Assembly: GCA_000830295.1 (NCBI GenBank)
Contig: CP010425.1
Coordinates: forward strand, 806,884-870,883
DNA: 64,000 nucleotides
Reading direction: 5' to 3'
From: an archaeon GW2011_AR15
GTDB lineage: Archaea; Nanobdellota; Nanobdellia; Woesearchaeales; GW2011-AR15
Shown here: in pieces, positions 1 through 64,000 of the stretch
Layout of the letters: each line of letters starts with the position of its first letter
Numbering within the stretch: the first letter of the stretch is position 1
Made by a program: the position numbers and the translations under genes
The notes under the pieces: model-generated
What the model saw: only the letters and a program-made list of their open reading frames with translations
The model's database searches: none
Told to the model about the DNA's origin: nothing

Positions 1-800
1 GTTTCCCCGATTACCATAAAATTAAATTTGTGCTCGATGCCCAGCCATAAGTAAGCAAAAGTCTGTGCAGTAGCAGTCCCGAAGTTTATAAGGTGTATAG
101 GCGTCCATGGCTCTTTTGTGAATTTCCTTATAGTGAATGTAGGGCCTCTTGTAGTTATATCTTCTGTATACGTGGCATTGACCCTTGACCCGTCGGGAAG
201 GGTTCCGTCAAGAAGCGGCTTGGCATAGCTGACATACCTCCCGCATTTCTGCGCCAGTTTTTCCACGAAATCAGTAAGCTCCTGAATTTCCCTGAAAATG
301 ACATTTGTCCTCAGGTTTTCATATTTCCTGTGCACAATATAGACGGGAAACTGCAGCCCGTTGCATTCTATATCCTCAATGTAATAATCATTCAGCAGAG
401 GCTCTATCTTATTCAGGCCGACGGAATTCCTGAATATGTAATACATGATCTTTAAATAGGTCTCTCTGGATACGCTTGTGCCAAGCTCAATGAGGATGGC
501 CTGCACATTCTTTTCAAGATACTGGAGGATCTGGTTGGCTTTCTCTATCTTGACGAGGCTGATATTTATCATTTCTTCAAGGGCAAGCATGACCAGCCTA
601 AGGATTTCTTTTTCAGAATCCTTGAGCTCAGGCTCCTCTACACTGTAGAGCAGTTCCTTCCTCTCATCGCTCCAGTAAATCCTTGCATAGGCATATGGCG
701 GCAGAAGGGGGTATCTCACATTGATTTTGGTCCTGTCTTTGCCATCAGGAAGATCATAAATTTTCAGATTGCTCTCAATTTTAAAGATGCTCTCAGCCAT
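1..800 (-). CDS. Type IV pilus / archaellum assembly ATPase (FlaI/ArlI/PilB, VirB11-GspE family), N-terminal part; C-terminus lies beyond the window start
   Basis: ATG at 798-800 (minus strand) with the frame open to position 1. Translation MAESIFKIESNLKIYDLPDGKDRTKINVRYPLLPPYAYARIYWSDERKELLYSVEEPEL...GTSVSRETYLKIMYYIFRNSVGLNKIEPLLNDYYIEDIECNG resembles the N-domain of FlaI/GspE secretion ATPases. The ORF track omits it because it is truncated by the window edge. Confidence 0.65.
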   Translation of the reverse strand, partial: MAESIFKIESNLKIYDLPDGKDRTKINVRYPLLPPYAYARIYWSDERKELLYSVEEPELKDSEKEILRLVMLALEEMINISLVKIEKANQILQYLEKNVQAILIELGTSVSRETYLKIMYYIFRNSVGLNKIEPLLNDYYIEDIECNGLQFPVYIVHRKYENLRTNVIFREIQELTDFVEKLAQKCGRYVSYAKPLLDGTLPDGSRVNATYTEDITTRGPTFTIRKFTKEPWTPIHLINFGTATAQTFAYLWLGIEHKFNFMVIGE

Positions 801-1538
801 CTAATTTACCTCAACATTTCTGACGTTCACTGTTAAAAAGTCCGCATAGCTGTCAAGAATGAATTCAAGGTCATACTCTACAAAGGTGGTATTAAGATGG
901 GCAATAACCCTTGCCCTTCCTACATCTGTGTTGTTTCCGGCAGGGACCATTTCAGTATATCCGTTCCCTGTTTTTGAAGTTTCATCATTATTCATACTGA
1001 ATGTAAACGTCCCGTTCATGTTTATTCCGTTGTAGCTGACATTCTCTATTATCTGCGAAGTATTGAAGGTAACCCAGCTGTCGCTGCTTCCAAACTTGTT
1101 TATGACAGCGCGGAAAGTGTCATTCTCTATTCTTGTTTCCATTACATAATAACCAGCAGTCTCATACGTCTTTATGTTGGCATTGCTGGCGATAACAAGA
1201 TTGCCCAGTTTTGTGCTTGTTTTCGGGCTTATCAGCTCGCTTTCAGTTTCAACTTCCCAGATAAATTCATTGTCCTCAAACCTGACTTTGCCATCCCTGA
1301 CATCAAATGCAGCAGTTGCCTGTGATCCTTCTCCCTGACTGGCGATTTCCCTTATCTGGTTGTCAAGCTCTATTGCTATTCCTCTTACCCTCTCCAGCAC
1401 TGCCCTTTCCCTCAATTCCGTAAGAAGAGGAATCCCCGTATTCAGGATTATCACAAGGGCCAGTATAGAGACCAGCGTATATATTATTGCAGATATCCAT
1501 ATCTGCCCCTTTTTCCGTGAGTTAAATTTTTTTTTCAT
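801..1538 (-). CDS. Pilin-like protein with archaeal class III (type IV prepilin) signal peptide
   Basis: N-terminus MKKKFNSRKKGQIWISAIIYTLVSILALVIIL: a basic stretch, a KGQ prepilin-peptidase-type cleavage motif, then a hydrophobic helix. Sits directly downstream of the ATPase. Confidence 0.55.
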   Translation of the reverse strand: MKKKFNSRKKGQIWISAIIYTLVSILALVIILNTGIPLLTELRERAVLERVRGIAIELDNQIREIASQGEGSQATAAFDVRDGKVRFEDNEFIWEVETESELISPKTSTKLGNLVIASNANIKTYETAGYYVMETRIENDTFRAVINKFGSSDSWVTFNTSQIIENVSYNGINMNGTFTFSMNNDETSKTGNGYTEMVPAGNNTDVGRARVIAHLNTTFVEYDLEFILDSYADFLTVNVRNVEVN

Positions 1539-1929
1539 AGGTCAATTCCTCGCAATTGTTGATATAAAACCTGTATTTCTCATTAATTGTGATATTCTCA
1601 ACCTCAGCCTTCCTTCTTTCTTTCCCTATTATCACAGGCTCAAAGACAACAGTCCGGATATCCCCTGAATCGGAAACAATGGTAAGGCTGGTTATGTTTT
1701 GGTTGTAATTCTTGCTGTCAAACTCAAACTTCAGCAGGTTATTCGTATATTGCGGATTGATTACCTCATAATTCATACTGCCGCAGTCAAACTCATCTTT
1801 TCTGGCGTTAATAGTAAGGAAGCCGGTCCTGAAAAATCCAAAGATCTGCGTAATAAACATAAAAAGGAAAAATACAAAGGCCATAGTAAGCAGCATCTTT
1901 AGTTTTGAATATTTTGCCATTTTCAGCAT
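1522..1929 (-). CDS. Small membrane protein in the pilus locus (one N-terminal TM helix)
   Basis: ORF with N-terminal hydrophobic segment LLTMAFVFFLFMFITQIFGFF. Tightly packed and overlapping its neighbours in the pilin gene array. Confidence 0.35.
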   Translation of the reverse strand: MLKMAKYSKLKMLLTMAFVFFLFMFITQIFGFFRTGFLTINARKDEFDCGSMNYEVINPQYTNNLLKFEFDSKNYNQNITSLTIVSDSGDIRTVVFEPVIIGKERRKAEVENITINEKYRFYINNCEELTYEKKI

Positions 1930-2435
1930 TGATCTAAGTCTTCAACCTCCAGTTCGCTGTCAGAGCATATATTGACACTGTCTGCGGAATAATCAAGTAT
2001 AGGCGAGATTATCACTTTTGTTGGCGGGAAAGTGAAGTTTGAGCCATCATCCAATGTCGCAATGCTTATATTGTATTTGGTCCTGTTATGGCCTCCAAGC
2101 ACAGTGAGGGCATCAGCAGTTTTTATATTATTATTGAAATCAAGCAGGAATATCCTTACTCCTTCTATGTCCACGCTGCCCTGATTTTCTACCACTACCT
2201 CCAGGTTGCTGGAGCCGGTGCGGTTGTAGCATATCAGTTCTTCATTACTAACATCAACTATTTTAAGAGAGATGTCAAGAGAGCATTTTAGATTCTTGTC
2301 TATCTGCCTTGTTGCCCTCTCCTTAAACTCAAGGGTTGTTCCTTCCTGGAATCTCATCACCATAATGCCTACAGAGATTGTCATGGCTACAAGCAATACA
2401 GTTGCTATTAATGGTGATACAGCTTTTTTTAGCAT
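1923..2435 (-). CDS. Archaeal type IV pilin (Pilin_N-type N-terminal domain)
   Basis: N-terminus MLKKAVSPLIATVLLVAMTISVGIMV matches the canonical archaeal pilin N-terminal consensus (KK-A/G-VSP-IATVLL...). Confidence 0.6.
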   Translation of the reverse strand: MLKKAVSPLIATVLLVAMTISVGIMVMRFQEGTTLEFKERATRQIDKNLKCSLDISLKIVDVSNEELICYNRTGSSNLEVVVENQGSVDIEGVRIFLLDFNNNIKTADALTVLGGHNRTKYNISIATLDDGSNFTFPPTKVIISPILDYSADSVNICSDSELEVEDLDQC

Positions 2436-2902
2436 TGTTTCAACTCATTCACTTCTCTTACTACTGCCTGCTCTTCGCAGTATATGTATTTGCCTTTCTT
2501 TTTTGCTATTGGAATAACAGTTATCTGGGATAAGGTGCCGTGCTTAAGCACTTTTAGCTTCTCTGTGTCTCCTGTGGTAAGCTGGTCAAATAATACCTGT
2601 GACTGAAGGTAAGTTTCTTCATCAGGATGCACACCGATGAACCTGAATGACAGGCCTTCAAGGGCAAGCTTCCCCGGATTTGTTATATTCAGGTAAAGCA
2701 CACTGTATGTCTGGCATGAGCCTTTAACAGAGAGCGCAACATCAGCGCACACAAGAGGGTCTGTTCTCTGCTCAATCTCCTGGCTCCTTAACTTTGCCTG
2801 TTCAATTGACCAGTTGTAAAGGACATAGCTGAGCACCATTACTAATCCGAATATCATAATCCAGCTGAGATATTCTGACTGTGCTTTTTTGCTGCTATTC
2901 AT
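2429..2902 (-). CDS. Pilus-associated membrane protein
   Basis: Single TM near the N-terminus (WIMIFGLVMVLSYVLY). Overlaps neighbouring pilin genes by a few nt, which suggests an operon. Confidence 0.4.
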   Translation of the reverse strand: MNSSKKAQSEYLSWIMIFGLVMVLSYVLYNWSIEQAKLRSQEIEQRTDPLVCADVALSVKGSCQTYSVLYLNITNPGKLALEGLSFRFIGVHPDEETYLQSQVLFDQLTTGDTEKLKVLKHGTLSQITVIPIAKKKGKYIYCEEQAVVREVNELKQC

Positions 2903-3371
2903 TCTGGATCACCAGGGTTTTCAGTTCCACTTCCCGCTGGGATGAGAAAGTAAAGGTGTAAGAATCCTGACCGACTGTTATAGGCACAGAATCGTCAAAG
3001 TCTGTCTGATATTCATGTTCCGGCTGCAGCGTTATCCCCAGATCGCTTATAGTGGCATTTTCCTCAAGATAGTTGCCTATAAATATCTGGTCATTATATG
3101 AATAGAGATACATGACCCCAAGCCCGACACCTTTTTCCTCAGCATAATCTATAAAATACTCTGTGAAGTTTTTCAGCTCCGCAGATATGTTTTTTTCATG
3201 GTAAATTGCATTGTCTATCACTATGGTTGCCTCATACTTGTAGTTATTAAGGTAATTCTGGGTATTGCTTACCTTTCCTGTTTTTATGCTGGACCTGTTT
3301 GAAACTATTGCGAAAACTAACCCAAGCAATACAAGTGTTGCAAACATGTAAAACTGCGCCCTCTTTTTCAT
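2895..3371 (-). CDS. Pilin-like protein (basic N-terminus plus hydrophobic helix)
   Basis: MKKRAQFYMFATLVLLGLVFAIVS class III-like signal peptide. Part of the same minus-strand array. Confidence 0.45.
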   Translation of the reverse strand: MKKRAQFYMFATLVLLGLVFAIVSNRSSIKTGKVSNTQNYLNNYKYEATIVIDNAIYHEKNISAELKNFTEYFIDYAEEKGVGLGVMYLYSYNDQIFIGNYLEENATISDLGITLQPEHEYQTDFDDSVPITVGQDSYTFTFSSQREVELKTLVIQNE

Positions 3372-3380
3372 TTTAATCTA

Positions 3381-6300
3381 CTAATCTACTAGTGTAACCC
3401 TTCCTGATTCAGAGCCGGGGTTTGTGAACCTTATAACCCTCTCGCCTGAACCTGATACTGTGTTCCTTATAAGCGTATTATAATCTCCTGTCTCAAGCTC
3501 TGCACCGATATCAGACGCTATTGCAAAGTCATTATATCTTAATATGTAGTTTATTATATAGACATCCTGTATGCTGTAAGCAAAGGAAGGGTTTATGTCA
3601 TCAAGGAAAGTATTGTCATCCAGCTTTCTTTCCCTTTCATTCAGGCTTTTCTGCCTTGTGTTGAAGATGAATATATTGCTTCCGACTTCTATGTCAGATA
3701 CTTCCAGCCTGTTGTCAGGGTAGCCATATTCAGTAATATCTATTTCAGCGTCTGTTGCAAGTCCTACTCTTCTGCTTGCTCCAATCCCGTAATAATGTAT
3801 GTGGTTTGTCTTGCCAGATGCATCTGTGATTTCAGCATTTTCATATGTCACATTCAGGAAGAGGCGTGTTACATTCATCGTTGTATTGAATTCAAGGTCA
3901 TCATTTGCGAGCCTTAACTCATATTCGCCGCTGTCAGGATAAGTGAAGGATACATTAAATGTCCCGTCTCCCACGTCAAATATGTATGCATCAGTCTGCA
4001 CTCCGTTTACATAAAGCTTAAGGTCACTTATGCCGGTTACGCTGCTGCCTGAATCTGTTAAGTTCACATTGAAGGTCTTTATAAGATCCTGATATGCCAC
4101 TATGCCTGCAGGTCCGCTAAGCGTATCCGGAGTTGCAGAGGAATTAACTGCAATCCCGAAAGTAGGGTTATGGGTATTTCCGGCCAGGTCAGTACAGCTA
4201 ATCACAAAAGAGTAATTGCCGTTGCTTAATCCGATTACTTTGGACTCGTGATATGTTGTGTTTGTGTATGAAAATATGACAATCTCTTCAGTAATAGGAT
4301 CATTGTAATCGCATACAGCCGGCTCATTGGTCCATACTTTAAGTATAGGGCTGTTTGTCACTATAGTTACAGTCGGCTCAAATGACACTGTCGGAGGGTC
4401 AAAGTCAAGTATGACGACATCCTGGTTGGACCATCTCCAGATGCCTGCTCCGTTAAGTGCCCCCACAGTAGCATTATATGTTTCTGAGGCCACGCCTGAC
4501 ACAGAATAAGACAATGAGGCAGTATCATTTACCAGCACAAGATACTGCGGCACTCCGTTTGTATCACTAAGGTTTATCATATAGTTGACAACACCGGATT
4601 CTTCATCTGTTGCTGCAGACCAGGTATATGTTACATTATCACCGGTCTTTTGCTCGCTTAATATATCGGGTTTCGATGCAGGGGAGTTGTCAATAGAGAT
4701 ATTGATTGAGCTTAATGCACCCCAGTTTCCTGCAGTATCCCTTGCCTTAATCTTGAAATAATATGAGCCTGACTGCAGGCCTGTGAATGTTTTATCTAAT
4801 TCTCCTGCAAGGTCGCTAAGGCTGCCTTCTGGTATGCTGTCCGGCTCTGCATTGGAGGTTGTTGTAAGGACATAGCTGTATGCGTTCACTCCTGAGAGTA
4901 CATCACTGCCCAGCCATGAGAAATTCAGAAGAGCAGCATATACCCAGGTGCTGCTTCCTATGCCTTCAGTTGATTGGTATTCACTGGTTGATAGGTTCTT
5001 GAATGTCCCATACAGGCTTGAGATTGTCGGGGAGACCAAATCTACTGTAAGTCCATCAGAGGTTGAGTTTGCAGACAACCCCGCAGAGTTTATTGTGGAT
5101 AGGTTCACATAAAGAGTTGAATTGTGAGCTAGGTTAAGCCCGGAAGTGGTTACAGTGGTGTTTACAGTGTGTATATCCCTTAAAGTTGTGCCGTTCTCAT
5201 GGTAGAGCACATAATGATAATCCAAAGGTATCCCAAACAGGTCAGACTCAGAGTCGCTTGCGCCTGACCAGGATATAGTTATGCTCTGGTTGTTATTAGT
5301 ATAGTTCCCGTCATTGATAGTGGCTGCAGTCGGCTCAGTGGTATCAAGCCCTGCCCCTGTTATGTTGTAGTAGATAGTGTCATTAGTTGTGGAATATACT
5401 CCTGAATAGTTTATCTGGTAAAAGACAACTTTTAAGCCGTTTCCAGTAGTCAAGTCCCAGAGCCTGTCTGAGACGCAGCTTTCCCACTGCGTCCATCCGG
5501 CATAGCCGCTGTCAGGCAGGGAGGTTGCATTTGGATAGTTTGTATATTTGCACCCTATTGCATTGTTATCAAAAGTCAAATGAAGGAAGACTGCAGTTTG
5601 TGAAGTATATTCCTGGTTGGTCTGCTCGACTCCGGTTACTCCGAGGTTCCTTATGGTTATGCTTGCACTAGGATCTACACAATTATAGGTTGCAAGTGAG
5701 CACACCAGCCCACCTGTGCAATCATCATTGGATACACAGTCTTTCCATGTTCCAGCATCGCAGTAATCATTATCCCCGTCGCCGTCAACATCTGCTGAGT
5801 GCACGCCATCATTGTAGCAGGTGCTGCTGGCTACGCAATCAGAGGTTGCCAGGCAGCAGGCATCGTCGCTTGAATTGTCAGCATATCCATTATCCATAGA
5901 TAGTTCATCGACCACTCTTGTATTCTTATTTTGGCTTGAGTCATCTCCACAGCATACAGTTCCGTTGACTTCGCCGCTTATGTTCCAGTATCCTGAGCCT
6001 ACTATTGCAGTACATGCAGCGCTTGAAGCATCTCCGCCATACCATGTGCTGCTTGCCCCGCAATATGCCTTGCTTGGTATTGAGGCGGAGCTAGCGCTTC
6101 CTGTTGCTACGCATGCGCCATTATAGTTGCAGTCTGTAGCGACATTACAGCATGCAGTTACAGCATTATTGTATCCGGCAGGCGCGTCAGTGCTTGAAGC
6201 TTCGGTAATGACTGCCTCTTCAGTATCATCGCCGCAGCAGGTTGTTGTTCCACAGGAGGCGTCTCCTGTACAATCTCCTGCGCCCAGGGCCCATCCAGGG

Positions 6301-6587
6301 CCGCCGTTGCATGTACCATATGCAGTGCATGCACCCGTACTTGTATCACCGGTAACGCCTGTGCATGAATTATCGTTTACAGCACAAACAATCACTCTCT
6401 CATTTCCAGGCAAAACAGTCAGGAATATGAAATAGACAAAGAAACAAAGCACGACAAGAAAGAAAGTCCTCTGGAAAGAGGCTCTTGAACCAATATTAAG
6501 ATGGAGAATACTATGTTTCCTACTATCTTCAAACCTTATTGGGCTCTTTAGCCCGCCCAGTTTACCCATTATCAACCTCTTTTTCAA
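3381..6587 (-). CDS. Large secreted or anchored Cys-rich, Ser/Thr/Asn-rich surface protein (candidate adhesin or pilus-associated protein), 1068 aa
   Basis: N-terminal TM/signal (FFLVVLCFFVYFIFLTVL). Cys-rich repeated modules (CTGVTGDTSTGACTAYGTCNGG..., CCGDD..., CTGGLVCS). A long S/T/N-rich region with many N-x-S/T sequons. The true start may be the internal Met at residue 7. Confidence 0.6.
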   Translation of the reverse strand: MKKRLIMGKLGGLKSPIRFEDSRKHSILHLNIGSRASFQRTFFLVVLCFFVYFIFLTVLPGNERVIVCAVNDNSCTGVTGDTSTGACTAYGTCNGGPGWALGAGDCTGDASCGTTTCCGDDTEEAVITEASSTDAPAGYNNAVTACCNVATDCNYNGACVATGSASSASIPSKAYCGASSTWYGGDASSAACTAIVGSGYWNISGEVNGTVCCGDDSSQNKNTRVVDELSMDNGYADNSSDDACCLATSDCVASSTCYNDGVHSADVDGDGDNDYCDAGTWKDCVSNDDCTGGLVCSLATYNCVDPSASITIRNLGVTGVEQTNQEYTSQTAVFLHLTFDNNAIGCKYTNYPNATSLPDSGYAGWTQWESCVSDRLWDLTTGNGLKVVFYQINYSGVYSTTNDTIYYNITGAGLDTTEPTAATINDGNYTNNNQSITISWSGASDSESDLFGIPLDYHYVLYHENGTTLRDIHTVNTTVTTSGLNLAHNSTLYVNLSTINSAGLSANSTSDGLTVDLVSPTISSLYGTFKNLSTSEYQSTEGIGSSTWVYAALLNFSWLGSDVLSGVNAYSYVLTTTSNAEPDSIPEGSLSDLAGELDKTFTGLQSGSYYFKIKARDTAGNWGALSSINISIDNSPASKPDILSEQKTGDNVTYTWSAATDEESGVVNYMINLSDTNGVPQYLVLVNDTASLSYSVSGVASETYNATVGALNGAGIWRWSNQDVVILDFDPPTVSFEPTVTIVTNSPILKVWTNEPAVCDYNDPITEEIVIFSYTNTTYHESKVIGLSNGNYSFVISCTDLAGNTHNPTFGIAVNSSATPDTLSGPAGIVAYQDLIKTFNVNLTDSGSSVTGISDLKLYVNGVQTDAYIFDVGDGTFNVSFTYPDSGEYELRLANDDLEFNTTMNVTRLFLNVTYENAEITDASGKTNHIHYYGIGASRRVGLATDAEIDITEYGYPDNRLEVSDIEVGSNIFIFNTRQKSLNERERKLDDNTFLDDINPSFAYSIQDVYIINYILRYNDFAIASDIGAELETGDYNTLIRNTVSGSGERVIRFTNPGSESGRVTLVD

Positions 6588-6866
6588 TATACTTTGATAT
6601 TATAGTATTTATTTTTGTCGATATTTTGGCATCTGTTTCTCTACATATCTCTTTAACCTTCTCATATAAATTTCTATCGATTGAGATGCTTATTTTTACC
6701 TTTGTTACATCATTTTTCATAAAGTATTACTTTCATTACTTTTCCTACTTATATATTTTTGCTAAACTCAAACGCAAACCAACCATATTGGTTGGCTCCT
6801 GAGCCCGAAAATAATTGGCATTTTCGAGGGGTTTATTAATGGGACAGCATCTACAATGCTGGGAGA

Positions 6867-8336
6867 ATGGAACTAAAAGGCTATCATTATCTGATTTTAG
6901 GGCTGCTGCTGGCATTTGCTTTTTTCAGCACATACAGTGAAACGCATTTGGAGTATCCCTTCCCATACCATCATGATGAATGGCAGCACCTCGGCATCTC
7001 AATGCAGGCAATGGAAGAGGGATATAATAAAGTATATAATCCATTTCTTGGGGCCCCTGGATGGCATGCAGATCTCGAGTCAGGATTCCACCTGTTTTTG
7101 GCAAACATATTCCTCATGACAGGTCTTAATCCTGTTCTGAGCTACCAGTACCTTGCTGCTATATTTGCAGTAATTACAGGATTTGTCATTTTTCTCTGTG
7201 TTTACAGGCTTACAGGCAAATTTTATGCCGGAATTCTTGCATTAATTGTGTTTATCTCTTTAAAATCTAATGTAAATATACTTGGAAAAAGCTATTTTGT
7301 GCCTATGACAATGGCAATGCCCTTTATCTTCCTCTTTATCCTTTTCTTCCTCACCTCCCTGAAAGAGAAAAGCCATAAGAAATTCCTTTTTTCCTTTGTC
7401 CTGCTGTTTTTGATTTTCCTGATACATCCGCCGTCTGCAATCATACTCGGGATTCCTGTGCTCGTTGAAATCCTCTTCAATATTGGCTTTATGGAGAAGA
7501 TATATGAAAAATTCAGGTTTTTTTTTCTTGCGCTGCCTTTTTTTGCCCTTTTGGTATTTCTCCTGCTCTGGAAAGGGGAATGGCAGGCAACTCTTGGCTA
7601 TTTTTCAGACCTGCTGGTCTTTGAGCAGGGATGGGGGAAAATTGAGATTGCATATTTCCTGCCCGCATTGTACGGATGGGCGGCGACCTTGTTTGCAGTC
7701 TACGGGTTTGTAGTGGCCAATAAAATGAAATTAAGATTCTTCATGATATTTGCATTTGTTTCAATAGGCATGACTGCTTTTTTCAATATCTTTGGGTTTG
7801 CAGTAGTGATACCTTATTCAAGGGCAATCCATTACTCTATGCTTTCTCTTCTCCCACTGACGGCACTGGGGGTTTTAAGCGCATTACAATTAGTATACAG
7901 GAAGATTGAAAATAATGATGCATTGCAGACCCTGGCTTGCTTTGTATTTCTCCTGATAGTTGTCAGTTCCTCTTATACTCTTGACACGCAGTATAAGACC
8001 TATGGGCAGCTTCCACTGGATAGGCAGGATTACAATGCACTTATATGGATAAAAGAAACTTATGGTTCTGATAATGTTCTTGTTACGCCGTATTTCATGA
8101 CGTCTGCAGTTTATCCTGTAAGCGGAAGCAAGGCAATCTCCCTGATACCTTCGCAGATGGGTGGTGGCCTTATAGAAGAAAACCTGAACTTCTACACATA
8201 TACCTGCGATAAGCAGGAAGAAATTGCAGGGCAGGCAAATGCAAGCCTTGTACTGAGCAAGCTTCCCATAGAGTGCAGTTTTCTGGAACAGGTTTATTCA
8301 AGAGGGGATTTTGTCTATTCTGTAAGAACTATTTAA
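6867..8336 (+). CDS. Polytopic integral membrane protein (>=10 TM), possible GT-C-fold glycosyltransferase or glycan polymerase
   Basis: 489-aa ORF dominated by hydrophobic helices with a soluble C-terminal ~120 aa. No confident family motif recognised. Confidence 0.45.
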   Translation: MELKGYHYLILGLLLAFAFFSTYSETHLEYPFPYHHDEWQHLGISMQAMEEGYNKVYNPFLGAPGWHADLESGFHLFLANIFLMTGLNPVLSYQYLAAIFAVITGFVIFLCVYRLTGKFYAGILALIVFISLKSNVNILGKSYFVPMTMAMPFIFLFILFFLTSLKEKSHKKFLFSFVLLFLIFLIHPPSAIILGIPVLVEILFNIGFMEKIYEKFRFFFLALPFFALLVFLLLWKGEWQATLGYFSDLLVFEQGWGKIEIAYFLPALYGWAATLFAVYGFVVANKMKLRFFMIFAFVSIGMTAFFNIFGFAVVIPYSRAIHYSMLSLLPLTALGVLSALQLVYRKIENNDALQTLACFVFLLIVVSSSYTLDTQYKTYGQLPLDRQDYNALIWIKETYGSDNVLVTPYFMTSAVYPVSGSKAISLIPSQMGGGLIEENLNFYTYTCDKQEEIAGQANASLVLSKLPIECSFLEQVYSRGDFVYSVRTI

Positions 8337-9951
8337 GAAGCTTCTGAAGCGTTTTTCCGAATTTGGTCTTCCCTATTGAATAGGTTAATTTGAAAAGTGG
8401 ATATGTAACAGAATTTCTCAGTTCTCCAAGGCGTTTTTCCAGGAAATCCACTTTCTGCTTAAACGCCTTCAGCTCTTTCTCAGTACTATTCTTCTCAGCT
8501 TTCAGAGTTTCCCAGGAGGTAATAAGGCCGTTTATCTCAGCATCCCTTTCTATCAATATTTTTTCAAGCTCGTGTTGTTTTTCCTTTAAATCTGATGCTT
8601 TCATTTTTCTTGACTCTATCTCTTCCTGAAGATTTAGGATATGCTTATCCCTCTTTTCTATCTCTTCTTCCAGCTTTTTTATGCTACCCTCCTTCCTGTC
8701 CCTTTCATCCCTCAGGCTCATGAACACCTCGCGCCTGCTGTCCAGTAGCTGGCTATGCCGGAACTCAGTTTTTGTCTTGTCAACAGACGGCTTCCAGCAG
8801 AAATTATCCAGAGGGCCGACCAGCTTATCCCATGCGTTATCAGAAACAAATTTCTCAATGTTCTTTTTCATAGCAGCCTTGTCTTTTTCACTTAATTTTA
8901 AAACCACGCTGGCAGTCTCTTCCGGAGTTTTTCCATCAATAACAACTCCTGTCTGGTATCTTTTCACCAGCTCTGCGACAGTATCCCCGCCGCTTACAAT
9001 AACAGGCAGCCTGCCGTACATTGCCTCGGAGACCCTTGTCCTGTAGGATAATTCTGTCTCCAGTATGCCCTGCGGATAAGTTGCAATGAACAAGTCAGAT
9101 TCGTTATAGATGCTATCAATATCCTCATAATCAGCATAGTCAAACAAAAAGACGGACTTGTTCAGCATTTTCTTATCTTTCACGAACCTGTAGAATTTGT
9201 TATAATTATCTTCGTAAAGTTTTTTGTAGACAAACGGGCTCTGTGCCCCGACAACAGCCAGAACATACTTATCACTTTTCTTCGAGATTTCATGCATTAT
9301 TCTCGCTGTCTGCATAGGGTCAAGCCAGTTGAAGAAAGTGCTCATCCACAAAATTATTTTTTTATCTCCAGGAATAGCTTTTCTCAGAATCTTTTTTTTC
9401 CCAAGGGGCTTTCCTGATTTCACACCGAAGGGGACAATTCCAACAAGATTTCTTTTCCTATTATATGGGTTTACTCTCCCCACGGCAGCCAGCATTCCAA
9501 GATAATACCTTCTTTGCCTTTCACTCGCACAGATGAAATAATCACCGTACTGGAAGGGAATCAGGGTTGAAAGGAATATGTCATCTGTAAACCTCCAGAA
9601 ATCACTTTGTGTTTTCTTATAATCGTAATGGATATGTTCAAGAAGGTAAGGGGCATAGACATCAACAACAATTGGGATTTTTACCCTGCTCAGGAATTCA
9701 TGGTCATCAAACCATATCTGTATAAAGGCGACATCGTATTTTCTTATGCCTTTAAGTATCTGTGCAGGAATGTAGCTGATGAATCTTATATTCTCCCTGG
9801 TAAGCTCCTTTCCCCTGTCCTTTTCAGCAATAGTAACCTTATGCCCTTTTTTTGTAAGGGCTTTGGCTAATTCCCATAACCTGATGCTTGGTCCAAAGGT
9901 CTTCCCGTCAGAAAAAACCTTCTTGTGGCTGAACATGATTATCTTAGACAT
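8329..9951 (-). CDS. GT4-family (GT-B) glycosyltransferase with a ~150-aa C-terminal coiled-coil extension
   Basis: Rossmann GT-B N-half (KGHKVTIAEKD...). C-half ...PVIVSGGDTVAELVKRYQTGVV... is typical of glycosyl transferase group 1. The K/E-rich heptad tail is ERDRKEGSIKKLEEEIEKRDKHILNLQEEIESRKMKASDLKEKQHELEKILIERDAEINGL. Confidence 0.65.
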   Translation of the reverse strand: MSKIIMFSHKKVFSDGKTFGPSIRLWELAKALTKKGHKVTIAEKDRGKELTRENIRFISYIPAQILKGIRKYDVAFIQIWFDDHEFLSRVKIPIVVDVYAPYLLEHIHYDYKKTQSDFWRFTDDIFLSTLIPFQYGDYFICASERQRRYYLGMLAAVGRVNPYNRKRNLVGIVPFGVKSGKPLGKKKILRKAIPGDKKIILWMSTFFNWLDPMQTARIMHEISKKSDKYVLAVVGAQSPFVYKKLYEDNYNKFYRFVKDKKMLNKSVFLFDYADYEDIDSIYNESDLFIATYPQGILETELSYRTRVSEAMYGRLPVIVSGGDTVAELVKRYQTGVVIDGKTPEETASVVLKLSEKDKAAMKKNIEKFVSDNAWDKLVGPLDNFCWKPSVDKTKTEFRHSQLLDSRREVFMSLRDERDRKEGSIKKLEEEIEKRDKHILNLQEEIESRKMKASDLKEKQHELEKILIERDAEINGLITSWETLKAEKNSTEKELKAFKQKVDFLEKRLGELRNSVTYPLFKLTYSIGKTKFGKTLQKLLK

Positions 9952-10054
9952 TTTACCCCTTTGGAATAGAAAAACTATATAAAAAGCTTGTGAATAGACA
10001 AATAGACCAGCAACAGGAAAGGTATTTGCAGTGGGGTGGACCCCTCATGCTTCC

Positions 10055-11263
10055 CTATAGCAGCTTGCTGATTTTGATTAGCTTTTTCTGCAGGGGAGTC
10101 ATTTTCTCTATTTCCCTGTGGAATATGAGGTTCCAGCCAAGGTTGTCGCAGCAATACAGGCAGCCGTTGCCGGTCTGTGTCGTGTTTCCTATGTTGTTGA
10201 AATATGGGTCCTTTACGTCATAGTCAATTGTATGTTTCCTGAAAGTGCATTGTTTTTTTCCTGACCAGATTTTCTTTATACTTTTTTCATAAATATTCCC
10301 TACTGGTATTCTTCCGGACTTAAGGCAGGAATTCACTTCCCCGGTTGCCAGTATTCTCAAAAAGTTGAAGCCGGCATAGCATGGGATTTTTCCTATTATG
10401 CTCTTGTCATATATTCCTTTTTCTGTCTCTCCTTCAAGCCTCCTTAGGAATTGCTCAGGCTGCTTGAATATTATTTTGTGGCCATATTGCTTTTCCCAGG
10501 CATGTATTTTTGGCCGGATATTCCTCATTTTCCCAGCCAGCAAATTCCTCTGTTCCTCATTGAGCATAAGACTGTCTGTCATTCCAGGAACAATATCTGT
10601 AGGGGTGAATTCAACAGCATCTGCCCTTACTTTAAATGCAAGCTCAACCATGTTTTCGAAGTCATAATAGTTCTCTGTGGAAATTACATGATACAGAGTT
10701 AGCTTTGGCTTGTCTGTCCTGTATTTTTTCTTCAGAAAATGCAGGTAATTCAGCGTATCCACAATCCTGTGAAATGTCTTTTCTGTCTGGTTTGGGTGGG
10801 TTCTTGAATATGCTTCAGGAGAGCCTGCCCAGAGACTGCAGTTCATATGGTCTATTTTTGCTTTTACTATTCTCCTGGCTTTCTCTTTTGTTATCAGCGT
10901 CATGTTGTTGCTCATGTCCACATTCATGCCTTTCTTCTTTACATATTCCATAATATCAACAGCATTTGGGTGCATAAAAGGCTCTCCTCCGCCTGTGAAA
11001 TAAATCTCCCTTGTGTTCATGTCAGCCAGGTCATCAACTAGTTTCTTTACAAGCCTGTAGGGAAGCTCTTTTTTCCTCGTCTCCTTATCCATAGTCTCAA
11101 ATCCGACAAGAGGAGAAAAGGACCAGCAGGAAATGCAGTCATTGTTGCAGTGGTTGGTAAGGTCAAGGTGCACAGAATAAGGCCCGGTGATTGGCTTTTT
11201 CTCAAGTATTCCTGCTATTATCCTGTATTTCTGGGCTTTATCCTTCAGGCTGTAGAATGGCAT
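10055..11263 (-). CDS. Radical SAM/SPASM-domain protein (paralog family member 1)
   Basis: CxxxCxxC cluster HLDLTNHCNNDCISCWSFSPL, a GGEPFMHP motif, and C-terminal auxiliary-cluster cysteines PCYAGFNFLRILATGEVNSC...GCLYCCDNLG (Cx13Gx4C ... CxxCC). Confidence 0.75.
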   Translation of the reverse strand: MPFYSLKDKAQKYRIIAGILEKKPITGPYSVHLDLTNHCNNDCISCWSFSPLVGFETMDKETRKKELPYRLVKKLVDDLADMNTREIYFTGGGEPFMHPNAVDIMEYVKKKGMNVDMSNNMTLITKEKARRIVKAKIDHMNCSLWAGSPEAYSRTHPNQTEKTFHRIVDTLNYLHFLKKKYRTDKPKLTLYHVISTENYYDFENMVELAFKVRADAVEFTPTDIVPGMTDSLMLNEEQRNLLAGKMRNIRPKIHAWEKQYGHKIIFKQPEQFLRRLEGETEKGIYDKSIIGKIPCYAGFNFLRILATGEVNSCLKSGRIPVGNIYEKSIKKIWSGKKQCTFRKHTIDYDVKDPYFNNIGNTTQTGNGCLYCCDNLGWNLIFHREIEKMTPLQKKLIKISKLL

Positions 11264-11291
11264 ATATTACATAAATAATACTCAAGTATTA

Positions 11292-12143
11292 TTATGCTTT
11301 TTGCAAAGACTTCAGGTAAAAACCGATATCATAAAACTCATTATAAAAAAAGCCAGGGAGAGTTACTATGCTTAAGCCCAGCTTTAGGCTCATGAGTTCC
11401 TTAAACAGAAAAACAAGAGTAATATAAGGGTTATATACCAAGAGACGCATCATCACTCCGGCAAAGCTGTCCGGAAGAGGATAGCCATGGAAGGTCCACT
11501 TTCTTGCGGCTCTTATCACGCTGGAAAAAGTATCCTCTTTTAGATGATAGCAGGCTGCATCAGGCTCATAAACAATATCAAATCCGCTTTTCTTCAGCCG
11601 TCTTGAGACATCAACATCTTCGTAATTTGTAGTGTATTTCTCATCATATCCCCCAATTTTTCTAAGAGCGGAGATTCTGAAAACAGTATTGGCTCCAAAA
11701 AGGAAATTCGGGTTAGTTATCTTTTGGTTTCCCCAGTTTTGCTTTAAATGAAAAGAGCGCCATTTGTCTGCCAATGCTTTCTTATTCTTTTCTATAAGTT
11801 TTCCGCCAACCCCGGCTACCCCCTTTTTATCAAAATCCTTCATAATTTCTTTCAGCCAGCCTTTTTCAAGAACACAGTCAGAATCAACAGCAGCAATAAG
11901 TTCTGTCATACAGTTTCTCAGCGCAAGGTTTCTTGCAGCAGCAAGATTTTGCCGTCCTAAGTTGAGAACCCTGACTTTGAATTTTTTCGCAATCTTGACT
12001 GTATTGTCAGCTGAATTGTTATCCACTACCAGGATATTCTTCGGGGATATTTCCTGCTTCAATATGCTTTCTATGCATTTTCCTATTGTCTTTTCAGAAT
12101 TCAGGGCAGGGAGGTAGAACGTGATGCTAAATGTTGTATTCAT
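11292..12143 (-). CDS. GT2-family glycosyltransferase
   Basis: N-terminal GT-A motifs (ITFYLPALNSEKTIGKCIESIL, LVVDNNSADNT, DSDCVLEKGW with a DxD). 4-nt overlap with downstream asnB. Confidence 0.7.
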   Translation of the reverse strand: MNTTFSITFYLPALNSEKTIGKCIESILKQEISPKNILVVDNNSADNTVKIAKKFKVRVLNLGRQNLAAARNLALRNCMTELIAAVDSDCVLEKGWLKEIMKDFDKKGVAGVGGKLIEKNKKALADKWRSFHLKQNWGNQKITNPNFLFGANTVFRISALRKIGGYDEKYTTNYEDVDVSRRLKKSGFDIVYEPDAACYHLKEDTFSSVIRAARKWTFHGYPLPDSFAGVMMRLLVYNPYITLVFLFKELMSLKLGLSIVTLPGFFYNEFYDIGFYLKSLQKA

Positions 12144-13996
12144 CTTGGCTTTTCTCCCTCGATAAATATCTTATGCCAGAGTATAAAATTTGTCACAGAC
12201 CAGAGCTGCCTTGAGTAATATAAACTTGTAAGCCTGTTGAAACTCAGCAGCCTGCCTGAGAGCATCCTGTCGCTTGAGAGCAGCCTGTCAACATAGCTTT
12301 TTTTGAAGAACCTGTCTACGATATCTTTTTTCTCGTCCAGGATATTTCTTGCATACTCGCCGAAATCCTGCTTGTACCATGTGTCTGTCGGGACCATAAA
12401 GCGCATTTTTTTCTTTTTGATTGTGCTCTTAGGCAGGAAGTCTTTCATGGCCTGCCTTATAATGTATTTTTCAGTCATGAGATTTATCTTATATTGTTCA
12501 GGGAGAGAAGCAGAGAATTCAGCAAGAGTATGGTCACAGAATGGGACACGGCCTTCAATAGAGTTTGCCATTGTCACCTTGTCATATTTCAGGAGCATAT
12601 CATCAGGCAGATATGTTTTCATATCGTGATATATCATCTTGTTAACAAGACCCTCCTGGCCTCTGAAATTTTTTCTTATCATCCCAAGCGATGACTCTTT
12701 CACATTATCCTTCAGCAGCACCTTTTTTTCGTCCTTGCTGAAAACAGAGCTGATGTTCAGGAAAGCTGCCGCATCATCAGATTCAAGAAAATCTTTTGTT
12801 TTCATGAAAAAAGGCTCTCTTGGCAGGAGATTAAGGCTAAGGCCGCCCGCTTGTTTAATGAACCTTGGAATTTTTTTCATTGCTTTCATTATCCTGTACT
12901 GCTCATACCCTGCAAAAATCTCATCTGCACCGTCACCATTAAGGAGAACCCTGATATCCTTTGAAGCTTTCTCCGCAAGCACATAATTTGATATCACGAT
13001 AGGGTCTGCAAGCGGCTCATCCATATGCCATGTTATTTTAGGAAGAAGACTTATGTAGCTAGAATCTATTGTGCACTCATGATGCTCTGTCCCGAATTTT
13101 TCAGCTATAACCCTGGCATCTTCAAACTCATTTTTTAAGCCATCTTCAAAGCCGAGAGTGTAGGTATCTATTTTTTCATCAGTATTCTTTCTCATCATTG
13201 CAACAATTGAGCTGGAATCTATGCCTCCAGAAAGCAAGGCTCCCACAGGAACATCGCTTATCATCCTGTATTTTACCGATTGTTCAAATAACTGCAGGAA
13301 TTGCTTCTTGTAATATTCCAGGGACTTGTTTCCGGGAGAAAAAGTCACATCCCAGTATTTTTTGATAGAGATGCCTCTTGAATTATAAACAAGATAATGG
13401 CCCGGGTTTAGCTTGTAGATCTCTTTCAGCATTGTCTCCTCGCCTGAGCAATATCTGAAGCTGAAGTAGCCGTCAAGAAGATTCTCATTCAGTTTCCTGT
13501 CTATTTCCTTGTGCTCCAGTATCGCCTTTATTTCAGAGGCAAAGATGAATTTTGAACCATCGTGGAAGTAATAGAGCGGCTTTATCCCGAGTCTGTCACG
13601 GGCAATAAAAAGTTCTTTTTTTTCTGTGTCATACAGCGCAAACGCAAACATGCCGTTGAAATAATTCAGGCATTCTTTCCCATATTCTTCATAGCTGTGC
13701 ACAATAACTTCAGTGTCAGTATCTGTGTAGAATCTGTGGCCTTTTTTTTCAAGCTTCTCCCTCAAATCTGAAGCGTTGTATATCTCCCCGTTAAAGAACA
13801 GGACAATGCTATGGTCTTCATTGAATATCGGCTGGTTTCCTCCCTTGATGTCTATGATGCTTAACCGGGTGTAGCCCAATGTAAACTTTTCGTCAGAATA
13901 AGTGTCAGCATGGTCTGGCCCCCTATGATTGAGAATTTTTGCCATTGCGGCAGCTAGCTTCCTATCGCTGAAATTAAAACCGAATATCCCGCACAT
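12140..13996 (-). CDS. asnB: Asparagine synthetase (glutamine-hydrolysing) family amidotransferase
   Basis: MCGIFGF with Cys2 nucleophile (class II glutamine amidotransferase), PP-loop SGGIDSS, 618 aa. Confidence 0.8.
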   Translation of the reverse strand: MCGIFGFNFSDRKLAAAMAKILNHRGPDHADTYSDEKFTLGYTRLSIIDIKGGNQPIFNEDHSIVLFFNGEIYNASDLREKLEKKGHRFYTDTDTEVIVHSYEEYGKECLNYFNGMFAFALYDTEKKELFIARDRLGIKPLYYFHDGSKFIFASEIKAILEHKEIDRKLNENLLDGYFSFRYCSGEETMLKEIYKLNPGHYLVYNSRGISIKKYWDVTFSPGNKSLEYYKKQFLQLFEQSVKYRMISDVPVGALLSGGIDSSSIVAMMRKNTDEKIDTYTLGFEDGLKNEFEDARVIAEKFGTEHHECTIDSSYISLLPKITWHMDEPLADPIVISNYVLAEKASKDIRVLLNGDGADEIFAGYEQYRIMKAMKKIPRFIKQAGGLSLNLLPREPFFMKTKDFLESDDAAAFLNISSVFSKDEKKVLLKDNVKESSLGMIRKNFRGQEGLVNKMIYHDMKTYLPDDMLLKYDKVTMANSIEGRVPFCDHTLAEFSASLPEQYKINLMTEKYIIRQAMKDFLPKSTIKKKKMRFMVPTDTWYKQDFGEYARNILDEKKDIVDRFFKKSYVDRLLSSDRMLSGRLLSFNRLTSLYYSRQLWSVTNFILWHKIFIEGEKPR

Positions 13997-14036
13997 TTAA
14001 AGAATAATTGTAATCAAGATATAAATAAGTTACTCC

Positions 14037-15251
14037 TCAGAGCATTCTGGCTAATTTTACAAGTTTTCTCTTCACAGGCCCCAGTTTCTGAAGCCCGCCA
14101 TGGGTCGCAAGATTCAGGCCGAGATTATCACAGCATAATAAGCAGCCGTTTTCCTCACGCTGCCACATATTCCCGATGTTTCTGAAATAAGGGTCTTTCA
14201 CATCATAGTCAATCGTGTGCTTCCTGAAAGTGCACTGCCTGCTCCCCATCCATATTTCTTTTATGCTTTTTTCATAGATGTTGCCTATTGGTATCCTGAT
14301 TGATTTAAGACATGAGTTGACATTACCGTCTCCAAGTATCCTCAGGAAAGTCCAGCCGGCATAGCATGGGATTGTGCCTATAATTGACTGGTCATACACA
14401 CCCTTTTCAGTGTTTCCCTGCAGCCTCCTGAGAAACTGGTCATAGTTCCTGAATTCAATCTTATGGTTATATTTCCTCTCCCAGTAATGGAATTTCGGCC
14501 AGATGTTCCTCACTTTGTCAGCCAGCCATTCCCTCTGCTCCTTGTTCAGCATAAGCACATCAGTTTTTCCGGGGACAATATCTGTGGGAGTGAAGTCTAT
14601 TCCAGTAACCTTTACTCTGAATGCAAATTCCACCATGTTTTCGAAATCATCGTAATTGAGGGTTGAAATTACATCGTAGATGAACAAAGTCGGTTTGTTT
14701 GTCCTGTATTTCTGCTTAAGCTTATAGAAGTGCTTGAACATGTGCTCTACCCTGTAGAATGCCTCTTTTGTCTTGTTTGGGTGGACCCTGTCATATGCCT
14801 CAGGAGAGCCTGCCCAGACACTGCAGTTCATGTTGTCAACTCCTGCTTTTACAAGCCTCTCAGCCTTTTTTTCGTTTACAAGAGTGAAGTTATTGCTCAT
14901 GTCGCACCTTATGCCTTTTTTCTTCACGTATTCCATTATTTCCACAGCATTGGGATGCATGAAAGGCTCTCCGCCACCTGTAAAGTAGATATCCCTTACA
15001 CCCAGGTCGTCAAGGTCGTCTATTAGTTTTTTCACAAGGGGATAAGGAAGAAACTTCTTTTTTGTCTCAGGCGTCATGGCAATCTCTCCCAGCAGAGGGG
15101 AATGGCACCAGCATCCTACGCAGTCGCTGTTGCAGCTGTTTGTTATGTCAATCTGCACAGTAAGCGGGCCGGTGTAAATTTTCCTGTCAAGTATGCCTGC
15201 GGCTATCTTTGCTTTCTGTACATTGTCCTTTAATCTATTCATCAATTGCAT
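14037..15251 (-). CDS. Radical SAM/SPASM-domain protein (paralog family member 2)
   Basis: QIDITNSCNSDCVGCWCHSPL CxxxCxxC. Clear full-length similarity to the 10055-11263 product (N-terminus ...KDNVQKAKIAAGILDRK vs ...KDKAQKYRIIAGILEKK). C-terminal CLLCCDNLG. Confidence 0.75.
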   Translation of the reverse strand: MQLMNRLKDNVQKAKIAAGILDRKIYTGPLTVQIDITNSCNSDCVGCWCHSPLLGEIAMTPETKKKFLPYPLVKKLIDDLDDLGVRDIYFTGGGEPFMHPNAVEIMEYVKKKGIRCDMSNNFTLVNEKKAERLVKAGVDNMNCSVWAGSPEAYDRVHPNKTKEAFYRVEHMFKHFYKLKQKYRTNKPTLFIYDVISTLNYDDFENMVEFAFRVKVTGIDFTPTDIVPGKTDVLMLNKEQREWLADKVRNIWPKFHYWERKYNHKIEFRNYDQFLRRLQGNTEKGVYDQSIIGTIPCYAGWTFLRILGDGNVNSCLKSIRIPIGNIYEKSIKEIWMGSRQCTFRKHTIDYDVKDPYFRNIGNMWQREENGCLLCCDNLGLNLATHGGLQKLGPVKRKLVKLARML

Positions 15252-16653
15252 TTTGCTTTAACCTGATGTCTGTCTCTATGTTCATTCCGACATTGTCACA
15301 GCTCCTGTGGCAGTTGATAACCTTAAAGTAAGGATGGCCCTTTTTTTCAGTCTTGGCCAAAAACCTGAATTCGTTGTATTTGTTTGAATACCATATATCT
15401 TTAAAGCTTTTTTCATGGAGATTTCCCAAAGGCATCTTGTGGCCTTTGCAGCATGGCAGCACATCCCCGTTTGGAAGTATCCTTGTGAATGTCCAGCCGA
15501 TATAGCACGGCATCCTGTCCACGATGTTAATATCATACTTCTGCTTTTTATTGTCTTTTATGCTGCTTATTCTCCTGTAGAGGCTGCCGAAGCCAAGAAT
15601 CCTTAAAAAGCTCAGCTTGAATGGGTTTTCAGTTGAGTAGCAAATGCTTTTCCTGTCGCAGCCTATGCACATGCCCTGGGAGAAGGCAAAGTCCAGTGAC
15701 GTTTTTGTTACGTTCCTTGCAGAGCTAAAATAGTCCTTAGGGCACCGTATTTTTTTGCTGTTCTCTTCCACTCTAAACCCTTCCGGTAATGTATTCCTGT
15801 AAAACCTGCCGAACTCAATGAACTCATCATTATGCTCATTTCCGAAAGTAAAGTAATTCTCTTTTTTCTTTAATTTCCTGAACTGCTCAACCATGCTCTC
15901 CATATGCTGTTCGCTCAGCTTCAGGCTGTCTGATTTTCCCTTCACTATATCCGCAACCTGGAACTCAATAAACTCAACCTGCGTATCAAGCGCAAAATTT
16001 ATCATTTCCTCAAGCTCATGGTAGTTCTTATTGGAAATTACATTGTATATCTTAACCACTGGCAGGCCGCTATGTTCTTTTTTTAGAGAAGCAAGATGGA
16101 GAAGGTTTTCCCTTATTCTTTCAAAGGTTTTTTCTGTCTGGTTTGGATGCGTTTTTACGTAGGTTTCTGCTGTCCCTGCCCACAGGCTTAATGTAATCCT
16201 GTCAACGCCAATCTCTGCAAATTCTTTCAGGATTTCTTTTGATACAAGCGTGAAGTTGGTTATCAGATGGAGAACAAGGCCTTTCTCCTTAATTGCCCTG
16301 ACAATTTCCATGAAATATGGATACATCATAGGATCCCCGCTTCCTGAAAGCTGTATTTCTCTTGTCCCGTTTTCAGCAGCCTGCTCAATAAGAGTCAGGA
16401 CAGTATCCTTCGGAAGGTGCTTCATCTTCCATTCTCCCCTGAACTTCAGCTTACCCATAAGCTCGGAATGGCACCAGCATCCTACACAGTTCAGGTTGCA
16501 GTTGTTTGTCAGGTCGAGCTGTATAATCTGGGGGAAAGAAAAGGCTTTATTTCCTGCCTCAATCCCCTTTATAATATCTCCTGAGAAATCAGTGAAAATG
16601 CTCTGGGGATAAGGATCATAGTGCCTTACAACCTCCTGAGTATCCTGTTCCAT
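15235..16653 (-). CDS. Radical SAM/SPASM-domain protein (paralog family member 3, with an extra Cys insert)
   Basis: QLDLTNNCNLNCVGCWCHSEL. An additional CIGCDRKSIC cluster. C-terminal MPCYIGWTFTRILPNGDVLPCC...CHRSCDNVG. Confidence 0.7.
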   Translation of the reverse strand: MEQDTQEVVRHYDPYPQSIFTDFSGDIIKGIEAGNKAFSFPQIIQLDLTNNCNLNCVGCWCHSELMGKLKFRGEWKMKHLPKDTVLTLIEQAAENGTREIQLSGSGDPMMYPYFMEIVRAIKEKGLVLHLITNFTLVSKEILKEFAEIGVDRITLSLWAGTAETYVKTHPNQTEKTFERIRENLLHLASLKKEHSGLPVVKIYNVISNKNYHELEEMINFALDTQVEFIEFQVADIVKGKSDSLKLSEQHMESMVEQFRKLKKKENYFTFGNEHNDEFIEFGRFYRNTLPEGFRVEENSKKIRCPKDYFSSARNVTKTSLDFAFSQGMCIGCDRKSICYSTENPFKLSFLRILGFGSLYRRISSIKDNKKQKYDINIVDRMPCYIGWTFTRILPNGDVLPCCKGHKMPLGNLHEKSFKDIWYSNKYNEFRFLAKTEKKGHPYFKVINCHRSCDNVGMNIETDIRLKQNAIDE

Positions 16654-16699
16654 ATAGTCCCCCTCAGCAGAATAATCTCCACAATTAAAAAGATTTGGC

Positions 16700-18808
16700 T
16701 TATTCTATATATAGGCCGATAGTGCTTATTATTTTGCCGAACCCAAGCTTCTGGTTTTCAAAGTCATCTATTTTTACCCATACTCTGCCAGATCTCAGAA
16801 TCTGGTGGTTTATGCTGAACCTGTATACAATCCACTTCTGATGCCCTGATATGGTAACTCCGCCGATATTGAACCATTCCCTATTATCATAGCTGAGGAA
16901 TATCTTTATTGGCCCGGATTTCGCCTGCCCGAAAGAGTTGTCCCAGATTTTTATTTTCAGCACAAGGTCAATTTTCTTTTCAAAACAAGTCCCGGGAGTC
17001 TTTAGCACGATGCCGGCCCACCCGAGGAATGCCCTTGCATTTTCCCCGTGCATTATATTATCTTTTCCGCCGTAGCACATGCTTTCTGCCGGAGTTTTTA
17101 TTACCCATGAGCCCAACGGCTCGTGGCTAAGCTCGCTTTTTCTAATGCCAAGATGGACAGTATCAACAGTTTTTCTTTCTTCAATAAACCTTTTGATTTT
17201 GCTGTAGATCGGATTCTGTCTTTCTGGTTTTGCCAGTAGGGGCTGGGGAGCCTGCGCTGCTGCTTCCACTGTCTTTTCCGGCATTTGTGTTGGCTCTTCT
17301 TTTTCTCCGGACAGGATGCTTTCAGGGTTGGGATGGTATAATGTTCCGTCAATATCAGCAATCTGCTTCTTGAAAAAGTCAAATTTTTCCTCAAATGACG
17401 GCTCGCTGCCGCCCCCTTCCAATGCCAGCATGGTCGCTTCCTTGGCTTCCTTGAGGTTGGTCTCAAGCATTGGGATGTCAAGCTCTTTTAGCAGGGCCAG
17501 CATCCTTTTTGTCCTGTCCTTCCTGACCTCATATGTGTTTTCCCCGTTGTCAGAAACCCAGTGTATGTGCCTGAAGGCTTCATCCAGTATCTTTATGCCG
17601 AATTCCTCGCGCTTCTCATAGACATCTGTATCGTCTATAAGGTGAAGCATGTTCACGGATTTGACTGCTGTGAGGTATTTCCTGTTCTTTCTTATGAAAT
17701 CCAGAGTCATCTGGAACTCTTCCTCTCCCTCTCCCGGATAGCCAATCATGGTGAAAATGAAGATAGGGATGCCCACTTCATGGGTTCTCTTTAATGTCCC
17801 CTCTATTATTTCTCTTGTGTATGGTTTCCTCATGTTCCTCAGCACTTTGTCTGAGCCGGATTCAACGCCATATTCAATCTTGTAGCACCCTGATTTCTTC
17901 ATTTTTGTAAGGAGCTCTGTCGTCATCCTGTTGGAAGGTATTGCCTGGCCGAACCATTTTATTTTTAGATTTTTCTGGAGTATGAGGTCGCAGACCTTTT
18001 CGAGCTTCTTTATATCCCCATTGAAAGTCGGGTCAGTTACAGTGAACTTTGTAATCCCGTTATTCCTGACATGGTATTCAATCTCTCCCACAATGTTCTC
18101 CGGCTCCCTGTACCTGTAGCCCTCCCACAGTCCTTTTATCTTGCAGAAAGCGCAGTTGGCAGTGCATCCTCTTGACCATTCAAGAGTGAGGGATTGCGTT
18201 GTATATTGTGTTAAGTCAAATCCCCTGTAGGTCGGGAAGGGGAATTCATCAACATCTTCTTTGTGGGGCCGCGGCGAATAGCTGGAATATTTTCCGTTCT
18301 TGTGAGTGATCAACCCGGGTATGTTTTCAAGGGGCTTTCCTTTTTTGCATGCATCAAGAATATCGAGGAGGGTATCTTCCCCTTCATTTACAACATAGGC
18401 ATCCACAAGATTAGGAAGCCTCTCCACAAATATCTTCCTTGAATCTTCGGTTGAGCAGGCAGGCCCGCCGAGGAGTATTATTTTTTCCGGAATCTTCTCT
18501 TTTATCCTCTTGATAAGCTCGATAGTTATCCTTTCCTTTGGGTCAACCACAGAAAAACCGACGATTGTTGCATTGCTGTCAAGAATCCTTCTGGCTGCGT
18601 AATCAATCAGCTGGTTGATGTGCTGTTTAAGTATGTCAAAAGTATAGTCGTTCCTCCAGAAATTTTTGTTCTCGAAATGCCAGAGGTATTTCAGGGAATC
18701 ATCTGTGTTGTTATGGACATAAATATTGAAGTCAAATACCTCAACCCTGATTCCCTTTGATTCCAGGAAAGTAGACAGGTAGGCAATTCCTGTAGGAGGG
18801 TTGTCCAC
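16700..18808 (-). CDS. Cobalamin-binding (class B) radical SAM protein with a ~230-aa C-terminal extension
   Basis: N-terminal B12-binding-like Rossmann region, then SRGCTANCAFCKIKGLWEGYRYR (CxxxCxxC). 702 aa. The C-terminal ~230 aa (…WVKIDDFENQKLGFGKIISTIGLYIE) has no recognised family. Confidence 0.75.
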   Translation of the reverse strand: MDNPPTGIAYLSTFLESKGIRVEVFDFNIYVHNNTDDSLKYLWHFENKNFWRNDYTFDILKQHINQLIDYAARRILDSNATIVGFSVVDPKERITIELIKRIKEKIPEKIILLGGPACSTEDSRKIFVERLPNLVDAYVVNEGEDTLLDILDACKKGKPLENIPGLITHKNGKYSSYSPRPHKEDVDEFPFPTYRGFDLTQYTTQSLTLEWSRGCTANCAFCKIKGLWEGYRYREPENIVGEIEYHVRNNGITKFTVTDPTFNGDIKKLEKVCDLILQKNLKIKWFGQAIPSNRMTTELLTKMKKSGCYKIEYGVESGSDKVLRNMRKPYTREIIEGTLKRTHEVGIPIFIFTMIGYPGEGEEEFQMTLDFIRKNRKYLTAVKSVNMLHLIDDTDVYEKREEFGIKILDEAFRHIHWVSDNGENTYEVRKDRTKRMLALLKELDIPMLETNLKEAKEATMLALEGGGSEPSFEEKFDFFKKQIADIDGTLYHPNPESILSGEKEEPTQMPEKTVEAAAQAPQPLLAKPERQNPIYSKIKRFIEERKTVDTVHLGIRKSELSHEPLGSWVIKTPAESMCYGGKDNIMHGENARAFLGWAGIVLKTPGTCFEKKIDLVLKIKIWDNSFGQAKSGPIKIFLSYDNREWFNIGGVTISGHQKWIVYRFSINHQILRSGRVWVKIDDFENQKLGFGKIISTIGLYIE

Positions 18809-18828
18809 ACCCCATGGAGGCGGGTTTA

Positions 18829-21800
18829 CTAGGATAATATCTTTAATTTTTTCTTCACCTCTGCTGGTTTTTTCTTTGCCTGCTCATCATAAAGATTCAC
18901 GAGGGGAGTCTGCACGCCAAGTTCTTTGCAGAGTGCTGCTATCCTCTTTACCCTTTCTTTCCTTATCTCATAAGTGTTAGTCAGATCTGAAGTATGCCAC
19001 TTGTAAAACCCGTCATTTTCATTAGGCACAACAATTCCTGCCTTTTCCGGCTCGGCTGTAAGATTTGTTCCTGCTATTAATAAACATGGAGTAAGGCTTG
19101 AAATCATCTTTATATATTTGGCGTGGCTCTTTACAAAATCATAAGTTTCCATAAATTCTTTTTCGCCTTCACCAGGGTATCCGATTATAAGGTTTATGCC
19201 GATAGTTATTCCTGCATTGTGCATCCTCGGCAGCAGGTCCTGCAGATGTTTCATCCTGTAGGGCTTGTTCATTTTCTCAAGCACGGTATCAGAGCAGCTT
19301 TCAACACCGAACACCATCACTCTACAGCCGGCCATCCTCATTTTCCTCAAAAGCTGGTCTGACATTCTTGAGTTTACAATTCCCTGGGCAGACCAGTTTA
19401 CCTCCAGGTTCCTCTTTATTATATGGTTGCAGATCTCTTCCAGAGCCTTCAGATTCCCGTTGATGACAAGGTCCCTGAAATTAAAGCTGTTAACCCCGTA
19501 GTTTTTTATGTGCATCTCCATCTCATCCACGACATCCTTGGCAGGCCTTGCAGTGTAATTTGCCCTGTACATCCAGTCAAGGCAGAAATTGCATCTTGCG
19601 ACACATCCCCTGCTGGCTATCATAGGAAGGGAATTTTCTTTGTATTTTTTCAGGTTAAATTCCATAAAAGTAGGAGATGCCAGTTCTCCAAGGTCCTTTT
19701 CAAAATGCCATGGATGCATCTTCTCTTTTTCTTTTCTCGGGCCTAATTCCCCAGAGCTGTTGGCTTTTAACACAACCACGCCAGGCAAGTCTTCAATCGG
19801 CTGATTTTCTTTTAATCTTTGGACTATTCTCGGCATCATTAACTCCGCTTCCCCTATCACAGCGAAGTCAATATAATCCTTCATTTCAGACTGCCAGAAA
19901 TAGCCATCGTCGCTGTTAGGGCCGCCTATGCATATCTTTAGCTCAGGATTGTTTTTCTTGAGGATCTTTGCCAGCATGCATGAAAAATTATAATTAGCAG
20001 CATTTACAGACAGGCCTACAAGCACAGGCTTGTCATCCATGATCCGCTTTATCATATTGTTCATATATGGTTTATAATTCTGGAAGAGGTATTCGTGGAA
20101 TTTTTCTTCAGACCATTTGAAATATTCCTCCATGTGCCATGCCCTCTTATCATTTTCAGGCGCAAGATTATAGAGGTCAATATTCATATCAAAGACTTCA
20201 GTTTTTACTCCGTGCTTTTTCAGGTTTGAAGCAAGGTATGCAATGCCGAGAGGAGGCATCAGGACATCCCACGGCGGGCACATGATGAGGAAGACGTCGG
20301 TTTTTCTCACTATCTCTTTTTCTTTATACCCGGCAAAAGCAGAGAGATTATCTTCATATACCTCAAGATTTAATTCTTTGGCAAGATTAAGTAATCTTCT
20401 TAATCTCCCTTTTCTTATGCTGTCTGTATTAGTTCCGTCTTTTGTCCTCCACCTGACTTCAGCTACACTATTATCTTCAGGCAGGATAATCCCATATTCG
20501 TCTTTGTTTTCCATGAGTTCTGAGTTGTATACAACATTGCAGGTTTTTGCATTGCAAATTCTATCAATGTACTGCCTATTTCTTTTTATGAAATCAAGGG
20601 TCATCTGGAAATCCTCTTCTGTTTCCCCAGGATAGCCTACTATGAAGTTTGGCTGGGCATTAATCCCCATTTCATAGGAATATTTCAGAACTTTCTCTAT
20701 TGTTTCAATAGTTGTGTATTTTTTCATTGCTTTCAATATCCTATCAGATCCGGTCTCAACACCGAACATCAAAACATCACACCCGGCCCGCTTCATCTTT
20801 TCCAGCAATTTCTGTGTAAGATTTTTCATTGGTATGGCATTGGCAACCCACCCTATTTTCAACTTATGACTTATAATAAGATCACAGAATTTATTTAGTT
20901 CGGGTATATTGCCATTTATCAGCAAATCACTAAAATTAAATTTAGTAATTCCTTTCTGGACATGATAATAAATCTCCTGGAATACCTGCTCAGCAGGCCT
21001 TACCCTGAACTTTCCCATTATATTCACATCATTGCAGAAAGTACATTCTCCAATGCATCCTTTAGAAAAATAGAGGGCAATCCTCTCCTGGGCGATATAA
21101 TCTTTATTGTAGTCTATTTTCAGGGCTTTAGACTTGCTTAGGTCAAATGCTTCCCTTTCTTTAAACTTTCCTTCATGCCGGAAGATAAAAATACCGGGAA
21201 TACCTGAAATTTCAAGATAGGTTTTTTTTGCTTTTATAGCATCCACCAGTTCTATAATTGCTTCCTCTCCATCTCCAACCACAAAATAATCTATGGTTGA
21301 CTTCCTGAATCTTTCCAGTTCTCTCTTTACAGAGCATGAAGGCCCGCCGACTACAATTTTTACATTATTATCAATATTCTTAATTAATTTAGCTAATTCT
21401 ATGATCATTAATGTATTTTCCTGATAGGCGGAAAATCCGATAACTCTGGATGTCTGCACCAATTCTTTTGCAAATTCAACCAAATCCACCTTAAATCTCT
21501 TTTTTAATTCTTCAAAGAAAGGATATTCTGTCCAGTTGATTTTTAAATCCTGGTGCCAGTATTTCTGCAGGTCTTTATGGCGCCTATACAGCTTTAGATT
21601 TATATCACATATCTCCGCATTGAGTCCATGTGAAACCATATATTCTTTCAGGTAATTTACCCCAGTCGGCGGAGTATTCACTCCCCATACAGGGCAGACA
21701 ACAAGTGCCAGATCCACAGGTTCATTCTTTTTCTTGTCCTCCCCTGACTGCGATAGATTTGAGAAATACACATCATAGCCGAGCTCTTTTACAAATTCAT

Positions 21801-23130
21801 ACGCTCTTTTTGCCCTGTCTAACCTTACTTCATAAGTAAGCGTTCCGTCTGACCACGCTACAGGGTCAGTACTCGTTATTCCCAGCCTTCCGGAAGCAAG
21901 GCCTATAGGCGCTCTTTTGGGAAGAATGCAGGTATTGATGTTAGTTATACCTGTTATCACATCCCTGTTCCTTTTTATGAACTGGAGAGTCTCCTGGAAC
22001 TCCTCTTCCGTCTCTCCAGGATAGCCGACTATAAAGTTTGGCTGCACATTGATTCCTGCCTCCCTTGTCCACTTCATTATCCTTTCTGCATCTTCTGCTG
22101 AAAACATCTCATACTTATTCATCTTCTTGAGCACAGAGTTTGAGCCTGACTCAATCCCGAAATTAATAGTGTAGCAGCCGGCGTCCGCCATTTTGAAGAG
22201 AAGCTCTTTCGGCATGTCCTTTCTTGCAATGGCCAGGCATATCCATTTTATTTTCAGGTTGTTTCCGATTATCAGGTTGCATAATTTTTCCAGTTCTTCA
22301 TAGTTTCCGTTTATTGCAAGGTCATGGAACCAAAAATGTGCAATCCTGTTTACATAGGCATGATATCTTAGTTCATTATAGACATCGACTGGGTCTCTTG
22401 TCCTGTGGTGGCCCTGGAACGGCTTGTCCTCACAGAATCCGCAGTTTGCTATGCATCCCTGTGAGAACCTCATGCCTATTGTCTTTTCAGTATATCTGGA
22501 CAGGTCGAGTTCTTCATAGGTAGGGAAGGGAAGTTTTTCCAGGTCAATAAGCTGTCTTGGAGCATATTTCTCAGGATATTTGCTTGATTTCAGACCTTTT
22601 ATTTCTGATAGTTGCTCAATAGATTTTCCTCTCTTTATTCCCTGCATAAGCTCAAGAATTGTATCCTCTCCTTCCCCAACAACAAAAAAATCAGCATAAT
22701 CCTTGTAATATTCCCTTTCTTCAGGCAGCCATACGCCCTTCCCGCCGAGGATTATTTTTATGTCTTTGTCTAGGAATTTTACAGATTTCATCAGCTCAAA
22801 GGAGTAGAAAATGCTTGCTGCGGATATTGAAAACCCAAGGGCAAGCGGTTTTTCATCCGCTATTCTTCTGGCGAGTTTCTCAAAATCAAACTTCAGCAGA
22901 GGCTTCAGCTTTTCAAACCTGTCTTTCTCCATCCAGAAATGGGCTTTTTCGTTTATCCAGTATCCCTTATCCTTTGCCCGATGATATTCCTCTATATTCA
23001 GGTCCAGTATCTTTGTTGCTATGTCATTTACCCTAAGGTATCTGGAGATGGATGCCAGGCTCATCGGAGGCATGTTTATTCCCCATACAGGGCACTGAAT
23101 CAGGAGTATATCCGGTTGTATGCATATCAC
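18829..23130 (-). CDS. Triple-module cobalamin-binding radical SAM fusion protein (three complete B12-binding plus radical SAM units in one 1433-aa polypeptide)
   Basis: Three CxxxCxxC cores spaced ~470 aa apart: SQGCIANCGFCEDKPFQGHHRTR, SKGCIGECTFCNDVNIMGKFRVR, SRGCVARCNFCLDWMYRANYTAR. Each is preceded by a class-B N-terminal motif (LIQCPVWGINMPP, LVVCPVWGVNTPP, LIMCPPWDVLMPP). The reading frame is uninterrupted. Confidence 0.75.
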   Translation of the reverse strand: MICIQPDILLIQCPVWGINMPPMSLASISRYLRVNDIATKILDLNIEEYHRAKDKGYWINEKAHFWMEKDRFEKLKPLLKFDFEKLARRIADEKPLALGFSISAASIFYSFELMKSVKFLDKDIKIILGGKGVWLPEEREYYKDYADFFVVGEGEDTILELMQGIKRGKSIEQLSEIKGLKSSKYPEKYAPRQLIDLEKLPFPTYEELDLSRYTEKTIGMRFSQGCIANCGFCEDKPFQGHHRTRDPVDVYNELRYHAYVNRIAHFWFHDLAINGNYEELEKLCNLIIGNNLKIKWICLAIARKDMPKELLFKMADAGCYTINFGIESGSNSVLKKMNKYEMFSAEDAERIMKWTREAGINVQPNFIVGYPGETEEEFQETLQFIKRNRDVITGITNINTCILPKRAPIGLASGRLGITSTDPVAWSDGTLTYEVRLDRAKRAYEFVKELGYDVYFSNLSQSGEDKKKNEPVDLALVVCPVWGVNTPPTGVNYLKEYMVSHGLNAEICDINLKLYRRHKDLQKYWHQDLKINWTEYPFFEELKKRFKVDLVEFAKELVQTSRVIGFSAYQENTLMIIELAKLIKNIDNNVKIVVGGPSCSVKRELERFRKSTIDYFVVGDGEEAIIELVDAIKAKKTYLEISGIPGIFIFRHEGKFKEREAFDLSKSKALKIDYNKDYIAQERIALYFSKGCIGECTFCNDVNIMGKFRVRPAEQVFQEIYYHVQKGITKFNFSDLLINGNIPELNKFCDLIISHKLKIGWVANAIPMKNLTQKLLEKMKRAGCDVLMFGVETGSDRILKAMKKYTTIETIEKVLKYSYEMGINAQPNFIVGYPGETEEDFQMTLDFIKRNRQYIDRICNAKTCNVVYNSELMENKDEYGIILPEDNSVAEVRWRTKDGTNTDSIRKGRLRRLLNLAKELNLEVYEDNLSAFAGYKEKEIVRKTDVFLIMCPPWDVLMPPLGIAYLASNLKKHGVKTEVFDMNIDLYNLAPENDKRAWHMEEYFKWSEEKFHEYLFQNYKPYMNNMIKRIMDDKPVLVGLSVNAANYNFSCMLAKILKKNNPELKICIGGPNSDDGYFWQSEMKDYIDFAVIGEAELMMPRIVQRLKENQPIEDLPGVVVLKANSSGELGPRKEKEKMHPWHFEKDLGELASPTFMEFNLKKYKENSLPMIASRGCVARCNFCLDWMYRANYTARPAKDVVDEMEMHIKNYGVNSFNFRDLVINGNLKALEEICNHIIKRNLEVNWSAQGIVNSRMSDQLLRKMRMAGCRVMVFGVESCSDTVLEKMNKPYRMKHLQDLLPRMHNAGITIGINLIIGYPGEGEKEFMETYDFVKSHAKYIKMISSLTPCLLIAGTNLTAEPEKAGIVVPNENDGFYKWHTSDLTNTYEIRKERVKRIAALCKELGVQTPLVNLYDEQAKKKPAEVKKKLKILS

Positions 23131-23204
23131 CCTCAGCTACAGAATACTTAGGATTTTATATAATATACGAAAAACATAAATAAACTTAATTTAATTAAGT
23201 AGTC
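23131..23204. promoter_or_regulatory. AT-rich divergent intergenic region with a TATA-like box, likely bidirectional promoter
   Basis: 74-bp gap between the divergent starts of the 1433-aa radical SAM gene (-) and the AsnB-like gene (+). Contains ggattttatataatatacg (TATA-box-like) at 23151-23169. Confidence 0.35.
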
Positions 23205-25070
23205 ATGGGGTTTTTTGGAGGTATTGTCTTAAAAGACAGGAATCTACCTGCCGGGCTGCTCACAAAACCGGAGAAAATCGGGGAGTTACGGTTCAGCGCC
23301 GGCAAAAAACTGGTCAAAAAGAGGAATTTGGCCGTATACTTATCAGGAAGCATAACAGACTTGTTTACAGAAGATTACAAGCTGCCGCTTAACCATCAGG
23401 AAGAGCTTATTTTGGATATGTATACCAGATATGGCGAGAAATTCATCAGATTCCTTGATGGTTATTTCGTAATTTTTGTTTATGATATTAAAAGAGGAGA
23501 GTTCTTTATATTTAATAACAGGTATTCAAACACTTTTTGCTATTACTATCTCTCTGATGATTTTCTTGTTTTCTCTGATATGATTAAGCCCCTGCTTAAG
23601 CTAACCCCAAATAAAGAAGTCAATAAAGAGGTAATAAGCCTTTTCCTGAATTCAGGATTCTCTTTCTCTGAAAGAACCCCATTTAAGCATATCTACAGGA
23701 TGATACCCGGCTTCTATCTTAAATCAAAGAAAGGCAAAATAAGCCATGTCAGGTATTCAGGAATGGAGTTTAACAGGAGACCAGTTAAAGATGTGCCAAG
23801 GGCGCTGGAAGAGTACGAAAGACTATGGGTAGATGCCATAAAAAAATTTACAAAATATAATAAGACCGGGAATCTCGGAAGTGCGCTTAGCGGAGGCCTC
23901 GACACTTCATGGGTTGTGCTGGCAGCCTCAAAAGCATTTGACAAGCCGGTCCATACATACAACTGCTACTATGATTTCACTCTTTTTAATGAAATCAGAC
24001 CTGCTTCTTATGTCACAAGAAAATGCAAAGGAAAATTCCACAAGATAAAGGTTTCTGAGGAGGATATAGATCTTTGGCCTGAGATAATAAGGGCTGCTGA
24101 GGAGCCAGTCATGTCATCTTCTGTTTCCATATATAAAATGATAAGGGAAGCAGGGAAGGAAATCGATACTTTCCTCACAGGAGATGGGGGGAACAACATA
24201 TATCACCACCTTTATCCGGTCGGGGAGATACATAGATATATCCACTTCCTGCCATATTTTGTCAGGAAAGCGATGTATGAAATTATTGATTTTACCGCAA
24301 ATCTTACAAGCTGGGAAAGGCTATGGGAGCTGAAATATGCATTCCGCCCGTTTTCATATAAAAACCCCTATCGGAATTTCTATAAGAACCTGATATGCTA
24401 CAGGCACTTCAGCCCTGAGCAGAGAGATAAGCTGCTTAACCCAGAGTTCCACGAGGAGTTTGATGAAGAAAAATCATTGGGCTATATCCCAATCAGGAAG
24501 GAAAGTTTTGATAATGATCTTGTTGACAACAGATTCGTGCACGGGAATATGGAATATGTAAGCACATTCCAGGAGAAATTTGTAAAGAAATTCGGCATGA
24601 GGCTGTTCCCGCCATACCAGAATAAGAAAATAATGGATTTTCTCTGCTCCCTTCCTTTTAATTTGTTATTCAGGGCCAACAGTCTTCAGAAGCTTACCAA
24701 TAAAGCAAACAAGATGCATTTCCAGAAGCTCTCTCTGTTAAGGTATTTCCCTAAGTCCTTTGTCTACAAAACAGGACAGCCCTTTGACCAGCCCTTTCAC
24801 GGATGGCTGCAGAGAAGGCCTGAAGTCGTAAGATTGCTCTTCGAAAGATTGAAAAGAAGAGGATGGTATAATAATGATTATTTGGATGAACTTTACAGAG
24901 AGCATAGGAGACAGCGCCAGCATAAAAAAATACTCTGCCAGCTCCAGAACCATGGATACAGAATAATGACTCTGCTTGCTCTCGAGATATGGTGTATGGA
25001 ATTCCTTGACAGGGACCCGGAAAAAGAAACCCAGAGGATGCCGCTTGAGGAGTATCTGAAAATAAGATGA
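23205..25070 (+). CDS. Asparagine-synthetase-like PP-loop amidotransferase lacking the glutaminase nucleophile
   Basis: Starts MGFFGG, with Gly where AsnB has Cys2. Keeps the PP-loop ALSGGLDTSWVV. 621 aa. Confidence 0.65.
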   Translation: MGFFGGIVLKDRNLPAGLLTKPEKIGELRFSAGKKLVKKRNLAVYLSGSITDLFTEDYKLPLNHQEELILDMYTRYGEKFIRFLDGYFVIFVYDIKRGEFFIFNNRYSNTFCYYYLSDDFLVFSDMIKPLLKLTPNKEVNKEVISLFLNSGFSFSERTPFKHIYRMIPGFYLKSKKGKISHVRYSGMEFNRRPVKDVPRALEEYERLWVDAIKKFTKYNKTGNLGSALSGGLDTSWVVLAASKAFDKPVHTYNCYYDFTLFNEIRPASYVTRKCKGKFHKIKVSEEDIDLWPEIIRAAEEPVMSSSVSIYKMIREAGKEIDTFLTGDGGNNIYHHLYPVGEIHRYIHFLPYFVRKAMYEIIDFTANLTSWERLWELKYAFRPFSYKNPYRNFYKNLICYRHFSPEQRDKLLNPEFHEEFDEEKSLGYIPIRKESFDNDLVDNRFVHGNMEYVSTFQEKFVKKFGMRLFPPYQNKKIMDFLCSLPFNLLFRANSLQKLTNKANKMHFQKLSLLRYFPKSFVYKTGQPFDQPFHGWLQRRPEVVRLLFERLKRRGWYNNDYLDELYREHRRQRQHKKILCQLQNHGYRIMTLLALEIWCMEFLDRDPEKETQRMPLEEYLKIR

Positions 25071-26506
25071 AAAAAATGAAAGTCATGTTTGTAATTTCTC
25101 CAGACAGCAACAAGGGGAGATATATCTTCAAAAATACAAATATAGACTCTTTTCTTCCTCTCGGCATAGCCCAGCTTTCTGCTGTATTAAAGGAAGGAGG
25201 CCATGAGACAAAAGCTGTTGACCTCAGGATTACAAGGAAACTAACCCAGGCGGTCATGGAATTCCAGCCGGACATTATCTCAGTTTCATCATATTTCAGC
25301 TCAATAGCCCGTCTTCAGAAGCTGTGCAGGTTCCTGAAATCCAGATTTGATACCCACATTGTTCTTGGCGGAATCCATCCTTCATTATACCCGATTACGA
25401 TATTTGACGACAATGCCTCAACAGACTACATTCTTGATGACTCCATTGATTTTGTAATAACAGGCGAGGGAGAAGTTGTTTTTCCCCAGCTCCTGGAAAA
25501 CCTCCAGAAGAAAAAATTCAGAAACATACCCGGGCTCTATTACAGGAAGAAAAATAAATGGATAAAAAACAAGGGAAGGCCGCTTGTAGAAGACCTTGAT
25601 AAACTTCCTTTTCCTGATTTTGATATCTTTGAATTGAAATATTATGTCCCCAATCCAAAACATTACAAAAGGACGCCGGTAATGTCGATGTCAGCAAGCA
25701 GGGGCTGCACCTGGGGCAGATGCACTTTCTGCTGGCAGTCGCATCTGGACGGATATTACAGAAAGCAGTCTCCTGAAAGAGTAGTTGCAGAGATAAAGCA
25801 TGCTGTTGAAAAATATGGGGTCAGGGAGATAAGATTCTGGGATGACACATTCCTCCACAAGCATTCATGGATCTTGAGATTCTGCGACCTGATGATTAAA
25901 GAGAAGCTTGGCGTCATATGGAGCTGCCACGAGCGTGTCAGCGTGGTTACCCGGGAAATCCTGAAAAAGATGGCCAAAGCAGGATGCTGGCAGGTGCTTT
26001 ATGGCATTGAGTCAGGGTACAAAGCCCTTCTTCAGGATGTAAATAAGGGGATAACAGTTGAACAGGCAAAAAGGGCAGTAAAATGGACCCAGGATGCAGG
26101 CATGGAAGCGAGAGTATCTTTTATACTCGGCCTGCCTAATGAAACTCCGGAGATGACAGAGGAAACAATAAGATTCGCAAAAAGCCTTAATGCAGATATA
26201 ATCCAGTTCAGTCTCATGACTCCATATCCCGGGACAAAAATGTATGCAGATATAAAAAATTCAGAGGGGCTCAACAGAAACATATTTGACTATACAGAAA
26301 TACAGCCGGTTTACCTGTCCAAAGGATATAGGAGATATAGTGATCTTGAAAAGAAATTCAGGAGAGCATATAGGACAATATACCTTGATCCTGCGTATGT
26401 TTTTAGAACTTTAAAGAAAATAAAAAGCCTTGAGGATATAAAAAGATATTACAGCGGGCTGAAGGCAATGATCGGGCTGAGCTATGGCAGGAGGACCTGG
26501 AGTTAA
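25067..26506 (+). CDS. Cobalamin-binding (class B) radical SAM protein
   Basis: SASRGCTWGRCTFCWQSHLDGYYRKQ CxxxCxxC. N-terminal B12-like domain. 4-nt overlap with the upstream AsnB-like gene. Confidence 0.75.
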   Translation: MKKMKVMFVISPDSNKGRYIFKNTNIDSFLPLGIAQLSAVLKEGGHETKAVDLRITRKLTQAVMEFQPDIISVSSYFSSIARLQKLCRFLKSRFDTHIVLGGIHPSLYPITIFDDNASTDYILDDSIDFVITGEGEVVFPQLLENLQKKKFRNIPGLYYRKKNKWIKNKGRPLVEDLDKLPFPDFDIFELKYYVPNPKHYKRTPVMSMSASRGCTWGRCTFCWQSHLDGYYRKQSPERVVAEIKHAVEKYGVREIRFWDDTFLHKHSWILRFCDLMIKEKLGVIWSCHERVSVVTREILKKMAKAGCWQVLYGIESGYKALLQDVNKGITVEQAKRAVKWTQDAGMEARVSFILGLPNETPEMTEETIRFAKSLNADIIQFSLMTPYPGTKMYADIKNSEGLNRNIFDYTEIQPVYLSKGYRRYSDLEKKFRRAYRTIYLDPAYVFRTLKKIKSLEDIKRYYSGLKAMIGLSYGRRTWS

Positions 26507-28243
26507 ATGGAAGATTCAAGGAAGATACATTATTTCTTTTTGGTTCTTGTATTCCTGTTTGGGTGCTACGGGGCATATGTAAATTATAAGGTCCTGCAGG
26601 AAGACACTACCCCCTTTATTTATGATATCCTGAATAGCTATGTGACAAGCATTGATCATTACAGGTTCCTACAGCAGGGAGATATCATAGGATTTATCAA
26701 TCATTACATCACTAAATATTCACGGGACTATCCTGCACTTTATATGTTCCAGACTTTTCCTTTCTATGCTATCTTTGGGATCAGCGAAGATGCCGCAGCT
26801 ATGTCCAATACAATTTATCTTTTCATCCTTCTATTTTCAGTATATTTCATAGGAAAGAAAATGAAGAATTCCTATGCAGGTTTTCTTTCAGCTTCAATAG
26901 TACTCTTCATTCCCGGAGTGCTGTCTTTCTCCAGGGTTTACCTTCCTGACTTCGGTCTTGCAGCATTTTTTCTGTTAAGCCTGGCTCTTTTCCTTTATTC
27001 TGACTTTTTTAGAGATAGGAAGTACTCTATCCTTTTTGGGGCCTCTGCAGGGCTTGGCATGCTCATCAAATATACCTTTTTTGTGTATATTGGAGTGGCT
27101 CTGTTCATATTATACTTAAGGCATCTTAAGAACGAAAAAAAACTTCTTCTCACTAAACAGCAAAGAAGCAATCTCATGATTTCACTGTCTATTGCAGTTT
27201 TATTTATGCTATTGTGGTACCCCATGAATTTTTTAAATGCTCTTGGGTATATCACAAGAAAATCTTCTTATGATGCTACTGTGGCATTTAATGATACAGG
27301 CATATTTCAAAGATGGAATCTTGTAATGGATAGGTATGTCTTTGAGATGAATGACATGCTGGCGGGATTTGTTTATCCTGTTTTTTTGATAATAGTATTA
27401 TTACTCCTGGAAAAAGTTTTTTCCCGCCGAAAGACCCAGGAAAAGAAAACAATAGAACTGCAAGACCTGGTCTACATCTCACTTATTATTTTTTTATTCT
27501 CCCTGAATTCCACGGCATCTGTAAGATATCTAATATTTATGCTGCCTTTTGCAGCCCTGCTCATTGGAGTTTACATATACACTAAATTTGATATTTTTCT
27601 CGGTTATTTTAAGAACAGGAATGAGACAAAATTCATGGTATTTGTGCTTCTTGTACTCCTTCTTGTATCATCAGCAGGCTCATATTACAGCGCATGGCTT
27701 GAACAAAAAAAACCTGCAGAAATAGCAGATGACATATTCATATATGGACTCCAGGTGCCAAAACACCACCATAATAAGCATATAGAAATTATTGAAGCAA
27801 TAAACAGAAGAATGGAAGGACTCAACGGCCTTTCTGTGCTTTCATTCCAGGAGTCTGAGGTTATGTATATTGTATCTCATTCCAAGCACCTGTCGGGCTA
27901 CGGCTATGAATTTCCGCCTGCCTGCCTTACGACTCCAGATTACGTCGACAGGGGAAGCTGTTATATCCCGGAGGAAATAAACTGCGATTGGTATTTCCTG
28001 CAGAATGATATTATAATAGACTCAGACATCCATACAAGCATAAAGACGGCTGAAGTATGGGCCAAGTTCCCTGAAAGAAAAGAAATCCTGGACGAGATTC
28101 TTAATGTGTGGGAAAGCTGCAAGGAAAATTATATCCTGGCGGAAACAATAGAGGATGTGCCTGTTTTAACAAGCTATATCCCCAGAGAGTATACAAATTC
28201 GACATTGTATCTGTATGTGAAAAAATCCAAGCTTAGTTCTTAA
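26507..28243 (+). CDS. Polytopic membrane protein, possible GT-C (ArnT/PMT-like) glycosyltransferase
   Basis: 578 aa with ~11 predicted TM helices and a C-terminal soluble domain. Immediately follows the B12 radical SAM gene. Confidence 0.45.
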   Translation: MEDSRKIHYFFLVLVFLFGCYGAYVNYKVLQEDTTPFIYDILNSYVTSIDHYRFLQQGDIIGFINHYITKYSRDYPALYMFQTFPFYAIFGISEDAAAMSNTIYLFILLFSVYFIGKKMKNSYAGFLSASIVLFIPGVLSFSRVYLPDFGLAAFFLLSLALFLYSDFFRDRKYSILFGASAGLGMLIKYTFFVYIGVALFILYLRHLKNEKKLLLTKQQRSNLMISLSIAVLFMLLWYPMNFLNALGYITRKSSYDATVAFNDTGIFQRWNLVMDRYVFEMNDMLAGFVYPVFLIIVLLLLEKVFSRRKTQEKKTIELQDLVYISLIIFLFSLNSTASVRYLIFMLPFAALLIGVYIYTKFDIFLGYFKNRNETKFMVFVLLVLLLVSSAGSYYSAWLEQKKPAEIADDIFIYGLQVPKHHHNKHIEIIEAINRRMEGLNGLSVLSFQESEVMYIVSHSKHLSGYGYEFPPACLTTPDYVDRGSCYIPEEINCDWYFLQNDIIIDSDIHTSIKTAEVWAKFPERKEILDEILNVWESCKENYILAETIEDVPVLTSYIPREYTNSTLYLYVKKSKLSS

Positions 28244-29636
28244 TCATGCTTATGCCGGCTTTAACATATCTCTCCAGCTCAGGAAGAGACTGCACTCTTG
28301 ACAGCGTCCTCAGAACAAAAGAAGGCCTGAAATAGAACTCCATGTATGCTTTCTTTATCCACCTGTTAAGCTCTTTATCAGACATTCCGCATCTTAGCCT
28401 TGGAAGAGGATGCTCAACTCCTCTGTCTTTCACATATTCCCTCCAGTAATCATATCCCATCTCAGACTTGAGCTCTTCATACATTGTCGTGCCAGGGAGG
28501 GTGCTTAATCTGTTGAACTGGGCATAGTCAAGCGGGAGGGATTTTGCAAGGTTTATTGTATTTCTTATTGATTGCCTTGTTTCCCCCGGATTGCCAAACA
28601 TGAAGTAGCCGAAAGCAAGTATCCTGTGCTTTTTCGTCAGGTAAATTGCTTTTCTTATCTGCTGCTTTTTTGTGAATTTTTTTATGTTTCTTAAGATCTG
28701 TTCATCCCCTGATTCAATGCCGAAGTAGATCCTATAGCAGCCTGCCTTCTTCATCTCTATCAGCATCTCTTCATCTATTGTGTCAACCCTTGACCTGCAG
28801 GACCAGGCAATTCTTATCTTTCTTTTTTGTATTTCCATGCATATCTCTATTACCCTTTTCTTGTTTATTGTAAACAGAGGATCAAAAACATCGATTTCCC
28901 TTACTTTGTACCTGTAATAGCATTCTTCCATCTCATCAGCAACATTCTTTGCGCTCCTGTACCTTATGTCGCCGCTTCTCTGCTCGCAGAAAGTGCACTG
29001 GAAAGTGCAGCCTCTGCTGGACATCAGGATTGTGTAATTCCTGTATTTTGAGATGAATGAATAATATTTGCTCATCGGGAGGAGATTCCTTGCCGGGAAA
29101 GGTATACTGTCGAGGTCTTTTATCTTCTCCCTTGGTTCCGTCAACACAATTTTTTTATTTTCCCTGTAACATATCCCTTTTACGGTTTTCAATGATTTTT
29201 TCTTCTCTATCTTTCCAAGAACCTCAATAATGGACTTTTCAGCCTCTCCGACAATGCCGATATCTATCACCTTTTTTAGCAGGGTTTCTTTAGGGAACAA
29301 GGTGACATGCTGTCCTCCTACAATAACTTTTGCGGGCCATTTTTCCCTGAAATAGCCAATTACCCTGGCTGTCTCGTGAAAAAGGTAGGTTGTGACTGTG
29401 AACATCATTATATCCGGCCTGAATTTTATTACTCTTTCAGCCATGTCATTTAGAGAATAGCCTGAAGCCATCCCGTCAAGAAAAATAAGCTCGTGGCCTG
29501 CTTTCTGCAGTGCCCCTGCAACATAGGCCAGGCTGATATTCGGGTAGATACCATAGTTGTCTGCAACCGCCTTTATATTCGGCTGATTGACTACCGAGAC
29601 AACTCCAAAAGCAGGGTAAATAAGCGCAATCCTCAT
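28233..29636 (-). CDS. Cobalamin-binding (class B) radical SAM protein
   Basis: SSRGCTFQCTFCEQRSGDIRYR CxxxCxxC. N-terminal MRIALIYPAFGVV... B12-type Rossmann region. Confidence 0.75.
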   Translation of the reverse strand: MRIALIYPAFGVVSVVNQPNIKAVADNYGIYPNISLAYVAGALQKAGHELIFLDGMASGYSLNDMAERVIKFRPDIMMFTVTTYLFHETARVIGYFREKWPAKVIVGGQHVTLFPKETLLKKVIDIGIVGEAEKSIIEVLGKIEKKKSLKTVKGICYRENKKIVLTEPREKIKDLDSIPFPARNLLPMSKYYSFISKYRNYTILMSSRGCTFQCTFCEQRSGDIRYRSAKNVADEMEECYYRYKVREIDVFDPLFTINKKRVIEICMEIQKRKIRIAWSCRSRVDTIDEEMLIEMKKAGCYRIYFGIESGDEQILRNIKKFTKKQQIRKAIYLTKKHRILAFGYFMFGNPGETRQSIRNTINLAKSLPLDYAQFNRLSTLPGTTMYEELKSEMGYDYWREYVKDRGVEHPLPRLRCGMSDKELNRWIKKAYMEFYFRPSFVLRTLSRVQSLPELERYVKAGISMIKN

Positions 29637-29674
29637 AACATGATTATAATATTTTAAACTATAAAAGACTATTG

Positions 29675-29881
29675 CTAGTCAAGATATCCGAGGGATTTCA
29701 GCCTTTCTGCAATCTCAGTCTGGTTGTATTCTCTGCTTTCACCGGTGTAGTTGGTATCTTGATTGCCTTTATTTCTCAGCAAATAGACAATCTCCTCTTT
29801 GTTACTATAAACGAACAGAGAGATAATTACCAGGAATAAAATTACAGCGATTATAATCAATTTTTTTATTGAGTGTTCCAT
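29675..29881 (-). CDS. Small single-TM protein (68 aa) ending in the ...ERLKSLGYLD motif
   Basis: Hydrophobic helix IIIAVILFLVIISLFVY, then a 40-aa polar tail. 16-nt overlap with the upstream gene. The C-terminal motif is shared with two neighbouring enzymes. Confidence 0.4.
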   Translation of the reverse strand: MEHSIKKLIIIAVILFLVIISLFVYSNKEEIVYLLRNKGNQDTNYTGESREYNQTEIAERLKSLGYLD

Positions 29882-31065
29882 ATTCCCATTAGCCTGTTAA
29901 TCCTTTCTTTCTCCATTCTGGACGACCGGTATATAGTCTCCCTTTTTCCCTGCCTGTTGAAATAAGGGAACCAGTATTCCCATACAATCTCTTTATCCGG
30001 GGTGACTTCTATTACATGGCCTTTCTCGCTCTCTGAAATCAATGTGTTCCCATTAGGCAGCCTCTGGACAGAGCCCATAGACTCGCTGAAAAAGCTGTCA
30101 GGCGGATTGCCTGTATAATTCCAGACAATCTCCTGCTTCAGCGGGTCCAGCTCAAGCACTCTGGAATAATCTCTCGTTTCTCCTCCGTTGTCAAAAAGGA
30201 GTATGTTTCCGTTTGCCAGCATCGTAGGCATATGAGTGCCTTCCAGAAAATCAGGCCCTGATGCCCACACAATCTCTTTTGAATCTTTATCCAGGATAAT
30301 CAGCAGGTTGACATTATGCAGGCTCAAAAGCATGTTTCCCTGCTGAAACCTGCTGTCTGTCTGGTCCAGGCTATTTTCAGGCAGCTCCTGGACAGAGTTT
30401 ATGTGATAATAGTCATATATATCTATATTGTCATCTTCTTTGGCAAACAATTTTGCCCATATGTATTCCGGAATTTCAAGGCTGGATTCATAATGGCGTT
30501 TTCTAATCTCATCAAAATGGTCAAATGTTGACCACCTGTCTATTGTCTCCCCGGTTTCAGATATTCTTATTATGCTGTCAAATAATACTTTTCTGCCCTT
30601 ATAGGCTTTCTTTTCCCTTGATATTGTCAGGAAAGTGTGATTGTATGACCTCCTCATGTCATGGTGAATCATTATGTTTTTTTTCAAGAGCAATGAAAAA
30701 TTTTTGTCATATAGTGCAAAATAGTTGTCATTGCCTCCCCAATCCCCGTCAGCTACTACCCCGTCATCAAATAATATCTGCAGGTTCCCGTCTCCGGGGA
30801 GAGTCACCAAAAGGTTGCCTTCCATATCGATTATAAACCTGCCGTCAACTACAGTGTAGCCGTCATATGCCCTGTCTTTGTCATAAAGCACAACTCCAGA
30901 CAGGTTCCTGTCCTGCACATCTTCTGTGTATTCCAGATAAGGAAGAGACCTTAATTTCTCAAGCCCGAGCTGGGACCTATACTCAGCTTCCATATATGAA
31001 GAAAACACTGAAAAGAGTCCAAATAGGATGAGCAGCACAATGCCGAAGATAAGTATCCTTTTCAT
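29866..31065 (-). CDS. Membrane-anchored beta-propeller protein, arylsulfotransferase (ASST)-like
   Basis: N-terminal TM helix. Repeated propeller-like segments (GNILLFDNGG, PNGNTLISESEKGHVIEVTPDKEIVWEY, DYYHINSV). The ASST assignment is tentative. Contains EKLRSLPYLEY after the TM helix. Confidence 0.45.
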   Translation of the reverse strand: MKRILIFGIVLLILFGLFSVFSSYMEAEYRSQLGLEKLRSLPYLEYTEDVQDRNLSGVVLYDKDRAYDGYTVVDGRFIIDMEGNLLVTLPGDGNLQILFDDGVVADGDWGGNDNYFALYDKNFSLLLKKNIMIHHDMRRSYNHTFLTISREKKAYKGRKVLFDSIIRISETGETIDRWSTFDHFDEIRKRHYESSLEIPEYIWAKLFAKEDDNIDIYDYYHINSVQELPENSLDQTDSRFQQGNMLLSLHNVNLLIILDKDSKEIVWASGPDFLEGTHMPTMLANGNILLFDNGGETRDYSRVLELDPLKQEIVWNYTGNPPDSFFSESMGSVQRLPNGNTLISESEKGHVIEVTPDKEIVWEYWFPYFNRQGKRETIYRSSRMEKERINRLMGIWNTQ

Positions 31066-31066
31066 A

Positions 31067-31873
31067 TTACATATAGCCGAGGCTTCTCAGTTTCTGCATA
31101 TTATATTCTTTCTCTGTGTCCCTGCCCTGCCTTTCTGAGTTTCTGTCTTTGTCTATCTCCTTTATTATTTTGTCGATTGTATCTGCTCTGGATTTTACAG
31201 GGGAAGAGCAGCATTTGCAGCCGATGCTCCTGAACCTTTTCCCGTCTTTGGCAAAATACAGATTCACGACAGGGATATTCTCTTTTTTTATGTATTGCCA
31301 GATATCCAGCTCTGTCCAGTGGAGTAAAGGGTGTATCCTCACATGGTTGGAGTCTTTGAATTCTGTTGCATATATATCCCATCCTGACAGTTCTGCATCC
31401 TGAGCTGAGCCTATGCCTGCTTCATTCTTCTCTTCTTTCGTGACATTCCACCTGAATTCCCTGTCTCTTGGGGAGAAATATCTTTCCATGCCCCTTATTG
31501 AATTCTCGTCTCTCCTTATGCCTACTATAACTGCATCGAATTTGTGCTTTTCAATCTCCTTTTTCAGTATCTCGGTTTTTCTTGACGTGCATGTTTTTTC
31601 TTTGAACTTTTCTTCGCTTTTCCCGACCACCAGGTCAAGTTTCCACTCTTTTGCAATCCTGTCCCTGAATTCATATGTTTCCTCATACTCTGTTTCAGTA
31701 TCTATGTGCAGGACTTTGAAGGGGATCTCGTCGTAGAATGCTTTTCTGCAGAGATACAGCAATGTAGTGGAATCTTTCCCTATGCTCCACAGCACAACAG
31801 GGTTCTTAAATCTCTTCTTTACTTCCCGGAGTATGAAGATTGATTTGCTTTCTAAATCCTTCAAATTTGCCAT
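31067..31873 (-). CDS. Sulfate adenylyltransferase small subunit (CysD)-like PP-loop ATP pyrophosphatase
   Basis: LWSIGKDSTTLLYLCRKAF PP-loop. HPLLHWTELDIWQYI and SERQGR motifs, consistent with my recollection of CysD/PAPS-reductase family proteins. C-terminus ...QKLRSLGYM. Confidence 0.7.
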   Translation of the reverse strand: MANLKDLESKSIFILREVKKRFKNPVVLWSIGKDSTTLLYLCRKAFYDEIPFKVLHIDTETEYEETYEFRDRIAKEWKLDLVVGKSEEKFKEKTCTSRKTEILKKEIEKHKFDAVIVGIRRDENSIRGMERYFSPRDREFRWNVTKEEKNEAGIGSAQDAELSGWDIYATEFKDSNHVRIHPLLHWTELDIWQYIKKENIPVVNLYFAKDGKRFRSIGCKCCSSPVKSRADTIDKIIKEIDKDRNSERQGRDTEKEYNMQKLRSLGYM

Positions 31874-31919
31874 TGGATAAATTATTCTATATCTGGTTTA
31901 TCAATCTTTCTTTTTGATT

Positions 31920-33206
31920 TTAAATGAGATATCCAAGGGAGAGAATTCTTTTTCTGATCTCATCACTTACATCATGCTCCCTTTCCGCAATTCCTATCTT
32001 TTCCCTGAGTTTGTCATTCCTCTGCAAAAACTTGAGGTATTCATCTTCAAATCTTTTGCCCGGATACAGCAGGCTATTTTTTTCAAGAGGGTCATTGGAA
32101 AGGTTGTAGTATTCAAAGTAATCGGGCCTTAATATATATTTTTCAGTTTCAGTCCTTATCGAGATTCCGCCCCTTGTTTCTGTAAAGAGAAATTCATGGA
32201 GCCTGTCTTTTTTTCCTGCAATTAAATCATATGTGCTTTTTCCCTGGAATGTTTTTGGCAACCTGTATCCGAGCGTATGCAGTATTGTTGGTGCGATATC
32301 CAGGGACTGGACCTGGGCAGTGATTCTTTTTACATTTACATCAACTTCTTCAGGAAACCTTATTATCATGGGGACTTTGATTATCTCCTCATACGGGTCG
32401 CCAAGCCCGTGGCCTATTTTTCCGTGCTCCAGGAATTCTTCCCCATGGTCTGATGTGAAAATTAGTATTGTATTGTCCAGAAGTTCAAGTTCTTCCAGCT
32501 TACTATATAACCTTCCAATATACTGGTCATATTCATGCAGCTCAGAATCATAGGCGTTTTTTATTATTTCAACATCACTTTCATTTAATATGCTGAATTC
32601 CTCTTCCTCCCACAAATCAAAATCAGGCTTGCTCATGTTTAGTATCTTGCTCGGCTGGTTGTATACATGAGTGTCATATGAATGTATGAAAAGGAAAAAC
32701 CTCCTGTCTTTCACTTCCTCAAGATGCTTTATCAGCTTTGGGTAAAAATCAGAAAAGGACTGCCCTTCTTCATCATCAAAGAAATCAAATCCTTGGTCGT
32801 ATCCGAAGTCCCTGCTGACAAAAACATCCCCGGTATAGCCGAAGGTGTAGTATCCCTTTCCCCGCAGGAACTTCTGTATTGTCATTGTGTTCGGGTTTAT
32901 GAAATTGTCAACTGAGAGGACGCCGTGTGCTGAGCCGTATAAAGAAGCCAGCATGCTCACATGCGAAGGCAGGGTCCAGTCATAATTCACAAAGGCATTC
33001 TCGAACAATACGCCTTTTTCAGCCAGCCTGTCTATGTTTGGGGTCACATTGCTGTTTCCATAGGCTCCAAGACGGTCTGCCCTTAGGGTATCCTCGGATA
33101 TCAGGATTACATTATACTCCTTTGGCTTTTGGATTACATCTGCAATTACAGTTATAGAGATTACGACAGTTATAAGCAGGAAAAAGAAAATCAGGACTTT
33201 TTTCAT
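31920..33206 (-). CDS. Sulfatase-family (alkaline phosphatase superfamily) enzyme, secreted or anchored
   Basis: Signal/TM, then ILISEDTLRADRLGAYGN metal-binding motif and DWTLPSHVSMLASLY active-site region. C-terminus ...KRILSLGYLI. Confidence 0.7.
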   Translation of the reverse strand: MKKVLIFFFLLITVVISITVIADVIQKPKEYNVILISEDTLRADRLGAYGNSNVTPNIDRLAEKGVLFENAFVNYDWTLPSHVSMLASLYGSAHGVLSVDNFINPNTMTIQKFLRGKGYYTFGYTGDVFVSRDFGYDQGFDFFDDEEGQSFSDFYPKLIKHLEEVKDRRFFLFIHSYDTHVYNQPSKILNMSKPDFDLWEEEEFSILNESDVEIIKNAYDSELHEYDQYIGRLYSKLEELELLDNTILIFTSDHGEEFLEHGKIGHGLGDPYEEIIKVPMIIRFPEEVDVNVKRITAQVQSLDIAPTILHTLGYRLPKTFQGKSTYDLIAGKKDRLHEFLFTETRGGISIRTETEKYILRPDYFEYYNLSNDPLEKNSLLYPGKRFEDEYLKFLQRNDKLREKIGIAEREHDVSDEIRKRILSLGYLI

Positions 33207-35107
33207 TTTAAGAGAGGCTTGCCGTCAATCTGCTCTGGCATACTTATATTCAGGAAATTCAGCACCGTCGGCGCAATGTCAACAAGGCTGGCTGAGTCCT
33301 GATTGATCTGTTTATTTGAAAACAAGACACCAGGCACAAATGTCGGGTCTATAAGATGGTCTCCCTGCCATTTTTTTGTGTTGTCAAGTATTGCATTCCT
33401 CGTGAATCCGCCGATTGCGGACTGCCATTCCATCCTGTATCCCGGATTGAAGCCTATTATGAGGTCAGGGGCATTCTCAAGCGAGTCTCCGGAATAGATG
33501 TCTCCTCTCCTGTAAACCTTATTTATAACTTTCCTTCCTGTTTTTGGGTCTGTCAGATTTTCAAGCTTTTCAATTATCTCATTTTCCACTGCCTCTTTAT
33601 CATCTATGCTTACTGTCCCGTGCTTTTCCCTTCCTTCAAGATTTATGTATATGCTGGAGAAGCCGACAGAATATGCTTTTGTCTCATCCCATATCACATA
33701 CTCAAACAGGCTGTCTTCCACACCCTGCTTTATTACTGTGTTAAGCTTCATGAATCCGTTCTGGGAAAGCCAGGTGTTTATGTTGACAGCGCGCTCAAAT
33801 GAGCTGAATCCGTGGTCTGAAAAAATCAGGACCATGGTGTCATTGCCTACTTCTTTCATTATCTTGCCAAGCAGCTCGTCTTTCCTCATATAGTAGCCTG
33901 TGAGGACCTCATTCATGACAATCTCATCAGAGATGTTGGTCAGCACTTTGTTGTCCCAGAAAAGATGCTGCAGCCTGTCAGATGAATCAAATGCAAATGC
34001 CAGCACACCGGTTTCCTTCTCCTTGAATTCATTGAATTCTTTCCAGAACATGGCTTCCCTTTCCTTTTCTATTTCATAGACCTGGCTGAGGAATGCTTTT
34101 TCATCTAGGAAGCCGTTTACATATCCATCGGTTTCTTCAGGCATCCCTAAAGTGTAATACAGCCCGAGCTCATCTGCCAGCTCCTTTGCATAACCTTTGG
34201 GTGAAGAAATATCAACAATGGGGTTTGTCGGGTCAATCTGGACTGTTGTTATGTACATCTGGAAGGGTTCAGTGCTTATCAGGTATGCCTTGAACATGCC
34301 GTGCACACTCCTGAGGAAACCGGCATCAAACTTCACTTTTACCCAGTCGCTCCATTTCTCCCTGTCCAGCTGGTACTCCCTTCCGTCTATGGTTAGTATG
34401 GCAGAATATTCGTCTGTTATTTCAATATCCATGCCTTCTTTTACGTCCTCTATTTTGCTGAATTTCCTGACTTTTGGGCCGAGGACATTGGTGTGAATTG
34501 ACGAGCCTTCTTTTGTTACATGTATTACTTTCTGCTTGTCTATATCTTCTTCTGTGTAGAAAGCATAGCCGCTCAGGAACCCCTTTATGTCAGGGACTCC
34601 AAGGCCCGAGAACAGGTTTCCATTAACCTTTTCAGGCGGAAAAGTTGCAGGCCACCTTATTACTGAAGTCGGAATTCCTGCCTTGCTTGTAAGTTCCCAG
34701 AAAGGGGTTGCCCTTATCAGAGAGGCATAGCTTCCTCCGAATCCTTTCTGGCTTGTTATTGAAAGCTCAGGGAGGTAGGTCTGCGGATCCCTTATTATGA
34801 AATCAAACATATTGTGCTTCCCAGGATTTGTCCCTGTGGAGATTGAAGTCCAGGCAACAGGGCTTTCAGGAGGATTGCTTGTTTCAAGCTTCAGGAATGC
34901 ACCTGTTTCAGCCAGTTTCTTGAAATTTGGAAGTTTTCCTTCTGCCATAAGCTTGGCAGTTGCCTTATAATCCATGGCATCTATCCCAATAAGAAGAACC
35001 TTGCCTTTTGGACTGATTTTATCTCCCCCCTTTGAAAGCGCAAATATGAAATACAGGATAACTACAATAACCACGACGTTAATAAACCTTTTTAATGCCT
35101 TATTCAT
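33203..35107 (-). CDS. Alkaline-phosphatase-superfamily type I phosphodiesterase / nucleotide pyrophosphatase-like protein
   Basis: N-terminal TM helix, then VLLIGIDAMDYKATAKLMAEGKLPNFKKLAETGA, typical of the Phosphodiest (ENPP-like) family. 634 aa. Confidence 0.65.
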   Translation of the reverse strand: MNKALKRFINVVVIVVILYFIFALSKGGDKISPKGKVLLIGIDAMDYKATAKLMAEGKLPNFKKLAETGAFLKLETSNPPESPVAWTSISTGTNPGKHNMFDFIIRDPQTYLPELSITSQKGFGGSYASLIRATPFWELTSKAGIPTSVIRWPATFPPEKVNGNLFSGLGVPDIKGFLSGYAFYTEEDIDKQKVIHVTKEGSSIHTNVLGPKVRKFSKIEDVKEGMDIEITDEYSAILTIDGREYQLDREKWSDWVKVKFDAGFLRSVHGMFKAYLISTEPFQMYITTVQIDPTNPIVDISSPKGYAKELADELGLYYTLGMPEETDGYVNGFLDEKAFLSQVYEIEKEREAMFWKEFNEFKEKETGVLAFAFDSSDRLQHLFWDNKVLTNISDEIVMNEVLTGYYMRKDELLGKIMKEVGNDTMVLIFSDHGFSSFERAVNINTWLSQNGFMKLNTVIKQGVEDSLFEYVIWDETKAYSVGFSSIYINLEGREKHGTVSIDDKEAVENEIIEKLENLTDPKTGRKVINKVYRRGDIYSGDSLENAPDLIIGFNPGYRMEWQSAIGGFTRNAILDNTKKWQGDHLIDPTFVPGVLFSNKQINQDSASLVDIAPTVLNFLNISMPEQIDGKPLLK

Positions 35108-35298
35108 TTTTTGCTGTTCTTCAGTCTCTTTATTATGTTTTTTACAGGGTTTATTATCAGGAAGGCTATGACTGCCCCCAGAACAGCCACAATCGTCTGC
35201 CAGAAAGAGCCGATTATAATCCCGCCGGTTCCCGGGTCAATGTATGCGTAGCTACTGTGAACTAACAATATGAAAATCACTAAATATGTCCCCCACAT
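35104..35298 (-). CDS. Small two-TM membrane protein (64 aa)
   Basis: 4-nt overlap with the downstream NPP-like gene suggests translational coupling. Mostly hydrophobic, with a YIDPGTGG motif. Confidence 0.3.
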   Translation of the reverse strand: MWGTYLVIFILLVHSSYAYIDPGTGGIIIGSFWQTIVAVLGAVIAFLIINPVKNIIKRLKNSKK

Positions 35299-35337
35299 TT
35301 GTATTTAAGTTACCCGAGGAGTATTTAAACGTTTTGA

Positions 35338-36615
35338 TTGGTTTTGATGAAAGAATATTTAAAGAGAGAAAATTTAGTTTGTGAAATGGAATTCAAGAAA
35401 GAAATATTACTTTTCCTTATTTTTATACAAATTGTTGCAGTTTTATTTCTTGGATTTAATATGGTAAAAGACACTTATTTATCAAATAATTCTTATAAAT
35501 GTAAAGAATGCAATATAGTACTCATAATTATAGATACAGTGAGAGCAGATCACATTAGCTTTTATGGTTACCATAAAAATACAACACCTAACTTAGATAG
35601 TCTCGCAAAGAAAGGAGTTTTTTTTAACCAGGCAATTAGCCAGGGGTCCTGGACAGCGACATCAGTACCTTCTTTAATTACCTCCAGATACCCTTCGACA
35701 ATCGAGGTTTACCTATTTTCAGATACGAATATATTAGCAAGAGAGATACCAACTCTCCCAAAGGTATTGCAAAAAAAAGGTTATAGAACAGCGTTTATCA
35801 GTTCTCACCCACTTCTGTTTGTAGAAGAGGTAGGTATGTTTGAAACATTCATAAAATCCGATGGTGCTAAGGCAGATAACTTAACAAACGAGGCAATTCA
35901 ATGGATCAGAGAAAATGGTGAAGATAGATTTTTTCTACAACTACATTATATGGATGTGCATGATATTCCTTTCTTTGGTAATCAAACTACCTTGGAAGAA
36001 GGCATCTCAATGTATGATGAAGCACTTACATTTACCGATTCAAACATAAACAGACTTATAGAAGAACTTAATAAACTAGGCATAGAAGATAAAACGATTA
36101 TAGTTTTTACATCAGACCATGGAGAGGGGATAAATGACCACGAACAACTGTTTGAACATAGTGCATACTTGTATGATTATTTAATAAATGTTCCACTAAT
36201 AATCTACAATCCAAAAGCAAAAATTACAGGATACAACGTAGATTGTCAAGTTCAGCTTGTGGATATTGTTCCAACCATGTTAAATATTCTAGGAGTAAAA
36301 GAACAAGAGTCATTTCAAGGTAAAAACTTATTCCAATACACTCAATTTGATGTTTGTACAGACTCTTCAATTAGTGAGCACATACAATTTGAGTTTTATC
36401 CTGATGATGCAATATACCTTTATGAACTTAAATCGTTTAGGGTTGGTAAGTGGCATCTAATACAAAACCTTAGCTCAGAAAAAGAACCATTTGAATTGTA
36501 TAATCTAGAAGAAGATGCCAGAGAATTAAATAACCTTATAGATAATTATACAGAGCTTAAACCAGAGTTAAATACTGAAATAATAAAAAGAATAGAGAAC
36601 AGAACTTTAATCTAG
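35338..36615 (+). CDS. Sulfatase-family enzyme (alkaline phosphatase superfamily)
   Basis: LIIIDTVRADHISFYGY metal-binding motif and SQGSWTATSVPSLITSRYP active-site region. The start may be the internal Met (MEFKKE...). Confidence 0.7.
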   Translation: MVLMKEYLKRENLVCEMEFKKEILLFLIFIQIVAVLFLGFNMVKDTYLSNNSYKCKECNIVLIIIDTVRADHISFYGYHKNTTPNLDSLAKKGVFFNQAISQGSWTATSVPSLITSRYPSTIEVYLFSDTNILAREIPTLPKVLQKKGYRTAFISSHPLLFVEEVGMFETFIKSDGAKADNLTNEAIQWIRENGEDRFFLQLHYMDVHDIPFFGNQTTLEEGISMYDEALTFTDSNINRLIEELNKLGIEDKTIIVFTSDHGEGINDHEQLFEHSAYLYDYLINVPLIIYNPKAKITGYNVDCQVQLVDIVPTMLNILGVKEQESFQGKNLFQYTQFDVCTDSSISEHIQFEFYPDDAIYLYELKSFRVGKWHLIQNLSSEKEPFELYNLEEDARELNNLIDNYTELKPELNTEIIKRIENRTLI

Positions 36616-37782
36616 GTTTTTTACTAACTCATAATTCTCCTTATTCTCCATCAGATTATCACATGTTTTGAGGCAGCCGACTTTTTCCACAAACCCAGGG
36701 TGTTCCTTTAGATTAACTCCTATCTGCCTGAACATCTTCTGCTTCTGTCCGTTCCAGATATCTCTGAATCTTTGTCTATTAATGTTTCCAGTAGCCACCA
36801 TAACTCCACGGCAGCACGGCGCAACATCTCCGTTTGCCATTATCCTTGAGAAAGTCCAGCCGACGGTGCAAGGAACCTTGTATATGATGTTGCTGTCGTA
36901 TCTGCCTGTTGTCACTGTACTGTTCGAGATCCTTCTCAGAAAATTATCCGGGTTGTCGATTTTTAGATCCCCATAGTGACCTTTATGGTATTTTTCATAA
37001 ATCCTTGCAAAGCTCTTTTTCAGCTCTTCCTGCTGTTTTTTGTTTAAAAGAAGAGAATCTGTCTCTCCGTCAATAGGATCAACCATCGTAAGGTAGACTT
37101 CACTTGCCTTGACTTCTCTGGCAAGCTCTATCATTTTTTCTATCTCTTTATAATTCAGGTTTGATATAACATTGGCAATAACAACTTTTGTTTTCCTGTT
37201 TATTGTACTGAAATACATCAAATTCCCCTTAATCCTGCTGAATGCTTCTTCTGTCTGGTTGGGATGTGTTTTCGCGTATGTTTTGGGAGTGGCTGCCCAG
37301 AGGCTTACAGTAAGATTATCCACCCCGTATTCTACTAATGTATCCAGTTTCTTTTTGTTCATTAAGGAGAAGTTGGTTGTTATATCAAGCCTGATTCCCC
37401 TGCTCTTTATCAGCTTTACAATCTCCATTATTTGAGGGTGTATGAAGGGCTCGCCGCCCCCCGTCAGCCGAATTTCCTCTGTTTTTAGCTCTTTCAGGTC
37501 TTCTACAAGCTGCTTTATTGTCTCAAACGGAAGCTGCTGCCTGAACCATTCTTCTTCAGGCTTTTTTTTGTTTAACATAGGAGAATAAGTCCAGCAGGCA
37601 ATGCAGTTGAGGTTGCACTTGTTTGTTATGTCTATTACAACATATTTTGGGCCAAGAGAGGCATTAAATTTCCTGTTTTTTATCTCGCTTATTCTAATAC
37701 TGGCATGATTTTTTTCATTTGCTAAATTCCTTTTAAACAGCTTTAGCTGCGATTCCAGATAAGATACCATAGATAAATACAA
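36607..37782 (-). CDS. Radical SAM/SPASM-domain protein (paralog family member 4), candidate anaerobic sulfatase-maturating enzyme
   Basis: VIDITNKCNLNCIACWTYSPML, GGEPFIHP, C-terminal PCTVGWTFSRIMANGDVAPCC...GCLKTCDNL. Convergent with, and overlapping, the 3' end of the sulfatase gene. Confidence 0.7.
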   Translation of the reverse strand: MYLSMVSYLESQLKLFKRNLANEKNHASIRISEIKNRKFNASLGPKYVVIDITNKCNLNCIACWTYSPMLNKKKPEEEWFRQQLPFETIKQLVEDLKELKTEEIRLTGGGEPFIHPQIMEIVKLIKSRGIRLDITTNFSLMNKKKLDTLVEYGVDNLTVSLWAATPKTYAKTHPNQTEEAFSRIKGNLMYFSTINRKTKVVIANVISNLNYKEIEKMIELAREVKASEVYLTMVDPIDGETDSLLLNKKQQEELKKSFARIYEKYHKGHYGDLKIDNPDNFLRRISNSTVTTGRYDSNIIYKVPCTVGWTFSRIMANGDVAPCCRGVMVATGNINRQRFRDIWNGQKQKMFRQIGVNLKEHPGFVEKVGCLKTCDNLMENKENYELVKNLD

Positions 37783-37882
37783 TATTTGAAGATATTTAAA
37801 TGTAAGTTACCAAGACTAATCGTAACTATGAAATAGTAACAAAAGCGAAAGATTTATATAGGAGTAGGAAATTAATATCTTC

Positions 37883-39016
37883 ATGAGTCTGGCAAATATT
37901 GTCAATAAAACGCTCTTGCTTGGAGTAGGGTTATCATTACTAGTGAATGCAGCATGTTCGCCTGTTCAGGCACAGAATAACCCAAGCGCTACAGAGACAA
38001 GACCTGCAGTCACAGCCACATACACTCCAACAGCTATCCCTACAAACACAGCTACAGCCACGCCTGAGCCAATTTATCAGGAAGTACAGGGCGTTAGGGT
38101 GCCTACAAATGTAACTATAGAAGAAGGTATTCCAATGATGATACAGGGAGAAGAGAAATTAATCAATTATTTCTGGTATGGGGAAGCAGGACAGAATTTT
38201 TCAAGAGACTTAGAGCTAAGCGGAAATGTGTATGTTATTGGAGATGTCAATGCGCAGAATGTAACTTGTGTGAATAGCCCACAGGTTTATGTTGATGCTA
38301 ATCATGATGTACAGGACCTCTATGCGCATTATGGAGAAGCACACCAAAGGTCAGGAATAAACAATGAATACGAAATCTTAGAAGGAGTTCATAGAGGAGA
38401 ACCTTTTTATGATGAAGAAAACAAAATATCTATGACTTTTAATGGGTTTCTTGATTGTATAGGGATTAACCAAGAATATCCAGTTTTACTAACATCAGAT
38501 GCAGCTGAGCCTACAAGATGGGACTGGAACTTTTTTCAATATAAAGGGATAATACAAAATGCGATTATTGAGTATGGCAGATCTGTTGAACCAGGAGATA
38601 ACACCGAAATAAGTTATAGTATAATTAGACACATGGGCGGAGGATCTATAGTTACATGGCATAATAAAAATGTTGTTATTAAGAATAACACACTCTACGA
38701 TACTAACCATGAGCTAATAGATATCCATCATTCAGATGTAGAGATTATAGAAAACGATATAGGGCCAGCAGTTAATGGCACTATAATGCGACCAGGCATA
38801 ATTTTAGATTTAGAAGAAGACGGATTTGTTACAATCTATGGGAATAAGATACATGATAATGGAATAGGGATATTTTTTCTCAGTCAACCTAGAGAGGTCC
38901 CAGACATTAGTGGAAATACTTTTTATAATAATTTAACTGATTTAGAGTATGAAGAGAATGGAATTATCCTTAATGAATTTTTAGAGGAGTGGATTACATC
39001 AAACTATTTTGAATAG
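37883..39016 (+). CDS. Secreted Thr/Pro-linker surface protein with a predicted right-handed beta-helix C-domain
   Basis: Signal peptide with a lipobox-like ...LLVNAACS. TATYTPTAIPTNTATATPEP linker. Repetitive N/G/I-rich segments. N-terminal ~150 aa nearly identical to the 59734-60891 product. Confidence 0.55.
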   Translation: MSLANIVNKTLLLGVGLSLLVNAACSPVQAQNNPSATETRPAVTATYTPTAIPTNTATATPEPIYQEVQGVRVPTNVTIEEGIPMMIQGEEKLINYFWYGEAGQNFSRDLELSGNVYVIGDVNAQNVTCVNSPQVYVDANHDVQDLYAHYGEAHQRSGINNEYEILEGVHRGEPFYDEENKISMTFNGFLDCIGINQEYPVLLTSDAAEPTRWDWNFFQYKGIIQNAIIEYGRSVEPGDNTEISYSIIRHMGGGSIVTWHNKNVVIKNNTLYDTNHELIDIHHSDVEIIENDIGPAVNGTIMRPGIILDLEEDGFVTIYGNKIHDNGIGIFFLSQPREVPDISGNTFYNNLTDLEYEENGIILNEFLEEWITSNYFE

Positions 39017-39038
39017 AAACTTAGTAAATCTTCTGATA

Positions 39039-40499
39039 TTATTTGTATAAATAATTCATTGCATGCCTCAACGTATACCCCAACCCATGCTCCCTCAAAC
39101 AATCAAAGAACAGTTTAACAGGCGTTTTATTCTTGTATCTCTGCTGCTTAATCTTGTGGTCATGCCATCTGCTATAGGCGTATCTCTGCGCTCTGGTTAA
39201 ATCCTCAGAACTCAGTGTTTCAGTCCTTATGACGCTCATTGTGTTGCCGTCATAGTTTGAGAAATTTTCATTCACGATCATTCCCTGCTTTTTGAGCATA
39301 TCATAAAACTTAGTGCCGGGGAAAGGTGTCATTATAGAGAACTGGACTGATTCAGGGTCAATGAAAAGAGCATAATTAACAGTCTGGTTAATTGTTTCTC
39401 TTGTTTCTCCTGGTAGGCCAAGAGTAAATGTGAGGTGCATCTTTATTCCCAGCTTTTTTGTAAGCTGCATGTTCCTTGTAGCAACTTTTAGATTAAGATT
39501 CTTTTCAGCAGCATCCACAATCTCCTGAACACCGGATTCAACTCCATATTTGACAGCAGCCAACCCTACTTCTTTTAATCTTACAAGAATTTCTTCATCT
39601 ACTATATCTGAGCGGCCCATGAATGCCCATGGAGTGTTCCAGTTCCTTTTCTTCAGCTCATCAGCGAGCTCAAGCATTCTTTTTTTCCCAATATTAAAGG
39701 TATCGTCGTCAAAATAGACTGATTTAAAGCCAAGCTTTTTGACACAATATTCCATTTCGTCTACAACTTCTTTTACATTCCTTGCCCTGTAATTCCTGCC
39801 GCTGTAGACAAGCTGAGGCCAGACGCAGAAAGTGCAAAGATAAGGGCATCCCCTTGTAGCTATCATCTGGACGCTTGGGAAAGGTATGCCACCTGGACAG
39901 TCATGGTATTTGTAAATTGGGAAGTCAACCCTGTCAGGCCATGGATATTCTTCTAATGGCTTTCTTTCTGTTCTTCTTTCATTCACGACAATTTTATTCT
40001 TATTCCTGAAAACCAGGCCAGGTATCTTATTAAGGGGTTTTTTGTTTTCCAGGTTCTGGACCAGTTCAAGCAGAGTAAACTCATATTCTCCTACAAGGGC
40101 AAAATCAATATTAGGGTTTTCTTCCATGAATTTTTCATTAAAGATATCCATATCAGGGCCGGCAATCGCAATCTTGCACACGGAAAAAGCTTTTATCTGC
40201 TCTATCAGCTCTAAATCATGCTTTAGGGAGGGAGTTGAAACCTCAACAAACAGCACATCAGGGTCAAATATCTTTAATTGCCTGAAAAATTCAGCATAAC
40301 TCATATTATCTGCAATTGCATCAATGGCTTTTACATTAACATTGTGTTTTTTTAATAAAGAAGTTGAATAGGCCAGGAAAAAAGGAAAAGGAAGATATCC
40401 TTCTTCTTCAGTTATCTTTAGATGGGGCCACCTGCTGCCTGCCCTGACACCCTGTCTACCCCCCACAGTCCATGGCATATTTGCCAGTAGGATTTTCAT
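39039..40499 (-). CDS. Cobalamin-binding (class B) radical SAM protein
   Basis: ATRGCPYLCTFCVWPQLVYSGRNYRAR. N-terminal MKILLANMPW...GSRWPHL class-B signature. Confidence 0.75.
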   Translation of the reverse strand: MKILLANMPWTVGGRQGVRAGSRWPHLKITEEEGYLPFPFFLAYSTSLLKKHNVNVKAIDAIADNMSYAEFFRQLKIFDPDVLFVEVSTPSLKHDLELIEQIKAFSVCKIAIAGPDMDIFNEKFMEENPNIDFALVGEYEFTLLELVQNLENKKPLNKIPGLVFRNKNKIVVNERRTERKPLEEYPWPDRVDFPIYKYHDCPGGIPFPSVQMIATRGCPYLCTFCVWPQLVYSGRNYRARNVKEVVDEMEYCVKKLGFKSVYFDDDTFNIGKKRMLELADELKKRNWNTPWAFMGRSDIVDEEILVRLKEVGLAAVKYGVESGVQEIVDAAEKNLNLKVATRNMQLTKKLGIKMHLTFTLGLPGETRETINQTVNYALFIDPESVQFSIMTPFPGTKFYDMLKKQGMIVNENFSNYDGNTMSVIRTETLSSEDLTRAQRYAYSRWHDHKIKQQRYKNKTPVKLFFDCLREHGLGYTLRHAMNYLYK

Positions 40500-40523
40500 A
40501 GAGGTAGTGAAAGAGAGAGAGTT

Positions 40524-41549
40524 TTAAATATGTTTCTGAATTATTTCTATTAATCTAGTTAATGGCTTCTTCCCAAGCTCTTTTTTTCTTTCCTGAACAT
40601 CATACAGACAGTTTACTAAGAAATGACAATTTTCTTTGCATGTGCTTGCTTTTTTTCTTGCATGAGAAAAATCTCCGTAATAGATCTCCATTGGACTATC
40701 TCTTATTATGTTCCCGGCAGGCATTTCTTTTATGCATCCATGAACGTCTCCTGTGTAAGAAACAGCAAAATTGTTGGTGCCAGCAGGGCATTTTATCTCC
40801 AAATCTGCTTCAGGATTGAGAAAATACTGTATATATTTATCAAATTGGGATGCAGGGTTGGATATTTTGGCACCCTCCAATTTTCTCCTTTTCAGATACT
40901 TCATAACCTGTATTATAACTTCCCTGTCTTTCGGCCATAATGGATCATTTTTCCACCATTGTTTGCCCCCATTATGAGTTAACACTTGATTGTATGCCTG
41001 GAAATGGATGTAATTAATTGGCAATTTTTCTGTTATCCACTCAACAAATTCAGGAATATCATATATGTTATCTTCTAAAATGATTGCTGAAATACCTATA
41101 CTTAATTCTGGTTTTAACTCTTTTAAGTAATTTATGGCTTTCACACATTTCTCGAATAAATCAGGTATACCTCTCATCCTATTATGTTTCTCAGCAAAAC
41201 TGTCTATAGAAAAATCAATATGGCTTATTCCTGCTTCTATAAGTCTCTCACAGTTCTTCTCTGAAAGCAAGCTTCCGTTTGTAACAATAGAAACAATAAT
41301 TCCAAGTTCTCTTATCCCCCTGATAACAGCATATAAATCTTTATACATGAACGGCTCTCCACCGCCGATACAGACATGCTCTACATCAGAAAATCTCTTA
41401 AGGTCTCTTGCGGTTCTGATCCAGTGCTCTGCAGGAAGTATTTTCTCATTATAAATCGGGTTTTCCCATATCTTACAGAAATCGCATCTGGCGTTACAAA
41501 CACCATTAATCTGGAAATCAACCCTTATTTTCGGTCTTTTTCTATCCAT
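40524..41549 (-). CDS. Radical SAM protein
   Basis: RVDFQINGVCNARCDFCKIWENP CxxxCxxC, CIGGGEPFMY. C-terminal Cys pairs (CPAGTNN...HGC, CKENCHFLVNC) suggest an auxiliary cluster. Confidence 0.65.
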   Translation of the reverse strand: MDRKRPKIRVDFQINGVCNARCDFCKIWENPIYNEKILPAEHWIRTARDLKRFSDVEHVCIGGGEPFMYKDLYAVIRGIRELGIIVSIVTNGSLLSEKNCERLIEAGISHIDFSIDSFAEKHNRMRGIPDLFEKCVKAINYLKELKPELSIGISAIILEDNIYDIPEFVEWITEKLPINYIHFQAYNQVLTHNGGKQWWKNDPLWPKDREVIIQVMKYLKRRKLEGAKISNPASQFDKYIQYFLNPEADLEIKCPAGTNNFAVSYTGDVHGCIKEMPAGNIIRDSPMEIYYGDFSHARKKASTCKENCHFLVNCLYDVQERKKELGKKPLTRLIEIIQKHI

Positions 41550-43247
41550 CTACCGCTCCACAAACCTCAGCAAGTCATAATTTAGTGCAGCATCTACCAT
41601 CATTGTGTTCTGGTCATGATTGTCACAGGAATCGCAATAATCGTCATATAACAATCTGCCATATAATGTGAGGGGGTTCTCTTTATGCATAATTAACCCG
41701 TCATTCCTGTATCTGGTATATGCATCTGAAAGCCAGACATCTTTCAGGCCAGAGCCGTCTTTCTCCAGCAGCCCAATCATCCTTGCACCGCAGCACATGA
41801 AAACCTCTCTTCTTAGTGATACATAAGTAAAGCACCAGCCGACATAGCACCCCTGGCTCAATAACCCTTTGTTTCCCCAGCTTCCGGAATTCTTATCATA
41901 ATGTTTTATCTCAAATTCAATGAAGGAGTGGAACTCAATCCCTATCTCTTTGCACACTTCTCTGGCCTTTTCGAGCTCTTTCTTCACAAAATCCATATCA
42001 CTTTTTTTCATATATAGCTTGTCCACGCTGAAATTCTCCAAATGGACAAGCTGATACCATATCTTGTCAGCTCCGATTTTCTTTGCATGATAGGCCATGT
42101 CAACGATTTCTGTAAAATTATACTGATTTATCACATAAAGTGCCTGTATAAACGGATGTCTTACATTATGATCTTTTTTTAACTGCGATAACTCTAAGAT
42201 ATTGTCCTCTATTTTCTTCATTAGCTTAAGTGGGGAATTTGGCCTTACAAGTTTCCATGATTTTTCAGATGCATAAGACAAAGAAACATTTATTGATTGA
42301 CAATTGCCATATTCCACAATCTGTTTTTTGTATAGATGAAGCATTGATCCGTTCGTCACCAAATCTAAGTTTAACCCCAAATCCTTTGTAATCTTTAATA
42401 TCTCACCAAACTGAGGATGCATTGTCGGTTCTGCTCCTCCAACAAGAAAAACATTTTCGGCGCCAAGCTCTTTTGCCTCTTTTAATGAATTCTCCACAAT
42501 TTCTATATCCAGCATCCCAAATAGCTCCGAGTGCTGGTCATCCCAGTATTTTTTATTCCATGGAGAGAATTTTCTGCAATAGACGCAGTCAAGGTTGCAC
42601 TTTCCGCTTAAATCCAGAAGAATATTTTCCGGCCCGCTAAAAACGTCTTTGACAACAGGACCTAATGTTCGCAGGAATGCGCCCATATTAAACCCTGTAC
42701 TTCTGGAGTTATTTTCTATGACTGAAAGCAGCTCGTCTAGCTGGCTGTCTATAATCCTGAATTCTATGCCCTGCTTTAGACAGGCCCTGCTTAAATTACT
42801 TAGATAGGCATAAAACCGGGATTTTATATCCACTAATGGGAGAATGTTAAATTTAGGGATGTCTGCATTTTCTCCTTTAATTTCCATAACCAGCCCTATT
42901 ATCCTATAAAGCCTGTGAAAGTTTGTTCTCCTTATTCCGATTATAATATGGTGCTCCTGATTCTTTGAGACGGCTTCTTTTAATTTATCTACTTGTTTGA
43001 AAAAATCATTTTCATCCAGATCAACACCCCATCTGTGGTTTTCTGATGTGTCGCCGCACAAGTAGATTAAAGGTATGTTTTTTGAACTTGGCAGAGGAAA
43101 CTTTCTATCCTCTATATTTTCATATTTTCCTATCACATCAAGCTTTTCAGAATATTTTATGATATCCGGATAGGTAGGTATTCCTTTTTTTGCAATCTCC
43201 CTGACTTCCGGAGGTATTATAATCTTACCCGAACCATAGATTCCCAT
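41550..43247 (-). CDS. Radical SAM/SPASM-like protein with a ~200-aa N-terminal extra domain
   Basis: LLDLSGKCNLDCVYCRKFSPWN (same CxxxCxxC-x-x-SP signature as the paralog family). C-terminal QGCYVGWCF...FMCCGARMIG. Stop abuts the start of the next radical SAM gene. Confidence 0.65.
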   Translation of the reverse strand: MGIYGSGKIIIPPEVREIAKKGIPTYPDIIKYSEKLDVIGKYENIEDRKFPLPSSKNIPLIYLCGDTSENHRWGVDLDENDFFKQVDKLKEAVSKNQEHHIIIGIRRTNFHRLYRIIGLVMEIKGENADIPKFNILPLVDIKSRFYAYLSNLSRACLKQGIEFRIIDSQLDELLSVIENNSRSTGFNMGAFLRTLGPVVKDVFSGPENILLDLSGKCNLDCVYCRKFSPWNKKYWDDQHSELFGMLDIEIVENSLKEAKELGAENVFLVGGAEPTMHPQFGEILKITKDLGLNLDLVTNGSMLHLYKKQIVEYGNCQSINVSLSYASEKSWKLVRPNSPLKLMKKIEDNILELSQLKKDHNVRHPFIQALYVINQYNFTEIVDMAYHAKKIGADKIWYQLVHLENFSVDKLYMKKSDMDFVKKELEKAREVCKEIGIEFHSFIEFEIKHYDKNSGSWGNKGLLSQGCYVGWCFTYVSLRREVFMCCGARMIGLLEKDGSGLKDVWLSDAYTRYRNDGLIMHKENPLTLYGRLLYDDYCDSCDNHDQNTMMVDAALNYDLLRFVER

Positions 43248-43272
43248 AGAAATAGAATAATATTCTGAGTTT

Positions 43273-44436
43273 TTATATATGTTTCTGTGATAAATCTCTC
43301 TTATACAATTTTAACAGCCTGTCAGCAACAATCTCCCACCTGAACATCCTCTCGGCCCTTTCTCTTGCCTTTTTCTCCAGTTTTTTCCTTAAGGCTTTGT
43401 TTTTCAATAGTTTCATTACCTTATCAGCCATTTCTTGATAGTTTCCTGGTTCATACAACAATCCTGCATCTCCAAGCATCCAGGGAATTTCTCCGACATT
43501 GCTTGCTACAATGGCCTTTCCGGATGCCATGTACTCAGCTATCTTTAAAGGGGATTTGCATCTCTGCTGCTTTGTATCGGCAAAACTGCCGACAACAACA
43601 TCTGCAGCAGCAAGATATTCATTAACTTCTTTTCCAACTGCAAATCCGGTAAAAATGATCTCTTTCTGCAAGCCCATTTTCATTACAATCATGTTAAGCC
43701 TTGGAAGGTCCTGCCCGCCTCCGACAATCATAAATTTCGCTTTTGGCATTTTTTTTAGTATTAATCTGGCAGAGCGTATAAACTGCTGGGCATACTGGGC
43801 GCCGTGAAGCTGCCCAAGATACAGCACAACAGGGTTTTTCTCAATTTTGTATTTTTTCCTTACATAAGCGCCGGGGTATTTTGGGCTGAACCTGTCCAGA
43901 TCAGCGCATACATTTGCCTTTACAATCCTGCTTTCAGGAAAGCCCATCTCTAAAACCATGCTTCTCAGCTCTTCGCTCGCTACAGACACAGAATCAACAA
44001 GCTTAGGCAGTAGCTTTTCCATCACATTAAGGTACCATCCGTAGATTCTTGAAGGCGGTGAGAACATGTATATGCCGTATTCCCAGTCATCCCAGTCATA
44101 GTGCACAGGCTTATTATTAACATAAGCAGAGAATATCGCAGGAATTGAGGCAATTGAAAAGCATTTCTGGAAATGAATCACATCGGCCCATTTCCCGAAT
44201 TCAGCCATTTTTTTCATATTTGAGAACAAATACCATTTGCTCCTGTTAAAAGGAATTGTTTCATATTCTGTTATTTTTTCCTTTAGTTTCCCTCTCTCTT
44301 TTCCAGAAAGTGGGAAATATACAAGCTTTACCCTATGGCCTTTTTTGACAAATTCATGGGCAATGGAAGTTATTCTTATTGTCCATGGCTCTGAGGCAGA
44401 GTAGATGTCGTGCGGGTGGATTATTAAAATATTCAT
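43273..44436 (-). CDS. GT4-family glycosyltransferase
   Basis: GT-B with C-terminal group-1 signature (...KSPLKIAEYMASGKAIVASNVGEIPWMLGDAGLLYEPGN...). Confidence 0.7.
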   Translation of the reverse strand: MNILIIHPHDIYSASEPWTIRITSIAHEFVKKGHRVKLVYFPLSGKERGKLKEKITEYETIPFNRSKWYLFSNMKKMAEFGKWADVIHFQKCFSIASIPAIFSAYVNNKPVHYDWDDWEYGIYMFSPPSRIYGWYLNVMEKLLPKLVDSVSVASEELRSMVLEMGFPESRIVKANVCADLDRFSPKYPGAYVRKKYKIEKNPVVLYLGQLHGAQYAQQFIRSARLILKKMPKAKFMIVGGGQDLPRLNMIVMKMGLQKEIIFTGFAVGKEVNEYLAAADVVVGSFADTKQQRCKSPLKIAEYMASGKAIVASNVGEIPWMLGDAGLLYEPGNYQEMADKVMKLLKNKALRKKLEKKARERAERMFRWEIVADRLLKLYKRDLSQKHI

Positions 44437-44476
44437 TTTATTTTTTAAGAATAACTATGGCTATATTTAAATATAG

Positions 44477-46120
44477 TTATCGGACTATTTCACCAGAAAT
44501 AGTATTAAACATTTTCTTCTCCTCATTATCTAATATGTTGTACAATTGATTAACCAATTCATAGGAAGGTATCAATTCATCGGTTAGGAATGCTAGAAAA
44601 AATTTTTTTTTATCTTCAGAATTCAAAGTATTTAATATTTCCCTAATTTGAGCAGTATATGGCATCTGTTTACCTCCAATATCAAAACCCTTTATAATTC
44701 TTCTACTCATTCCACTGAGATAAGCTTCTTTAATAACTGTATCTTTATCTATTTCATTATAGAATTTCATAAAGATAGCGGGAGCCATCACATAGTTAAA
44801 CCCTGCCTCGAAGACATTTGCTTCCGTATAACTTCTTATTTCTCTGAAAACACCAGGATTATATCTGCCAAACTGTAATGTTGAAAAAAAACCAACACTC
44901 ATTATTAGCACACAAGCTATAAAAAGAGAGTAGGAAATTTTTTGTAATTTAGAACCAGCTATTAATTGTCCAATACATAAGCTTGTGATTAAAAATAATA
45001 AGGGATGGAAGAACAACAGATAATACCCATCATTAGGATCCATAGAGTTGAATTTTGGATTATCACCCGGCGGTGGATTCATAATATTGAAAACTAGGAA
45101 ACAAATAAAGAAATATAATAGAACTAACATGAAAAACTGTTTTCCCTTTTTCTTTTTATTATCAATTGTTCCAGATATCTTAATATCTTTAAAAGAACTG
45201 AAACCTAAAAAAATTAATGAAATAACTATAAAATAGAAGGTATAGGACAATAGTGGTGCCTTAATAATAAGAAAATCCAAAAAATGAAAGGATCGTGGAA
45301 GATACAAGACCAAGAATGAGATCATTCTTTCTGCAATTCCAGAGAAAAGAGTGCCAGTTACAAACTGCGGATTAAACAGATTATAGATTAGAGGATCGGA
45401 GAAAATACTTGGAAAACCATAGCTTATATTGTAAATTATCCAAGGCAGAAAACCAATTAAAAAAGAAATTGGCAGGATTATCAAATTTCTAAACTCAATA
45501 CTCCTTATATACATAAATACTAGTATAATAATGAGCAGAATAATTGATATGAACCCGTACTGCACCCATAGCCCAAGTCCAGAAACAAACCCAAGCAATA
45601 TAAAATTTTTCATATGCCTATCATTATCAATAAAAATTTTAGTTATGAGAGTCATGGCAAGCATAATAAACAAAACAAACACCATAGAGTTGCCAAGTAT
45701 CATAACACTTTTTTGAAGGAAATGTGGAGTTCCCAATATAAAGAAAATTGAAAATATAATAATTACAACTTCAGAAAAATACTTTTTTAATAGATTTAGA
45801 CATAAAAGAAAAACAATTAAAGAGTTAAATATTGCAGCCATTTTTAAAGCCAGAAGAGTATTTCCGAATATTAGATAGAAAGGTATTATCTCAATCTGTG
45901 CCAGCAAGTGTCCTCCTGAATGAGGCGAGTCAAGATATCCCCACATAGGCACTCTTAAACCCCTGTTAAACACAATATCATAACCTAGAGAAGAGGTTTT
46001 TACTTCTTCAGGGTTGTATATATAAGGACTATAAAATAAGAAGAGTAGTCTTGATATTATAAATAACACAATTAAAATTATCATTAGTTTGTTTCTGCTG
46101 ATATTTGAAAAATAATCCAT
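44477..46120 (-). CDS. Polytopic membrane protein (>=12 TM) with a C-terminal soluble domain, possible GT-C glycosyltransferase or polymerase
   Basis: 547 aa, almost entirely hydrophobic helices. No confident motif recognised. Confidence 0.45.
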   Translation of the reverse strand: MDYFSNISRNKLMIILIVLFIISRLLFLFYSPYIYNPEEVKTSSLGYDIVFNRGLRVPMWGYLDSPHSGGHLLAQIEIIPFYLIFGNTLLALKMAAIFNSLIVFLLCLNLLKKYFSEVVIIIFSIFFILGTPHFLQKSVMILGNSMVFVLFIMLAMTLITKIFIDNDRHMKNFILLGFVSGLGLWVQYGFISIILLIIILVFMYIRSIEFRNLIILPISFLIGFLPWIIYNISYGFPSIFSDPLIYNLFNPQFVTGTLFSGIAERMISFLVLYLPRSFHFLDFLIIKAPLLSYTFYFIVISLIFLGFSSFKDIKISGTIDNKKKKGKQFFMLVLLYFFICFLVFNIMNPPPGDNPKFNSMDPNDGYYLLFFHPLLFLITSLCIGQLIAGSKLQKISYSLFIACVLIMSVGFFSTLQFGRYNPGVFREIRSYTEANVFEAGFNYVMAPAIFMKFYNEIDKDTVIKEAYLSGMSRRIIKGFDIGGKQMPYTAQIREILNTLNSEDKKKFFLAFLTDELIPSYELVNQLYNILDNEEKKMFNTISGEIVR

Positions 46121-46233
46121 ATTTTATACTACTTTAGTTACCCCAGTTTAAATAAATTTTGTAATGAGAAGAGTTTATTAGTAAAGAATATAAATATAAA
46201 CTAAACATATGATAAATTTGTTGGGATACTGAA

Positions 46234-47910
46234 ATGAAGAATAAAAATACTAAAAGATATTATCTTAGCATCTGTGACAACCATGATACCGGGGCAGGAA
46301 TATTTTTTGAAACAGAACCTTTAAGTGTAATCTCAGAAGAACGTCTAAATAGGGAAAAGATCACCAGAAAATTCCCTAAAAAATCAATAAACCTAAACTT
46401 TGTATACACTAAACTAAACCCAGAGAAAATAGAGAGAATCATAATTGGATCAAGGAACACTCCAATATTTTTCCTGAGATTATTTAATAAATATCACGCA
46501 GAACAGCAAGCAGTTTCTTCTTTTGATATAAGACTATATCTGTACTTCTATTTTCAGATTTTATTAAACATAACCCCTCTTTCATACTTTGATTCTCAAT
46601 TGTCCGCTATACTCCTCAAAAGAAAATTTAGGAAAAAAATAACTATGGTTGACCATCATTTGTGCCATGCATATTCTGCATATTCCACAAGCGGATTTAG
46701 AGGCAAATCTCTTGTAATAACTGCTGATTCCGGGGGAGACGGATTATGCCTGACAGTTAGTATAGGAGAAAGAAGTAACCTAAAAAGGATTTACCAGGAA
46801 AGTGTATTATCCTCAATAAGCCAGTATTACAGATCCTTTACTGAAATACTTGGGTTTGTGCCTTCAAAAGACGAGGGTAAAGTTGTCGGGCTGGCTGCGT
46901 ACGGAAACCCAGACCTGTTGTTAGATTATATGAAGAAAAAATTATATTTTAATGGGATAGGATTTAATAAAAATCTCTTCCAGTATGCAGGTACCAGGGC
47001 AAAAATAGAGAAAGAGCTTAAAAAATACAAGAGAGAGGACATAGCCGCAGCTCTTCAAAAAAATTTAGAGGAGGAGGTTTGTAAATTTATTTCACATTGG
47101 ATTAAGAAAACAGGCATAGGCAATGTATATCTGGCAGGCGGATTATTTGCTAATGTGAAGCTTAATCAGAAGGTACATGAACTTGAAGAGGTAGAAAACA
47201 TATTCATTTTTCCGCATATGGGGGATGGAGGATTATGTATTGGGGCAGTAATGGCATACTTGCAGCCAAAACCCTCTAAAATAACAACGCTTTATCTTGG
47301 GCTAGAGTTTAGTGATGAGTATATGCTAAATATCTTTAAAAAACATAATCTCGATTTCAAGAGACTGAGAAACGCACCAGCAGAGATAGCAAAACTGCTT
47401 GCAAAAGGAAAAGTTGTTGCAAGATTCAAGGGAAGAATGGAGTTTGGACCAAGAGCATTGGGCAATAGAAGCATACTCTATAGGCCGGACGATGAAGATA
47501 CTATTAACTGGCTTAATAAAAGACTTAACAGAAGTAAGTTTATGCCATTTACTCCAACCATACTCGCTGAAGATGCGGACAAATGTTTTGTTAATCTGAG
47601 AGGTGCAGAATATATGGCCAAATATATGACTATAACATTCAATTGCACTGAATGGATGAAGAAAAGCTGTCCAGGAGTAGTTCATATTGATGGTACAGCC
47701 AGACCACAGGTTCTAGGCAGAGAAGATAATACAGAGTACTATGATATAATTTGGAAATTCAAAGAACTAACCGGACTTCCGTGTGTACTTAACACAAGCT
47801 TTAATATGCATGGAGAACCAATTGTATGCAGCCCAGAAGACGCAATAACCTCTTTCAGGAAATCAAAATTAGATTATTTATTATTGAATGACTTTTTAAT
47901 AAAAAACTAG
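46234..47910 (+). CDS. Carbamoyltransferase (NodU/CmcH family)
   Basis: DHHLCHAYSAYSTSGF metal-binding motif and C-terminal ...LNTSFNMHGEPIVCSPEDAI typical of NodU/CmcH carbamoyltransferases. 558 aa. Confidence 0.8.
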   Translation: MKNKNTKRYYLSICDNHDTGAGIFFETEPLSVISEERLNREKITRKFPKKSINLNFVYTKLNPEKIERIIIGSRNTPIFFLRLFNKYHAEQQAVSSFDIRLYLYFYFQILLNITPLSYFDSQLSAILLKRKFRKKITMVDHHLCHAYSAYSTSGFRGKSLVITADSGGDGLCLTVSIGERSNLKRIYQESVLSSISQYYRSFTEILGFVPSKDEGKVVGLAAYGNPDLLLDYMKKKLYFNGIGFNKNLFQYAGTRAKIEKELKKYKREDIAAALQKNLEEEVCKFISHWIKKTGIGNVYLAGGLFANVKLNQKVHELEEVENIFIFPHMGDGGLCIGAVMAYLQPKPSKITTLYLGLEFSDEYMLNIFKKHNLDFKRLRNAPAEIAKLLAKGKVVARFKGRMEFGPRALGNRSILYRPDDEDTINWLNKRLNRSKFMPFTPTILAEDADKCFVNLRGAEYMAKYMTITFNCTEWMKKSCPGVVHIDGTARPQVLGREDNTEYYDIIWKFKELTGLPCVLNTSFNMHGEPIVCSPEDAITSFRKSKLDYLLLNDFLIKN

Positions 47911-48084
47911 TTCTCAGGATCCCGGAAATATCTTATGCCTCTTTACCTTCTCCCAGGCAAGAAGAAACACATCAATAACAAGCGTTAAGCCTAATAGATA
48001 AATTAAGCCCAGCCATTTGAATATACTTTTCCTCATTTTTTGAGCAGAATAGAATTCAATATTTAAGTTTATCCTGATAAACAC

Positions 48085-50052
48085 TTATTTATTAATTTCC
48101 CACCTGCTGTCCAGATAAACAATGCCTAAATCTCTTATCTCCCTGCTCTTTACTTCAAACGAGTATCTCTTATCATGCAGGTCATAAGGCGTGAATGAAT
48201 TATACGGATGGACAGCAGCACTAACCAGGTAGGTCCCTTCCAGCAAAGGCAGCTTATCTATGATATAGGAGACGCTCCCTTTTCCCTTAACATAGGGGAT
48301 TTCAATATTGTGGAATTTAGTATTCGGCCCTGTTATCTGCGTTCCGTCATCTCCATGGATTGTTATGCCGAAAACAGGCTTTTCAACCTTCTTTTCAGCA
48401 TCAAACATAATTTTTATCTTGACCTGTTCCCCGGTATAAAACAACTCTTTATGCTCTTCTTTTGAATCCAGAAAAACCACATTTGTTATCCTGACAGGTC
48501 TCTGTTCTTTCTCATCATCCTCTTTTACTGATATTGATAATTTTGTTAATTCTTTCCTAAATTCAAGCAATCTCTCCAGTTCTTTTTCTATTTTTTTCTT
48601 TTCAGCCGGTTTTGCCTCTTCTAGCTCAAGCTTATGCACACTAATTAGTTCATGCAGCTCGTGCAGATGTGTTCTTATAATACCGGATATCTGGTTCTCG
48701 TTATCTTCAGGGTCAAAATGCGGGACAGTTTTGAGCATATTTTTGCATTCTTTTATTGAATGGATTATAGAAGCAAACTCAGAGTTATCTATCCTGAGTG
48801 AGATCAGGAAGTCAAACATATATTTCCGCAGATAGACCGCGCTTGGCTTGTCAACATGATTGAATCCCTCTTTGTATCTGGCAAACACTCTGGAAATAAC
48901 TTCTTCCCTTTCCTTTTCTGCTGTCTGCAGCTGGACTTCCATCTCCAGCAGCCTTATTCCCAGAAGTATCTCTTCAAACTCAAAAGATTTTTTTGTAACA
49001 GCCTGCTTTATAGTCAGCGCTTCCTGCGCCTGCTTCAGGTTCTCCAGCAATTCCTTTTTCTGCTGGGGAGAGAAATTCTTTACTTTGTTTTCCAGCCAGA
49101 CATAATTCTTGTCAGGAAGAATGATAAGCATGTCGCACAGGTCAATAAGCTGTGATCTTAAGGTTGCTTCCCGATATCCCAATGATTCCAGCTGCTTTTC
49201 CAGCCTGCTTCCCATGAAACTGTCTATAATAGGGAGATTGATTTTTCTTTTCAGATCTTTTCTTAATTTTTGAGTTTCATCTGAAACTGAAAGATATGAT
49301 TTGAAATTCTTCTTCAGCAAAAAGTAATTGTAAACCCTTTCTGATTTTTCGCTGTGATTCAGATAATCCAGTATAACTTTCTGCGCAACTCCCTGGCTTT
49401 TCACGACTCCGTGCTCAAGAAAAATTGCCCTGTCACAGATTTCCCTTACTGTTGACATGTCATGGCTCACAATGACCATTGTTTTTCCCTGCTCTTTCAT
49501 TATCCTTATCCTGTTCAGGCTTTTTTTCTGGAATTCCTCATCACCAACTGCAAGAATCTCATCTATCAGGATCACTTCAGGGTTATTTGACATTGCTATT
49601 GCAAAAGCCAGCCTGAGCTTCATGCCTGTGGAGTAATCTTTAAGCTTGACATTGATGAATTTTTCAAGCTGCGAGAAGTCTACTATCCTGCTGAAATTCT
49701 TCTTTATCTCAGAAGTGCTCATCCCAAGTATTGAGCCATATAAAAAGACATTTTCCTTCCCAGTCAGTTCCTCCCTGAACCCAGAGCCTGTATCAAGGAA
49801 AGTCAGCACTTTTCCGTTTACTTTTACATTTCCTTTTGTCGGAGACAAAATTCCCGCGATTACCTTGAGAAGGGTTGTTTTTCCTGAGCCATTCGGGCCG
49901 ATTATGCCAAGGCACTCCCCTTTTTTCACAGCTAAATTAATGTTCTTCAGGGCATAGAAATCTTCTTTTTCTGATTTTCCAATAAGCATGCTGTCTTTTT
50001 CATGGATCAGGTTAAATTTCTTAGACACGTTTTTCAGTTCTACAGTATTCAT
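48085..50052 (-). CDS. wzt: ABC transporter ATP-binding protein, Wzt/TagH-type polysaccharide exporter ATPase with a long C-terminal extension
   Basis: Walker A GIIGPNGSGKTTLLKVIAG, signature LSGGMK-like YSTGMKLRLAFA, Walker B ILIDEILAVGDEEF. ~400-aa C-terminal region with a coiled coil and a terminal beta-rich domain. 4-nt overlap with the Wzm gene. Confidence 0.75.
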   Translation of the reverse strand: MNTVELKNVSKKFNLIHEKDSMLIGKSEKEDFYALKNINLAVKKGECLGIIGPNGSGKTTLLKVIAGILSPTKGNVKVNGKVLTFLDTGSGFREELTGKENVFLYGSILGMSTSEIKKNFSRIVDFSQLEKFINVKLKDYSTGMKLRLAFAIAMSNNPEVILIDEILAVGDEEFQKKSLNRIRIMKEQGKTMVIVSHDMSTVREICDRAIFLEHGVVKSQGVAQKVILDYLNHSEKSERVYNYFLLKKNFKSYLSVSDETQKLRKDLKRKINLPIIDSFMGSRLEKQLESLGYREATLRSQLIDLCDMLIILPDKNYVWLENKVKNFSPQQKKELLENLKQAQEALTIKQAVTKKSFEFEEILLGIRLLEMEVQLQTAEKEREEVISRVFARYKEGFNHVDKPSAVYLRKYMFDFLISLRIDNSEFASIIHSIKECKNMLKTVPHFDPEDNENQISGIIRTHLHELHELISVHKLELEEAKPAEKKKIEKELERLLEFRKELTKLSISVKEDDEKEQRPVRITNVVFLDSKEEHKELFYTGEQVKIKIMFDAEKKVEKPVFGITIHGDDGTQITGPNTKFHNIEIPYVKGKGSVSYIIDKLPLLEGTYLVSAAVHPYNSFTPYDLHDKRYSFEVKSREIRDLGIVYLDSRWEINK

Positions 50053-50675
50053 AATTTCTCACTTATATCCTTAGACATCTTGTCAAATACAAACAGCCCG
50101 AAAAGCAAGATGCTCATGCACAATATAAAAGTTATCATCAGCTGCTCAGGCAGATCAACATAGTCATATATGAAAATATTCCTTAAATGGCTTATTATCC
50201 TTGCCAGCGGGTTCAGCATATATATCCCCCTTATTGCCAGGGGTATAACCTGCTCGGAGTATATTATCGGGCTCAGCCAGAAGCCAATAAGGAGGAGAAA
50301 AGACCAGATATGGGCAGTGTCTTTGAAATTCAGGAAAGCTCCGGTTACAAGGAGCGAAACGCCTATAGTCAGTAGGAAAAGCATTGTCATATAAAATATC
50401 GATAGCAGTGCAATAAGCTTTATCTGGATGCCGAATACAATCAAAAGCATAAGAAACACAGCAAAGCTGAGCAGCAGGCCGACAAGGTTGCTCAGGCAGG
50501 AGCTTATAACAAAGATATATGGGCTGACTTTATGTTTCTTTAGAAGGTAGGAATTTTCCATGAGAGCACTGAGGCTATTGCTGGTCGCTTCAGAGAAATA
50601 GTTCCACACGAGTATACCAAGGAGCAGGAAGTGCTGGTAATGGGGCACATTCAGCTGCATGACATAAGTGAACAC
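50049..50675 (-). CDS. wzm: ABC-2 type transporter permease (Wzm-like)
   Basis: 208 aa, 5-6 TM helices, translationally coupled to wzt. An in-frame stop 14 codons upstream of the Met rules out a longer product. Confidence 0.6.
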   Translation of the reverse strand: MFTYVMQLNVPHYQHFLLLGILVWNYFSEATSNSLSALMENSYLLKKHKVSPYIFVISSCLSNLVGLLLSFAVFLMLLIVFGIQIKLIALLSIFYMTMLFLLTIGVSLLVTGAFLNFKDTAHIWSFLLLIGFWLSPIIYSEQVIPLAIRGIYMLNPLARIISHLRNIFIYDYVDLPEQLMITFILCMSILLFGLFVFDKMSKDISEKL

Positions 50676-50840
50676 TACATATAGTGTGACTAGCAGCAGT
50701 AGCGGGTTAAGTATTGACCAGACATAGCCGAAAAATGCATTCCTGTGCTTAAGCTTGAACTCATTTACAGCAAGCTGCCATATAAGCTCCAGATCCCTGA
50801 ATTTAACAAATGCTCTGATTGCACTCCCCCCGGCTTATGA

Positions 50841-51758
50841 TTATTTCCCTGAATTATAAAATTTTCTGACAGAATCTCTTTTCTTATTGATAAATCCCCC
50901 TTCCTTTTTTATCTCAGAGAGAGCTCTGGAAAAATATTTTATGAAGGAAACTCCTCTCCCAAGAAAAATTTTATTTTCTGTTTTTAGTTTTTTTGTGGCT
51001 CTGTCATATCCATGCCAGTTGAACCAGGCGAAATTCATGGCTCCATATATAAACGACTTAGCAATCGCTTTCTTTGTAAATGGGTTGTAGAGGCCAGATT
51101 TCTTTGCCAAATCCCCCAGTTTTTTGTATCCGTAAATGAGGTTCCTGACTTCGAGATAATACCTCTCACTGTAGTCAGTTTTTTCTTTGTTTTTGTGCGT
51201 GACCCTGGCATCTTCAATATACGATGCTGATAATCCTGCTAATCTGCATCTGATGAAAAAATCGTAATCCTCAAGATAAGTCCCGTAGAATTCATCAAAA
51301 TTCTCATCCAGCTTTTCAAGCGCATCTTTTTTTATCAGGAAGCAGCCGCTGATATGCGGATACTGTTTTTCAACCTCAAGAAGAGGGTACATTACCTGCC
51401 CGTTTTCATAAATAATTTTCGGAAAGACTATATCATAATCTTTTATTCCCTTTATCATCGTGGTTATTGTCGTCTTGTTGAGCCACATATCACTGTCTAT
51501 GAAAAGGAGGATATCACCGCCGGAATTCCTTACCCCGTTGTTTCTTGCAGCAGAAGCCCCTTTCGGCAGATTGAACCTTAGAACCCTTACAAGTGGGTAT
51601 CTCTTGTTTACCTCATTATACAGCCCGTCTGTGGAGCCGTCGTCGCAAAGTATTATCTCATAATCATGCTTGTTTATCCCTGCTGATGAATAGATGCTTT
51701 CCACAGTATTAAAAATTACAGGGGAGTTGCAGTTAGGGATGATTATGCTGAGTTTCAT
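50841..51758 (-). CDS. GT2-family glycosyltransferase
   Basis: MKLSIIIPNCNSPVIFNTVESI...ILCDDGSTDG and DSD motifs (GT-A). Confidence 0.7.
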   Translation of the reverse strand: MKLSIIIPNCNSPVIFNTVESIYSSAGINKHDYEIILCDDGSTDGLYNEVNKRYPLVRVLRFNLPKGASAARNNGVRNSGGDILLFIDSDMWLNKTTITTMIKGIKDYDIVFPKIIYENGQVMYPLLEVEKQYPHISGCFLIKKDALEKLDENFDEFYGTYLEDYDFFIRCRLAGLSASYIEDARVTHKNKEKTDYSERYYLEVRNLIYGYKKLGDLAKKSGLYNPFTKKAIAKSFIYGAMNFAWFNWHGYDRATKKLKTENKIFLGRGVSFIKYFSRALSEIKKEGGFINKKRDSVRKFYNSGK

Positions 51759-52909
51759 TTTATTCTTCTGTAGTATTCCTCAATTTTTTTTGCCTGCTTT
51801 TTGACACCATACTCTCCGGCAAATTTCTTTGCATAGCTGCTCATTTTATTCAGCTGTTTTTTGTCATTTAAAAGCTCACCTATCTTGTGTGCTACTTCAA
51901 TCTCTTTCTTTTCCAAAACACACCCGTTTTTCCCGTCTATAAATGAGGCAAGGGCATTTCTTTGGTGAGTTAGAGTAATTACAGGTAGTCCGCATCTCAT
52001 GGCCTCAAATGCAACGATGCTAAAGCCTTCAAGCTCTGACAGCAATACAAACAGTTTCGATGATTTCATGTAGCTGTAAACCTGTTTATGGTCTTTTGAA
52101 AAGCTCAGAATATCGACGTTTTTCTCAAGATCAAGAGTCCGTCTTATTTTTAGTAGTTTAATTGTTTCAGGACCATTTCCTATAATCAGGACTTTTATAA
52201 CAGGATTGTTTGCTTTCAGCAATGAGACAATCTTCAGCAAAAGGTCAAAATTCTTGTGCTTCATATGCCTGCCTATTGAAATTAAGTCATATTCTACTTC
52301 TGTTTTTTTGGCTTTGTCTATTTCTTTTGTATCAATCCAGTTCTCTATTGTTGCTATGTTTCTTCCTCCAATCTTCTTTAAATCATCTGCAACAGGCTTA
52401 GAAACACAGATATTATTCTTTGACAGCTTTGCAGCAGCCCTTTCTACAATCTTTCCAAAAAACCCAGTCATCCCAAATCCTGACCAGTATTTGCCCCATA
52501 TCTCGTGCCAGGTAACAACCAGCGGCTCTCTTTTGAGCAGAGAACAAAGCTTGCACGAAAAGGCAGGGAAATACGGGAAAGCAGTAACATCAATTATATC
52601 AAAATCATGCTTCATGAGCTCAAAGAAAAGAGCGAGAGAGTATTTTAGCGGCTCAAATGGTTTTCTTTTCCCTGTAAATTGATATTTTCCCTTATAGCTG
52701 GAGACTCCATGGATATAAAATCTTTCAGTTATCTTCTTAGTCTTTGACCCAGGCCACATCTTCACGCCGAAAAGATGGACTTCATGCCCCATAAGCACAA
52801 GCTGCTCTGCAAGGCTGAAATTCCTGTACTCAGCTCCGCCTATTGAAAAAGGATAGATGAGGTCATAGACAAGAGCAATTCTCATCTGCCTAATCCCTCT
52901 TTTCCACAA
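51755..52909 (-). CDS. GT4-family glycosyltransferase
   Basis: GT-B. C-terminal ...ELEGFSIVAFEAMRCGLPVITL... group-1 signature. Overlaps neighbours by 4 and 20 nt. Confidence 0.7.
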   Translation of the reverse strand: MWKRGIRQMRIALVYDLIYPFSIGGAEYRNFSLAEQLVLMGHEVHLFGVKMWPGSKTKKITERFYIHGVSSYKGKYQFTGKRKPFEPLKYSLALFFELMKHDFDIIDVTAFPYFPAFSCKLCSLLKREPLVVTWHEIWGKYWSGFGMTGFFGKIVERAAAKLSKNNICVSKPVADDLKKIGGRNIATIENWIDTKEIDKAKKTEVEYDLISIGRHMKHKNFDLLLKIVSLLKANNPVIKVLIIGNGPETIKLLKIRRTLDLEKNVDILSFSKDHKQVYSYMKSSKLFVLLSELEGFSIVAFEAMRCGLPVITLTHQRNALASFIDGKNGCVLEKKEIEVAHKIGELLNDKKQLNKMSSYAKKFAGEYGVKKQAKKIEEYYRRIK

Positions 52910-54008
52910 GCATCATGCTTATGAAAAATACCGAGAAGACAGTCTGCACACCTATAATGAACACACTGAGGATGAACAGTATCCATGCAGTATTAAGTGT
53001 TGTGAAAAGCCTTTGAAAGAACAGGAAAAATCCGGCCAGACCTAAAACAACAAGCCCCAATCCAAGAATTATCCCTCGTTCCAGCGGCACCTTTTTTGCT
53101 ATAAAATCAATTAGTTTATCCTCTTTCTCAAACCCAGTATGTATCGCGTATATCTTTGAATAAAGCCCAAGGTTCATCAGCTGGTAGCCAAGCACTGAAA
53201 ATGACGAGCCAAGTAGGGACATGTAAATGCTAACGTCCTGTCCGCTGATAAATAATGTTCCTGCCATCATTGCTCCCAGAATAAAGAAACCGGAAAGCAG
53301 CAGTAAGAGACCGGGAATAAAGAAAAGATAGGTCGGGCTGAACATCAGCATGAACCTCAGATGCCTCCAGCCGTCACTAAAACTCTTTAATTTTGATTCG
53401 CCAATTCTTGGAGAATAGGTTATCGGGACTTCTGTTATATCAAGGTTATTCTTTGCTGCCTTTATGATCATCTCAGAGGCGAATTCCATGCCTGTTGTCT
53501 TAAGGTTAAGGAAGAAGAGATAGTCTTTCCTTATTGCCCTGAATCCTGAATGGGCATCGCTTACTTTTGTCCTGAAAAAAACATTTAATAAAAACGACAG
53601 CAATGGGTTTCCTATGTACTTATGATGCCAGGGCATTGCCCCTTTCTTGATATTGCCTTTAAGCCTGCTTCCTATAACAAGATCATGGCCGTAGTCCAGC
53701 TGCTCTATAAGCAGAGGTATTTCTGAAAAATCATAGGTGCCGTCAGCATCTCCTATAACAATGTAAGTCCCCTTTGCCTTGTGCATGGCTTCAATAATGG
53801 CTATCCCATATCCTTTCTTATTGTGCCTTACAAGCTTCACTCCATGCCTTTTTGCTATTTCAGGGGAGCTGTCTGTTGATGAGTCAGAGACAATAATCTC
53901 GTAATCCAGCCTTTCCCTGTCAAGGCTTTTCTTTATCTGCCTGATGCAGCCAGCTAAAGTCCTCTCCTCATCCCTGCAGGGCAGGATAACAGATACATTA
54001 ACCCCCAT
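52890..54008 (-). CDS. Polyprenyl-phosphate glycosyltransferase (GT2, DPM1/GtrB-like) with C-terminal TM helices
   Basis: VSVILPCRDEERTL...IIVSDSSTDSS...IVIGDADGTYD GT-A motifs, followed by 4 TM helices. Architecture of dolichol-phosphate sugar synthases. Confidence 0.7.
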   Translation of the reverse strand: MGVNVSVILPCRDEERTLAGCIRQIKKSLDRERLDYEIIVSDSSTDSSPEIAKRHGVKLVRHNKKGYGIAIIEAMHKAKGTYIVIGDADGTYDFSEIPLLIEQLDYGHDLVIGSRLKGNIKKGAMPWHHKYIGNPLLSFLLNVFFRTKVSDAHSGFRAIRKDYLFFLNLKTTGMEFASEMIIKAAKNNLDITEVPITYSPRIGESKLKSFSDGWRHLRFMLMFSPTYLFFIPGLLLLLSGFFILGAMMAGTLFISGQDVSIYMSLLGSSFSVLGYQLMNLGLYSKIYAIHTGFEKEDKLIDFIAKKVPLERGIILGLGLVVLGLAGFFLFFQRLFTTLNTAWILFILSVFIIGVQTVFSVFFISMMLVEKRD

Positions 54009-54060
54009 AGGCTCCTGGATTACCCCCTAATATATAAATGTTTGAGAAAAAATAAAACAG

Positions 54061-55044
54061 CTATTTCAGGTCTTTCTTCAGCTTTTCAATAATTTCTACA
54101 GGCGTCGGATCCCTGTCATACTCCATTGCCAGATAATAGGCAAAGAAAAGGCCCATCCAGATGCTTGAGAAAAGCCTTGCAAGAAGGGTATTCCCTACAA
54201 AATTTACCTCAGCAACAGGGACCTTGTATTCTTTAAGCAGTTTCCTGAATATTCCAATTCTCTTCTTGATTTTTGGGTGGTAGTCATCATAGCTTAATAT
54301 CAGCGGCTTGAATATCTCCTGGTTGTACTGGTAGGCGCATATCTCATTGTGGTTGAATTCCGGGAGCACATTATAGAAAGCATGTGTCTTTGCGTTCTCA
54401 TTTATATCCGTCTTCCATTTTTCGGCAATGCAGAAAAATTCCTGGGCAGAATAGATAATCGGGATTTTGTTCCTGTATTTGCCGGCAAGCTCTTTCCCGG
54501 TTTTCTCTATACTGCCTGCTGATGATTCAAGCTCGGCTACGCATTTCTTCACCAGCTCCCCCTGGTCTTCTATTATTCCTGAATAGCTAAGCACATTTAA
54601 TACAGAAATGAAAAGATAAGGAGTAGACAGCCTGGGCTGGATTCCACCGGGAATTGATATGTGGGGATTCTTGTTCAGTTCTGCCAGCTCTTTTAATTTT
54701 CCGCCAGAAGATATGCTTATTATATTGCATCCTCGCCTTATGGCTGTCCTGTAGGCAGAGATGGTTTCTTCTGTATTCCCAGAATATGAAATTGCAAAAA
54801 TAAGGCTTTTCCGTCCTATGAACTTGGGCAGGTTATAATTCTTTACAACATGCACGGGTATTGCGACATCATTCAGATAGGCTTTCAGAAGGTCTCCGGT
54901 GTAGCCGCTTCCGCCCATCCCTATAACAACTATACTTTCCACAAATTCTTTCTGGAAATTCATGTCCTCTCCCAGCTTGGCAGCGCTTTCAAGCATTGCC
55001 GGGAATTTTCTTAGAACATCAATCATATTTTCTTTATCAGCCAT
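54061..55044 (-). CDS. Bifunctional phosphoglucose/phosphomannose isomerase (SIS-domain PGI/PMI family)
   Basis: VVIGMGGSGYTGDLLKAYL and FAISYSGNTEETI SIS motifs. 327 aa. Confidence 0.7.
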   Translation of the reverse strand: MADKENMIDVLRKFPAMLESAAKLGEDMNFQKEFVESIVVIGMGGSGYTGDLLKAYLNDVAIPVHVVKNYNLPKFIGRKSLIFAISYSGNTEETISAYRTAIRRGCNIISISSGGKLKELAELNKNPHISIPGGIQPRLSTPYLFISVLNVLSYSGIIEDQGELVKKCVAELESSAGSIEKTGKELAGKYRNKIPIIYSAQEFFCIAEKWKTDINENAKTHAFYNVLPEFNHNEICAYQYNQEIFKPLILSYDDYHPKIKKRIGIFRKLLKEYKVPVAEVNFVGNTLLARLFSSIWMGLFFAYYLAMEYDRDPTPVEIIEKLKKDLK

Positions 55045-55062
55045 ATAACCACCAAATCTGCA

Positions 55063-55572
55063 TTATGTTATAAATTTATTCATATTAAGAAAACTGTGTA
55101 TTTCATTCTTCAATTCTACAGCATCGCTCTTCACCATGCCTGCAAAATCTTTTCCAGGAGAGCTGAACAGCATTTTGTCGAAAATTGTTTTTATGAAAAC
55201 ATATTCCGGCCTTGCATCCCACTTGCCTCTTATGTCCTGAAGCACAAATGCGTCAACAACAGCGCTCACCCTGCCTTTGTTGAGGGTGACTTCAATCCCG
55301 TCAATTTTTTTCTTGACATCCGTCATGTCCCTTATGTCAAGCCAGAGCTGCACTTCAAGCTTGTTTGATTTGACAGGCTTAAAAGGCCTCAGCCTCAGGC
55401 TTACCTGCCTGCCTGCCTTGCTTACCTCCTCCTTGTGGTTTATGACATGCTTTGTATATCCCTTTTTCTTGAAAAAAGAATCTATCATGACTACAAGTTC
55501 CGGAAAGCTGAATATCCCGGTGTAGCTTGTTGACATGCCCTGCGCAACTGTCTGTATTTCATCCCTTATCAT
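55063..55572 (-). CDS. Uncharacterised ~170-aa protein, tandem paralog A of 3
   Basis: Shares a pattern with the next two ORFs (N-terminal ...Y.GIFSF.ELV..ID.FF..K...K; C-terminal EL..E..SFLNMN.F). Family not recognised. Confidence 0.45.
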   Translation of the reverse strand: MIRDEIQTVAQGMSTSYTGIFSFPELVVMIDSFFKKKGYTKHVINHKEEVSKAGRQVSLRLRPFKPVKSNKLEVQLWLDIRDMTDVKKKIDGIEVTLNKGRVSAVVDAFVLQDIRGKWDARPEYVFIKTIFDKMLFSSPGKDFAGMVKSDAVELKNEIHSFLNMNKFIT

Positions 55573-55574
55573 TT

Positions 55575-56090
55575 TTATTTCTCATATAGGAACCTGTTGA
55601 GGTTGAGATAGCTGGAAAGCTCTGTTTTTAGTTCATTTATGACGTGTTTTGACACATTGTCCCAGTAAGCTATCCTTGCTCTTGCAAGGTATTTTTCATA
55701 TATGACCTTAAAGAGGAAATAGAAGGGCTTTGTGTCCGGGAAAAGGCCGAAATACTCAGTCTGGAGAAAAGCATCGAAAGTTATGGAAAGCCTTCCGTGC
55801 CCGGTCTTGACTTTGTTTCCGTCCACCTCAATTTCAGTTTCCTTGTATTCATTCACATAAATCCAGAGCCTTGTCTGCAGCCTGATATAGGAGTCTGTTT
55901 TTTTGTAATACTCTGTTTTCAGGTGGAAATACTTTCCCTTTGCAGTCTGGTATTCCTCATCAAACACAATTTTCTTATCAAAGGCTTTTGTCCTGAAGTA
56001 TTTGTCAATAATCCTGACTAATTCCCTTACGCTGAACAGTCCCTCATAAGTCAGCTGCTCTGCGACAACAGTGCTGTATATTTCAGTCAT
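55575..56090 (-). CDS. Uncharacterised ~170-aa protein, tandem paralog B of 3
   Basis: Similar length and motif pattern (YEGLFSVRELVRIIDKYFRTK..., ...ELKTELSSYLNLNRF) to 55063-55572. Confidence 0.45.
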   Translation of the reverse strand: MTEIYSTVVAEQLTYEGLFSVRELVRIIDKYFRTKAFDKKIVFDEEYQTAKGKYFHLKTEYYKKTDSYIRLQTRLWIYVNEYKETEIEVDGNKVKTGHGRLSITFDAFLQTEYFGLFPDTKPFYFLFKVIYEKYLARARIAYWDNVSKHVINELKTELSSYLNLNRFLYEK

Positions 56091-56118
56091 AGCTTACAAC
56101 ACCTATCATAGTTCTAAT

Positions 56119-56295
56119 ATGCATTTGTAGCACTCTCGGCATCAGCTGGTTACGCTCCCCTAAAAAATCAAAGATTTTTGGGGCCCCGAAAAACAAATCG
56201 TTTTTCGAGGGGGTTGGCACGCAAAACCCAGTGCTATTCAATTTCATTGAACAGCACGCTGTAAAGTTATTAGTAAGCATTTGTAGCACTCTCCA
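56119..56295. repeat. 18-19-nt direct repeat (agcatttgtagcactctc) duplicating the 3' end (ESATNAY-stop) of the 56270-56785 gene, flanking a ~140-bp insert with a hairpin
   Basis: Copies at 56119-56137 and 56277-56295. Both encode ESATNAY* on the minus strand. The insert contains the hairpin ccccgaaaaac-aaatc-gtttttcgaggggg at 56184-56213. Confidence 0.6.
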
Positions 56296-56785
56296 TATCC
56301 AGGAATTTTTTGACATCATTCATGAAGTCATATAGGTAATAATCGAGGTAGTCAAAATACTTCAGCAGGACTTCGTGGTAAAGCACTTTATCCACAAGGA
56401 ATTTTTCAATTTTCTTCAGTCCAGGGGATTTTTCAAAATCACCGTCATAATCAAGTATAAACCCCCCGTTTATTATGATTTTCATCCTCCCTTCTGTGAG
56501 ATGCATCACTTTGTCGTTTCTCAAAACTTCAACAGGCTTTGCCTCCCATATCCAGACCTCAGGCAGCAGCATAAGCATTGCGTAGAAGCTAATCTTCTTT
56601 TTGCCCACCATCTTATGGATCCTGTAAGGTGGGTAGTCCCATATCTTTGTTTCATAGAAGTCAAAATCATGGTCTTTTATCCACTTGGCCATGTATTTAT
56701 ACAGGCCGTCAAAGTCAAAGATTCCCTTGTACTTGATAGTCCTGTGAAACCCGTATTTACTGTAATCTGCAAGTCCCGTGTACAT
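56270..56785 (-). CDS. Uncharacterised ~170-aa protein, tandem paralog C of 3 (more divergent)
   Basis: Same size and position in the array. YKGIFDFDGLYKYMAKWIKD parallels the GIF-F..L motif of A and B. Confidence 0.4.
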   Translation of the reverse strand: MYTGLADYSKYGFHRTIKYKGIFDFDGLYKYMAKWIKDHDFDFYETKIWDYPPYRIHKMVGKKKISFYAMLMLLPEVWIWEAKPVEVLRNDKVMHLTEGRMKIIINGGFILDYDGDFEKSPGLKKIEKFLVDKVLYHEVLLKYFDYLDYYLYDFMNDVKKFLDMESATNAY

Positions 56786-56903
56786 TTCAGTATATAAATA
56801 AGTATACTGGTTTATTAAATTTTTCTTTTATAGGGAAATTTAATATTCAAAAATCTCCTGATTTTTGTTTTATATAATTTTTGCTTTATCTTCGTGAATA
56901 CTA

Positions 56904-57082
56904 GAATCAATGGTAGGTTGTCCTGCTTCCAAGCTGATATCTTGTCATCTGCCTTATACCGCATCAAGCCTTTAATAAGCCTTGAGGGAAACATATTAAG
57001 GACTACATTACTGCGTAAGTAGTCCGAAGAATCAATGATAAGTTGTCCTGCTTCCAAGCTGATATCTTGTCATCTGCCTTAT
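56904..57082. repeat. ~55-nt direct repeat duplicating the 3' end of the 57032-57577 gene, flanking a ~70-bp insert with a hairpin
   Basis: Copies at 56904-56958 and 57027-57082 (gaatcaatgGTAgGTTGTCCTGCTTCCAAGCTGATATCTTGTCATCTGCCTTATA, 2 mismatches). The insert contains the inverted repeat ggactac-attactgcgtaa-gtagtcc at 57000-57025. Confidence 0.65.
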
Positions 57083-57577
57083 ATCCATCTCGCCTTTTTC
57101 AGGATGGAGTATGTGCAGGACTTCGTGAGTGAGCACTTCCTGGTATTCGCTTCCCATTAGGGAATCCAGGATTTCTATGTAATTGCTGTGGATGAAAGCC
57201 CTGCCGAGGACGCCGTTCCCAAGAGTATTTTGTGAGACCCTCCTGACAATAACGCCTGAAGGTGCAAAAAGACCATAATCTTTTTCTTCCTGCTTCTCGC
57301 TTATTGCATATTCAGTCCAGACCGGCTCTCTCTTATCCTGTTTTGTATAAACATAATAAAAGTCTCTGCTTACCTCGTAAAGAAGTATATTGTGCTTTGG
57401 ATCTGGCAGGTCAACAAGCAGTACTTGCTCTTCAAGTTCCTTTATGCTGATGTTCCTGTTTTCAGGGATAAAAACAAATGCCTTTTTCTCTTCAGTCTGC
57501 TTTGCAAGGCTCTCGAGTATTTCATCAAGAGAGAATTTACTTTGTTTGCCTGAAAATACTCTCTCTTTGAGCTTCAT
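57032..57577 (-). CDS. Putative zinc metalloprotease-like protein (HExxH motif)
   Basis: HEVLHILHPEKGE (HExxH...E) near the C-terminus. 181 aa. Start abuts the stop of the upstream NTase gene. Confidence 0.4.
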   Translation of the reverse strand: MKLKERVFSGKQSKFSLDEILESLAKQTEEKKAFVFIPENRNISIKELEEQVLLVDLPDPKHNILLYEVSRDFYYVYTKQDKREPVWTEYAISEKQEEKDYGLFAPSGVIVRRVSQNTLGNGVLGRAFIHSNYIEILDSLMGSEYQEVLTHEVLHILHPEKGEMDIRQMTRYQLGSRTTYH

Positions 57578-57578
57578 T

Positions 57579-59501
57579 TCACTGGTGGATCATAACCTCT
57601 ACATCCTTGCCAAAGAGTTCTCTGAGGTTTTCAAAGATAGGCTGCTTTATGAAAACCCTGGTAGGTATGGACTGGTCTGCCAGAGCCTTTTCAAGCTCCT
57701 GTATTGAACTTCCACTTATATTCTCCAGCGCACCTTCGGCAGTTATATCTGCTTTTGATATCTGCTTTTCATCAGCATCAAGGTCATGCGTTATGAAAGC
57801 GGTTTTTCCCAGGAGCACCACTTCACCAAAAACATCACCGTATTTTACCCTGATAGTGGCTTTCTCTATCTCTCTTCCTCTCTTCCTCTGTATATGCTCA
57901 ATCAGGAATTTGTGCAGGTCCTTGCTTATCTTCGTGACATTATTAACATCTGTCCTTGTAAGCTTGGAATTGTCATAGTCATCTTTTGCCTTCACGATTT
58001 CCTTTATCATCCTGAGGAACTTATGAGGGACTTTCCCAGTGTCTATTATCTCATGCTCAAATGTCCTGAGAACTTCATCTTCCTTGATTTTCTCAACACC
58101 CTCAATCCTCAGGATATCCCTTACCAGTGTTATTGTGTTCTCATATGTGGTAACAAGGGACTCTTCTTCCTTTATTTTGTCAATCTGCTTGAACAGCCTC
58201 TTGATTCTTTTCAGGAATTTATCTGCATCGCCAAGAAGCTCATCAACCTCTTTTCCGGTAAGCTCTTTCTTTGTCTGGTGCTCAAGCTCTTTCCTGACTT
58301 TTATGTTGTTTTCAAGTATCTTGATATACTCTTCCTCCAGAAGCTTTTCTTTTTTCACGAAAATTTCTCTCATCAGATCCGGAGTTTCCTTTGGAGTCGG
58401 AGGAGACACTCCATAAAGCATCAGAGCAGCCTGCGATGGGGTCAGGATAGCATAGAAAGTATCCTCCATGCCGATAGAACTCAGCTTGTACTTTACCCTT
58501 GAGACCAGCTGCTCTCCTGAACTCATGAAAAGGTCAATTGCTTCAGGGCTTGGCTTTACTTTTCCCATCTGCAGAAGCTGCTTCCACGGCATGAATATTC
58601 CCCTGTCATAGAATGGGATGCCATCCCTCAGGAAAGTGAATATGATTGGATTGGCCTCTTTTATGTTGTCCCAGAAGTCTGTCAGTATATAGACCTGGAT
58701 GTTCAGCTTGTTCTTAATCCTTGTAAGCTCACCTGCCTCGAGCCCCATCCCTATAATGATGGCCCTCAGCTTGTCCTTAAGCTCCACTCTTGTCATTTTC
58801 TTGACATCAGTGTCATCTATCACAACAAATACATCGATGTCAGAATCAGGCTTTGCTTTGCCCTGGACAAGGCTTCCTGCAAGAACATAGGTTACAATAT
58901 ATTTTTCAAACTTCTTCAGCACCATCTGCTTGTGTATTTCTGCTATCTTAATTGCTGCAAGCATCCCTGTATCATATACTATCCCCCCTGAAGCTATTTT
59001 GCCCAGAACTTCATATTTTGCATCATAGCAGCTCTGCCACACATCACTCAGGATAAGGGTTTCAGGAATCATTGAGGGGTTGATATCTTTTGCAATCTTT
59101 TCGATTATCTGGCTGAGCTTGCTTTTCAGTTCATATTTTGACATTTTTTTGCTGTCAGAATCATCCACAAGCACCATAACAGAAATCTCGCTCTCCTCGG
59201 CAGCTGGCTGATGCGGCACTGGCACAGCCTTGTTCATAGGAACAGGTGATAATCCGGACAGCATGCCAGGCAGAGCTGGCTGAGGAAACTTCTGCTTTGG
59301 CTGGGGAGGCAGCAGGCTTATCCCCATTATGTATTTGTCAAATTTTGCAATTACTTCTTTCTTAAACCTGTCAACTTCTTTTTTTATCTTCTCAAGCTTC
59401 TCTTTTGCTTCCTTGCTCAGATTTGGTATTTTATCCAGATTGAATTCGTCATTTTCCTCTTCTTTGACCTTTTCCTGTTCTTTTTTTCCTTTTGCTGCCA
59501 T
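57579..59501 (-). CDS. Pol-beta-superfamily nucleotidyltransferase-domain protein with K/E-rich and Pro-rich N-terminus and internally repeated segments
   Basis: LAGSLVQGKAKPDSDIDVFVVIDDTD matches the GS-x9-13-DxD NTase motif. An upstream degenerate repeat (VMVLVDDSDSKKMSKYELKSKL vs VFVVIDDTDVKKMTRVELKDKL). Coiled-coil-rich C-half. Confidence 0.5.
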   Translation of the reverse strand: MAAKGKKEQEKVKEEENDEFNLDKIPNLSKEAKEKLEKIKKEVDRFKKEVIAKFDKYIMGISLLPPQPKQKFPQPALPGMLSGLSPVPMNKAVPVPHQPAAEESEISVMVLVDDSDSKKMSKYELKSKLSQIIEKIAKDINPSMIPETLILSDVWQSCYDAKYEVLGKIASGGIVYDTGMLAAIKIAEIHKQMVLKKFEKYIVTYVLAGSLVQGKAKPDSDIDVFVVIDDTDVKKMTRVELKDKLRAIIIGMGLEAGELTRIKNKLNIQVYILTDFWDNIKEANPIIFTFLRDGIPFYDRGIFMPWKQLLQMGKVKPSPEAIDLFMSSGEQLVSRVKYKLSSIGMEDTFYAILTPSQAALMLYGVSPPTPKETPDLMREIFVKKEKLLEEEYIKILENNIKVRKELEHQTKKELTGKEVDELLGDADKFLKRIKRLFKQIDKIKEEESLVTTYENTITLVRDILRIEGVEKIKEDEVLRTFEHEIIDTGKVPHKFLRMIKEIVKAKDDYDNSKLTRTDVNNVTKISKDLHKFLIEHIQRKRGREIEKATIRVKYGDVFGEVVLLGKTAFITHDLDADEKQISKADITAEGALENISGSSIQELEKALADQSIPTRVFIKQPIFENLRELFGKDVEVMIHQ

Positions 59502-59733
59502 AAGCTCACCTTGTGAAAGTTACTATTTATTCAAGGTAGCCGGACTCAATATATAAATAAAATTGTAGTTTAGCCTATAGAAGTGTGACATAAATGACAA
59601 TTGGAAGTACAGGTATAAGAATAAAACGCCTGTTAAGCTGTTTTTGGATTGTTTGAAGGAGCATGGGTTTGGTTATACGGTTAGGCATACATACAAGTAT
59701 TTAAAAAATAGAGAAGGTATTTTGGTATAAAAT

Positions 59734-60891
59734 CTATGGGATTCCTGTTCCATCTATGAATCTATCCAAACTACTATAAGAAACTGGTATTTCTGGGCCT
59801 TCAAATATATATTCATACATTATTTCGTATCCTGAAGGAATATTAATAAATGTATTAGATTCTGTTATTTGAGTTTCTCTTGGAATACCAAGAAAAACTA
59901 TTGCCCCTCTATTATCATATGCCCAACTACAATTTTCAAATGAGTTATTATCTAGATATGGTGAGCCTCTACTTATATTAACACAACTACTTGAATTTGG
60001 TCCTAAGGTATTATCAATTAAATTAACTGTGCTGCCATTTAAGGCAATTAACTCGTGCCCTTTATCATGTTCATTGTAAATACTATTACCTATAATATCT
60101 CCTTCCAAAACATCATATAAACAAAGTGCACATTCACCAACATTTCTTAGTGTACTATAACTTATCTCACCTCTCTTTTCAAAATTAAGATACCTATAGT
60201 ATTCTATTGTTGCATGTGAGATAGTGCCTTGAACAAAAGTAAAAAAATTCCAATCATAAATCATAGGATTTTCAGAAGCTGAAGTGATTAAAACTTGGTT
60301 TTCTTCCGTACCACTACAATCAAGATTACCTAATATCTGGATAGACACATGGTTCTTTTCATCTCTAAATGGTTCCCCTTTATGAACACCATCAAGATTT
60401 TCATATTCGTTGTTTATTCCAGATCTTTCATATGCTTCACCGTAATGTGCATATAAATCATGGACATCATTATTCGCATCAACATAAACCTGCGGGCTAT
60501 CCACGCAGGTAACGTTCTGTGCATTGACATCCCCTATAACATACACATTTCCGCTTAGCTCTAAATCTCTTGAAAAATTCTGTCCTGCTTCCCCATACCA
60601 GAAATAGTTGATTAATTTCTCTTCTCCCTGTATCATCATGGGAATAGGCTCTGCTAATGTGATATTTGTAGGCACCCTGACACCCTGTACTTCCTGGTAA
60701 ACCGGCTCAGGCGTGGCTGTAGGCGTATTTGTAGGGATTGTAGTTGGAGTGTATGTAGCTGTAATTGCCGGCCTGTCTGTTTGAGTTATGTTCGGACTGG
60801 CCTGCGCCTGGCCAGAACATGCTGAGGTAACTAATAGTGATAACCCGGCTCCAAATAATAGCGTTTTTTGAATAATTTTTGTTAAGCTCAT
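59734..60891 (-). CDS. Secreted Thr/Pro-linker beta-helix surface protein (paralog of 37883-39016, inverted orientation)
   Basis: N-terminal ~150 aa ~90% identical to the 37883 product, including TATYTPTTIPTNTPTATPEP and EEKLINYFWYGEAGQNFSRDLELSGNVYVIGDVNAQNVTC. Underlying DNA ~85% identical over ~450 bp. Confidence 0.55.
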   Translation of the reverse strand: MSLTKIIQKTLLFGAGLSLLVTSACSGQAQASPNITQTDRPAITATYTPTTIPTNTPTATPEPVYQEVQGVRVPTNITLAEPIPMMIQGEEKLINYFWYGEAGQNFSRDLELSGNVYVIGDVNAQNVTCVDSPQVYVDANNDVHDLYAHYGEAYERSGINNEYENLDGVHKGEPFRDEKNHVSIQILGNLDCSGTEENQVLITSASENPMIYDWNFFTFVQGTISHATIEYYRYLNFEKRGEISYSTLRNVGECALCLYDVLEGDIIGNSIYNEHDKGHELIALNGSTVNLIDNTLGPNSSSCVNISRGSPYLDNNSFENCSWAYDNRGAIVFLGIPRETQITESNTFINIPSGYEIMYEYIFEGPEIPVSYSSLDRFIDGTGIP

Positions 60892-60926
60892 AGTGAGAAG
60901 TGTTAAAAAGTTATATTTAAAGGTAA

Positions 60927-61532
60927 CTAGGCCACTGCAATATTGAGCTTGCTCATCTTCCTGTATAATGTTCTCTTTCCGACATCAATCGCAGCAGCTG
61001 TCCTCTGCACATTGTATTCATTGTTTTTCAGGGCCTTCTCCAGGTATTCTTTTTCAAAAACTTCAACTGCGTCTTCATAGGAGTGGTGGCCTATATGCTC
61101 TGCAATAATCTGGGAGATGTCATCAAGGTTTGAGTAGATCCTCTTTATCTTGGACTCATCAAAGCCTGAAAGAGTGCCTTCAAGAATCTGGTGTATGTTT
61201 TCTTTCATGTACTCTGCAGGCTTTACAAGCTCCCTTCTGTGGCTCTCCGTGTCTATGTCAAGCTCTGTTATTATCCTGTGGATATGCCTCCTGTGGAGCT
61301 GGGCTTTTTTTGCAGCCAGGCTTATGTTTCCAAGGCTCAGCACGAGAAGGTCATTGAAATAATTTTTCAGGAATTCTTTCCTGGCCTCTTTAAATGTTTT
61401 TGAGAAGTCTATGGTAAACAGGAGCCTGAACTCGAGATTGGTTGCTATATCCTCCTTAATCTCCTTTGCCTCTTTGCCTCTGCTTACGTGCCTGTTTATT
61501 GCACTGTCAACGAGCGTGGATATTGTCTCCAT
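60927..61532 (-). CDS. DNA-binding protein with a C-terminal Fis/NtrC-type helix-turn-helix
   Basis: C-terminus NEYNVQRTAAAIDVGKRTLYRKMSKLNI resembles the HTH_8/Fis family. 201 aa. Confidence 0.5.
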   Translation of the reverse strand: METISTLVDSAINRHVSRGKEAKEIKEDIATNLEFRLLFTIDFSKTFKEARKEFLKNYFNDLLVLSLGNISLAAKKAQLHRRHIHRIITELDIDTESHRRELVKPAEYMKENIHQILEGTLSGFDESKIKRIYSNLDDISQIIAEHIGHHSYEDAVEVFEKEYLEKALKNNEYNVQRTAAAIDVGKRTLYRKMSKLNIAVA

Positions 61533-61555
61533 AAGATAAGGTAGAAAATCATGGT

Positions 61556-62818
61556 TTATATTACTTGTGCTCTCAGGTCAAAAGAAGTCACCTTTTTCAC
61601 ATCAACTTCAATTTCTTCTCCAATATTGAAATGCCCCTCTACAATTACAGGCTTATATGCATAATTTCTTCCTACAAGGCTTCCCTCCTTGCCCTGCTCA
61701 TCTATGATTATCTCCCCTCTCCAGCCAATCCATTTCCTGTTGTTTTCCCTTGCTATCCTGTGGTAGAGCTTTGTGAGTTCAATGCTCCTGTTTTTTATTT
61801 CAAGAGTTGGCAGCTGTTTTTTCTTGGCAGCCACTGTCCCGGGCCTTGCCCAGAATCTTGAAATATTCATCACATCCGGCCTTGTTTTCTCAAGTATTCT
61901 AAGCGTCTCCAGAAAATCTTCCCTAGTTTCCCCGGGGTAGCCGACAATTATGTCAGTTGCAATTGTTATGTCAGGATGGACTGCCCTGAATTTCTCTATT
62001 ATCTTCACAAATGTTTCTGCCGTGTAATTCCTCTTCATTTTTTTAAGGACATTGTCTGAGCCTGCCTGTAGTGGGATATGCAGGAATTTGAACATCCTTT
62101 TGTCTTTAAAGACCTCAATCAGCTCATCCAGGTAATCCGGCAGGAAGTCAGGGTTGCCCATCCCCAGCCTCACTTTGAACCCCCTCTTCATCTCAAATAT
62201 CTTCTTCAAGAGAGCTACTATAGTTGTTCCTATGTCATAGCCGTAGCATGCAGTATCCTGGCTTGTAAGCCAGATTTCTTTAGCCCCGTCATTCAGGGCA
62301 TTTCTTATATGGCTGACTATCTCTTCAGGCTGGTAAGATACAAGATGCCCCCTTGAGAACTTGGTGGCGCAGAAATTGCAGCTTCCGAGGCAGCCTTCAT
62401 TTATTGGCACAATCTCAACAATGCTGTTCTTCCTGACTTTTGGGATATTGAGCCTTCCTGTACTTTCTTTTTTGAAGAGCTGGACTGTATTGCCCGACAA
62501 AGTCTCATCCACAACTTCAACCACCGAATTTATCTGGTTGCTTCCGATTACAGAGAATCTCTCGAATTTGGATTTGTCGCGCTCTGCCTGCGGCACGCAG
62601 CCTGCAAGAATCTTTGTTTTCTTTATGTTTTTGAGATCCCTCCAGAACTTGTTTTCTGCCTTATTTTTTACAGTGCAGCTGTTTATTATCACAACATCAG
62701 CATCGCCTTCAGAATCAACCAGCCTGTATCTTTGCGATTTGACCAGCAGGCCAGCCATATTCTCTGAGTCTGCCTGGTTAAAAGAGCATCCGTATGTCTT
62801 GATGAAGATTTTTTTCAT
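61556..62818 (-). CDS. MiaB/MtaB-family radical SAM methylthiotransferase (UPF0004 N-domain, radical SAM, TRAM)
   Basis: MKKIFIKTYGCSFNQADSE (MTTase N-terminal cysteines), INEGCLGSCNFCATKFSRG CxxxCxxC core, GYPGETREDF. Start set at Met23 (62816-62818) because the longer ORF overlaps the tRNA. Confidence 0.75.
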   Translation of the reverse strand: MKKIFIKTYGCSFNQADSENMAGLLVKSQRYRLVDSEGDADVVIINSCTVKNKAENKFWRDLKNIKKTKILAGCVPQAERDKSKFERFSVIGSNQINSVVEVVDETLSGNTVQLFKKESTGRLNIPKVRKNSIVEIVPINEGCLGSCNFCATKFSRGHLVSYQPEEIVSHIRNALNDGAKEIWLTSQDTACYGYDIGTTIVALLKKIFEMKRGFKVRLGMGNPDFLPDYLDELIEVFKDKRMFKFLHIPLQAGSDNVLKKMKRNYTAETFVKIIEKFRAVHPDITIATDIIVGYPGETREDFLETLRILEKTRPDVMNISRFWARPGTVAAKKKQLPTLEIKNRSIELTKLYHRIARENNRKWIGWRGEIIIDEQGKEGSLVGRNYAYKPVIVEGHFNIGEEIEVDVKKVTSFDLRAQVI

Positions 62819-62835
62819 TTTCCCTGAAAAATAAA

Positions 62836-62961
62836 TGCGGGTGAGGGGATTCGAGCCCCCGACCTCAGGATTTCTAGCGCGCATGAAATATCATCGCCTA
62901 ACGGCTCATCACTCATAAGCATATGAGTCCTGCGCTATAGACCAAGCTAAGCTACACCCGC
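62836..62961 (-). tRNA. tRNA-Met: tRNA with CAT anticodon (elongator Met or Ile2-type) carrying a ~50-nt intron at the canonical 37/38 position
   Basis: Minus-strand sequence GCGGGTG-TA-GCT..AGC-CAGGA-CTCATA-[intron TGCTTATGAGTGATGAGCC...GCTAGAA]-A-TCCTG-AGGTC-GGGGGCTCGAATCCCCT-CACCCGC-A. Acceptor, anticodon and T stems pair. G1:C72 argues against an initiator. CCA is not encoded. Confidence 0.8.
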
Positions 62962-63001
62962 TTAGTCCAGAAAGAATTCTATGAGTTTTATAAAAGTATT
63001 G

Positions 63002-63412
63002 CTATATACTCTCAATAATTTTGTTTTTTACTGCTATCATCTCATCTTCACTATAGTCCTTCTTTGGCCAGTGCTTTAACCCGTCATTTTCAAATCTTGG
63101 GATTATATGGAAGTGTGTATGGAAAACAACCTGTCCGGCAACAGGTCCCGTGTTCGCAATGAAATTAAATCCTTCTGCACTTACTGCCTTCATCACAGCC
63201 GCGCTTATTTTCTTTGCTGCCTTCATCACAGCCGCCAGATCCTTATTATTGTCCTCCAGCATGTCCTTTGAATGCTTCTTTGGCACTATCAGGGTATGCC
63301 CTTTATTTGCAGGCGCAATATCCAGGAAGGCCATAACATCCTTATCCTCATATACTTTTAATGTAGGTATTTTGCCTGCTATTATCTTACAAAATATACA
63401 ATTTTCATCCAT
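63002..63412 (-). CDS. HIT-family (histidine triad) nucleotide hydrolase
   Basis: MDENCIFCKIIAGKIP...HTHFHIIPR histidine triad. Confidence 0.75.
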   Translation of the reverse strand: MDENCIFCKIIAGKIPTLKVYEDKDVMAFLDIAPANKGHTLIVPKKHSKDMLEDNNKDLAAVMKAAKKISAAVMKAVSAEGFNFIANTGPVAGQVVFHTHFHIIPRFENDGLKHWPKKDYSEDEMIAVKNKIIESI

Positions 63413-63476
63413 TTTACATTCACCTTTTGATGCTTAATTTTGCTTTGTATTTAAACCTTTTTTCTAAGCGCAGTAT

Positions 63477-63632
63477 TTTGTCTCAAAAATGTCTTATTTT
63501 TGTCTTTTTTTGTATCTTTCTCGTCTCAAAATTAAATTTGAGACACCCCTTCATTTCCTGTGGAACTTTGGCTGTTTTTTGAGTCTCAATCAGGTCTCAA
63601 AAAATTCTGAGAAGGTATCAGTTTTGTCTCAT
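63477..63632. promoter_or_regulatory. Array of six GTCTCA(A) motifs, including one 8-bp-arm palindrome, in the divergent intergenic region
   Basis: gtctcaaaaa (63480), palindrome gtctcaaa-attaaa-tttgagac (63523-63544), gtctcaat (63583), gtctcaaaaaa (63594), gtctcatcc (63626). Lies between the divergent HIT gene and the plus-strand ORF. Confidence 0.4.
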
Positions 63633-63677
63633 CCATCACATAAAAATTTATATACTAGTTAATGATTTTTCATTTTC

Positions 63678-64000
63678 ATGTTCGGGGGCGATAGTGATAG
63701 AAATAGCATTGCGAAAGCTTTTTCCAAGATAACCGGAGATGTAGCGAAGCTCAGTGAAGAGCTAAACAGGCTTAAGCAGGACCACAGTAAACTTCTGGAA
63801 GAAAATATGGCCCTAAAAAAGCAGATTTCAGCCAATTCTTTTTCTTTTGACAGAGAGATGATAGGCAGCATTGTTAAAGAAACCCTAAAGCATGCGCCGA
63901 GCAGCAATAGCCTGATGAAAAAATTCAACAAGAAAAGAAAAAGCATCCTGACTGTAAGGATAAGCAACCTTGCAATGCACCAGAACCTTACTCTCCCGGA
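63678..64000 (+). CDS. Coiled-coil protein, N-terminal part (continues beyond the window end)
   Basis: ATG at 63678. Translation MFGGDSDRNSIAKAFSKITGDVAKLSEELNRLKQDHSKLLEENMALKKQI... is open to the window end with plausible composition. The opposing-strand ORF (63659-63967) is low-complexity Leu/Phe-rich. Confidence 0.35.
   Translation, partial: MFGGDSDRNSIAKAFSKITGDVAKLSEELNRLKQDHSKLLEENMALKKQISANSFSFDREMIGSIVKETLKHAPSSNSLMKKFNKKRKSILTVRISNLAMHQNLTLP

What the first reader, a model, noticed from the sequence alone, without database searches (positions are those of the whole stretch)
29675..35298. Sulfation operon whose members share a [K/R]-L-x-S-L-G-Y motif
A minus-strand operon encodes a small membrane protein, an NPP-type phosphodiesterase, a sulfatase, a CysD-like ATP sulfurylase subunit, an ASST-like propeller protein and a 68-aa single-TM protein. 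Three of the products end in near-identical tails: QKLRSLGYM (CysD-like), KRILSLGYLI (sulfatase) and ERLKSLGYLD (small protein). The ASST-like protein has EKLRSLPYLEY just after its TM helix, and Wzt has an internal KQLESLGYRE. The underlying DNA differs between copies, so conservation is at the peptide level. Five SLGY-type motifs in ~20,000 residues is far above chance. The tail could be a docking tag for a shared partner, or a Tyr-containing target for sulfation by the co-encoded ASST-like enzyme. No CysN GTPase partner for the CysD-like protein is present in the window.
Basis: partly seen in the sequence, partly recalled or inferred. Interest (0 to 1): 0.75.

Follow-up and report, generated by a model that had tools for sequence, protein, structure and literature searches.

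The report
Shared "LGY" tail on sulfate-pathway proteins
Three proteins of one archaeal operon do end in the same short peptide, but each inherited it with its own protein family; the same tail also marks many unrelated proteins of sulfate activation across archaea and bacteria, and its function is unknown.

Summary
Three adjacent minus-strand genes end in [KR][LI]xSLGY plus 1-2 residues, and a fourth carries LRSLPY just after its membrane anchor. Shuffles expect 0.01 such tails; 3 are seen.

The tag is not specific to this operon.
- All CysD proteins end this way, grading to E. coli ...KKRQGYF.
- 108 of 120 homologues of the sulfatase-like enzyme, from many phyla, end in L[KR][AS]LGY[LIV]x.
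- The arylsulfotransferase (ASST)-like family often has LxxL[KR]SLPYxxW at the same N-terminal spot.
- The 68-aa protein is a membrane helix plus a variable linker plus this tail in four Woesearchaeota lineages.

The tail nevertheless recurs on unrelated, functionally linked families. It ends a large, unstudied family of ribbon-helix-helix (RHH) proteins that sit directly upstream of ATP-sulfurylase genes (sat or cysD; 66 of 80 loci). It also ends some NPP-like and ASST-like enzymes. The background is about 1 in 5,900 ORFs.

My best reading is a modular docking or assembly peptide: a helix capped by Gly-Tyr-hydrophobic. This mechanism is inferred, not shown. The "sulfatase" has Thr where sulfatases carry formylglycine. 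The source is a Woesearchaeota glycan-synthesis island with no cysN, cysC or sat in the window.

The parts
35104..35298 (-). 64-aa membrane protein with an A-Y-I-D-P-G-T-G-G motif; first gene of the cluster; no LGY tail
   Evidence: ORF. The same small protein precedes NPP-like genes in L008, L010 and L173, and is fused to the N-terminus of NPP-like proteins in L014 and L034.
33203..35107 (-). NPP-type phosphodiesterase-like enzyme (634 aa) with an N-terminal membrane anchor; ends ...DGKPLLK, no LGY tail
   Evidence: PF01663, E 5.5e-38. NPP-like genes lie in 28 of 84 cysD loci.
31920..33206 (-). Sulfatase-fold alkaline-phosphatase-superfamily enzyme (428 aa), N-terminal anchor, Thr78 at the formylglycine position (T-L-P-S-H)
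   Evidence: PF00884, E 7e-43. Foldseek TM 0.61-0.72 to S1 sulfatases. T78 is invariant in 77 homologues. Alignment to a solved sulfatase places T at the Cys/Ser position.
31923..31952 (-). C-terminal tail KRILSLGYLI of the sulfatase-like enzyme
   Evidence: 108 of 120 homologues end in L..[LMIV]GY within 6 residues of the end. Ortholog in L175/L176 ends LQKLKSLGYIS. AF2: helix 415-423, pLDDT 73-81.
31067..31873 (-). CysD (sulfate adenylyltransferase small subunit), short form of 268 aa, no signal peptide
   Evidence: PF01507, E 6.6e-41. NF003587, 280 bits against a cutoff of 195. 1zun_A, E 2e-51.
31070..31096 (-). C-terminal tail QKLRSLGYM of CysD
   Evidence: 120 of 120 homologues end in ...L[RK]x[LM]GY[MLC]. 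The tail grades to ...RARGYM...RRDGYM and E. coli ...KKRQGYF. AF2 pLDDT is below 50 for residues 246-268.
29866..31065 (-). ASST-like beta-propeller protein (399 aa) with an N-terminal membrane anchor
   Evidence: PF14269, E 1.2e-25; PF05935, E 2.4e-14.
30928..30960 (-). EKLRSLPYLEY motif just after the anchor of the ASST-like protein
   Evidence: 46 of 150 family representatives carry the motif L[KRQE]x[LMI][GP]Y (44 just upstream of the propeller domain, 2 at the C-terminus). Ortholog has DRLKSLPYLEY. ASST-like paralogues in L178 carry the motif at the C-terminus instead.
29675..29881 (-). 68-aa protein: membrane helix, variable linker, LGY tail
   Evidence: Counterparts in L175 (69 aa), L173 (45 aa) and L011 (62 aa) conserve only the helix and the tail.
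29678..29707 (-). C-terminal tail ERLKSLGYLD of the small protein
49168..49197 (-). Internal KQLESLGYRE in Wzt; probably not part of the phenomenon
   Evidence: Residues 286-295, between ABC_tran and Wzt_C. One extra internal match is near chance. Conservation not tested.
35338..36615 (+). Second, divergently transcribed sulfatase-like gene (425 aa), also Thr-type, without the tail
   Evidence: PF00884, E 2.7e-51. Ends ...RIENRTLI. 31% identical to the first sulfatase-like protein.

Best explanation
The 'LGY tail' has the consensus ...[IVL]xx[KRQ]L[KR][AS]LGY[LIVM]x-COOH. It is a short amphipathic helix capped by an invariant Gly-Tyr-hydrophobic end, and it is kept under selection.

Each protein in the window inherited the tail with its own family, so it is not an invention of this operon.

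Across archaea and bacteria the tail marks non-homologous proteins of sulfate activation and of sulfo/phospho-ester chemistry:
- every CysD;
- a large uncharacterised family of ribbon-helix-helix (RHH) proteins encoded directly upstream of sat or cysD(N) operons;
- a clade of exported, Thr-type sulfatase-like enzymes;
- some NPP-like and ASST-like enzymes;
- mini-proteins that are only a membrane helix plus the tail.

Inferred mechanism, not shown: the tail is an intermolecular docking or assembly element, a tethered peptide that binds a partner subunit or another tail. In the cytoplasm this would be the mobile C-terminal arm of CysD, mimicked by the RHH regulator. Outside the cell it would assemble or anchor the sulfatase-like and ASST-like enzymes at the membrane, with the tail-only membrane peptides as anchors or competitors.

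In the window, the operon belongs to a Woesearchaeota surface-glycan island. It probably decorates or remodels a glycan or lipid with sulfate or phosphate esters. That reading is inferred from gene context only.
For: Shown by tool results:
- The tails are real and non-random.
- The tail is conserved within each family. CysD: 120 of 120 homologues, plus E. coli and P. syringae. Sulfatase-like: 108 of 120. ASST-like: 46 of 150 representatives, plus the ortholog. Small protein: four lineages.
- The tail recurs across families against a very low background. Strict-tail counts over all held loci: RHH 107/113, CysD 70/101, NPP-like 4/63, sulfatase-like 3/21, all other ORFs 5/5934. Of those five, three are RHH, one is the small membrane peptide and one is unrelated.
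- RHH-LGY loci were retrieved through patterns in the RHH body, not the tail. The gene immediately downstream is sat in 51, cysD in 15 and NPP-like in 5 of 80. The same arrangement is seen in Aciduliprofundum-like and Thermococcus contigs.
- 120 of 120 best RHH hits carry the tail, and at least 7,151 clusters match the family profile.
- The element is modular. It sits at the N-terminus or the C-terminus in ASST-like proteins, and four adjacent exported enzymes of two families in L178 all end in it.
- Mini-proteins of 45-69 aa conserve only the membrane helix and the tail, so the tail cannot be packing against a catalytic fold there.
- In the CysD monomer model the tail is not packed (pLDDT below 50, helix 254-264).
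- In RHH proteins the tail follows a long acidic linker.
- Tyr and Gly are invariant in CysD, RHH and sulfatase-like tails.
Against: - No binding partner is identified, and no interaction could be modelled.
- CysD and RHH are cytoplasmic, whereas 89 of 103 tail-bearing sulfatase homologues have a signal peptide or anchor. One common receptor is therefore unlikely, and the two sets may be functionally unrelated.
- RHH and CysD tails show no covariation within loci.
- In APS kinase a looser version (..KLxELGY[IL]) is simply the last helix of the solved fold (7yq0). The helix-Gly-aromatic pattern is also a common helix C-cap (Schellman motif; my own knowledge) and resembles helix 1 of PG_binding domains. 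Convergent structural endings could explain part of the recurrence.
- The sulfatase tail has intermediate confidence in the model (pLDDT 73-81) and may pack on its own domain.
- Most NPP-like and sulfatase-like genes near cysD lack the tail.
- One tail-bearing sulfatase stands alone with no related genes within 8 kb.
Confidence: 0.4

Rival explanations
1. Independent, family-specific structural endings. In each family the last helix ends in a Schellman-type Gly cap with an aromatic-hydrophobic anchor that packs on its own domain. The resemblance between families is convergent, and the co-occurrence in one operon is a by-product of which families happen to be there.
For: - Each tail is conserved across its whole family, whatever the gene context.
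- In APS kinase the equivalent ending is part of a solved fold.
- There are weak hits of the tail to helix 1 of PG_binding_1 and PG_binding_2.
- The sulfatase tail is modelled with moderate confidence.
- The proteins sit in different compartments.
- RHH and CysD tails do not covary.
Against: - The background rate is about 1 in 5,900 ORFs, yet the tail appears on at least five unrelated families that are genomically linked.
- Tyr is invariant; Phe, Leu or Trp are not tolerated in CysD, RHH or sulfatase-like tails.
- The position is movable: N-terminal or C-terminal in ASST-like proteins.
- Mini-proteins of a membrane helix plus the tail have no domain to pack on.
- The CysD tail is unpacked in the monomer model.
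Confidence: 0.3
2. The tail docks in trans onto one specific pathway protein. In the cytoplasm this would be CysN or the ATP sulfurylase, with the RHH repressor's tail mimicking the CysD tail to read out enzyme state. Outside the cell it would be the NPP-like or ASST-like enzyme. The logic resembles the CysE tail entering the CysK active site.
For: - The RHH tail (KERLRALGYLD) closely resembles the CysD tail (MQKLRSLGYM), and the genes are adjacent.
- RHH-LGY occurs only with CysD of the [LM]GY type: 26 of 59 loci against 0 of 25.
- CysN contacts CysD where EF-Tu holds the aminoacyl end of tRNA (PMC5770160).
- The NPP-like gene is the constant neighbour of cysD and of the tail-only peptide in CysN-less lineages.
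Against: - RHH-LGY most often precedes sat operons that have neither CysD nor CysN.
- The CysD tail stays invariant in loci without an adjacent cysN, including the window.
- No protein is common to all contexts.
- There is no covariation.
Confidence: 0.15
3. The invariant Tyr is a site of covalent modification (O-sulfation or similar). The modifying enzyme would be the co-encoded ASST-like enzyme outside the cell, or PAPS-dependent sulfotransferases inside. The tail would then be a substrate or sensor rather than a docking element.
For: - Tyr is strictly invariant, with acidic residues common after it (GYLD, GYIE).
- The families involved all belong to sulfate activation or sulfo-ester chemistry.
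- ASST-like genes cluster with tail-bearing enzymes in the window, L175 and L178.
- Small PF00685 sulfotransferases sit in RHH-sat operons.
Against: - The same GY[FM] end exists in E. coli CysD, which has no ASST-like or sulfotransferase gene next to cysDNC. No Tyr sulfation is known there (my own knowledge).
- Most tail-bearing proteins have no ASST-like neighbour.
- The ASST-like enzyme carries the motif itself.
- There is no PAPS route in the window.
Confidence: 0.1

Closest known systems
C-terminus of canonical CysD (E. coli b2752; P. syringae CysD in PDB 1ZUN)
   Same: It is homologous. The window protein aligns to 1zun_A through to the last residues, and E. coli CysD ends [25 protein letters not shown]. 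That shares SERxGR...M..[KL][KR]..GY[FM]-COOH with the window's SERQGRDTEKEYNMQKLRSLGYM.
   Different: The window form is the short type, lacking about 30 residues around position 210. It has L-R-S-L before GY. It has no cysN in 64 kb, whereas 74 of 84 cysD loci have one. The role of the tail in CysD is not described in any text I could reach.
Cysteine synthase complex: the CysE C-terminal tail docks in the CysK active site and is mimicked by other proteins (my own knowledge; complex mentioned in PMC6829319)
   Same: It is a sulfur-assimilation system in which a short C-terminal peptide is the docking element, and unrelated proteins carry look-alike tails.
   Different: The sequence (...GDGI) and the enzymes are different. 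There the receptor is known; here none is identified. This is an analogy of logic only and was not tested.
Ribbon-helix-helix repressors with C-terminal oligomerisation or sensor modules (NikR, Mnt, CopG/Arc)
   Same: The RHH-LGY proteins match the RHH N-terminal domain of NikR and PF01402 weakly, and they sit upstream of the operon they presumably control.
   Different: Instead of a domain they carry an acidic linker and a roughly 12-residue LGY tail. The family is annotated only as 'CopG family / RHH domain'. No paper links an RHH protein to ATP sulfurylase genes.
Family S1 formylglycine sulfatases
   Same: The fold and PF00884 match.
   Different: Thr replaces the Cys/Ser that becomes formylglycine, and His replaces the Arg of C/S-x-P-x-R. 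None of the PDB sulfatase alignments examined extends into the query's LGY tail.
HbYX motif of proteasome activators; C-terminal sorting signals (PGF-CTERM, PEP-CTERM, LPXTG)
   Same: These are short functional peptides at the extreme C-terminus, and HbYX has a critical Tyr.
   Different: HbYX needs a penultimate Tyr after a hydrophobic residue. Here Gly precedes Tyr, and one or two residues follow it. Sorting signals contain a membrane helix and a basic end; the LGY tail has neither, and it also occurs on cytoplasmic proteins. I reject both on sequence grounds; the definitions are from my own knowledge.
Helix 1 of PG_binding_1 / PG_binding_2 domains and the last helix of APS kinase
   Same: They share the pattern V..L(Q/K)..L..LGY. 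There are weak Pfam hits (E 0.02-0.13), and solved APS kinase 7yq0 ends ...VLKKLMELGYL.
   Different: Those are parts of larger folds. In APS kinases of these loci, Tyr and the neighbouring positions vary (GFI, KIIET, GII), unlike in CysD, RHH and sulfatase-like tails.

Membership tests
CysD (sulfate adenylyltransferase subunit 2) | Sequence match above the curated cutoff and the PP-loop ATP-pyrophosphatase core | tested here: met
   NF003587, 279.9 bits against a cutoff of 195. PF01507, E 6.6e-41. 1zun_A, E 2e-51. SIGKDS is conserved.
CysD (sulfate adenylyltransferase subunit 2) | Partner GTPase CysN encoded with it | tested here: not met
   No CysN-like ORF in the 64-kb window. 74 of 84 other cysD loci have one. 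The rest of the genome could not be searched.
CysD (sulfate adenylyltransferase subunit 2) | ATP + sulfate -> APS activity | not testable with these tools
   Needs an enzyme assay.
S1 formylglycine-dependent sulfatase | Sulfatase / alkaline-phosphatase fold | tested here: met
   PF00884, E 7.2e-43. AF2 mean pLDDT 91. Foldseek E about 1e-25 and TM 0.61-0.72 to S1 sulfatases.
S1 formylglycine-dependent sulfatase | C/S-x-P-x-R motif giving the formylglycine nucleophile | tested here: not met
   The sequence is T-L-P-S-H. T78 and H82 are conserved in 77 homologues. T-x-P-[SAT]-H is found in 65 of the 76 homologues where the signature was located.
ASST-type arylsulfotransferase | Propeller domain match | tested here: met
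   PF14269, E 1.2e-25; PF05935, E 2.4e-14.
ASST-type arylsulfotransferase | Catalytic His and sulfotransfer between phenols | not tested
   No alignment to a characterised ASST was made. Activity needs an assay.
Short linear docking motif / shared tag | Conserved in orthologues while the flanks diverge | tested here: met
   L175/L176, L173 and L011: the small protein keeps only the helix and the tail. Sulfatase and ASST orthologues keep the motif.
Short linear docking motif / shared tag | Present on unrelated families, with modular placement | tested here: met
   CysD, RHH, sulfatase-like, NPP-like, ASST-like (N- or C-terminal) and membrane mini-proteins.
Short linear docking motif / shared tag | Flexible context, not part of the folded core | tested here: inconclusive
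   CysD tail pLDDT is below 50. Sulfatase tail is 73-81 after a 10-residue linker. RHH and the small protein were not modelled.
Short linear docking motif / shared tag | An identified binding partner | not testable with these tools
   No multimer prediction or binding assay was available. The covariation test gave no signal.
Tyrosine O-sulfation site | Invariant Tyr with a co-occurring sulfotransferase | tested here: inconclusive
   Tyr is invariant. ASST-like or PF00685 genes are nearby in some loci but absent next to E. coli cysDNC and from most other loci.
HbYX proteasome-activator tail | Hydrophobic-Tyr-X at the extreme C-terminus | tested here: not met
   Gly precedes Tyr in all cases. 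The sulfatase-like and small proteins have two residues after Tyr.

The most novel reading that the evidence does not exclude
The LGY tail is a pathway-wide code for sulfate activation in archaea and anaerobic bacteria. The RHH repressor upstream of sat/cysDN would carry a mimic of the ATP-sulfurylase (CysD) tail and use it to sense enzyme or APS/PAPS state, either by tail competition or by modification of the invariant Tyr. The same peptide would assemble exported sulfatase-like, NPP-like and ASST-like enzymes on membrane-anchored tail peptides. That would be a previously unrecognised regulatory and assembly principle, and it would define a new regulator family with at least 7,000 sequence clusters.
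Probability: 0.15. Interest if true: 0.85.

Novelty: new variant of a known kind. Interest (0 to 1): 0.6.

Why it matters
If the tail is a functional docking or sensing peptide, four things follow.
- It gives a handle on how sulfate activation is regulated in archaea and many anaerobic bacteria, where no regulator is known.
- It flags a very large, unannotated RHH family as the likely regulator of sat and cysDN operons.
- It suggests a role for the universally conserved GY[FM] end of CysD, which has never been explained.
- It links a widespread clade of Thr-type 'sulfatases', NPP-like and ASST-like exoenzymes of unknown function to that pathway.

If the tail is only a convergent helix cap, the finding reduces to ordinary family conservation plus a useful annotation correction: the 'sulfatase' here is not a formylglycine sulfatase.

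Tried and rejected
- Literature. Full-text searches found nothing relevant for sulfatase + LGY, for RHH + sulfate adenylyltransferase + archaea, or for the peptide strings LRALGY, LRSLGY, LKALGY and LKSLGY. The CysD-CysN structure paper (PubMed 16387658) is not held. Two papers that mention CysD say nothing about its C-terminus.
- Covariation of RHH and CysD tails within 36 loci at positions -5, -3, -2 and +2 gave no signal.
- The first RHH alignment was too diverse for a locus scan, so I repeated it with seven closer sequences.
- HbYX, sorting signals and PDZ-type C-terminal signals were rejected on sequence, and because the tail occurs in both compartments.
- A DNA-level repeat or regulatory element was rejected, because codons differ between copies.
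- An anSME/formylglycine reading of the neighbouring rSAM-SPASM gene was rejected, because both sulfatase-like proteins have Thr at the nucleophile position.
- The Wzt internal motif was not followed up. It lies in an unassigned linker and is near chance on its own.
- The RHH protein and the 68-aa protein could not be modelled.

Full report
**1. The observation**

| Coordinates | Product | C-terminus or motif |
|---|---|---|
| 35104-35298 | 64-aa membrane protein | no LGY tail |
| 33203-35107 | NPP-like enzyme, PF01663 | ...DGKPLLK, no tail |
| 31920-33206 | sulfatase-like enzyme, PF00884 | KRILSLGYLI* |
| 31067-31873 | CysD, PF01507 / NF003587 | QKLRSLGYM* |
| 29866-31065 | ASST-like propeller, PF14269 | EKLRSLPYLEY at residues 36-46, just after the N-terminal hydrophobic helix |
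| 29675-29881 | 68-aa membrane protein | ERLKSLGYLD* |

Family assignments come, and the peptides. Wzt (48085-50052) has an internal KQLESLGYRE.

I shuffled 53 non-overlapping ORFs 20,000 times. Shuffles gave 0.0097 such tails against 3 observed, and 0.055 L.SL[GP]Y matches anywhere against 4 observed. No shuffle reached either value. Codons differ between the copies. The Wzt copy lies in an unassigned linker and is not compelling on its own.

**2. Source and context**

- The CysD protein is identical to one annotated from a Candidatus Woesearchaeota archaeon on a 1.16-Mb contig. The same locus occurs in several groundwater metagenomes.
- The window is a surface-glycan island. It holds GT1, GT2 and GT4 glycosyltransferases, Wzm/Wzt, a carbamoyltransferase, two asparagine synthases, a PMT-type transferase and many radical-SAM genes.
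- No CysN, CysC, Sat, PAPS-type sulfotransferase or RHH-LGY gene lies in the window.

**3. Each tail is a family-wide feature**

CysD:
- All 120 best homologues (51-78% identity; archaea and bacteria) end in ...MQKLR[SA]LGYM or a near variant.
- Over 84 genome loci the ending grades from ...KLRSLGYM to ...KLRARGYM (Nitrospina) and ...KLRRDGYM (Verrucomicrobiota).
- E. coli K-12 CysD ends [11 protein letters not shown].
- P. syringae CysD (1zun_A) aligns through to the end.

Sulfatase-like enzyme:
- 108 of 120 homologues end in the motif. They share 31-46% identity and come from Omnitrophota, Thermodesulfobacteriota, Planctomycetota, Aminicenantes, Altiarchaeota and others.
- The consensus is E-E-x-[IL]-x-[EQ]-L-[KR]-[AS]-L-G-Y-[LIV]-x, with G and Y invariant in the 112 homologues that have GY within six residues of the end.

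ASST-like enzyme:
- 46 of 150 family representatives carry L[KRQE]x[LMI][GP]Y, 44 of them just upstream of the propeller and 2 at the C-terminus. The usual form is LxxL[KR]SLPYxxW.

Orthologous operons in other Woesearchaeota:
- L175/L176 (CysD 78% identical) and L173 (72%) keep all the motifs.
- The sulfatase ortholog ends ...LQKLKSLGYIS, and the ASST-like ortholog has ...DRLKSLPYLEY.
- The small protein is 69 aa ending ...IIERLKALGYLE in L175.
- In L173 a 45-aa version (membrane helix plus ...LSQLNSLGYLS) directly follows cysD.
- L011 has a 62-aa version.

**4. The same tail recurs on unrelated, functionally linked families**

I scanned every ORF in the 84 cysD loci for the tail. This turned up about 30 small ORFs (60-105 aa) beside cysD.
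- They have a ribbon-helix-helix (RHH) body, ..TTVSIPxxLYxKIxxRIxGTGFxSVSDYVxYVLRE...
- An acidic linker follows the body.
- They end in ...[IV]KxRL[KR]ALGY[LIM][DE] (alignment A2).
- They show weak matches to PF01402 and to the RHH domain of NikR.

I then ran the search in the other direction. I retrieved 80 metagenome loci through patterns in the RHH body and linker, not through the tail or cysD.

| Gene immediately downstream of RHH-LGY | Loci (of 80) |
|---|---|
| Sat-type ATP sulfurylase | 51 |
| CysD | 15 |
| NPP-like | 5 |

Typical operons read RHH, sat, DHH phosphoesterase, then a PF00685 sulfotransferase or an NPP-like enzyme, then APS kinase and a sulfate transporter. They are seen in Aciduliprofundum-like and Thermococcus contigs too. 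The sat, DHH and APS kinase genes match the cluster described for Methanothermococcus thermolithotrophicus (PMC10322725).

The RHH family has at least 7,151 clusters and is named only 'CopG/RHH'. All 120 best hits carry the tail.

Strict-tail counts over all loci held:

| Family | ORFs with the tail / total |
|---|---|
| RHH | 107/113 |
| CysD | 70/101 |
| APS kinase | 6/29 |
| NPP-like | 4/63 |
| sulfatase-like | 3/21 |
| Sat | 0/43 |
| CysN | 0/83 |
| all other ORFs of at least 60 aa | 5/5934 |

Of the five 'other' ORFs, three are RHH proteins missed by BLAST, one is the small membrane peptide and one is unrelated.

- RHH-LGY occurs only with CysD of the [LM]GY type: 26 of 59 loci against 0 of 25. 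Phylogeny confounds this comparison.
- In L178, four adjacent exported enzymes all end in L[KER]ALGY[VIM][DE], with no cysD nearby. Two are ASST-like and two are sulfatase-like.
- One tail-bearing sulfatase has no related genes within 8 kb.

**5. Anatomy and compartment**

- The tail is an amphipathic helix with hydrophobic residues at -8, -4 and -1. An invariant Gly-Tyr and then a hydrophobic residue follow.
- The CysD monomer model leaves residues 246-268 unplaced. pLDDT is below 50, and a helix is predicted at 254-264.
- In the sulfatase-like model the core scores above 95. The tail is a helix at 415-423 after a 10-residue linker, with pLDDT 73-81.
- 89 of 103 tail-bearing sulfatase homologues have a signal peptide or anchor. 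So do the window's sulfatase-like, ASST-like and small proteins (sequence).
- CysD and RHH have no such signal and are cytoplasmic. The tail is therefore used on both sides of the membrane.
- In APS kinase a looser version is simply the end of the solved fold (7yq0 ends ...KKLMELGYL). There the Tyr and its neighbours vary.

**6. What the enzymes are**

- The 'sulfatase' has the S1 sulfatase fold.
- It has T-L-P-S-H where formylglycine sulfatases have C/S-x-P-x-R. T78 is invariant in 77 homologues.
- The second sulfatase-like gene (35338-36615) is also Thr-type.
- A Thr nucleophile is the hallmark of phosphoryl- or phosphodiester-transferring members of this superfamily (NPP, EptA, LtaS; my own knowledge). 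The substrate is therefore open.
- The CysD is a bona fide family member but has no cysN nearby. 74 of 84 other loci have cysN next to cysD.
- In DPANN, Altiarchaeota and Omnitrophota loci, the CysN-less cysD overlaps the stop codon of an NPP-like gene.

**7. Mechanism**

Shown: the tail is selected in each family, it recurs across unrelated pathway-linked families, it is modular, and it exists as a membrane-anchored tail-only peptide.

Inferred: it acts intermolecularly, as a docking or assembly peptide (confidence about 0.4).
- The mini-proteins have no domain for the tail to pack on.
- The RHH proteins present the tail on a long acidic linker.
- The CysD tail is unpacked in the monomer model.

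Tail-to-tail or tail-to-subunit association needs no extra receptor and would work in either compartment.

Rivals:
- Convergent helix-cap endings with no shared function (0.3).
- Docking on one specific pathway protein, with the RHH tail mimicking CysD (0.15).
- Modification of the invariant Tyr (0.1).

Evidence against my reading:
- No partner is identified.
- RHH and CysD tails do not covary.
- The proteins sit in two compartments.
- APS kinase gives a structural precedent for a purely structural ending.

**8. Comparison with what is known, and novelty**

- The CysD tail is the known but unexplained family C-terminus.
- The logic resembles CysE-tail/CysK docking and the C-terminal oligomerisation modules of RHH repressors. 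Neither resemblance is a membership claim.
- HbYX and the sorting signals fail on sequence.
- Full-text searches found no description of the motif, or of an RHH regulator of ATP sulfurylase genes.
- I rate it a new variant of a known kind: a short C-terminal peptide module.
The cross-family, pathway-linked recurrence is a more interesting and directly testable lead.

Noticed in passing
window 35104-35298 (-); L008 7903-8091; L010 1107-1340; L173 1460-1663; L014 4209-6272 (-); L034 10591-12642 (-): The small membrane protein in front of the NPP-like gene carries a conserved A-Y-I-D-P-G-T-G-G motif. In some Omnitrophota the same segment is fused to the N-terminus of the NPP-like enzyme, so it looks like a split-off membrane module of that enzyme.
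   Followed up: partly
L007 12158-13447; L144 7370-8749; L172 6849-8264; many cysDN loci: Cytoplasmic NPP-like proteins (PF01663, 425-470 aa, no signal peptide) are embedded in sat/cysDN operons. In a Thermococcus contig one occupies the slot that a PF00685 sulfotransferase holds in an Aciduliprofundum-like operon. Its role is unknown; a PAPS/APS-related role is my guess.
   Followed up: partly
window 31920-33206 (-) and 35338-36615 (+); rSAM/SPASM at 36607-37782 (-): Both sulfatase-like proteins have Thr at the formylglycine position (TLPSH, TATSV). The adjacent radical-SAM/SPASM gene is therefore unlikely to be a sulfatase maturase. It is one of at least five SPASM paralogues in the window.
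   Followed up: partly
window 31067-31873 (-); L008-L011, L013, L173, L175: cysD has no adjacent cysN in DPANN, Altiarchaeota and some Omnitrophota. There it is translationally coupled to an NPP-like gene, yet it keeps the invariant CysD tail. It is open whether such a CysD works without a G protein.
   Followed up: partly
L178 1399-9308: One contig has three ASST-like paralogues, two sulfatase-like genes and two DUF3179 genes in a row. Four of these enzymes end in L[KER]ALGY[VIM][DE].
   Followed up: partly
L015, L021, L023, L038, L040: Two different RHH-LGY paralogues often lie in or near the same cysD locus. One is the 'TTVSIP...GTGF' type and the other the 'VTIKIP...' or 'VNIPIP...' type. 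In L038 and L040 they are adjacent, in L015 and L021 about 70 bp apart, and in L023 about 4 kb apart. This hints at heteromeric regulators.
   Followed up: no
window 18829-23130 (-): A 1433-aa protein contains three B12-binding radical-SAM modules in tandem. It is part of an unusually radical-SAM-rich glycan island with at least 11 rSAM genes.
   Followed up: no
L175 1118-2299: The ASST-like ortholog in a related Woesearchaeota contig is split into two ORFs. This is a frameshift, a pseudogene or an assembly error. The N-terminal motif DRLKSLPYLEY is kept.
   Followed up: no

Follow-up and report, generated by a model that had tools for sequence, protein, structure and literature searches.

Two inverted beta-helix genes and the segment between them

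The window analysed here, a 64,000-nt stretch of contig CP010425.1 from archaeon GW2011_AR15 (Woesearchaeota; sequence identity 99.9-100%), carries two paralogous genes in inverted orientation. Copy A (37883-39016, + strand) encodes a secreted or putatively lipid-anchored protein of 377 residues with a predicted right-handed beta-helix, and is an exact match to NCBI protein AJF61841.1 (QT06_C0001G1013; archaeon GW2011_AR15). Its inverted paralogue, copy B (59734-60891, - strand), encodes 385 residues and matches AJF61861.1 (QT06_C0001G1033) exactly; both open reading frames lie precisely where an earlier note on this DNA had placed them. The proteins are 58% identical over 354 residues by BLASTP (E = 1e-117). 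The genes are arranged tail-to-tail, with their variable 3' parts facing inward and their stop codons separated by 20.7 kb and 23 genes.

The two copies resemble each other most closely in their 5' halves, for which the earlier note had given ~85% DNA and ~90% protein identity. These values were essentially right, if slightly generous: gapped DNA identity is 80% over the first 450-551 nt, and protein identity is 80% over residues 1-183 and 85% over residues 65-185. The C-terminal halves do diverge as described, with 36% protein identity and 42-57% DNA identity per 60-nt window. The N-terminal half shows a dS of about 0.9 and a dN/dS of 0.13, and in the C-terminal half synonymous sites are saturated (pS 0.72); by these values, the paralogues are old.

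The duplication extends over a TATA-box-like element located 23 nt upstream of each ATG, which had not been reported in the earlier note (TTTATATA at 37853-37860, + strand, for copy A; TTTAAATA at 60914-60921, - strand, for copy B). The spacing between TATA box and ATG is identical in A, B and the orthologue from the Hainich aquifer. Both copies are complete genes, full length and with their own start codon and TATA box, and no truncated copies or extra silent cassettes were found within the window. The Hainich relative keeps the context of copy A (radical SAM, beta-helix and B12-binding radical SAM genes). Given the age of the paralogues and this conserved context, the proposal that the repeats mark a duplication-driven acquisition of the block finds no support. 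The gene directly upstream of copy B encodes a DNA-binding protein of the HTH_8 (Fis-type) family.

The beta-helix label holds for copy A, which passes the Pfam cut-offs for PF13229 Beta_helix (33.7 bits; cut-off 25.9) and PF05048 NosD (33.4 bits; cut-off 23.6); with 18.8 bits, copy B stays under the cut-off and owes the label to its homology with A alone. An AF2 model of copy A (pLDDT 63.5, pTM 0.67) is all-beta from residue 65, and its stacked strands at residues 183-289 would resemble a beta-solenoid. The best Foldseek matches of copy A are all beta-helix proteins (tailspikes, polysaccharide lyases, epimerases and adhesins), but these matches are weak and not significant (E 0.035 or higher, TM 0.32 or lower). 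Copy A shares Pfam families and a predicted solenoid-like shape with right-handed parallel beta-helix surface and carbohydrate-active proteins, but differs from them in having no assignable catalytic residues or substrate. The family is tiny, with 77 representative clusters among 1.84 billion proteins. The putative signal peptides, MSLANIVNKTLLLGVGLSLLVNAAC and ...LLVTSAC, consist of a hydrophobic core followed by A-C, without the canonical Leu at -3, and some 9 kb further to the right there is an Lgt-like gene (PF01790).

The segment that is seen in both orientations (38167-60607; 22,441 nt, delimited by contig contexts) lies between two crossover blocks and contains 23 genes as well as the 3' parts of A and B. 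These encode radical SAM enzymes, glycosyltransferases, a carbamoyltransferase, a Wzm/Wzt exporter, an isomerase, small unknowns and a nucleotidyltransferase-domain protein. Pfam searches bear out the gene content previously assigned, with three radical SAMs, GT4, carbamoyltransferase, ABC-2/Wzt, GT2, GT4, GT2 and an SIS/PGI-type isomerase; the gene previously called 'GT-C' encodes a multi-pass membrane protein with no Pfam match. GC skew, suggested as a check, was uninformative, as it tracks gene strand.

Repeats and identity blocks

A repeat search recovered one long inverted pair, of 434 nt with 84% complementarity and 21,907 nt between its arms. The left arm (38000-38433, + strand) and the right arm (60341-60774, - strand) lie in the 5' halves of copies A and B, respectively, and the repeat corresponds to codons 40-184. 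Within it, an exact-match scan identified perfect blocks of 23-41 nt, the 41-nt block being the longest perfect match between A and B. A 32-nt block that adjoins blocks of 41 and 29 nt (38135-38166, + strand, codons 85-95 of copy A; partner 60608-60639, - strand, in copy B) holds the crossover observed below.

The alignment also revealed a 104-nt tract beginning at this block (38135-38238, + strand) that has only 2 mismatches to 60536-60639. Synonymous identity between A and B is locally raised here, in codons 85-120 (binomial P about 3e-6 against the average pS of 0.53); over codons 100-120, 18/20 are identical between A and B, versus 8-9/15 in the comparison with the Hainich orthologue. The N- and C-terminal domains also give discordant relationships. 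The tract is probably the footprint of gene conversion, although nucleotide-level constraint may have produced the same pattern.

Neither this tract nor a second inverted repeat, of 103 nt and 82% identity, figured in the earlier note. The left arm of the second repeat (39043-39145, - strand) covers the last ~31 codons of an intact B12-binding radical SAM gene (39039-40499), and the right arm (59606-59708, + strand), downstream of copy B, is an in-frame remnant (RYKNKTPVKLFLDCLKEHGFGYTVRH...) of a lost paralogue of that gene. The arms differ at 18 positions, distributed 4/2/12 over the three codon positions (chi-square P = 0.009).

Both orientations of the segment within one population

In the ENA assembly ERZ27254732 the two reciprocal chimeric genes, A5'/B3' and B5'/A3', are both present, and the genes around each are those that an inverted segment predicts. 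The first (P0002, on contig L007) lies between the left flank and the inverted array running from the nucleotidyltransferase gene to Wzt; the second (P0010, on contig L008) lies between the right flank (HIT, MiaB-like and HTH_8 genes) and the B12-rSAM/rSAM/rSAM array. When all diagnostic sites are considered, each contig changes parent once, between 38134 and 38167, which places one reciprocal crossover within 32 nt. The flanks are near-clonal, with 99.96-100% identity to the window. From contig arithmetic, the ends of the inverted-state contigs fall at about 43433 and 43417, so that together they tile the inverted segment; the join between them, at about 43.42 kb, is absent from the assembly. 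The earlier suggestion, by which the inverted copies could drive an inversion of the segment, is directly supported by the presence of both junctions.

Enumeration of every member of both 90% clusters placed exact A on 21 contigs and exact B on 22, and each chimera on one. The window orientation is carried by at least 20, and about 21-22, other contigs (contigs L001-L014 were compared), so the flipped state appears in about 1/22 contig sets. With a single flipped assembly against these, the inversion is a real polymorphism, though one that is rarely assembled. Clustered SNP tracts are carried by contigs of this population, which suggests that recombination is active in it.

Three other origins for the flipped contigs were considered. 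An exchange of the 5' ends of A and B by gene conversion, with the interior uninverted, is compatible with the chimeric proteins taken by themselves. However, L007 joins the A-side flank to the 3' part of B and then to the reversed nucleotidyltransferase-to-Wzt genes, and L008 joins the B-side flank to the 3' part of A and the B12-rSAM array; gene conversion without inversion is refuted by these contexts, and we give it practically no chance.

Mis-assembly, in which the chimeric contigs would be false joins through the repeat, has to be weighed because the data are two consensus contigs, not reads, from one MEGAHIT-style assembly (k141 names), and a crossed repeat can give reciprocal false joins. 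The longest perfect match (41 nt) and the crossover block (32 nt) are, however, far under k = 141, and 7 private SNPs at the L008 junction reduce the sequence that the two contigs share there to about 23 nt. Moreover, at 30-35 kb in length, both contigs are clean mosaics that switch once and are otherwise free of anomalies, and coverage drop-outs would not be expected to make both reciprocal joins at once. We therefore regard mis-assembly as very improbable.

The private SNPs of L008, all synonymous and within ~60 nt of the crossover, bear on a third possibility, namely that the flipped order was imported by recombination from a diverged sister strain into the AR15 background. Their clustering at the junction would fit such an import, as would the agreement of 3 of the 7 with the state of the Hainich orthologue, and short divergent tracts are common in these populations. 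Apart from these SNPs, 28 kb of L007 and L008 nonetheless match the window at 99.96-100% identity, and more differences would be expected in an imported 22-kb inverted block, so that import seems to us improbable.

Mechanism of the inversion and comparison with known systems

No recombinase, integrase or invertase was detected among the window's open reading frames tested against Pfam, PHROGs and NCBIfam, nor, going by precomputed annotation, among the flanking genes out to about 10 kb past the window; the 1.16-Mb genome could encode one elsewhere. Were the inversion programmed, reversible and gene-altering, serving phase or antigenic variation, it would involve a distant site-specific recombinase whose core site falls within the 32-nt block; besides flipping the glycan cluster, the inversion would make the variable beta-helix bodies change places between two expression sites under different regulation. 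In accordance with known gene-altering inversions (PMC9881135), the genes lie tail-to-tail with the repeat near their 5' ends, they combine a constant N-terminal with a variable C-terminal part, and rearrangement at the repeats occurs within the species. Further points in its favour are the position of both junctions in the same 32 nt, exactly where the 104-nt near-perfect tract lies, the surface and glycan genes of the cargo, and the HTH_8 gene next to copy B.

However, the two junctions stem from one reciprocal event, so that their agreement in position adds no independent support. The attributes by which programmed inversions are predicted (PMC9881135) take the opposite form here: the coding sequences are 20.7 kb apart and not a short distance, A and B each run full length behind a TATA box where one copy should lack promoter and 5' region, and no recombinase lies in or next to the invertible region within the window and its ~10-kb flanks. 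The repeat is only 84% identical, and the flipped state occurs in one assembly of about 22. We thus consider a programmed inversion unlikely. The phase variation raised in the earlier note is left unsupported by the same anatomy (no recombinase in or near the segment, the 84% repeat, two complete genes, about 1/22 flipped); since A and B are complete with their own promoter elements, inversion turns nothing on or off.

We favour RadA-type homologous recombination between old paralogues over programmed phase variation, because no recombinase was found, both genes have their own start codons and TATA boxes, and the repeat is only 84% identical with its genes 20.7 kb apart. In the full account, to which we assign a probability of roughly 0.7, the starting point would be an old inverted duplication of the promoter and the beta-helix surface-protein gene, together with no less than the B12-radical-SAM gene next to it. 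The 434-nt repeat with its perfect blocks would since have been preserved by local gene conversion and by purifying selection on the N-terminal half; in these blocks general homologous recombination, presumably of the RadA type, would occasionally cross over. Such a crossover would flip the 22.4-kb glycan-biosynthesis and export segment and yield the two reciprocal intact chimeras, each with the promoter, signal peptide, Thr/Pro linker and first ~85 residues moved onto the other, highly divergent beta-helix body. We infer the recombination pathway, a rare event as opposed to a frequent switch, and a small or neutral phenotypic effect.

Several points stand against homologous recombination between the paralogues. 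An identity of 84% with perfect blocks of 23-41 nt comes close to the minimum at which homologous recombination works efficiently, and a simple exchange between A and B leaves the 7 private SNPs of L008 unexplained. The layout resembles that of programmed gene-altering inversions (tail-to-tail genes, a 5' repeat, constant N- and variable C-terminal parts, surface and glycan genes; PMC9881135), and there is one inversion event, seen in a consensus assembly. The crossover falls within an uninterrupted 32-nt identity block; as a single event, it would also be compatible with site-specificity.

In uncultured DPANN archaea, surface proteins and glycans supply the little that can be inferred on encounters with hosts and viruses. 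The locus is a concrete example in which structural variation affects a site of this sort and is mapped with a precision of 32 nt: one near-clonal Woesearchaeote population carries a 22-kb glycan cluster both ways round, and the exchange makes two new chimeric surface proteins from a constant N-terminal part and hypervariable beta-helix bodies. The four junction sequences make the frequency and reversibility of the inversion measurable in existing aquifer time-series reads. Work on chromosomal inversions in Archaea is scarce (bioRxiv 10.1101/2023.03.11.532203), and a survey of gene-altering inversions in bacteria explicitly left archaea to future work (PMC9881135). If only rare homologous recombination is at work, the locus is a useful example of how diverged paralogues (84%, 23-41-nt blocks) still rearrange small archaeal genomes. 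We hold it distinctly unlikely that the locus is an archaeal antigenic-variation device, in which a recombinase that is distant or has escaped recognition catalyses reversible inversion and so shuffles hypervariable beta-helix bodies between two sites of expression, the one divergent from the rSAM cluster and the other behind the HTH_8 regulator gene. Were this the case, the 20-kb glycan synthesis and export cluster would flip as well, altering the surface of a DPANN episymbiont in one step, and DPANN archaea would have their first described switch of this kind.

Programmed gene-altering inversions include the phage Mu G and P1 C segments, Min-type tail-fibre switches, shufflons and Type I R-M hsdS invertons (PMC9881135, PMC7672463). 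Like these, the AR15 locus has a crossover in coding sequence at the border between constant 5' and variable 3' parts, variable parts arranged tail-to-tail inside the segment, alternative intact proteins, and surface or specificity functions as targets. In programmed systems a dedicated invertase is encoded nearby, the repeats are short and near-perfect, the segments are short, and one copy lacks a promoter (PMC9881135, PMC7672463), whereas the AR15 locus has a long diverged repeat, 20.7 kb of cargo, promoter and start codon on both copies, and no recombinase found in the window and about 10 kb around it.

Inversion isomers and inversions mediated by IS elements or rRNA operons occur in archaea and bacteria, as in the large inverted repeats of Halobacterium pNRC100. 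There, as here, long inverted repeats bring about both orientations within a species; the repeats in those cases are mobile elements, rRNA operons or near-identical large repeats, whereas in AR15 they are diverged protein-coding paralogues, and two proteins are altered. The tuf genes of Salmonella are about 99% identical and lie hundreds of kb apart, in a bacterium, whereas the AR15 repeat is 84% identical with its arms 22 kb apart in a DPANN archaeon. Two features of a tufA/tufB-type inversion are found in AR15, namely complete inverted paralogues and both orientations in one species with reciprocal junctions. As described by the Hughes laboratory (PMC6735719, PMC5485169), tufA and tufB are full-length, independently expressed inverted paralogues, between which general homologous recombination inverts the interval and homogenises parts of the sequence. 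At both loci the inverted state occurs and one orientation dominates in nature; unlike the tuf genes, A and B encode fast-evolving surface proteins, so that in AR15 the exchange makes new chimeric proteins.

The two paralogues and their repeats

Copies A and B, the inverted beta-helix surface-protein genes that bracket the glycan gene cluster, were located as ORFs exactly where the earlier note had placed them, at 37883-39016 on the plus strand (copy A, 377 aa, protein identical to AJF61841.1, QT06_C0001G1013) and at 59734-60891 on the minus strand (copy B, 385 aa, protein identical to AJF61861.1, QT06_C0001G1033), both accessions being from archaeon GW2011_AR15. Their products share 58% identity over 354 residues in BLASTP (E = 1e-117). 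The paralogy described previously was right, but the percentages given for the 5' regions were a little too high: we measured 80% gapped identity for the first 450-551 nt of DNA and 85% identity for protein residues 65-185. The C-terminal halves are divergent, as had been reported, with 36% identity over residues 186-350. A repeat search of the 64-kb window returned only one long inverted pair, I1, which lies inside both genes (38000-38433 and 60341-60774; 434 nt, 84% complementary, arms 21,907 nt apart). Searching A and B by tblastn against the six-frame translated window revealed no silent cassettes, matching just the two genes, and there were no promoterless cassettes in the window.

Nei-Gojobori analysis of A against B gave pS = 0.53, dS = 0.92 and dN/dS = 0.13 for codons 1-185, and a saturated pS of 0.72, with dS = 2.33 and dN/dS = 0.30 (dN = 0.71), for codons 186-377. 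A recent duplication was rejected on these values (dS of ~0.9 or saturated), and the two genes are old paralogues; I1 owes its existence to strong purifying selection on the N-terminal half. The suggestion that the repeats mark a duplication-driven acquisition of the block found no support. Within I1, the segment 38135-38238 carries only 2 mismatches in 104 nt (perfect blocks of 32, 41 and 29 nt), a near-identity that is improbable against the average pS (binomial P ~3e-6). Over codons 100-120, 18 of 20 codons are the same in A and B, as compared to 8-9 of 15 against the Hainich orthologue, the copy-A counterpart in a relative from the Hainich aquifer. This segment is probably a gene-conversion footprint between A and B.

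A second inverted repeat, I2 (39043-39145 and 59606-59708; 103 nt, 82%), was found downstream of A and B. Its A-side arm corresponds to the final ~31 codons of an intact, convergent B12-binding radical SAM gene (39039-40499), and its B-side arm is an in-frame remnant that begins RYKNKTPVKLFLDCLKEHGFGYTVRH. The 18 differences between the arms are distributed 4/2/12 by codon position (chi-square P = 0.009), which means that, through most of its history, the B-side copy was evolving as a functional gene, with truncation coming later. Judging from this remnant and the shared upstream region, the duplicated unit comprised at least a promoter, the beta-helix gene and the B12-binding radical SAM gene. 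One 124-kb population contig (ANAN16-1 SAMN03842431 scaffold_337) ends at window 59583, 23 nt past the I2 remnant 3' of copy B; this end may reflect assembly-graph ambiguity, hence heterogeneity, at I2.

Homology between A and B begins ~35 nt 5' of the start codons. A TATA-like box precedes both copies, its last base 23 nt ahead of the A of the ATG (TTTATATA at 37853-37860, plus strand, for A; TTTAAATA at 60921-60914, minus strand, for B), and the TATA-to-ATG spacing is the same in the Hainich orthologue. Since the box is kept at the same spacing in both copies, A and B each look independently transcribed, and their transcripts are probably leaderless mRNAs. Directly upstream of copy B, a gene at 60927-61532 (minus strand) has a 201-aa product that carries a Fis-type HTH_8 domain (E = 2.4e-11), which is unusual in an archaeon. 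It sits at the inversion boundary, and the copy B TATA box begins a few nt past its stop codon.

At the N-termini of both proteins, a signal sequence with a hydrophobic stretch closes with A-C (LVNAAC / LVTSAC) and leads into a Thr/Pro-rich linker, and an Lgt-like gene lies ~9 kb away. Copy A scores above the Pfam cut-offs for Beta_helix and NosD, and its AF2 model is all-beta and of moderate quality (pLDDT 63.5); the Foldseek neighbours of this model are tailspikes, polysaccharide lyases, epimerases and adhesins, in matches that are not significant. The protein is predicted to be a beta-helix that is probably glycan-binding or glycan-cleaving, and a putative tethered surface protein with such an activity is a reasonable inference.

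The family is very small: of 1.84 billion proteins, 77 representative clusters belong to it, and most of these match residues ~106-355. Relationships of its N- and C-domains are discordant: A is 85% and 36% identical to B in the two domains, respectively, 64% and 38% identical to the Hainich orthologue, and 35% and 44% identical to the protein P0004. In addition, the radical SAM proteins flanking the Hainich orthologue are 77-83% identical to those in the window, whereas the beta-helix protein between them reaches just 47%. We thus take the beta-helix body to be a module, fast-evolving or mosaic, that is joined to a conserved N-terminal part. In two independent assemblies copy A is broken at the same place (window ~38400-38430 equivalent), the conserved/variable boundary around the GVHRGEPFYDE motif, by a 14-nt deletion (JGI 3300025309) and by a ~32-nt insertion with a 23-nt duplication (ANAN16-1 SAMN03202999); the breaks may be either genuine pseudogenisation or errors of local assembly.

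Reciprocal chimeras and the inverted segment

A homology search with copy A identified P0002, a 385-aa protein identical to A N-terminally and to B thereafter, and enumeration of 90% clusters yielded the reciprocal chimera P0010, B-type and then A-type. Both come from one assembly (ENA ERZ27254732). P0002 is encoded on k141_562686 (L007, 30,307 nt) after the normal left flank of sulfatase and SPASM radical SAM genes, and is followed by the nucleotidyltransferase gene, small genes, isomerase, GT2, GT4, GT2, Wzm and Wzt, all reversed. P0010 is encoded on k141_333252 (L008, 35,430 nt) after the normal right flank (HIT, MiaB-like and HTH_8 genes), and is followed by the B12-binding radical SAM gene, two further radical SAM genes and a GT4 gene. 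The flank context of both chimeras led us to reject gene conversion without inversion.

A four-way alignment over all A/B-diagnostic sites showed a single parent switch in each contig, between window 38134 and 38167, that is, in the 32-nt perfect block 38135-38166/60639-60608. Outside the repeat, L007 differs from the window by 1 mismatch in 10,100 nt of left flank and 4 in 10,458 nt of inverted interior, and L008 by none in 3,209 nt of right flank and 4,835 nt of interior. By contig arithmetic, L007 and L008 end at ~window 43433 and 43417 and jointly tile the whole inverted segment, with an unassembled join near 43.42 kb. The two contigs represent one reciprocal ~22.4-kb inversion in an otherwise near-identical genome. 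On the evidence of assembled contigs, the inversion of the bracketed segment proposed earlier is confirmed, and each of the two reciprocal junctions is placed within 32 nt. Mis-assembly of two parental sequences into chimeric contigs is unlikely, because the longest perfect match between A and B is 41 nt, far below k = 141, and because L007 and L008 have just ~23 nt in common at the junction, with private SNPs of L008 intervening.

These private SNPs are 7 substitutions, all synonymous, within ~60 nt of the crossover (L008 10253-10312, window ~38158-38216); in the 8 kb of L008 compared beyond the repeat, every base matches the window. A and B do not differ at the 7 sites, so a simple exchange between them cannot have created the tract, and 3 of the 7 match the state of the Hainich orthologue. 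The tract suggests a third, diverged donor, most likely a diverged strain allele of copy A, which could have predated the inversion or taken part in it. In the first case, the crossover had just ~23 nt of perfect identity to act on.

Exact A was found on 21 contigs, exact B on 22 and each chimera on 1. As an intact A or B protein marks a parental junction by definition, the flipped state is assembled in roughly 1/22 cases, a count from consensus contigs, which cannot reveal minority orientations. GC skew, which had been proposed as a check, is negative in all three regions (-0.097 in the left flank, -0.109 in the interior and -0.124 in the right flank). Because it follows the coding strand (minus for 86-100% of coding bases) and would flip with the genes, it is silent on inversion history and was rejected as an inversion test.

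Gene content, neighbouring features and relatives

Pfam searches recovered the bracketed gene content listed in the earlier note. The interior carries three radical SAM genes, a GT4 glycosyltransferase, a multi-pass membrane protein (without Pfam match), a carbamoyltransferase, ABC-2/Wzt exporter genes, GT2, GT4 and GT2 glycosyltransferases, an SIS/PGI isomerase, four small proteins of unknown function and a 640-aa protein with an MntA/Pol-beta-type nucleotidyltransferase domain. Adjoining the latter, three tandem genes of 169-171 aa (55063-56785, minus strand) have no Pfam, PHROGs or NCBIfam match. Between the two 171-aa paralogues, contig DUFY01000008.1 of the MAG GCA_013331675.1 is without ~133 nt at window 56138-56270; the difference, at a site with N's on its flanks, is an indel or an assembly gap. 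A 56-nt direct repeat (56903-56958/57028-57083, 96%) duplicates the 3' end of a 181-aa HExxH-motif gene (57032-57577) 125 nt downstream, and is another small segmental-duplication remnant.

In the right flank, Rfam RF00005 (51.7 bits) picked up an intron-containing tRNA gene of 126 nt (62836-62961, minus strand) that ARAGORN did not report. It is overlapped by ~22 codons at the 5' end of the MiaB-like ORF (61556-62884, 442 aa), whose real start is thus probably at MKKIFIK, the start used on other contigs (420 aa). Paralogous B12-binding and SPASM radical SAM genes crowd the left half of the window (10055-23130 and 25067-29636), which also holds repeat families at 3,985- and 1,439-nt spacing, a 1,433-aa ORF, sulfatases, an arylsulfotransferase and a PAPS-reductase-like gene; for a genome of 1.16 Mb, this surface or glycan-modification island is unusually large. 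Positions 1-534 of scaffold_5047 (ANAN16-1 SAMN03202998) are unrelated to the window, encode a different protein and join at window 36410 inside a sulfatase gene (35338-36615); this is a mis-joined scaffold or else a further structural variant of the island.

Contig scans of species-representative genomes turned up no relative, whether the family alignment or copy A was the query. A single metagenome contig scan returned just the Hainich orthologue and, on short contigs, relatives at 32-35% identity, and no further AR15 loci; the relatives at 32-35% identity all lack the radical SAM neighbours. The population contigs, drawn from JGI and ENA metagenomes of aquifers, match the window at 99.9-100% identity. 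We found no paper on GW2011_AR15 that discusses the A/B locus.

Mechanism and comparison with known inversion systems

The population contigs differ from the window almost solely in short, dense SNP clusters, such as 13 SNPs in 97 nt in L002 (31923-32019), and others in L001, L002 and L003 (48700-48959), L004 (43864-43875) and L009 (53787-53811), all in window coordinates. Such tracts suggest that recombination is active in this population; recombination imports of short length, or ectopic conversion from paralogous genes such as the sulfatases, would be expected to leave this pattern. Searches with Pfam, PHROGs and NCBIfam turned up no recombinase, integrase or invertase in the tested window ORFs, and none appears among the annotated genes in ~10 kb of further flank.

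The flip leaves both chimeric genes intact, exchanging the promoter, signal peptide, Thr/Pro linker and first ~85 residues. It also ends the co-orientation of the glycan cluster with its flanks, 91% of interior coding bases lying on the same strand as 86-100% of those in the flanks. On paper, the consequence is modest.

The locus was set against the attributes by which programmed gene-altering inversions are predicted in bacteria (PMC9881135). The tail-to-tail arrangement of A and B, with repeats near their 5' ends, and the variation of the locus within the species are shared with such systems; the CDS distance of 20.7 kb, the lack of asymmetry, the failure to find a neighbouring recombinase and the diverged repeat set it apart, and programmed phase variation, as raised in the earlier note, gained no support. 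These differences lead us to favour a mechanism in which general homologous recombination between the diverged paralogues would invert the interior, as between the inverted paralogues tufA and tufB in Salmonella (PMC6735719, PMC5485169). The A/B locus is an instance of this known type of event, recombination between inverted paralogues, and its added interest lies in the DPANN archaeal host, in the reshuffling of surface-protein modules and in the flipping of a glycan cluster.

Follow-up and report, generated by a model that had tools for sequence, protein, structure and literature searches.

Three radical SAM genes in tandem

The window analyzed here, a 64,000-nucleotide stretch of the genome of the archaeon GW2011_AR15, contains three open reading frames that lie head-to-tail on the minus strand and code, in reading order, for radical SAM proteins of 565 aa (41550–43247), 341 aa (40524–41549) and 486 aa (39039–40499). 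All three exceed the Pfam Radical_SAM cutoff of 29.5 bits (47.6, 93.7 and 63.6 bits, respectively), and the run proposed in the initial annotation is real, with its coordinates exact. The stop codon of the 565-aa gene directly abuts the start codon of the 341-aa gene, as had also been described, with zero gap in ...GAG CGG TAG ATG GAT... (CGG TAG ATG, 41547–41555, minus strand, read from the sequence), and 24 bp separate the 341-aa gene from the 486-aa gene. Every motif picked out at that stage is confirmed: the 486-aa translation contains GSRWPHL and CPYLCTFC, the 341-aa one CNARCDFCKIWENP, and the 565-aa one both IPLIYLCGDTSENHRWGVDLDEND and HIIIGIRRTNFHRL.

The three genes co-occur well beyond this genome. 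At least 24 contigs, drawn from several independent metagenomes, have the identical order and the same stop/start junction, so that neither misassembly nor a frameshift error accounts for it. Some 15 other loci show synteny for the gene set; this synteny, together with the presence of 13 Pfam-defined radical SAM modules inside ∼45 kb of the window, shows that the arrangement is not due to chance. Directly upstream, across a 25 bp gap and in the same operon, is a GT4 glycosyltransferase gene (GT4_387; 43273–44436, minus strand; Pfam Glycos_transf_1 and Glyco_trans_1_4). This is preceded, with a 40-bp gap, by an open reading frame for a hydrophobic 547-aa protein (44477–46120, minus strand) that opens the minus-strand run from 46120 to 39039; it has no Pfam or NCBIfam match and, judged from its sequence, is apparently a multi-pass membrane protein.

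Architecture of the 565-aa protein

The 565-aa protein, which is 100% identical to the database entry P0001 ('radical SAM protein [Ca. Woesearchaeota archaeon]'), consists of an N-terminal domain (N-domain, residues 1–206; 42630–43247), a radical SAM core (residues 207–445; 41913–42629) and a twitch-like Fe-S domain (residues 446–565; 41553–41912), all on the minus strand, and an AlphaFold2 model of the full-length protein forms a single compact unit (pLDDT 90.2, pTM 0.88). The core contains the Pfam Radical_SAM match (residues 214–344) and a cluster motif, C217-x3-C221-x2-C224 (42576–42599), with a GGAEP SAM-binding motif downstream. The three cluster cysteines are invariant in 33 of 33 homologues, as are C467, C485, C486, C538 and C541 in the C-terminal domain, which has other invariant columns as well and carries RYRNDG...H...E and CDSCDNHDQN motifs. 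The protein had been described as a SPASM-type radical SAM enzyme; the radical SAM part of this description stands, but a twitch-like domain fits better than SPASM, because the window protein has no Pfam SPASM match and there are five invariant C-terminal cysteines rather than seven to eight. Pfam SPASM is precomputed for some of its homologues.

All members of the 565-aa family are metagenomic and none has a functional name; none of the NCBIfam equivalog cutoffs is approached by the window protein, and the best PDB sequence match of its core, to the tetraether synthase GDGT-MAS, reaches only E 4.7e-6. The closest PDB folds to the model are DesII, BlsE, SkfB, viperin, SuiB, PqqE, anSME and MoaA. 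While these include enzymes with sugar or nucleotide substrates (DesII, BlsE, viperin, MoaA), the peptide-modifying SkfB, SuiB, PqqE and anSME match the core about equally well, so that fold similarity is indecisive as to substrate class. The CxxxCxxC-containing core is common to the 565-aa protein and to DesII (8HZV/8HZY), BlsE (7VOB), BtrN, viperin and MoaA, and the model matches DesII at E 8e-13 and BlsE at E 1e-11 (rmsd 4.6 Å over 330 columns), although sequence identity to the DesII/BlsE group is only 13–20%. BtrN and MoaA resemble it additionally in their C-terminal domain, which is of the twitch type and has a single set of auxiliary cysteines (PMC9012708). DesII, like the 565-aa protein, has an additional N-terminal domain ahead of the core (PMC11434129), but it is built of six helices rather than as a three-strand alpha/beta structure.

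A split and swapped enzyme

The 341-aa protein is a radical SAM/SPASM-like protein (Pfam SPASM, 22.6 bits; cutoff 21.5) with a cluster motif, C18-x3-C22-x2-C25 (41475–41498), and C-terminal cysteines C254, C272, C304, C308 and C314 (40608–40790), its cysteines being invariant in 20 of 20 homologues. Sequence comparison shows that it and the 565-aa protein are two halves of what is a single polypeptide in most relatives. At least 20 homologues, 45–77% identical, are proteins of ∼900 aa in which a 341-like module comes first, followed by the N-domain and then the radical SAM core, and the 565-aa protein matches the C-terminal two-thirds of these. In the 928-aa fusion P0002, for example, residues 28–346 are 57% identical to the 341-aa protein, which is the orthologue of the N-terminal module, and the remaining C-terminal part matches the 565-aa protein at 77% identity. 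Relative to these fusions, the gene in the window is split and its halves stand in swapped order. The two genes being halves of a usually single protein, the N-domain is in most relatives an internal, inter-module domain rather than an N-terminal one. The fused gene of L025, the closest relative, is itself followed by a comparable TAA-ATG junction. The 341/565 pairing is not obligatory, since some lone 565-type genes (L004/L016) have no 341-type or other radical SAM neighbor within 8–10 kb.

The 486-aa protein

The 486-aa protein has a B12-binding-like domain (residues 43–146; 40062–40373), for which the Pfam B12-binding score is just under the cutoff (29.5 versus 32.1), followed by a radical SAM domain (residues 212–376; 39372–39866) in which CPYLCTFC is the cluster motif. 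This order is that of HpnJ/BchE-type enzymes, and HpnJ is the best NCBIfam model (residues 20–446, E 1.4e-77), but the score of 261.6 bits is less than half of the 577.6 cutoff, and the locus has no hopanoid genes. Homologues of the 486-aa protein are present in nine of the ∼15 related loci, and in L008 one is fused to a 565-type protein (1332 aa).

The wider locus and its relatives

Pfam matches place these genes within a larger system. A 391-aa radical SAM/SPASM paralogue of the same system is encoded at 36607–37782 (minus strand), and at 48085–50675 (minus strand) there are genes for a polysaccharide exporter made up of Wzm, an ABC-2 permease, and Wzt, an ABC ATPase whose Wzt_C domain binds glycans; Wzm/Wzt and six glycosyltransferases frame the locus. 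A first run of the same system occupies 10055–29636 and encodes three radical SAM/SPASM proteins (402, 404 and 472 aa), three single B12 radical SAM proteins (702, 479 and 467 aa) and, at 1433 aa, a triple B12 radical SAM protein, with a GT2 gene, two AsnB-like genes and a PMT_2 gene interspersed. All of the first-run proteins have homologues in related loci, where many are fused to one another or to 341- or 565-type modules.

Such loci occur in uncultured archaea and bacteria, Woesearchaeota, Methanosarcinales, Omnitrophota and Caldisericota among them. The Methanosarcinales locus L003/L012 is a near-complete repeat of the one in the window, sharing Wzm, Wzt, GT2, AsnB, the 486- and 391-aa types, a phosphodiesterase-family gene and CysD, as well as the 472-, 404- and 402-aa types, an arylsulfotransferase and the triple B12 radical SAM protein. 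Elsewhere the same components are joined covalently. In P0063 an N-domain radical SAM protein carries a full-length GT4 homologue (42% identity), in P0055 another is fused to a Wzt nucleotide-binding domain, and in P0041 the N-domain shares one polypeptide with a B12 radical SAM enzyme and Wzt_C. One locus (L011) encodes both a GT2–341–565 and a GT4–391 fusion, another (L010) has a single 2390-aa open reading frame with 341, 565, B12 radical SAM and 472-type modules, and three more (L001, L007 and L009) have fusions of the 391 homologue to 472- and 404-type modules. The position of GT4 next to the fusion gene is conserved in L001, L025 and L017. A more distant clade of N-domain proteins, 27% identical, has GT4, GT2, PMT_2 and B12 radical SAM genes as neighbors, and in one of its loci (L026) the N-domain gene is followed by ten consecutive radical SAM genes.

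A rare and unassigned domain

The N-terminal 200 residues of the 565-aa protein had been reported as unassignable, and profile and structure searches bear this out. There is no Pfam or NCBIfam match to residues 1–205, no consistent Pfam match among ten diverse copies of the domain even at E≤10, no match in a profile search of PDB sequences, and nothing at E≤0.001 with Foldseek; a literature search of incomplete coverage found no published description. The domain is also rare, with only 36 clusters at E≤1e-3 among 1.84 billion representatives. It opens with a conserved PGKxxLPPE peptide (residues 6–14), continues in the AlphaFold2 model as three parallel beta/alpha units (strands 60–63, 100–105 and 161–165), and closes with LGPVxKDVFxGP, which runs into the radical SAM core. 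Nine residues (H71, F82, R107, N109, D167, L170, G196, F203 and P206) are invariant across both clades, and the polar ones sit directly after the three strands. Of six proteins with checked Pfam coordinates, five have the domain ending less than 10 residues ahead of a radical SAM core, and P0041 has a B12-binding domain in between.

Three other identities were considered and rejected. The N-domain is not a separate open reading frame, as in every homologue it runs unbroken into the radical SAM core and the full-length model is one compact unit; it is not recognizable as a B12-binding domain (hhalign probability 2–5%, versus 98.4% for a positive control); and the Pfam, PDB and Foldseek results above yield no consistent or significant match to support a methyltransferase.

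An origin of the N-domain as a decayed radical SAM half-barrel, the remnant of a third module that has lost its cysteines, is conceivable but unlikely, and would be compatible with ligand binding at present. Pseudo-radical-SAM proteins (NCBIfam TIGR04347, 'pseudo-SAM/SPASM') provide a precedent for loss of cluster cysteines, and in each of two independent structure libraries radical SAM cores are overrepresented among the best, non-significant fold matches of the N-domain: DesII, SkfB, SuiB and PqqE in the PDB (E 0.017–1.4, Foldseek probability up to 0.92), and ∼10 radical SAM or Fe-S oxidoreductase proteins in the BFVD top 50. The family occurs in multi-radical-SAM fusions, P0030 has a duplicated N-domain, and T-x3-H71-x-W73-G74 in the loop past strand 1 mirrors C-x3-C-x-aromatic-C, although this is a by-eye alignment with no tool behind it. 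Nonetheless, the domain lacks radical SAM profile similarity (profile-profile probability ≤1.1% against three radical SAM profiles), the TM-scores are only ∼0.3 with rmsd of 7–12 Å, the domain has only three beta/alpha units, and any beta/alpha repeat unit will look like part of a TIM-like barrel. TIGR04347 itself matched the true radical SAM core of the 341-aa protein and not the N-domain.

It is rather improbable that the N-domain is only a structural spacer, or a docking site keeping the 341-type module in place on the second core, with no ligand role of its own. Its location exactly between the two radical SAM modules of the fused proteins would suit such a role, as would the order acquired by the PGKxxLPPE peptide and residues 1–60 only in the full-length model (block means of 65–89, versus 39–69 when modeled alone). 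However, the same His, Arg, Asn and Asp are kept where there is no 341-type partner (P0019, P0022, P0034 and the P0052–54 clade), the domain is also joined to the B12-type enzyme of P0041, and a passive linker would not typically have invariant charged or polar residues where its strands end. We favor instead an alpha/beta accessory domain that is specific to the family and packs onto the second radical SAM core, a reading that the compact full-length model and the gain in confidence of residues 1–60 also suit. Positions immediately after strands are the classic ligand sites of alpha/beta folds, and the placement of His71, Arg107, Asn109 and Asp167 right after the three parallel strands suggests that the N-domain may bind a substrate handle (a nucleotide or polyprenyl-diphosphate, or an anionic sugar) or position the partner module.

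A candidate glycan-tailoring system

The locus is most likely a conserved, horizontally mobile and so far uncharacterized radical-SAM-rich system in which the three genes constitute one functional block. Taken as a whole, a reading in which this block belongs to a glycan-tailoring locus, with a split two-site 341/565 enzyme and the N-domain as its accessory domain, has in our estimate a probability of about 0.6. None of DesII, BlsE, BtrN, viperin and MoaA has two radical SAM modules, and to our knowledge none is known from a Wzm/Wzt polysaccharide locus.

It is very unlikely that the locus instead matures a RiPP, as in proteusin, sactipeptide and ranthipeptide systems, with the SPASM/twitch and B12 radical SAM enzymes acting on a precursor peptide and the N-domain serving as a leader-peptide recognition element. 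RiPP pathways rely widely on SPASM/twitch radical SAM enzymes (PMC9012708), RiPP maturases account for many of the partial NCBIfam matches, and SkfB, SuiB and PqqE, which are among the best fold matches of the 565 model (comparable core similarity, E ∼1e-11), share with it (PqqE together with PqqD) the succession of N-terminal accessory domain, core and C-terminal auxiliary-cluster domain. Their accessory domain is reused across cores, as the N-domain is on twitch-type and B12-type enzymes, and the locus has AsnB-like genes and a small conserved open reading frame (35107–35304). But the latter resembles a hydrophobic membrane peptide rather than a leader plus core, no precursor peptide was found, the N-domain has no PqqD/RRE-type signature, and there are no peptidases or leader-cleaving transporters among the Pfam-scanned window open reading frames or the called genes of the related loci fetched. 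The fusion of N-domain radical SAM proteins to GT4, GT2, the Wzt ATPase and Wzt_C, and the glycosyltransferases and exporter that frame the locus, likewise argue for a glycan rather than a peptide.

Those same fusion partners make it similarly improbable that the substrate is a lipid (a polyprenyl carrier, or a membrane-spanning or hopanoid-like lipid), a reading to which the GDGT-MAS and HpnJ matches, the PMT_2/GT-C-type membrane proteins of the locus and a polyprenyl synthase adjoining the 565-type gene in L005 lend some support, but against which stand scores far under the family cutoffs (27 versus 450 bits for Tes, 262 versus 578 for HpnJ), the action of HpnJ itself on the sugar part of a hopanoid, and the occurrence of the system in both Archaea and Bacteria, whose membrane lipids are unrelated.

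For a glycan-tailoring locus, the most likely sequence of events is that a surface glycan would be built and radically tailored, and the product then exported by the Wzm/Wzt ABC transporter. The abutting stop and start codons could couple translation of the 565- and 341-aa genes and so favor a 1:1 heteromer. Both halves have an intact CxxxCxxC SAM-cleaving site and a C-terminal auxiliary Fe-S domain, from which we infer two successive 5′-deoxyadenosyl-radical steps on a single sugar or glycan intermediate, with oxidation, epimerization, dehydration or C-C bond formation as candidate chemistries. The adjacent B12-type 486-aa enzyme may carry out one more reaction, C-methylation or a rearrangement for instance.

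Organization and catalytic sites of the three radical SAM genes

The initial annotation described three back-to-back radical SAM genes, and minus-strand ORFs encoding radical SAM proteins of 565 aa (41550-43247), 341 aa (40524-41549) and 486 aa (39039-40499) are present exactly where it placed them, with every motif it quoted found in the three translations. The stop codon of the 565-aa gene directly abuts the start codon of the 341-aa gene, as had been described (...GAG CGG TAG followed by ATG GAT, with zero bases between); the neighbouring gaps are 24 bp between the 341- and 486-aa genes, 25 bp between the 565-aa gene and the glycosyltransferase gene directly upstream of it (GT4), and 40 bp between GT4 and a gene for a 547-aa membrane protein. 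Because the gaps are this short, the five genes, extending from 46120 to 39039, constitute one tight run on the minus strand.

All three proteins clearly belong to the radical SAM superfamily, each containing a CxxxCxxC motif (CNLDCVYC, CNARCDFC and CPYLCTFC in the 565-, 341- and 486-aa proteins respectively) and matching PF04055 (Radical_SAM) at 47.6, 93.7 and 63.6 bits, above the cutoff of 29.5. The motif cysteines are invariant among the homologues of the 565- and 341-aa proteins, as are additional C-terminal cysteines: C467, C485, C486, C538 and C541 in the former, and C254, C272, C304, C308 and C314 in the latter, which also has an invariant C60. SPASM domains have a C-terminal motif of 7-8 cysteines and two auxiliary clusters, and twitch domains have one such cluster (PMC9012708). 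The 565-aa enzyme had been assigned to the SPASM type, a classification that we do not retain: PF13186 gives no match at E≤0.01 (precomputed matches to some homologues are weak), and there are five invariant cysteines where SPASM needs 7-8. Since five suffice for one auxiliary cluster, this C-terminal domain is better described as twitch-like. The 341-aa protein matches PF13186 at 22.6 bits, barely over the cutoff of 21.5, and its five C-terminal cysteines together with C60 fall short of the canonical 7-8. Judged from sequence, the five C-terminal cysteines of each protein fit the twitch type, with one auxiliary cluster rather than the two of canonical SPASM.

The 486-aa protein is predicted to be of the cobalamin type; its match to the B12-binding model PF02310 (29.5 bits) is slightly under the cutoff of 32.1, and its domain order and many partial class-B NCBIfam matches agree with class B. 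Its best NCBIfam family model is HpnJ (TIGR03471), but its score (261.6 bits) is under half the equivalog cutoff of 577.6; all three proteins fall below every NCBIfam equivalog cutoff. Among solved structures, the folds nearest to the 565-aa protein's core are DesII, BlsE, SkfB, viperin, SuiB, PqqE, anSME and MoaA, and because these mix sugar- or nucleotide-acting with peptide-acting enzymes, the fold alone does not fix the substrate.

Relationship of the 341- and 565-aa proteins

A library protein (P0001) labelled Candidatus Woesearchaeota and encoded on a 1.16-Mb contig is identical to the 565-aa protein. Most other homologues (45-77% identity over 99-100% of the 565-aa sequence) are about 900 aa long, and the 565-aa protein corresponds to their C-terminal part. 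These longer proteins begin with a radical SAM/SPASM module like the 341-aa protein, followed by a conserved linker (...NCYFPLHWKRW...VYKPGK), the N-terminal region of the 565-aa protein (residues 1-206, hereafter the N-domain), and a second radical SAM core with ...FVER at its C-terminus. Identity between the 341-aa protein and the N-terminal part of the fused proteins is 48-57%; in one of them, P0002, residues 28-346 match the 341-aa protein at 57% identity and the remainder matches the 565-aa protein at 77%. Both window proteins thus qualify as orthologues of the two-module fused family. These comparisons indicate that the 341- and 565-aa proteins correspond to the two halves of one enzyme, and that in the window genome the usual fusion has undergone fission, leaving the halves in swapped order, 565 then 341. 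At least 24 contigs, representing several independent samples, share the same 565-341-486 layout, and the split is therefore real; such contigs occur in groundwater samples (for example PRJNA268031).

Other arrangements of the two halves are also found. In the closest relative (L025), GT4 is followed by a fused gene whose stop codon directly adjoins the ATG of a paralogue carrying two N-domains. L003/L012, L014 and L027 have split pairs that keep the usual order, the gene for a radical SAM protein of ∼330 aa preceding the N-domain radical SAM gene. We considered whether read-through or recoding of the TAG at the 565/341 junction could yield a fused product; this is not supported, since in the fused relatives the 341 module precedes the 565 module and read-through would not recreate that order. 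For annotation purposes the 565- and 341-aa genes are best treated as one functional unit, and the label 'radical SAM protein' conceals a specific, recognisable family. One 694-aa homologue (P0044) appears to have a 341-type module, an N-domain and a twitch-like C-terminus, with only ∼70 residues in place of the ∼260-residue second radical SAM core; it represents a natural deletion or else an artefact of assembly.

The N-terminal domain of the 565-aa protein

The initial annotation left about 200 N-terminal residues of the 565-aa protein unassigned, and they remain so: Pfam has no match in residues 1-205, and NCBIfam models match only from about residue 200 onward. It had also raised three alternative explanations – a separate ORF, a B12-binding domain or a methyltransferase domain – and the tests for all three are negative. 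A separate or mis-called ORF is rejected by the continuous reading frame, which has its first start codon at 43247; no remnant of the linker is present in the 21 in-frame codons preceding it, and the N-domain is fused to a core in all homologues. A B12-binding domain is rejected by hhalign comparison with a 15-sequence B12-domain profile (2-5% probability, with 98.4% for the positive control), and cobalamin-domain structures are absent from the top 50 Foldseek matches. No methyltransferase match was found in Pfam, NCBIfam, PDB profile or Foldseek searches. More generally, ten diverse N-domains searched against Pfam at E≤10 gave nothing consistent and no PF02310, a profile search of PDB sequences gave nothing (best E 0.12), and Foldseek against PDB and BFVD gave nothing at E≤0.001; the Pfam and PDB profile searches likewise gave no match to a RiPP recognition element (RRE), an assignment that is rejected.

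A few further candidates were weighed individually. PF01507 (PAPS reductase) matches the window copy only (E 0.019, 15.5 bits, cutoff 22.5), and there is a reciprocal weak profile match; hhalign against a CysD profile aligns only 21-24 columns (helix, strand and G-[IV]-R-R) with 11-18% probability. We reject an identity as a PAPS-reductase/CysD-type adenine nucleotide alpha-hydrolase, as only this short motif is shared and the PP-loop is absent, although the common strand and G-x-R-R motif may hint at binding of phosphate or sulfate. The full-length 565-aa protein has its best fold match in DesII, whose N-terminal domain is all-helical (PMC11434129) whereas the N-domain is three-stranded, ruling out equivalence of the two. 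Profile comparison with radical SAM cores, using profiles of the 341-type module, the 565-type core and mixed radical SAM N-terminal halves, gives hhalign probabilities of ≤1.1%, and by this measure homology is not detectable. The idea that the N-domain is a decayed radical SAM half-barrel is of low probability, but is kept alive by the sub-threshold Foldseek matches, the best of which in the PDB and BFVD libraries are mostly to radical SAM cores. N-terminal extensions suspected of being carbohydrate-binding modules, of ∼140 aa in P0023, P0028 and P0032 and of ∼300 aa in the Omnitrophota relatives of the 486-aa protein, have no Pfam match.

AlphaFold2 modelling of the isolated region, using a 36-sequence alignment, gives pLDDT values mostly above 90 for residues 80-200 and three parallel strands (60-63, 100-105 and 161-165) with helices between them. 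The full-length model is compact (pLDDT 90.2, pTM 0.88), and because residues 1-60 are confident only in this context, the models suggest that the N-terminal segment and the N-domain pack against the radical SAM core. Nine residues are invariant in both clades of N-domain proteins, the second of which is 27% identical: H71, F82, R107, N109, D167, L170, G196, F203 and P206. The polar residues among them come directly after the three strands, the canonical ligand-site position of alpha/beta folds, and the models therefore point to a putative binding or catalytic pocket. A purely structural function for the N-domain would accord with its predicted packing, but is unlikely, as the domain and its invariant residues are kept in proteins that lack the partner module.

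The N-domain is rare, with 36 clusters at E≤1e-3 in a phmmer search of 1.84 billion representative proteins, and the window contains one copy. It ends fewer than 10 residues before the radical SAM core in five of six proteins whose Pfam coordinates were checked; in the sixth (P0041) a B12-binding domain lies between the two. The four invariant polar residues of this new and sharply delimited domain family make it an obvious structural and biochemical target. Two tandem N-domains precede one radical SAM core in P0030 (L014, 7588-9864) and in L025 (3161-4996), and the HRWG and RRTNF motifs are degenerate in the second copy of these tandem proteins (GHTAESHAIIG, GVSRNNF).

Gene content and fusions of the wider locus

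Thirteen radical SAM modules are encoded at about 10-43 kb of the window: five SPASM/twitch-type proteins (402, 404, 472, 391 and 341 aa), the 565-aa protein counted separately, four single B12-type proteins (702, 479, 467 and 486 aa), and a 1433-aa protein (18829-23130, minus strand) with three tandem B12-binding plus radical SAM modules. Interleaved with these are six glycosyltransferases, PMT_2, two AsnB-like genes, a carbamoyltransferase and Wzm/Wzt, together with CysD, arylsulfotransferase, and sulfatase- and phosphodiesterase-family genes. The predicted Wzm/Wzt (ABC-transporter-dependent) polysaccharide pathway comprises Wzt with a Wzt_C domain (89.7 bits), Wzm and the six glycosyltransferases. 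Relatives of the 1433-aa protein in L003/L012 have at least four such modules per chain (2098-2105 aa).

Comparison by BLAST with six-frame ORFs of 18 related loci and with representative-library matches shows that the same modules recur in Omnitrophota, Caldisericota, Pseudomonadota, Thermoanaerobaculia, Methanosarcinales and Woesearchaeota in varied fusion states. Fusion of the 341 and 565 modules occurs in at least six loci; 486 is fused to 565 in L008, 472 to 404/402 and 391 in L001, L007 and L009, and in L010 a single 2390-aa ORF contains 341, 565, B12 radical SAM modules and 472. Glycosyltransferases take part in GT4+391 and GT2+341+565 fusions (both in L011) and in P0063, where the GT4 relative GT4_387 is joined to an N-domain radical SAM protein; the exporter takes part in P0055 (Wzt nucleotide-binding domain plus N-domain radical SAM) and P0041 (N-domain, B12 radical SAM and Wzt_C). 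These Rosetta-stone fusions link the three genes to one another, to the adjacent GT4 and to the polysaccharide exporter. The second N-domain clade also lies among GT4, GT2, PMT_2 and B12 radical SAM genes, and in L026 ten radical SAM genes in a row come after the N-domain protein. Every family member is of metagenomic origin and lacks a functional name; a literature search of incomplete coverage turned up no account of such a system.

Between the two radical SAM runs lies a sulfation block (29866-36615) containing an arylsulfotransferase-family gene (29866-31065), CysD (31067-31873, named by homologues), two members of the sulfatase family and one of the phosphodiesterase family; synteny with L003/L012 extends to three of these genes, those for CysD, the arylsulfotransferase and the phosphodiesterase. 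The 391-aa radical SAM/SPASM protein was considered as an anaerobic sulfatase maturase, a role that is not supported, with no anSME model among its best 25 NCBIfam matches; in the adjoining sulfatase-family protein, reading the translation by eye, we did not see a Cys/Ser-x-Pro-x-Arg motif. Upstream of the 634-aa phosphodiesterase-family gene is a small hydrophobic ORF of 65 aa (35107-35304, minus strand) that has no Pfam match; a counterpart with 44% identity occupies the equivalent position in the Methanosarcinales locus L003 (11025-11222).

A possible role in surface glycan tailoring

We propose that the 341- and 565-aa proteins would be co-translated and assemble into the same two-active-site enzyme that the relatives make as a single chain, catalysing two radical reactions in succession on a sugar or glycan intermediate that would be made by the adjacent GT4 and bound for Wzm/Wzt export. 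The N-domain could supply a His/Arg/Asn/Asp pocket for an anionic handle of the substrate, or position the partner module, and the B12-type 486-aa enzyme may perform one further step. A RiPP pathway or a lipid modification, in place of glycan tailoring, would each involve a different substrate for the same enzymes, and peptide-acting enzymes do occur among the nearest folds; both are improbable given the fusions to glycosyltransferases and exporter.

To a broader, more speculative reading we assign a probability of roughly 0.3. The N-domain would be a portable glycan-pathway counterpart of the RRE, a previously undescribed and possibly decayed radical SAM half-barrel that brings twitch-type and B12-type cores to a lipid- or nucleotide-linked sugar intermediate. 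The 13 modules would form a 'radical assembly line', physically coupled to glycosyltransferases and Wzt, that would produce a heavily C-modified, sulfated surface polysaccharide; exchange of the locus would have taken place between archaea (DPANN or methanogen-related) and bacteria of the Omnitrophota type. Radical SAM tailoring of sugars is so far represented by a few single enzymes of antibiotic pathways. The locus appears to combine such tailoring, in a role suggested by gene context, with an undescribed accessory domain and an unusual multi-module fusion/fission architecture. A conserved 13-module locus fused to glycosyltransferases and an exporter suggests that radical chemistry on cell-surface glycans is far more extensive than has been explored in uncultured anaerobes, among them DPANN archaea, whose surfaces mediate an episymbiotic lifestyle. 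The pattern of fusion and fission yields testable predictions of which enzymes cooperate.

An inverted repeat, a probable gene relic and a tRNA gene

An inverted repeat (38000-38433 and 60341-60774) lies within two beta-helix/NosD-like genes with signal-peptide-like N-termini (37883-39016, plus strand; 59734-60891, minus strand). Their products are 58% identical overall, with N-terminal halves far more conserved than the C-terminal halves, and the inversely oriented pair brackets a segment of ∼21.9 kb containing the three radical SAM genes, GT4, the carbamoyltransferase, Wzt/Wzm and three more glycosyltransferases. In L024, a contig 98.8% identical to the window, sequence running from 43417 to 37893 is joined directly to that from 60353 to 61224, which is as expected if recombination within the repeat has inverted this segment in another population; such an inversion would also swap the C-terminal halves of both beta-helix proteins.

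A 103-nt inverted copy of the 3′ end of the 486-aa gene (59606-59708, plus strand, versus 39043-39145; 82% complementary) adjoins the second beta-helix gene, has stop codons upstream, and translates as ...YRYKNKTPVKLFLDCLKEHGFGYTVRHTYKYLK versus ...RYKNKTPVKLFFDCLREHGLGYTLRHAMNYLYK in the genuine gene. It looks like a gene-end relic, as though a block comprising the 486-aa gene's 3′ end and a beta-helix gene had been duplicated in inverted orientation.

A 126-nt tRNA gene (62836-62961, minus strand; Rfam RF00005, 51.7 bits), missed by ARAGORN, has an implied intron of ∼50 nt and overlaps the annotated 5′ end of a MiaB-like ORF (61556-62884), which probably starts downstream of the annotated position. 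The intron-bearing tRNA supports an archaeal origin, in agreement with the NCBI label of Woesearchaeota.
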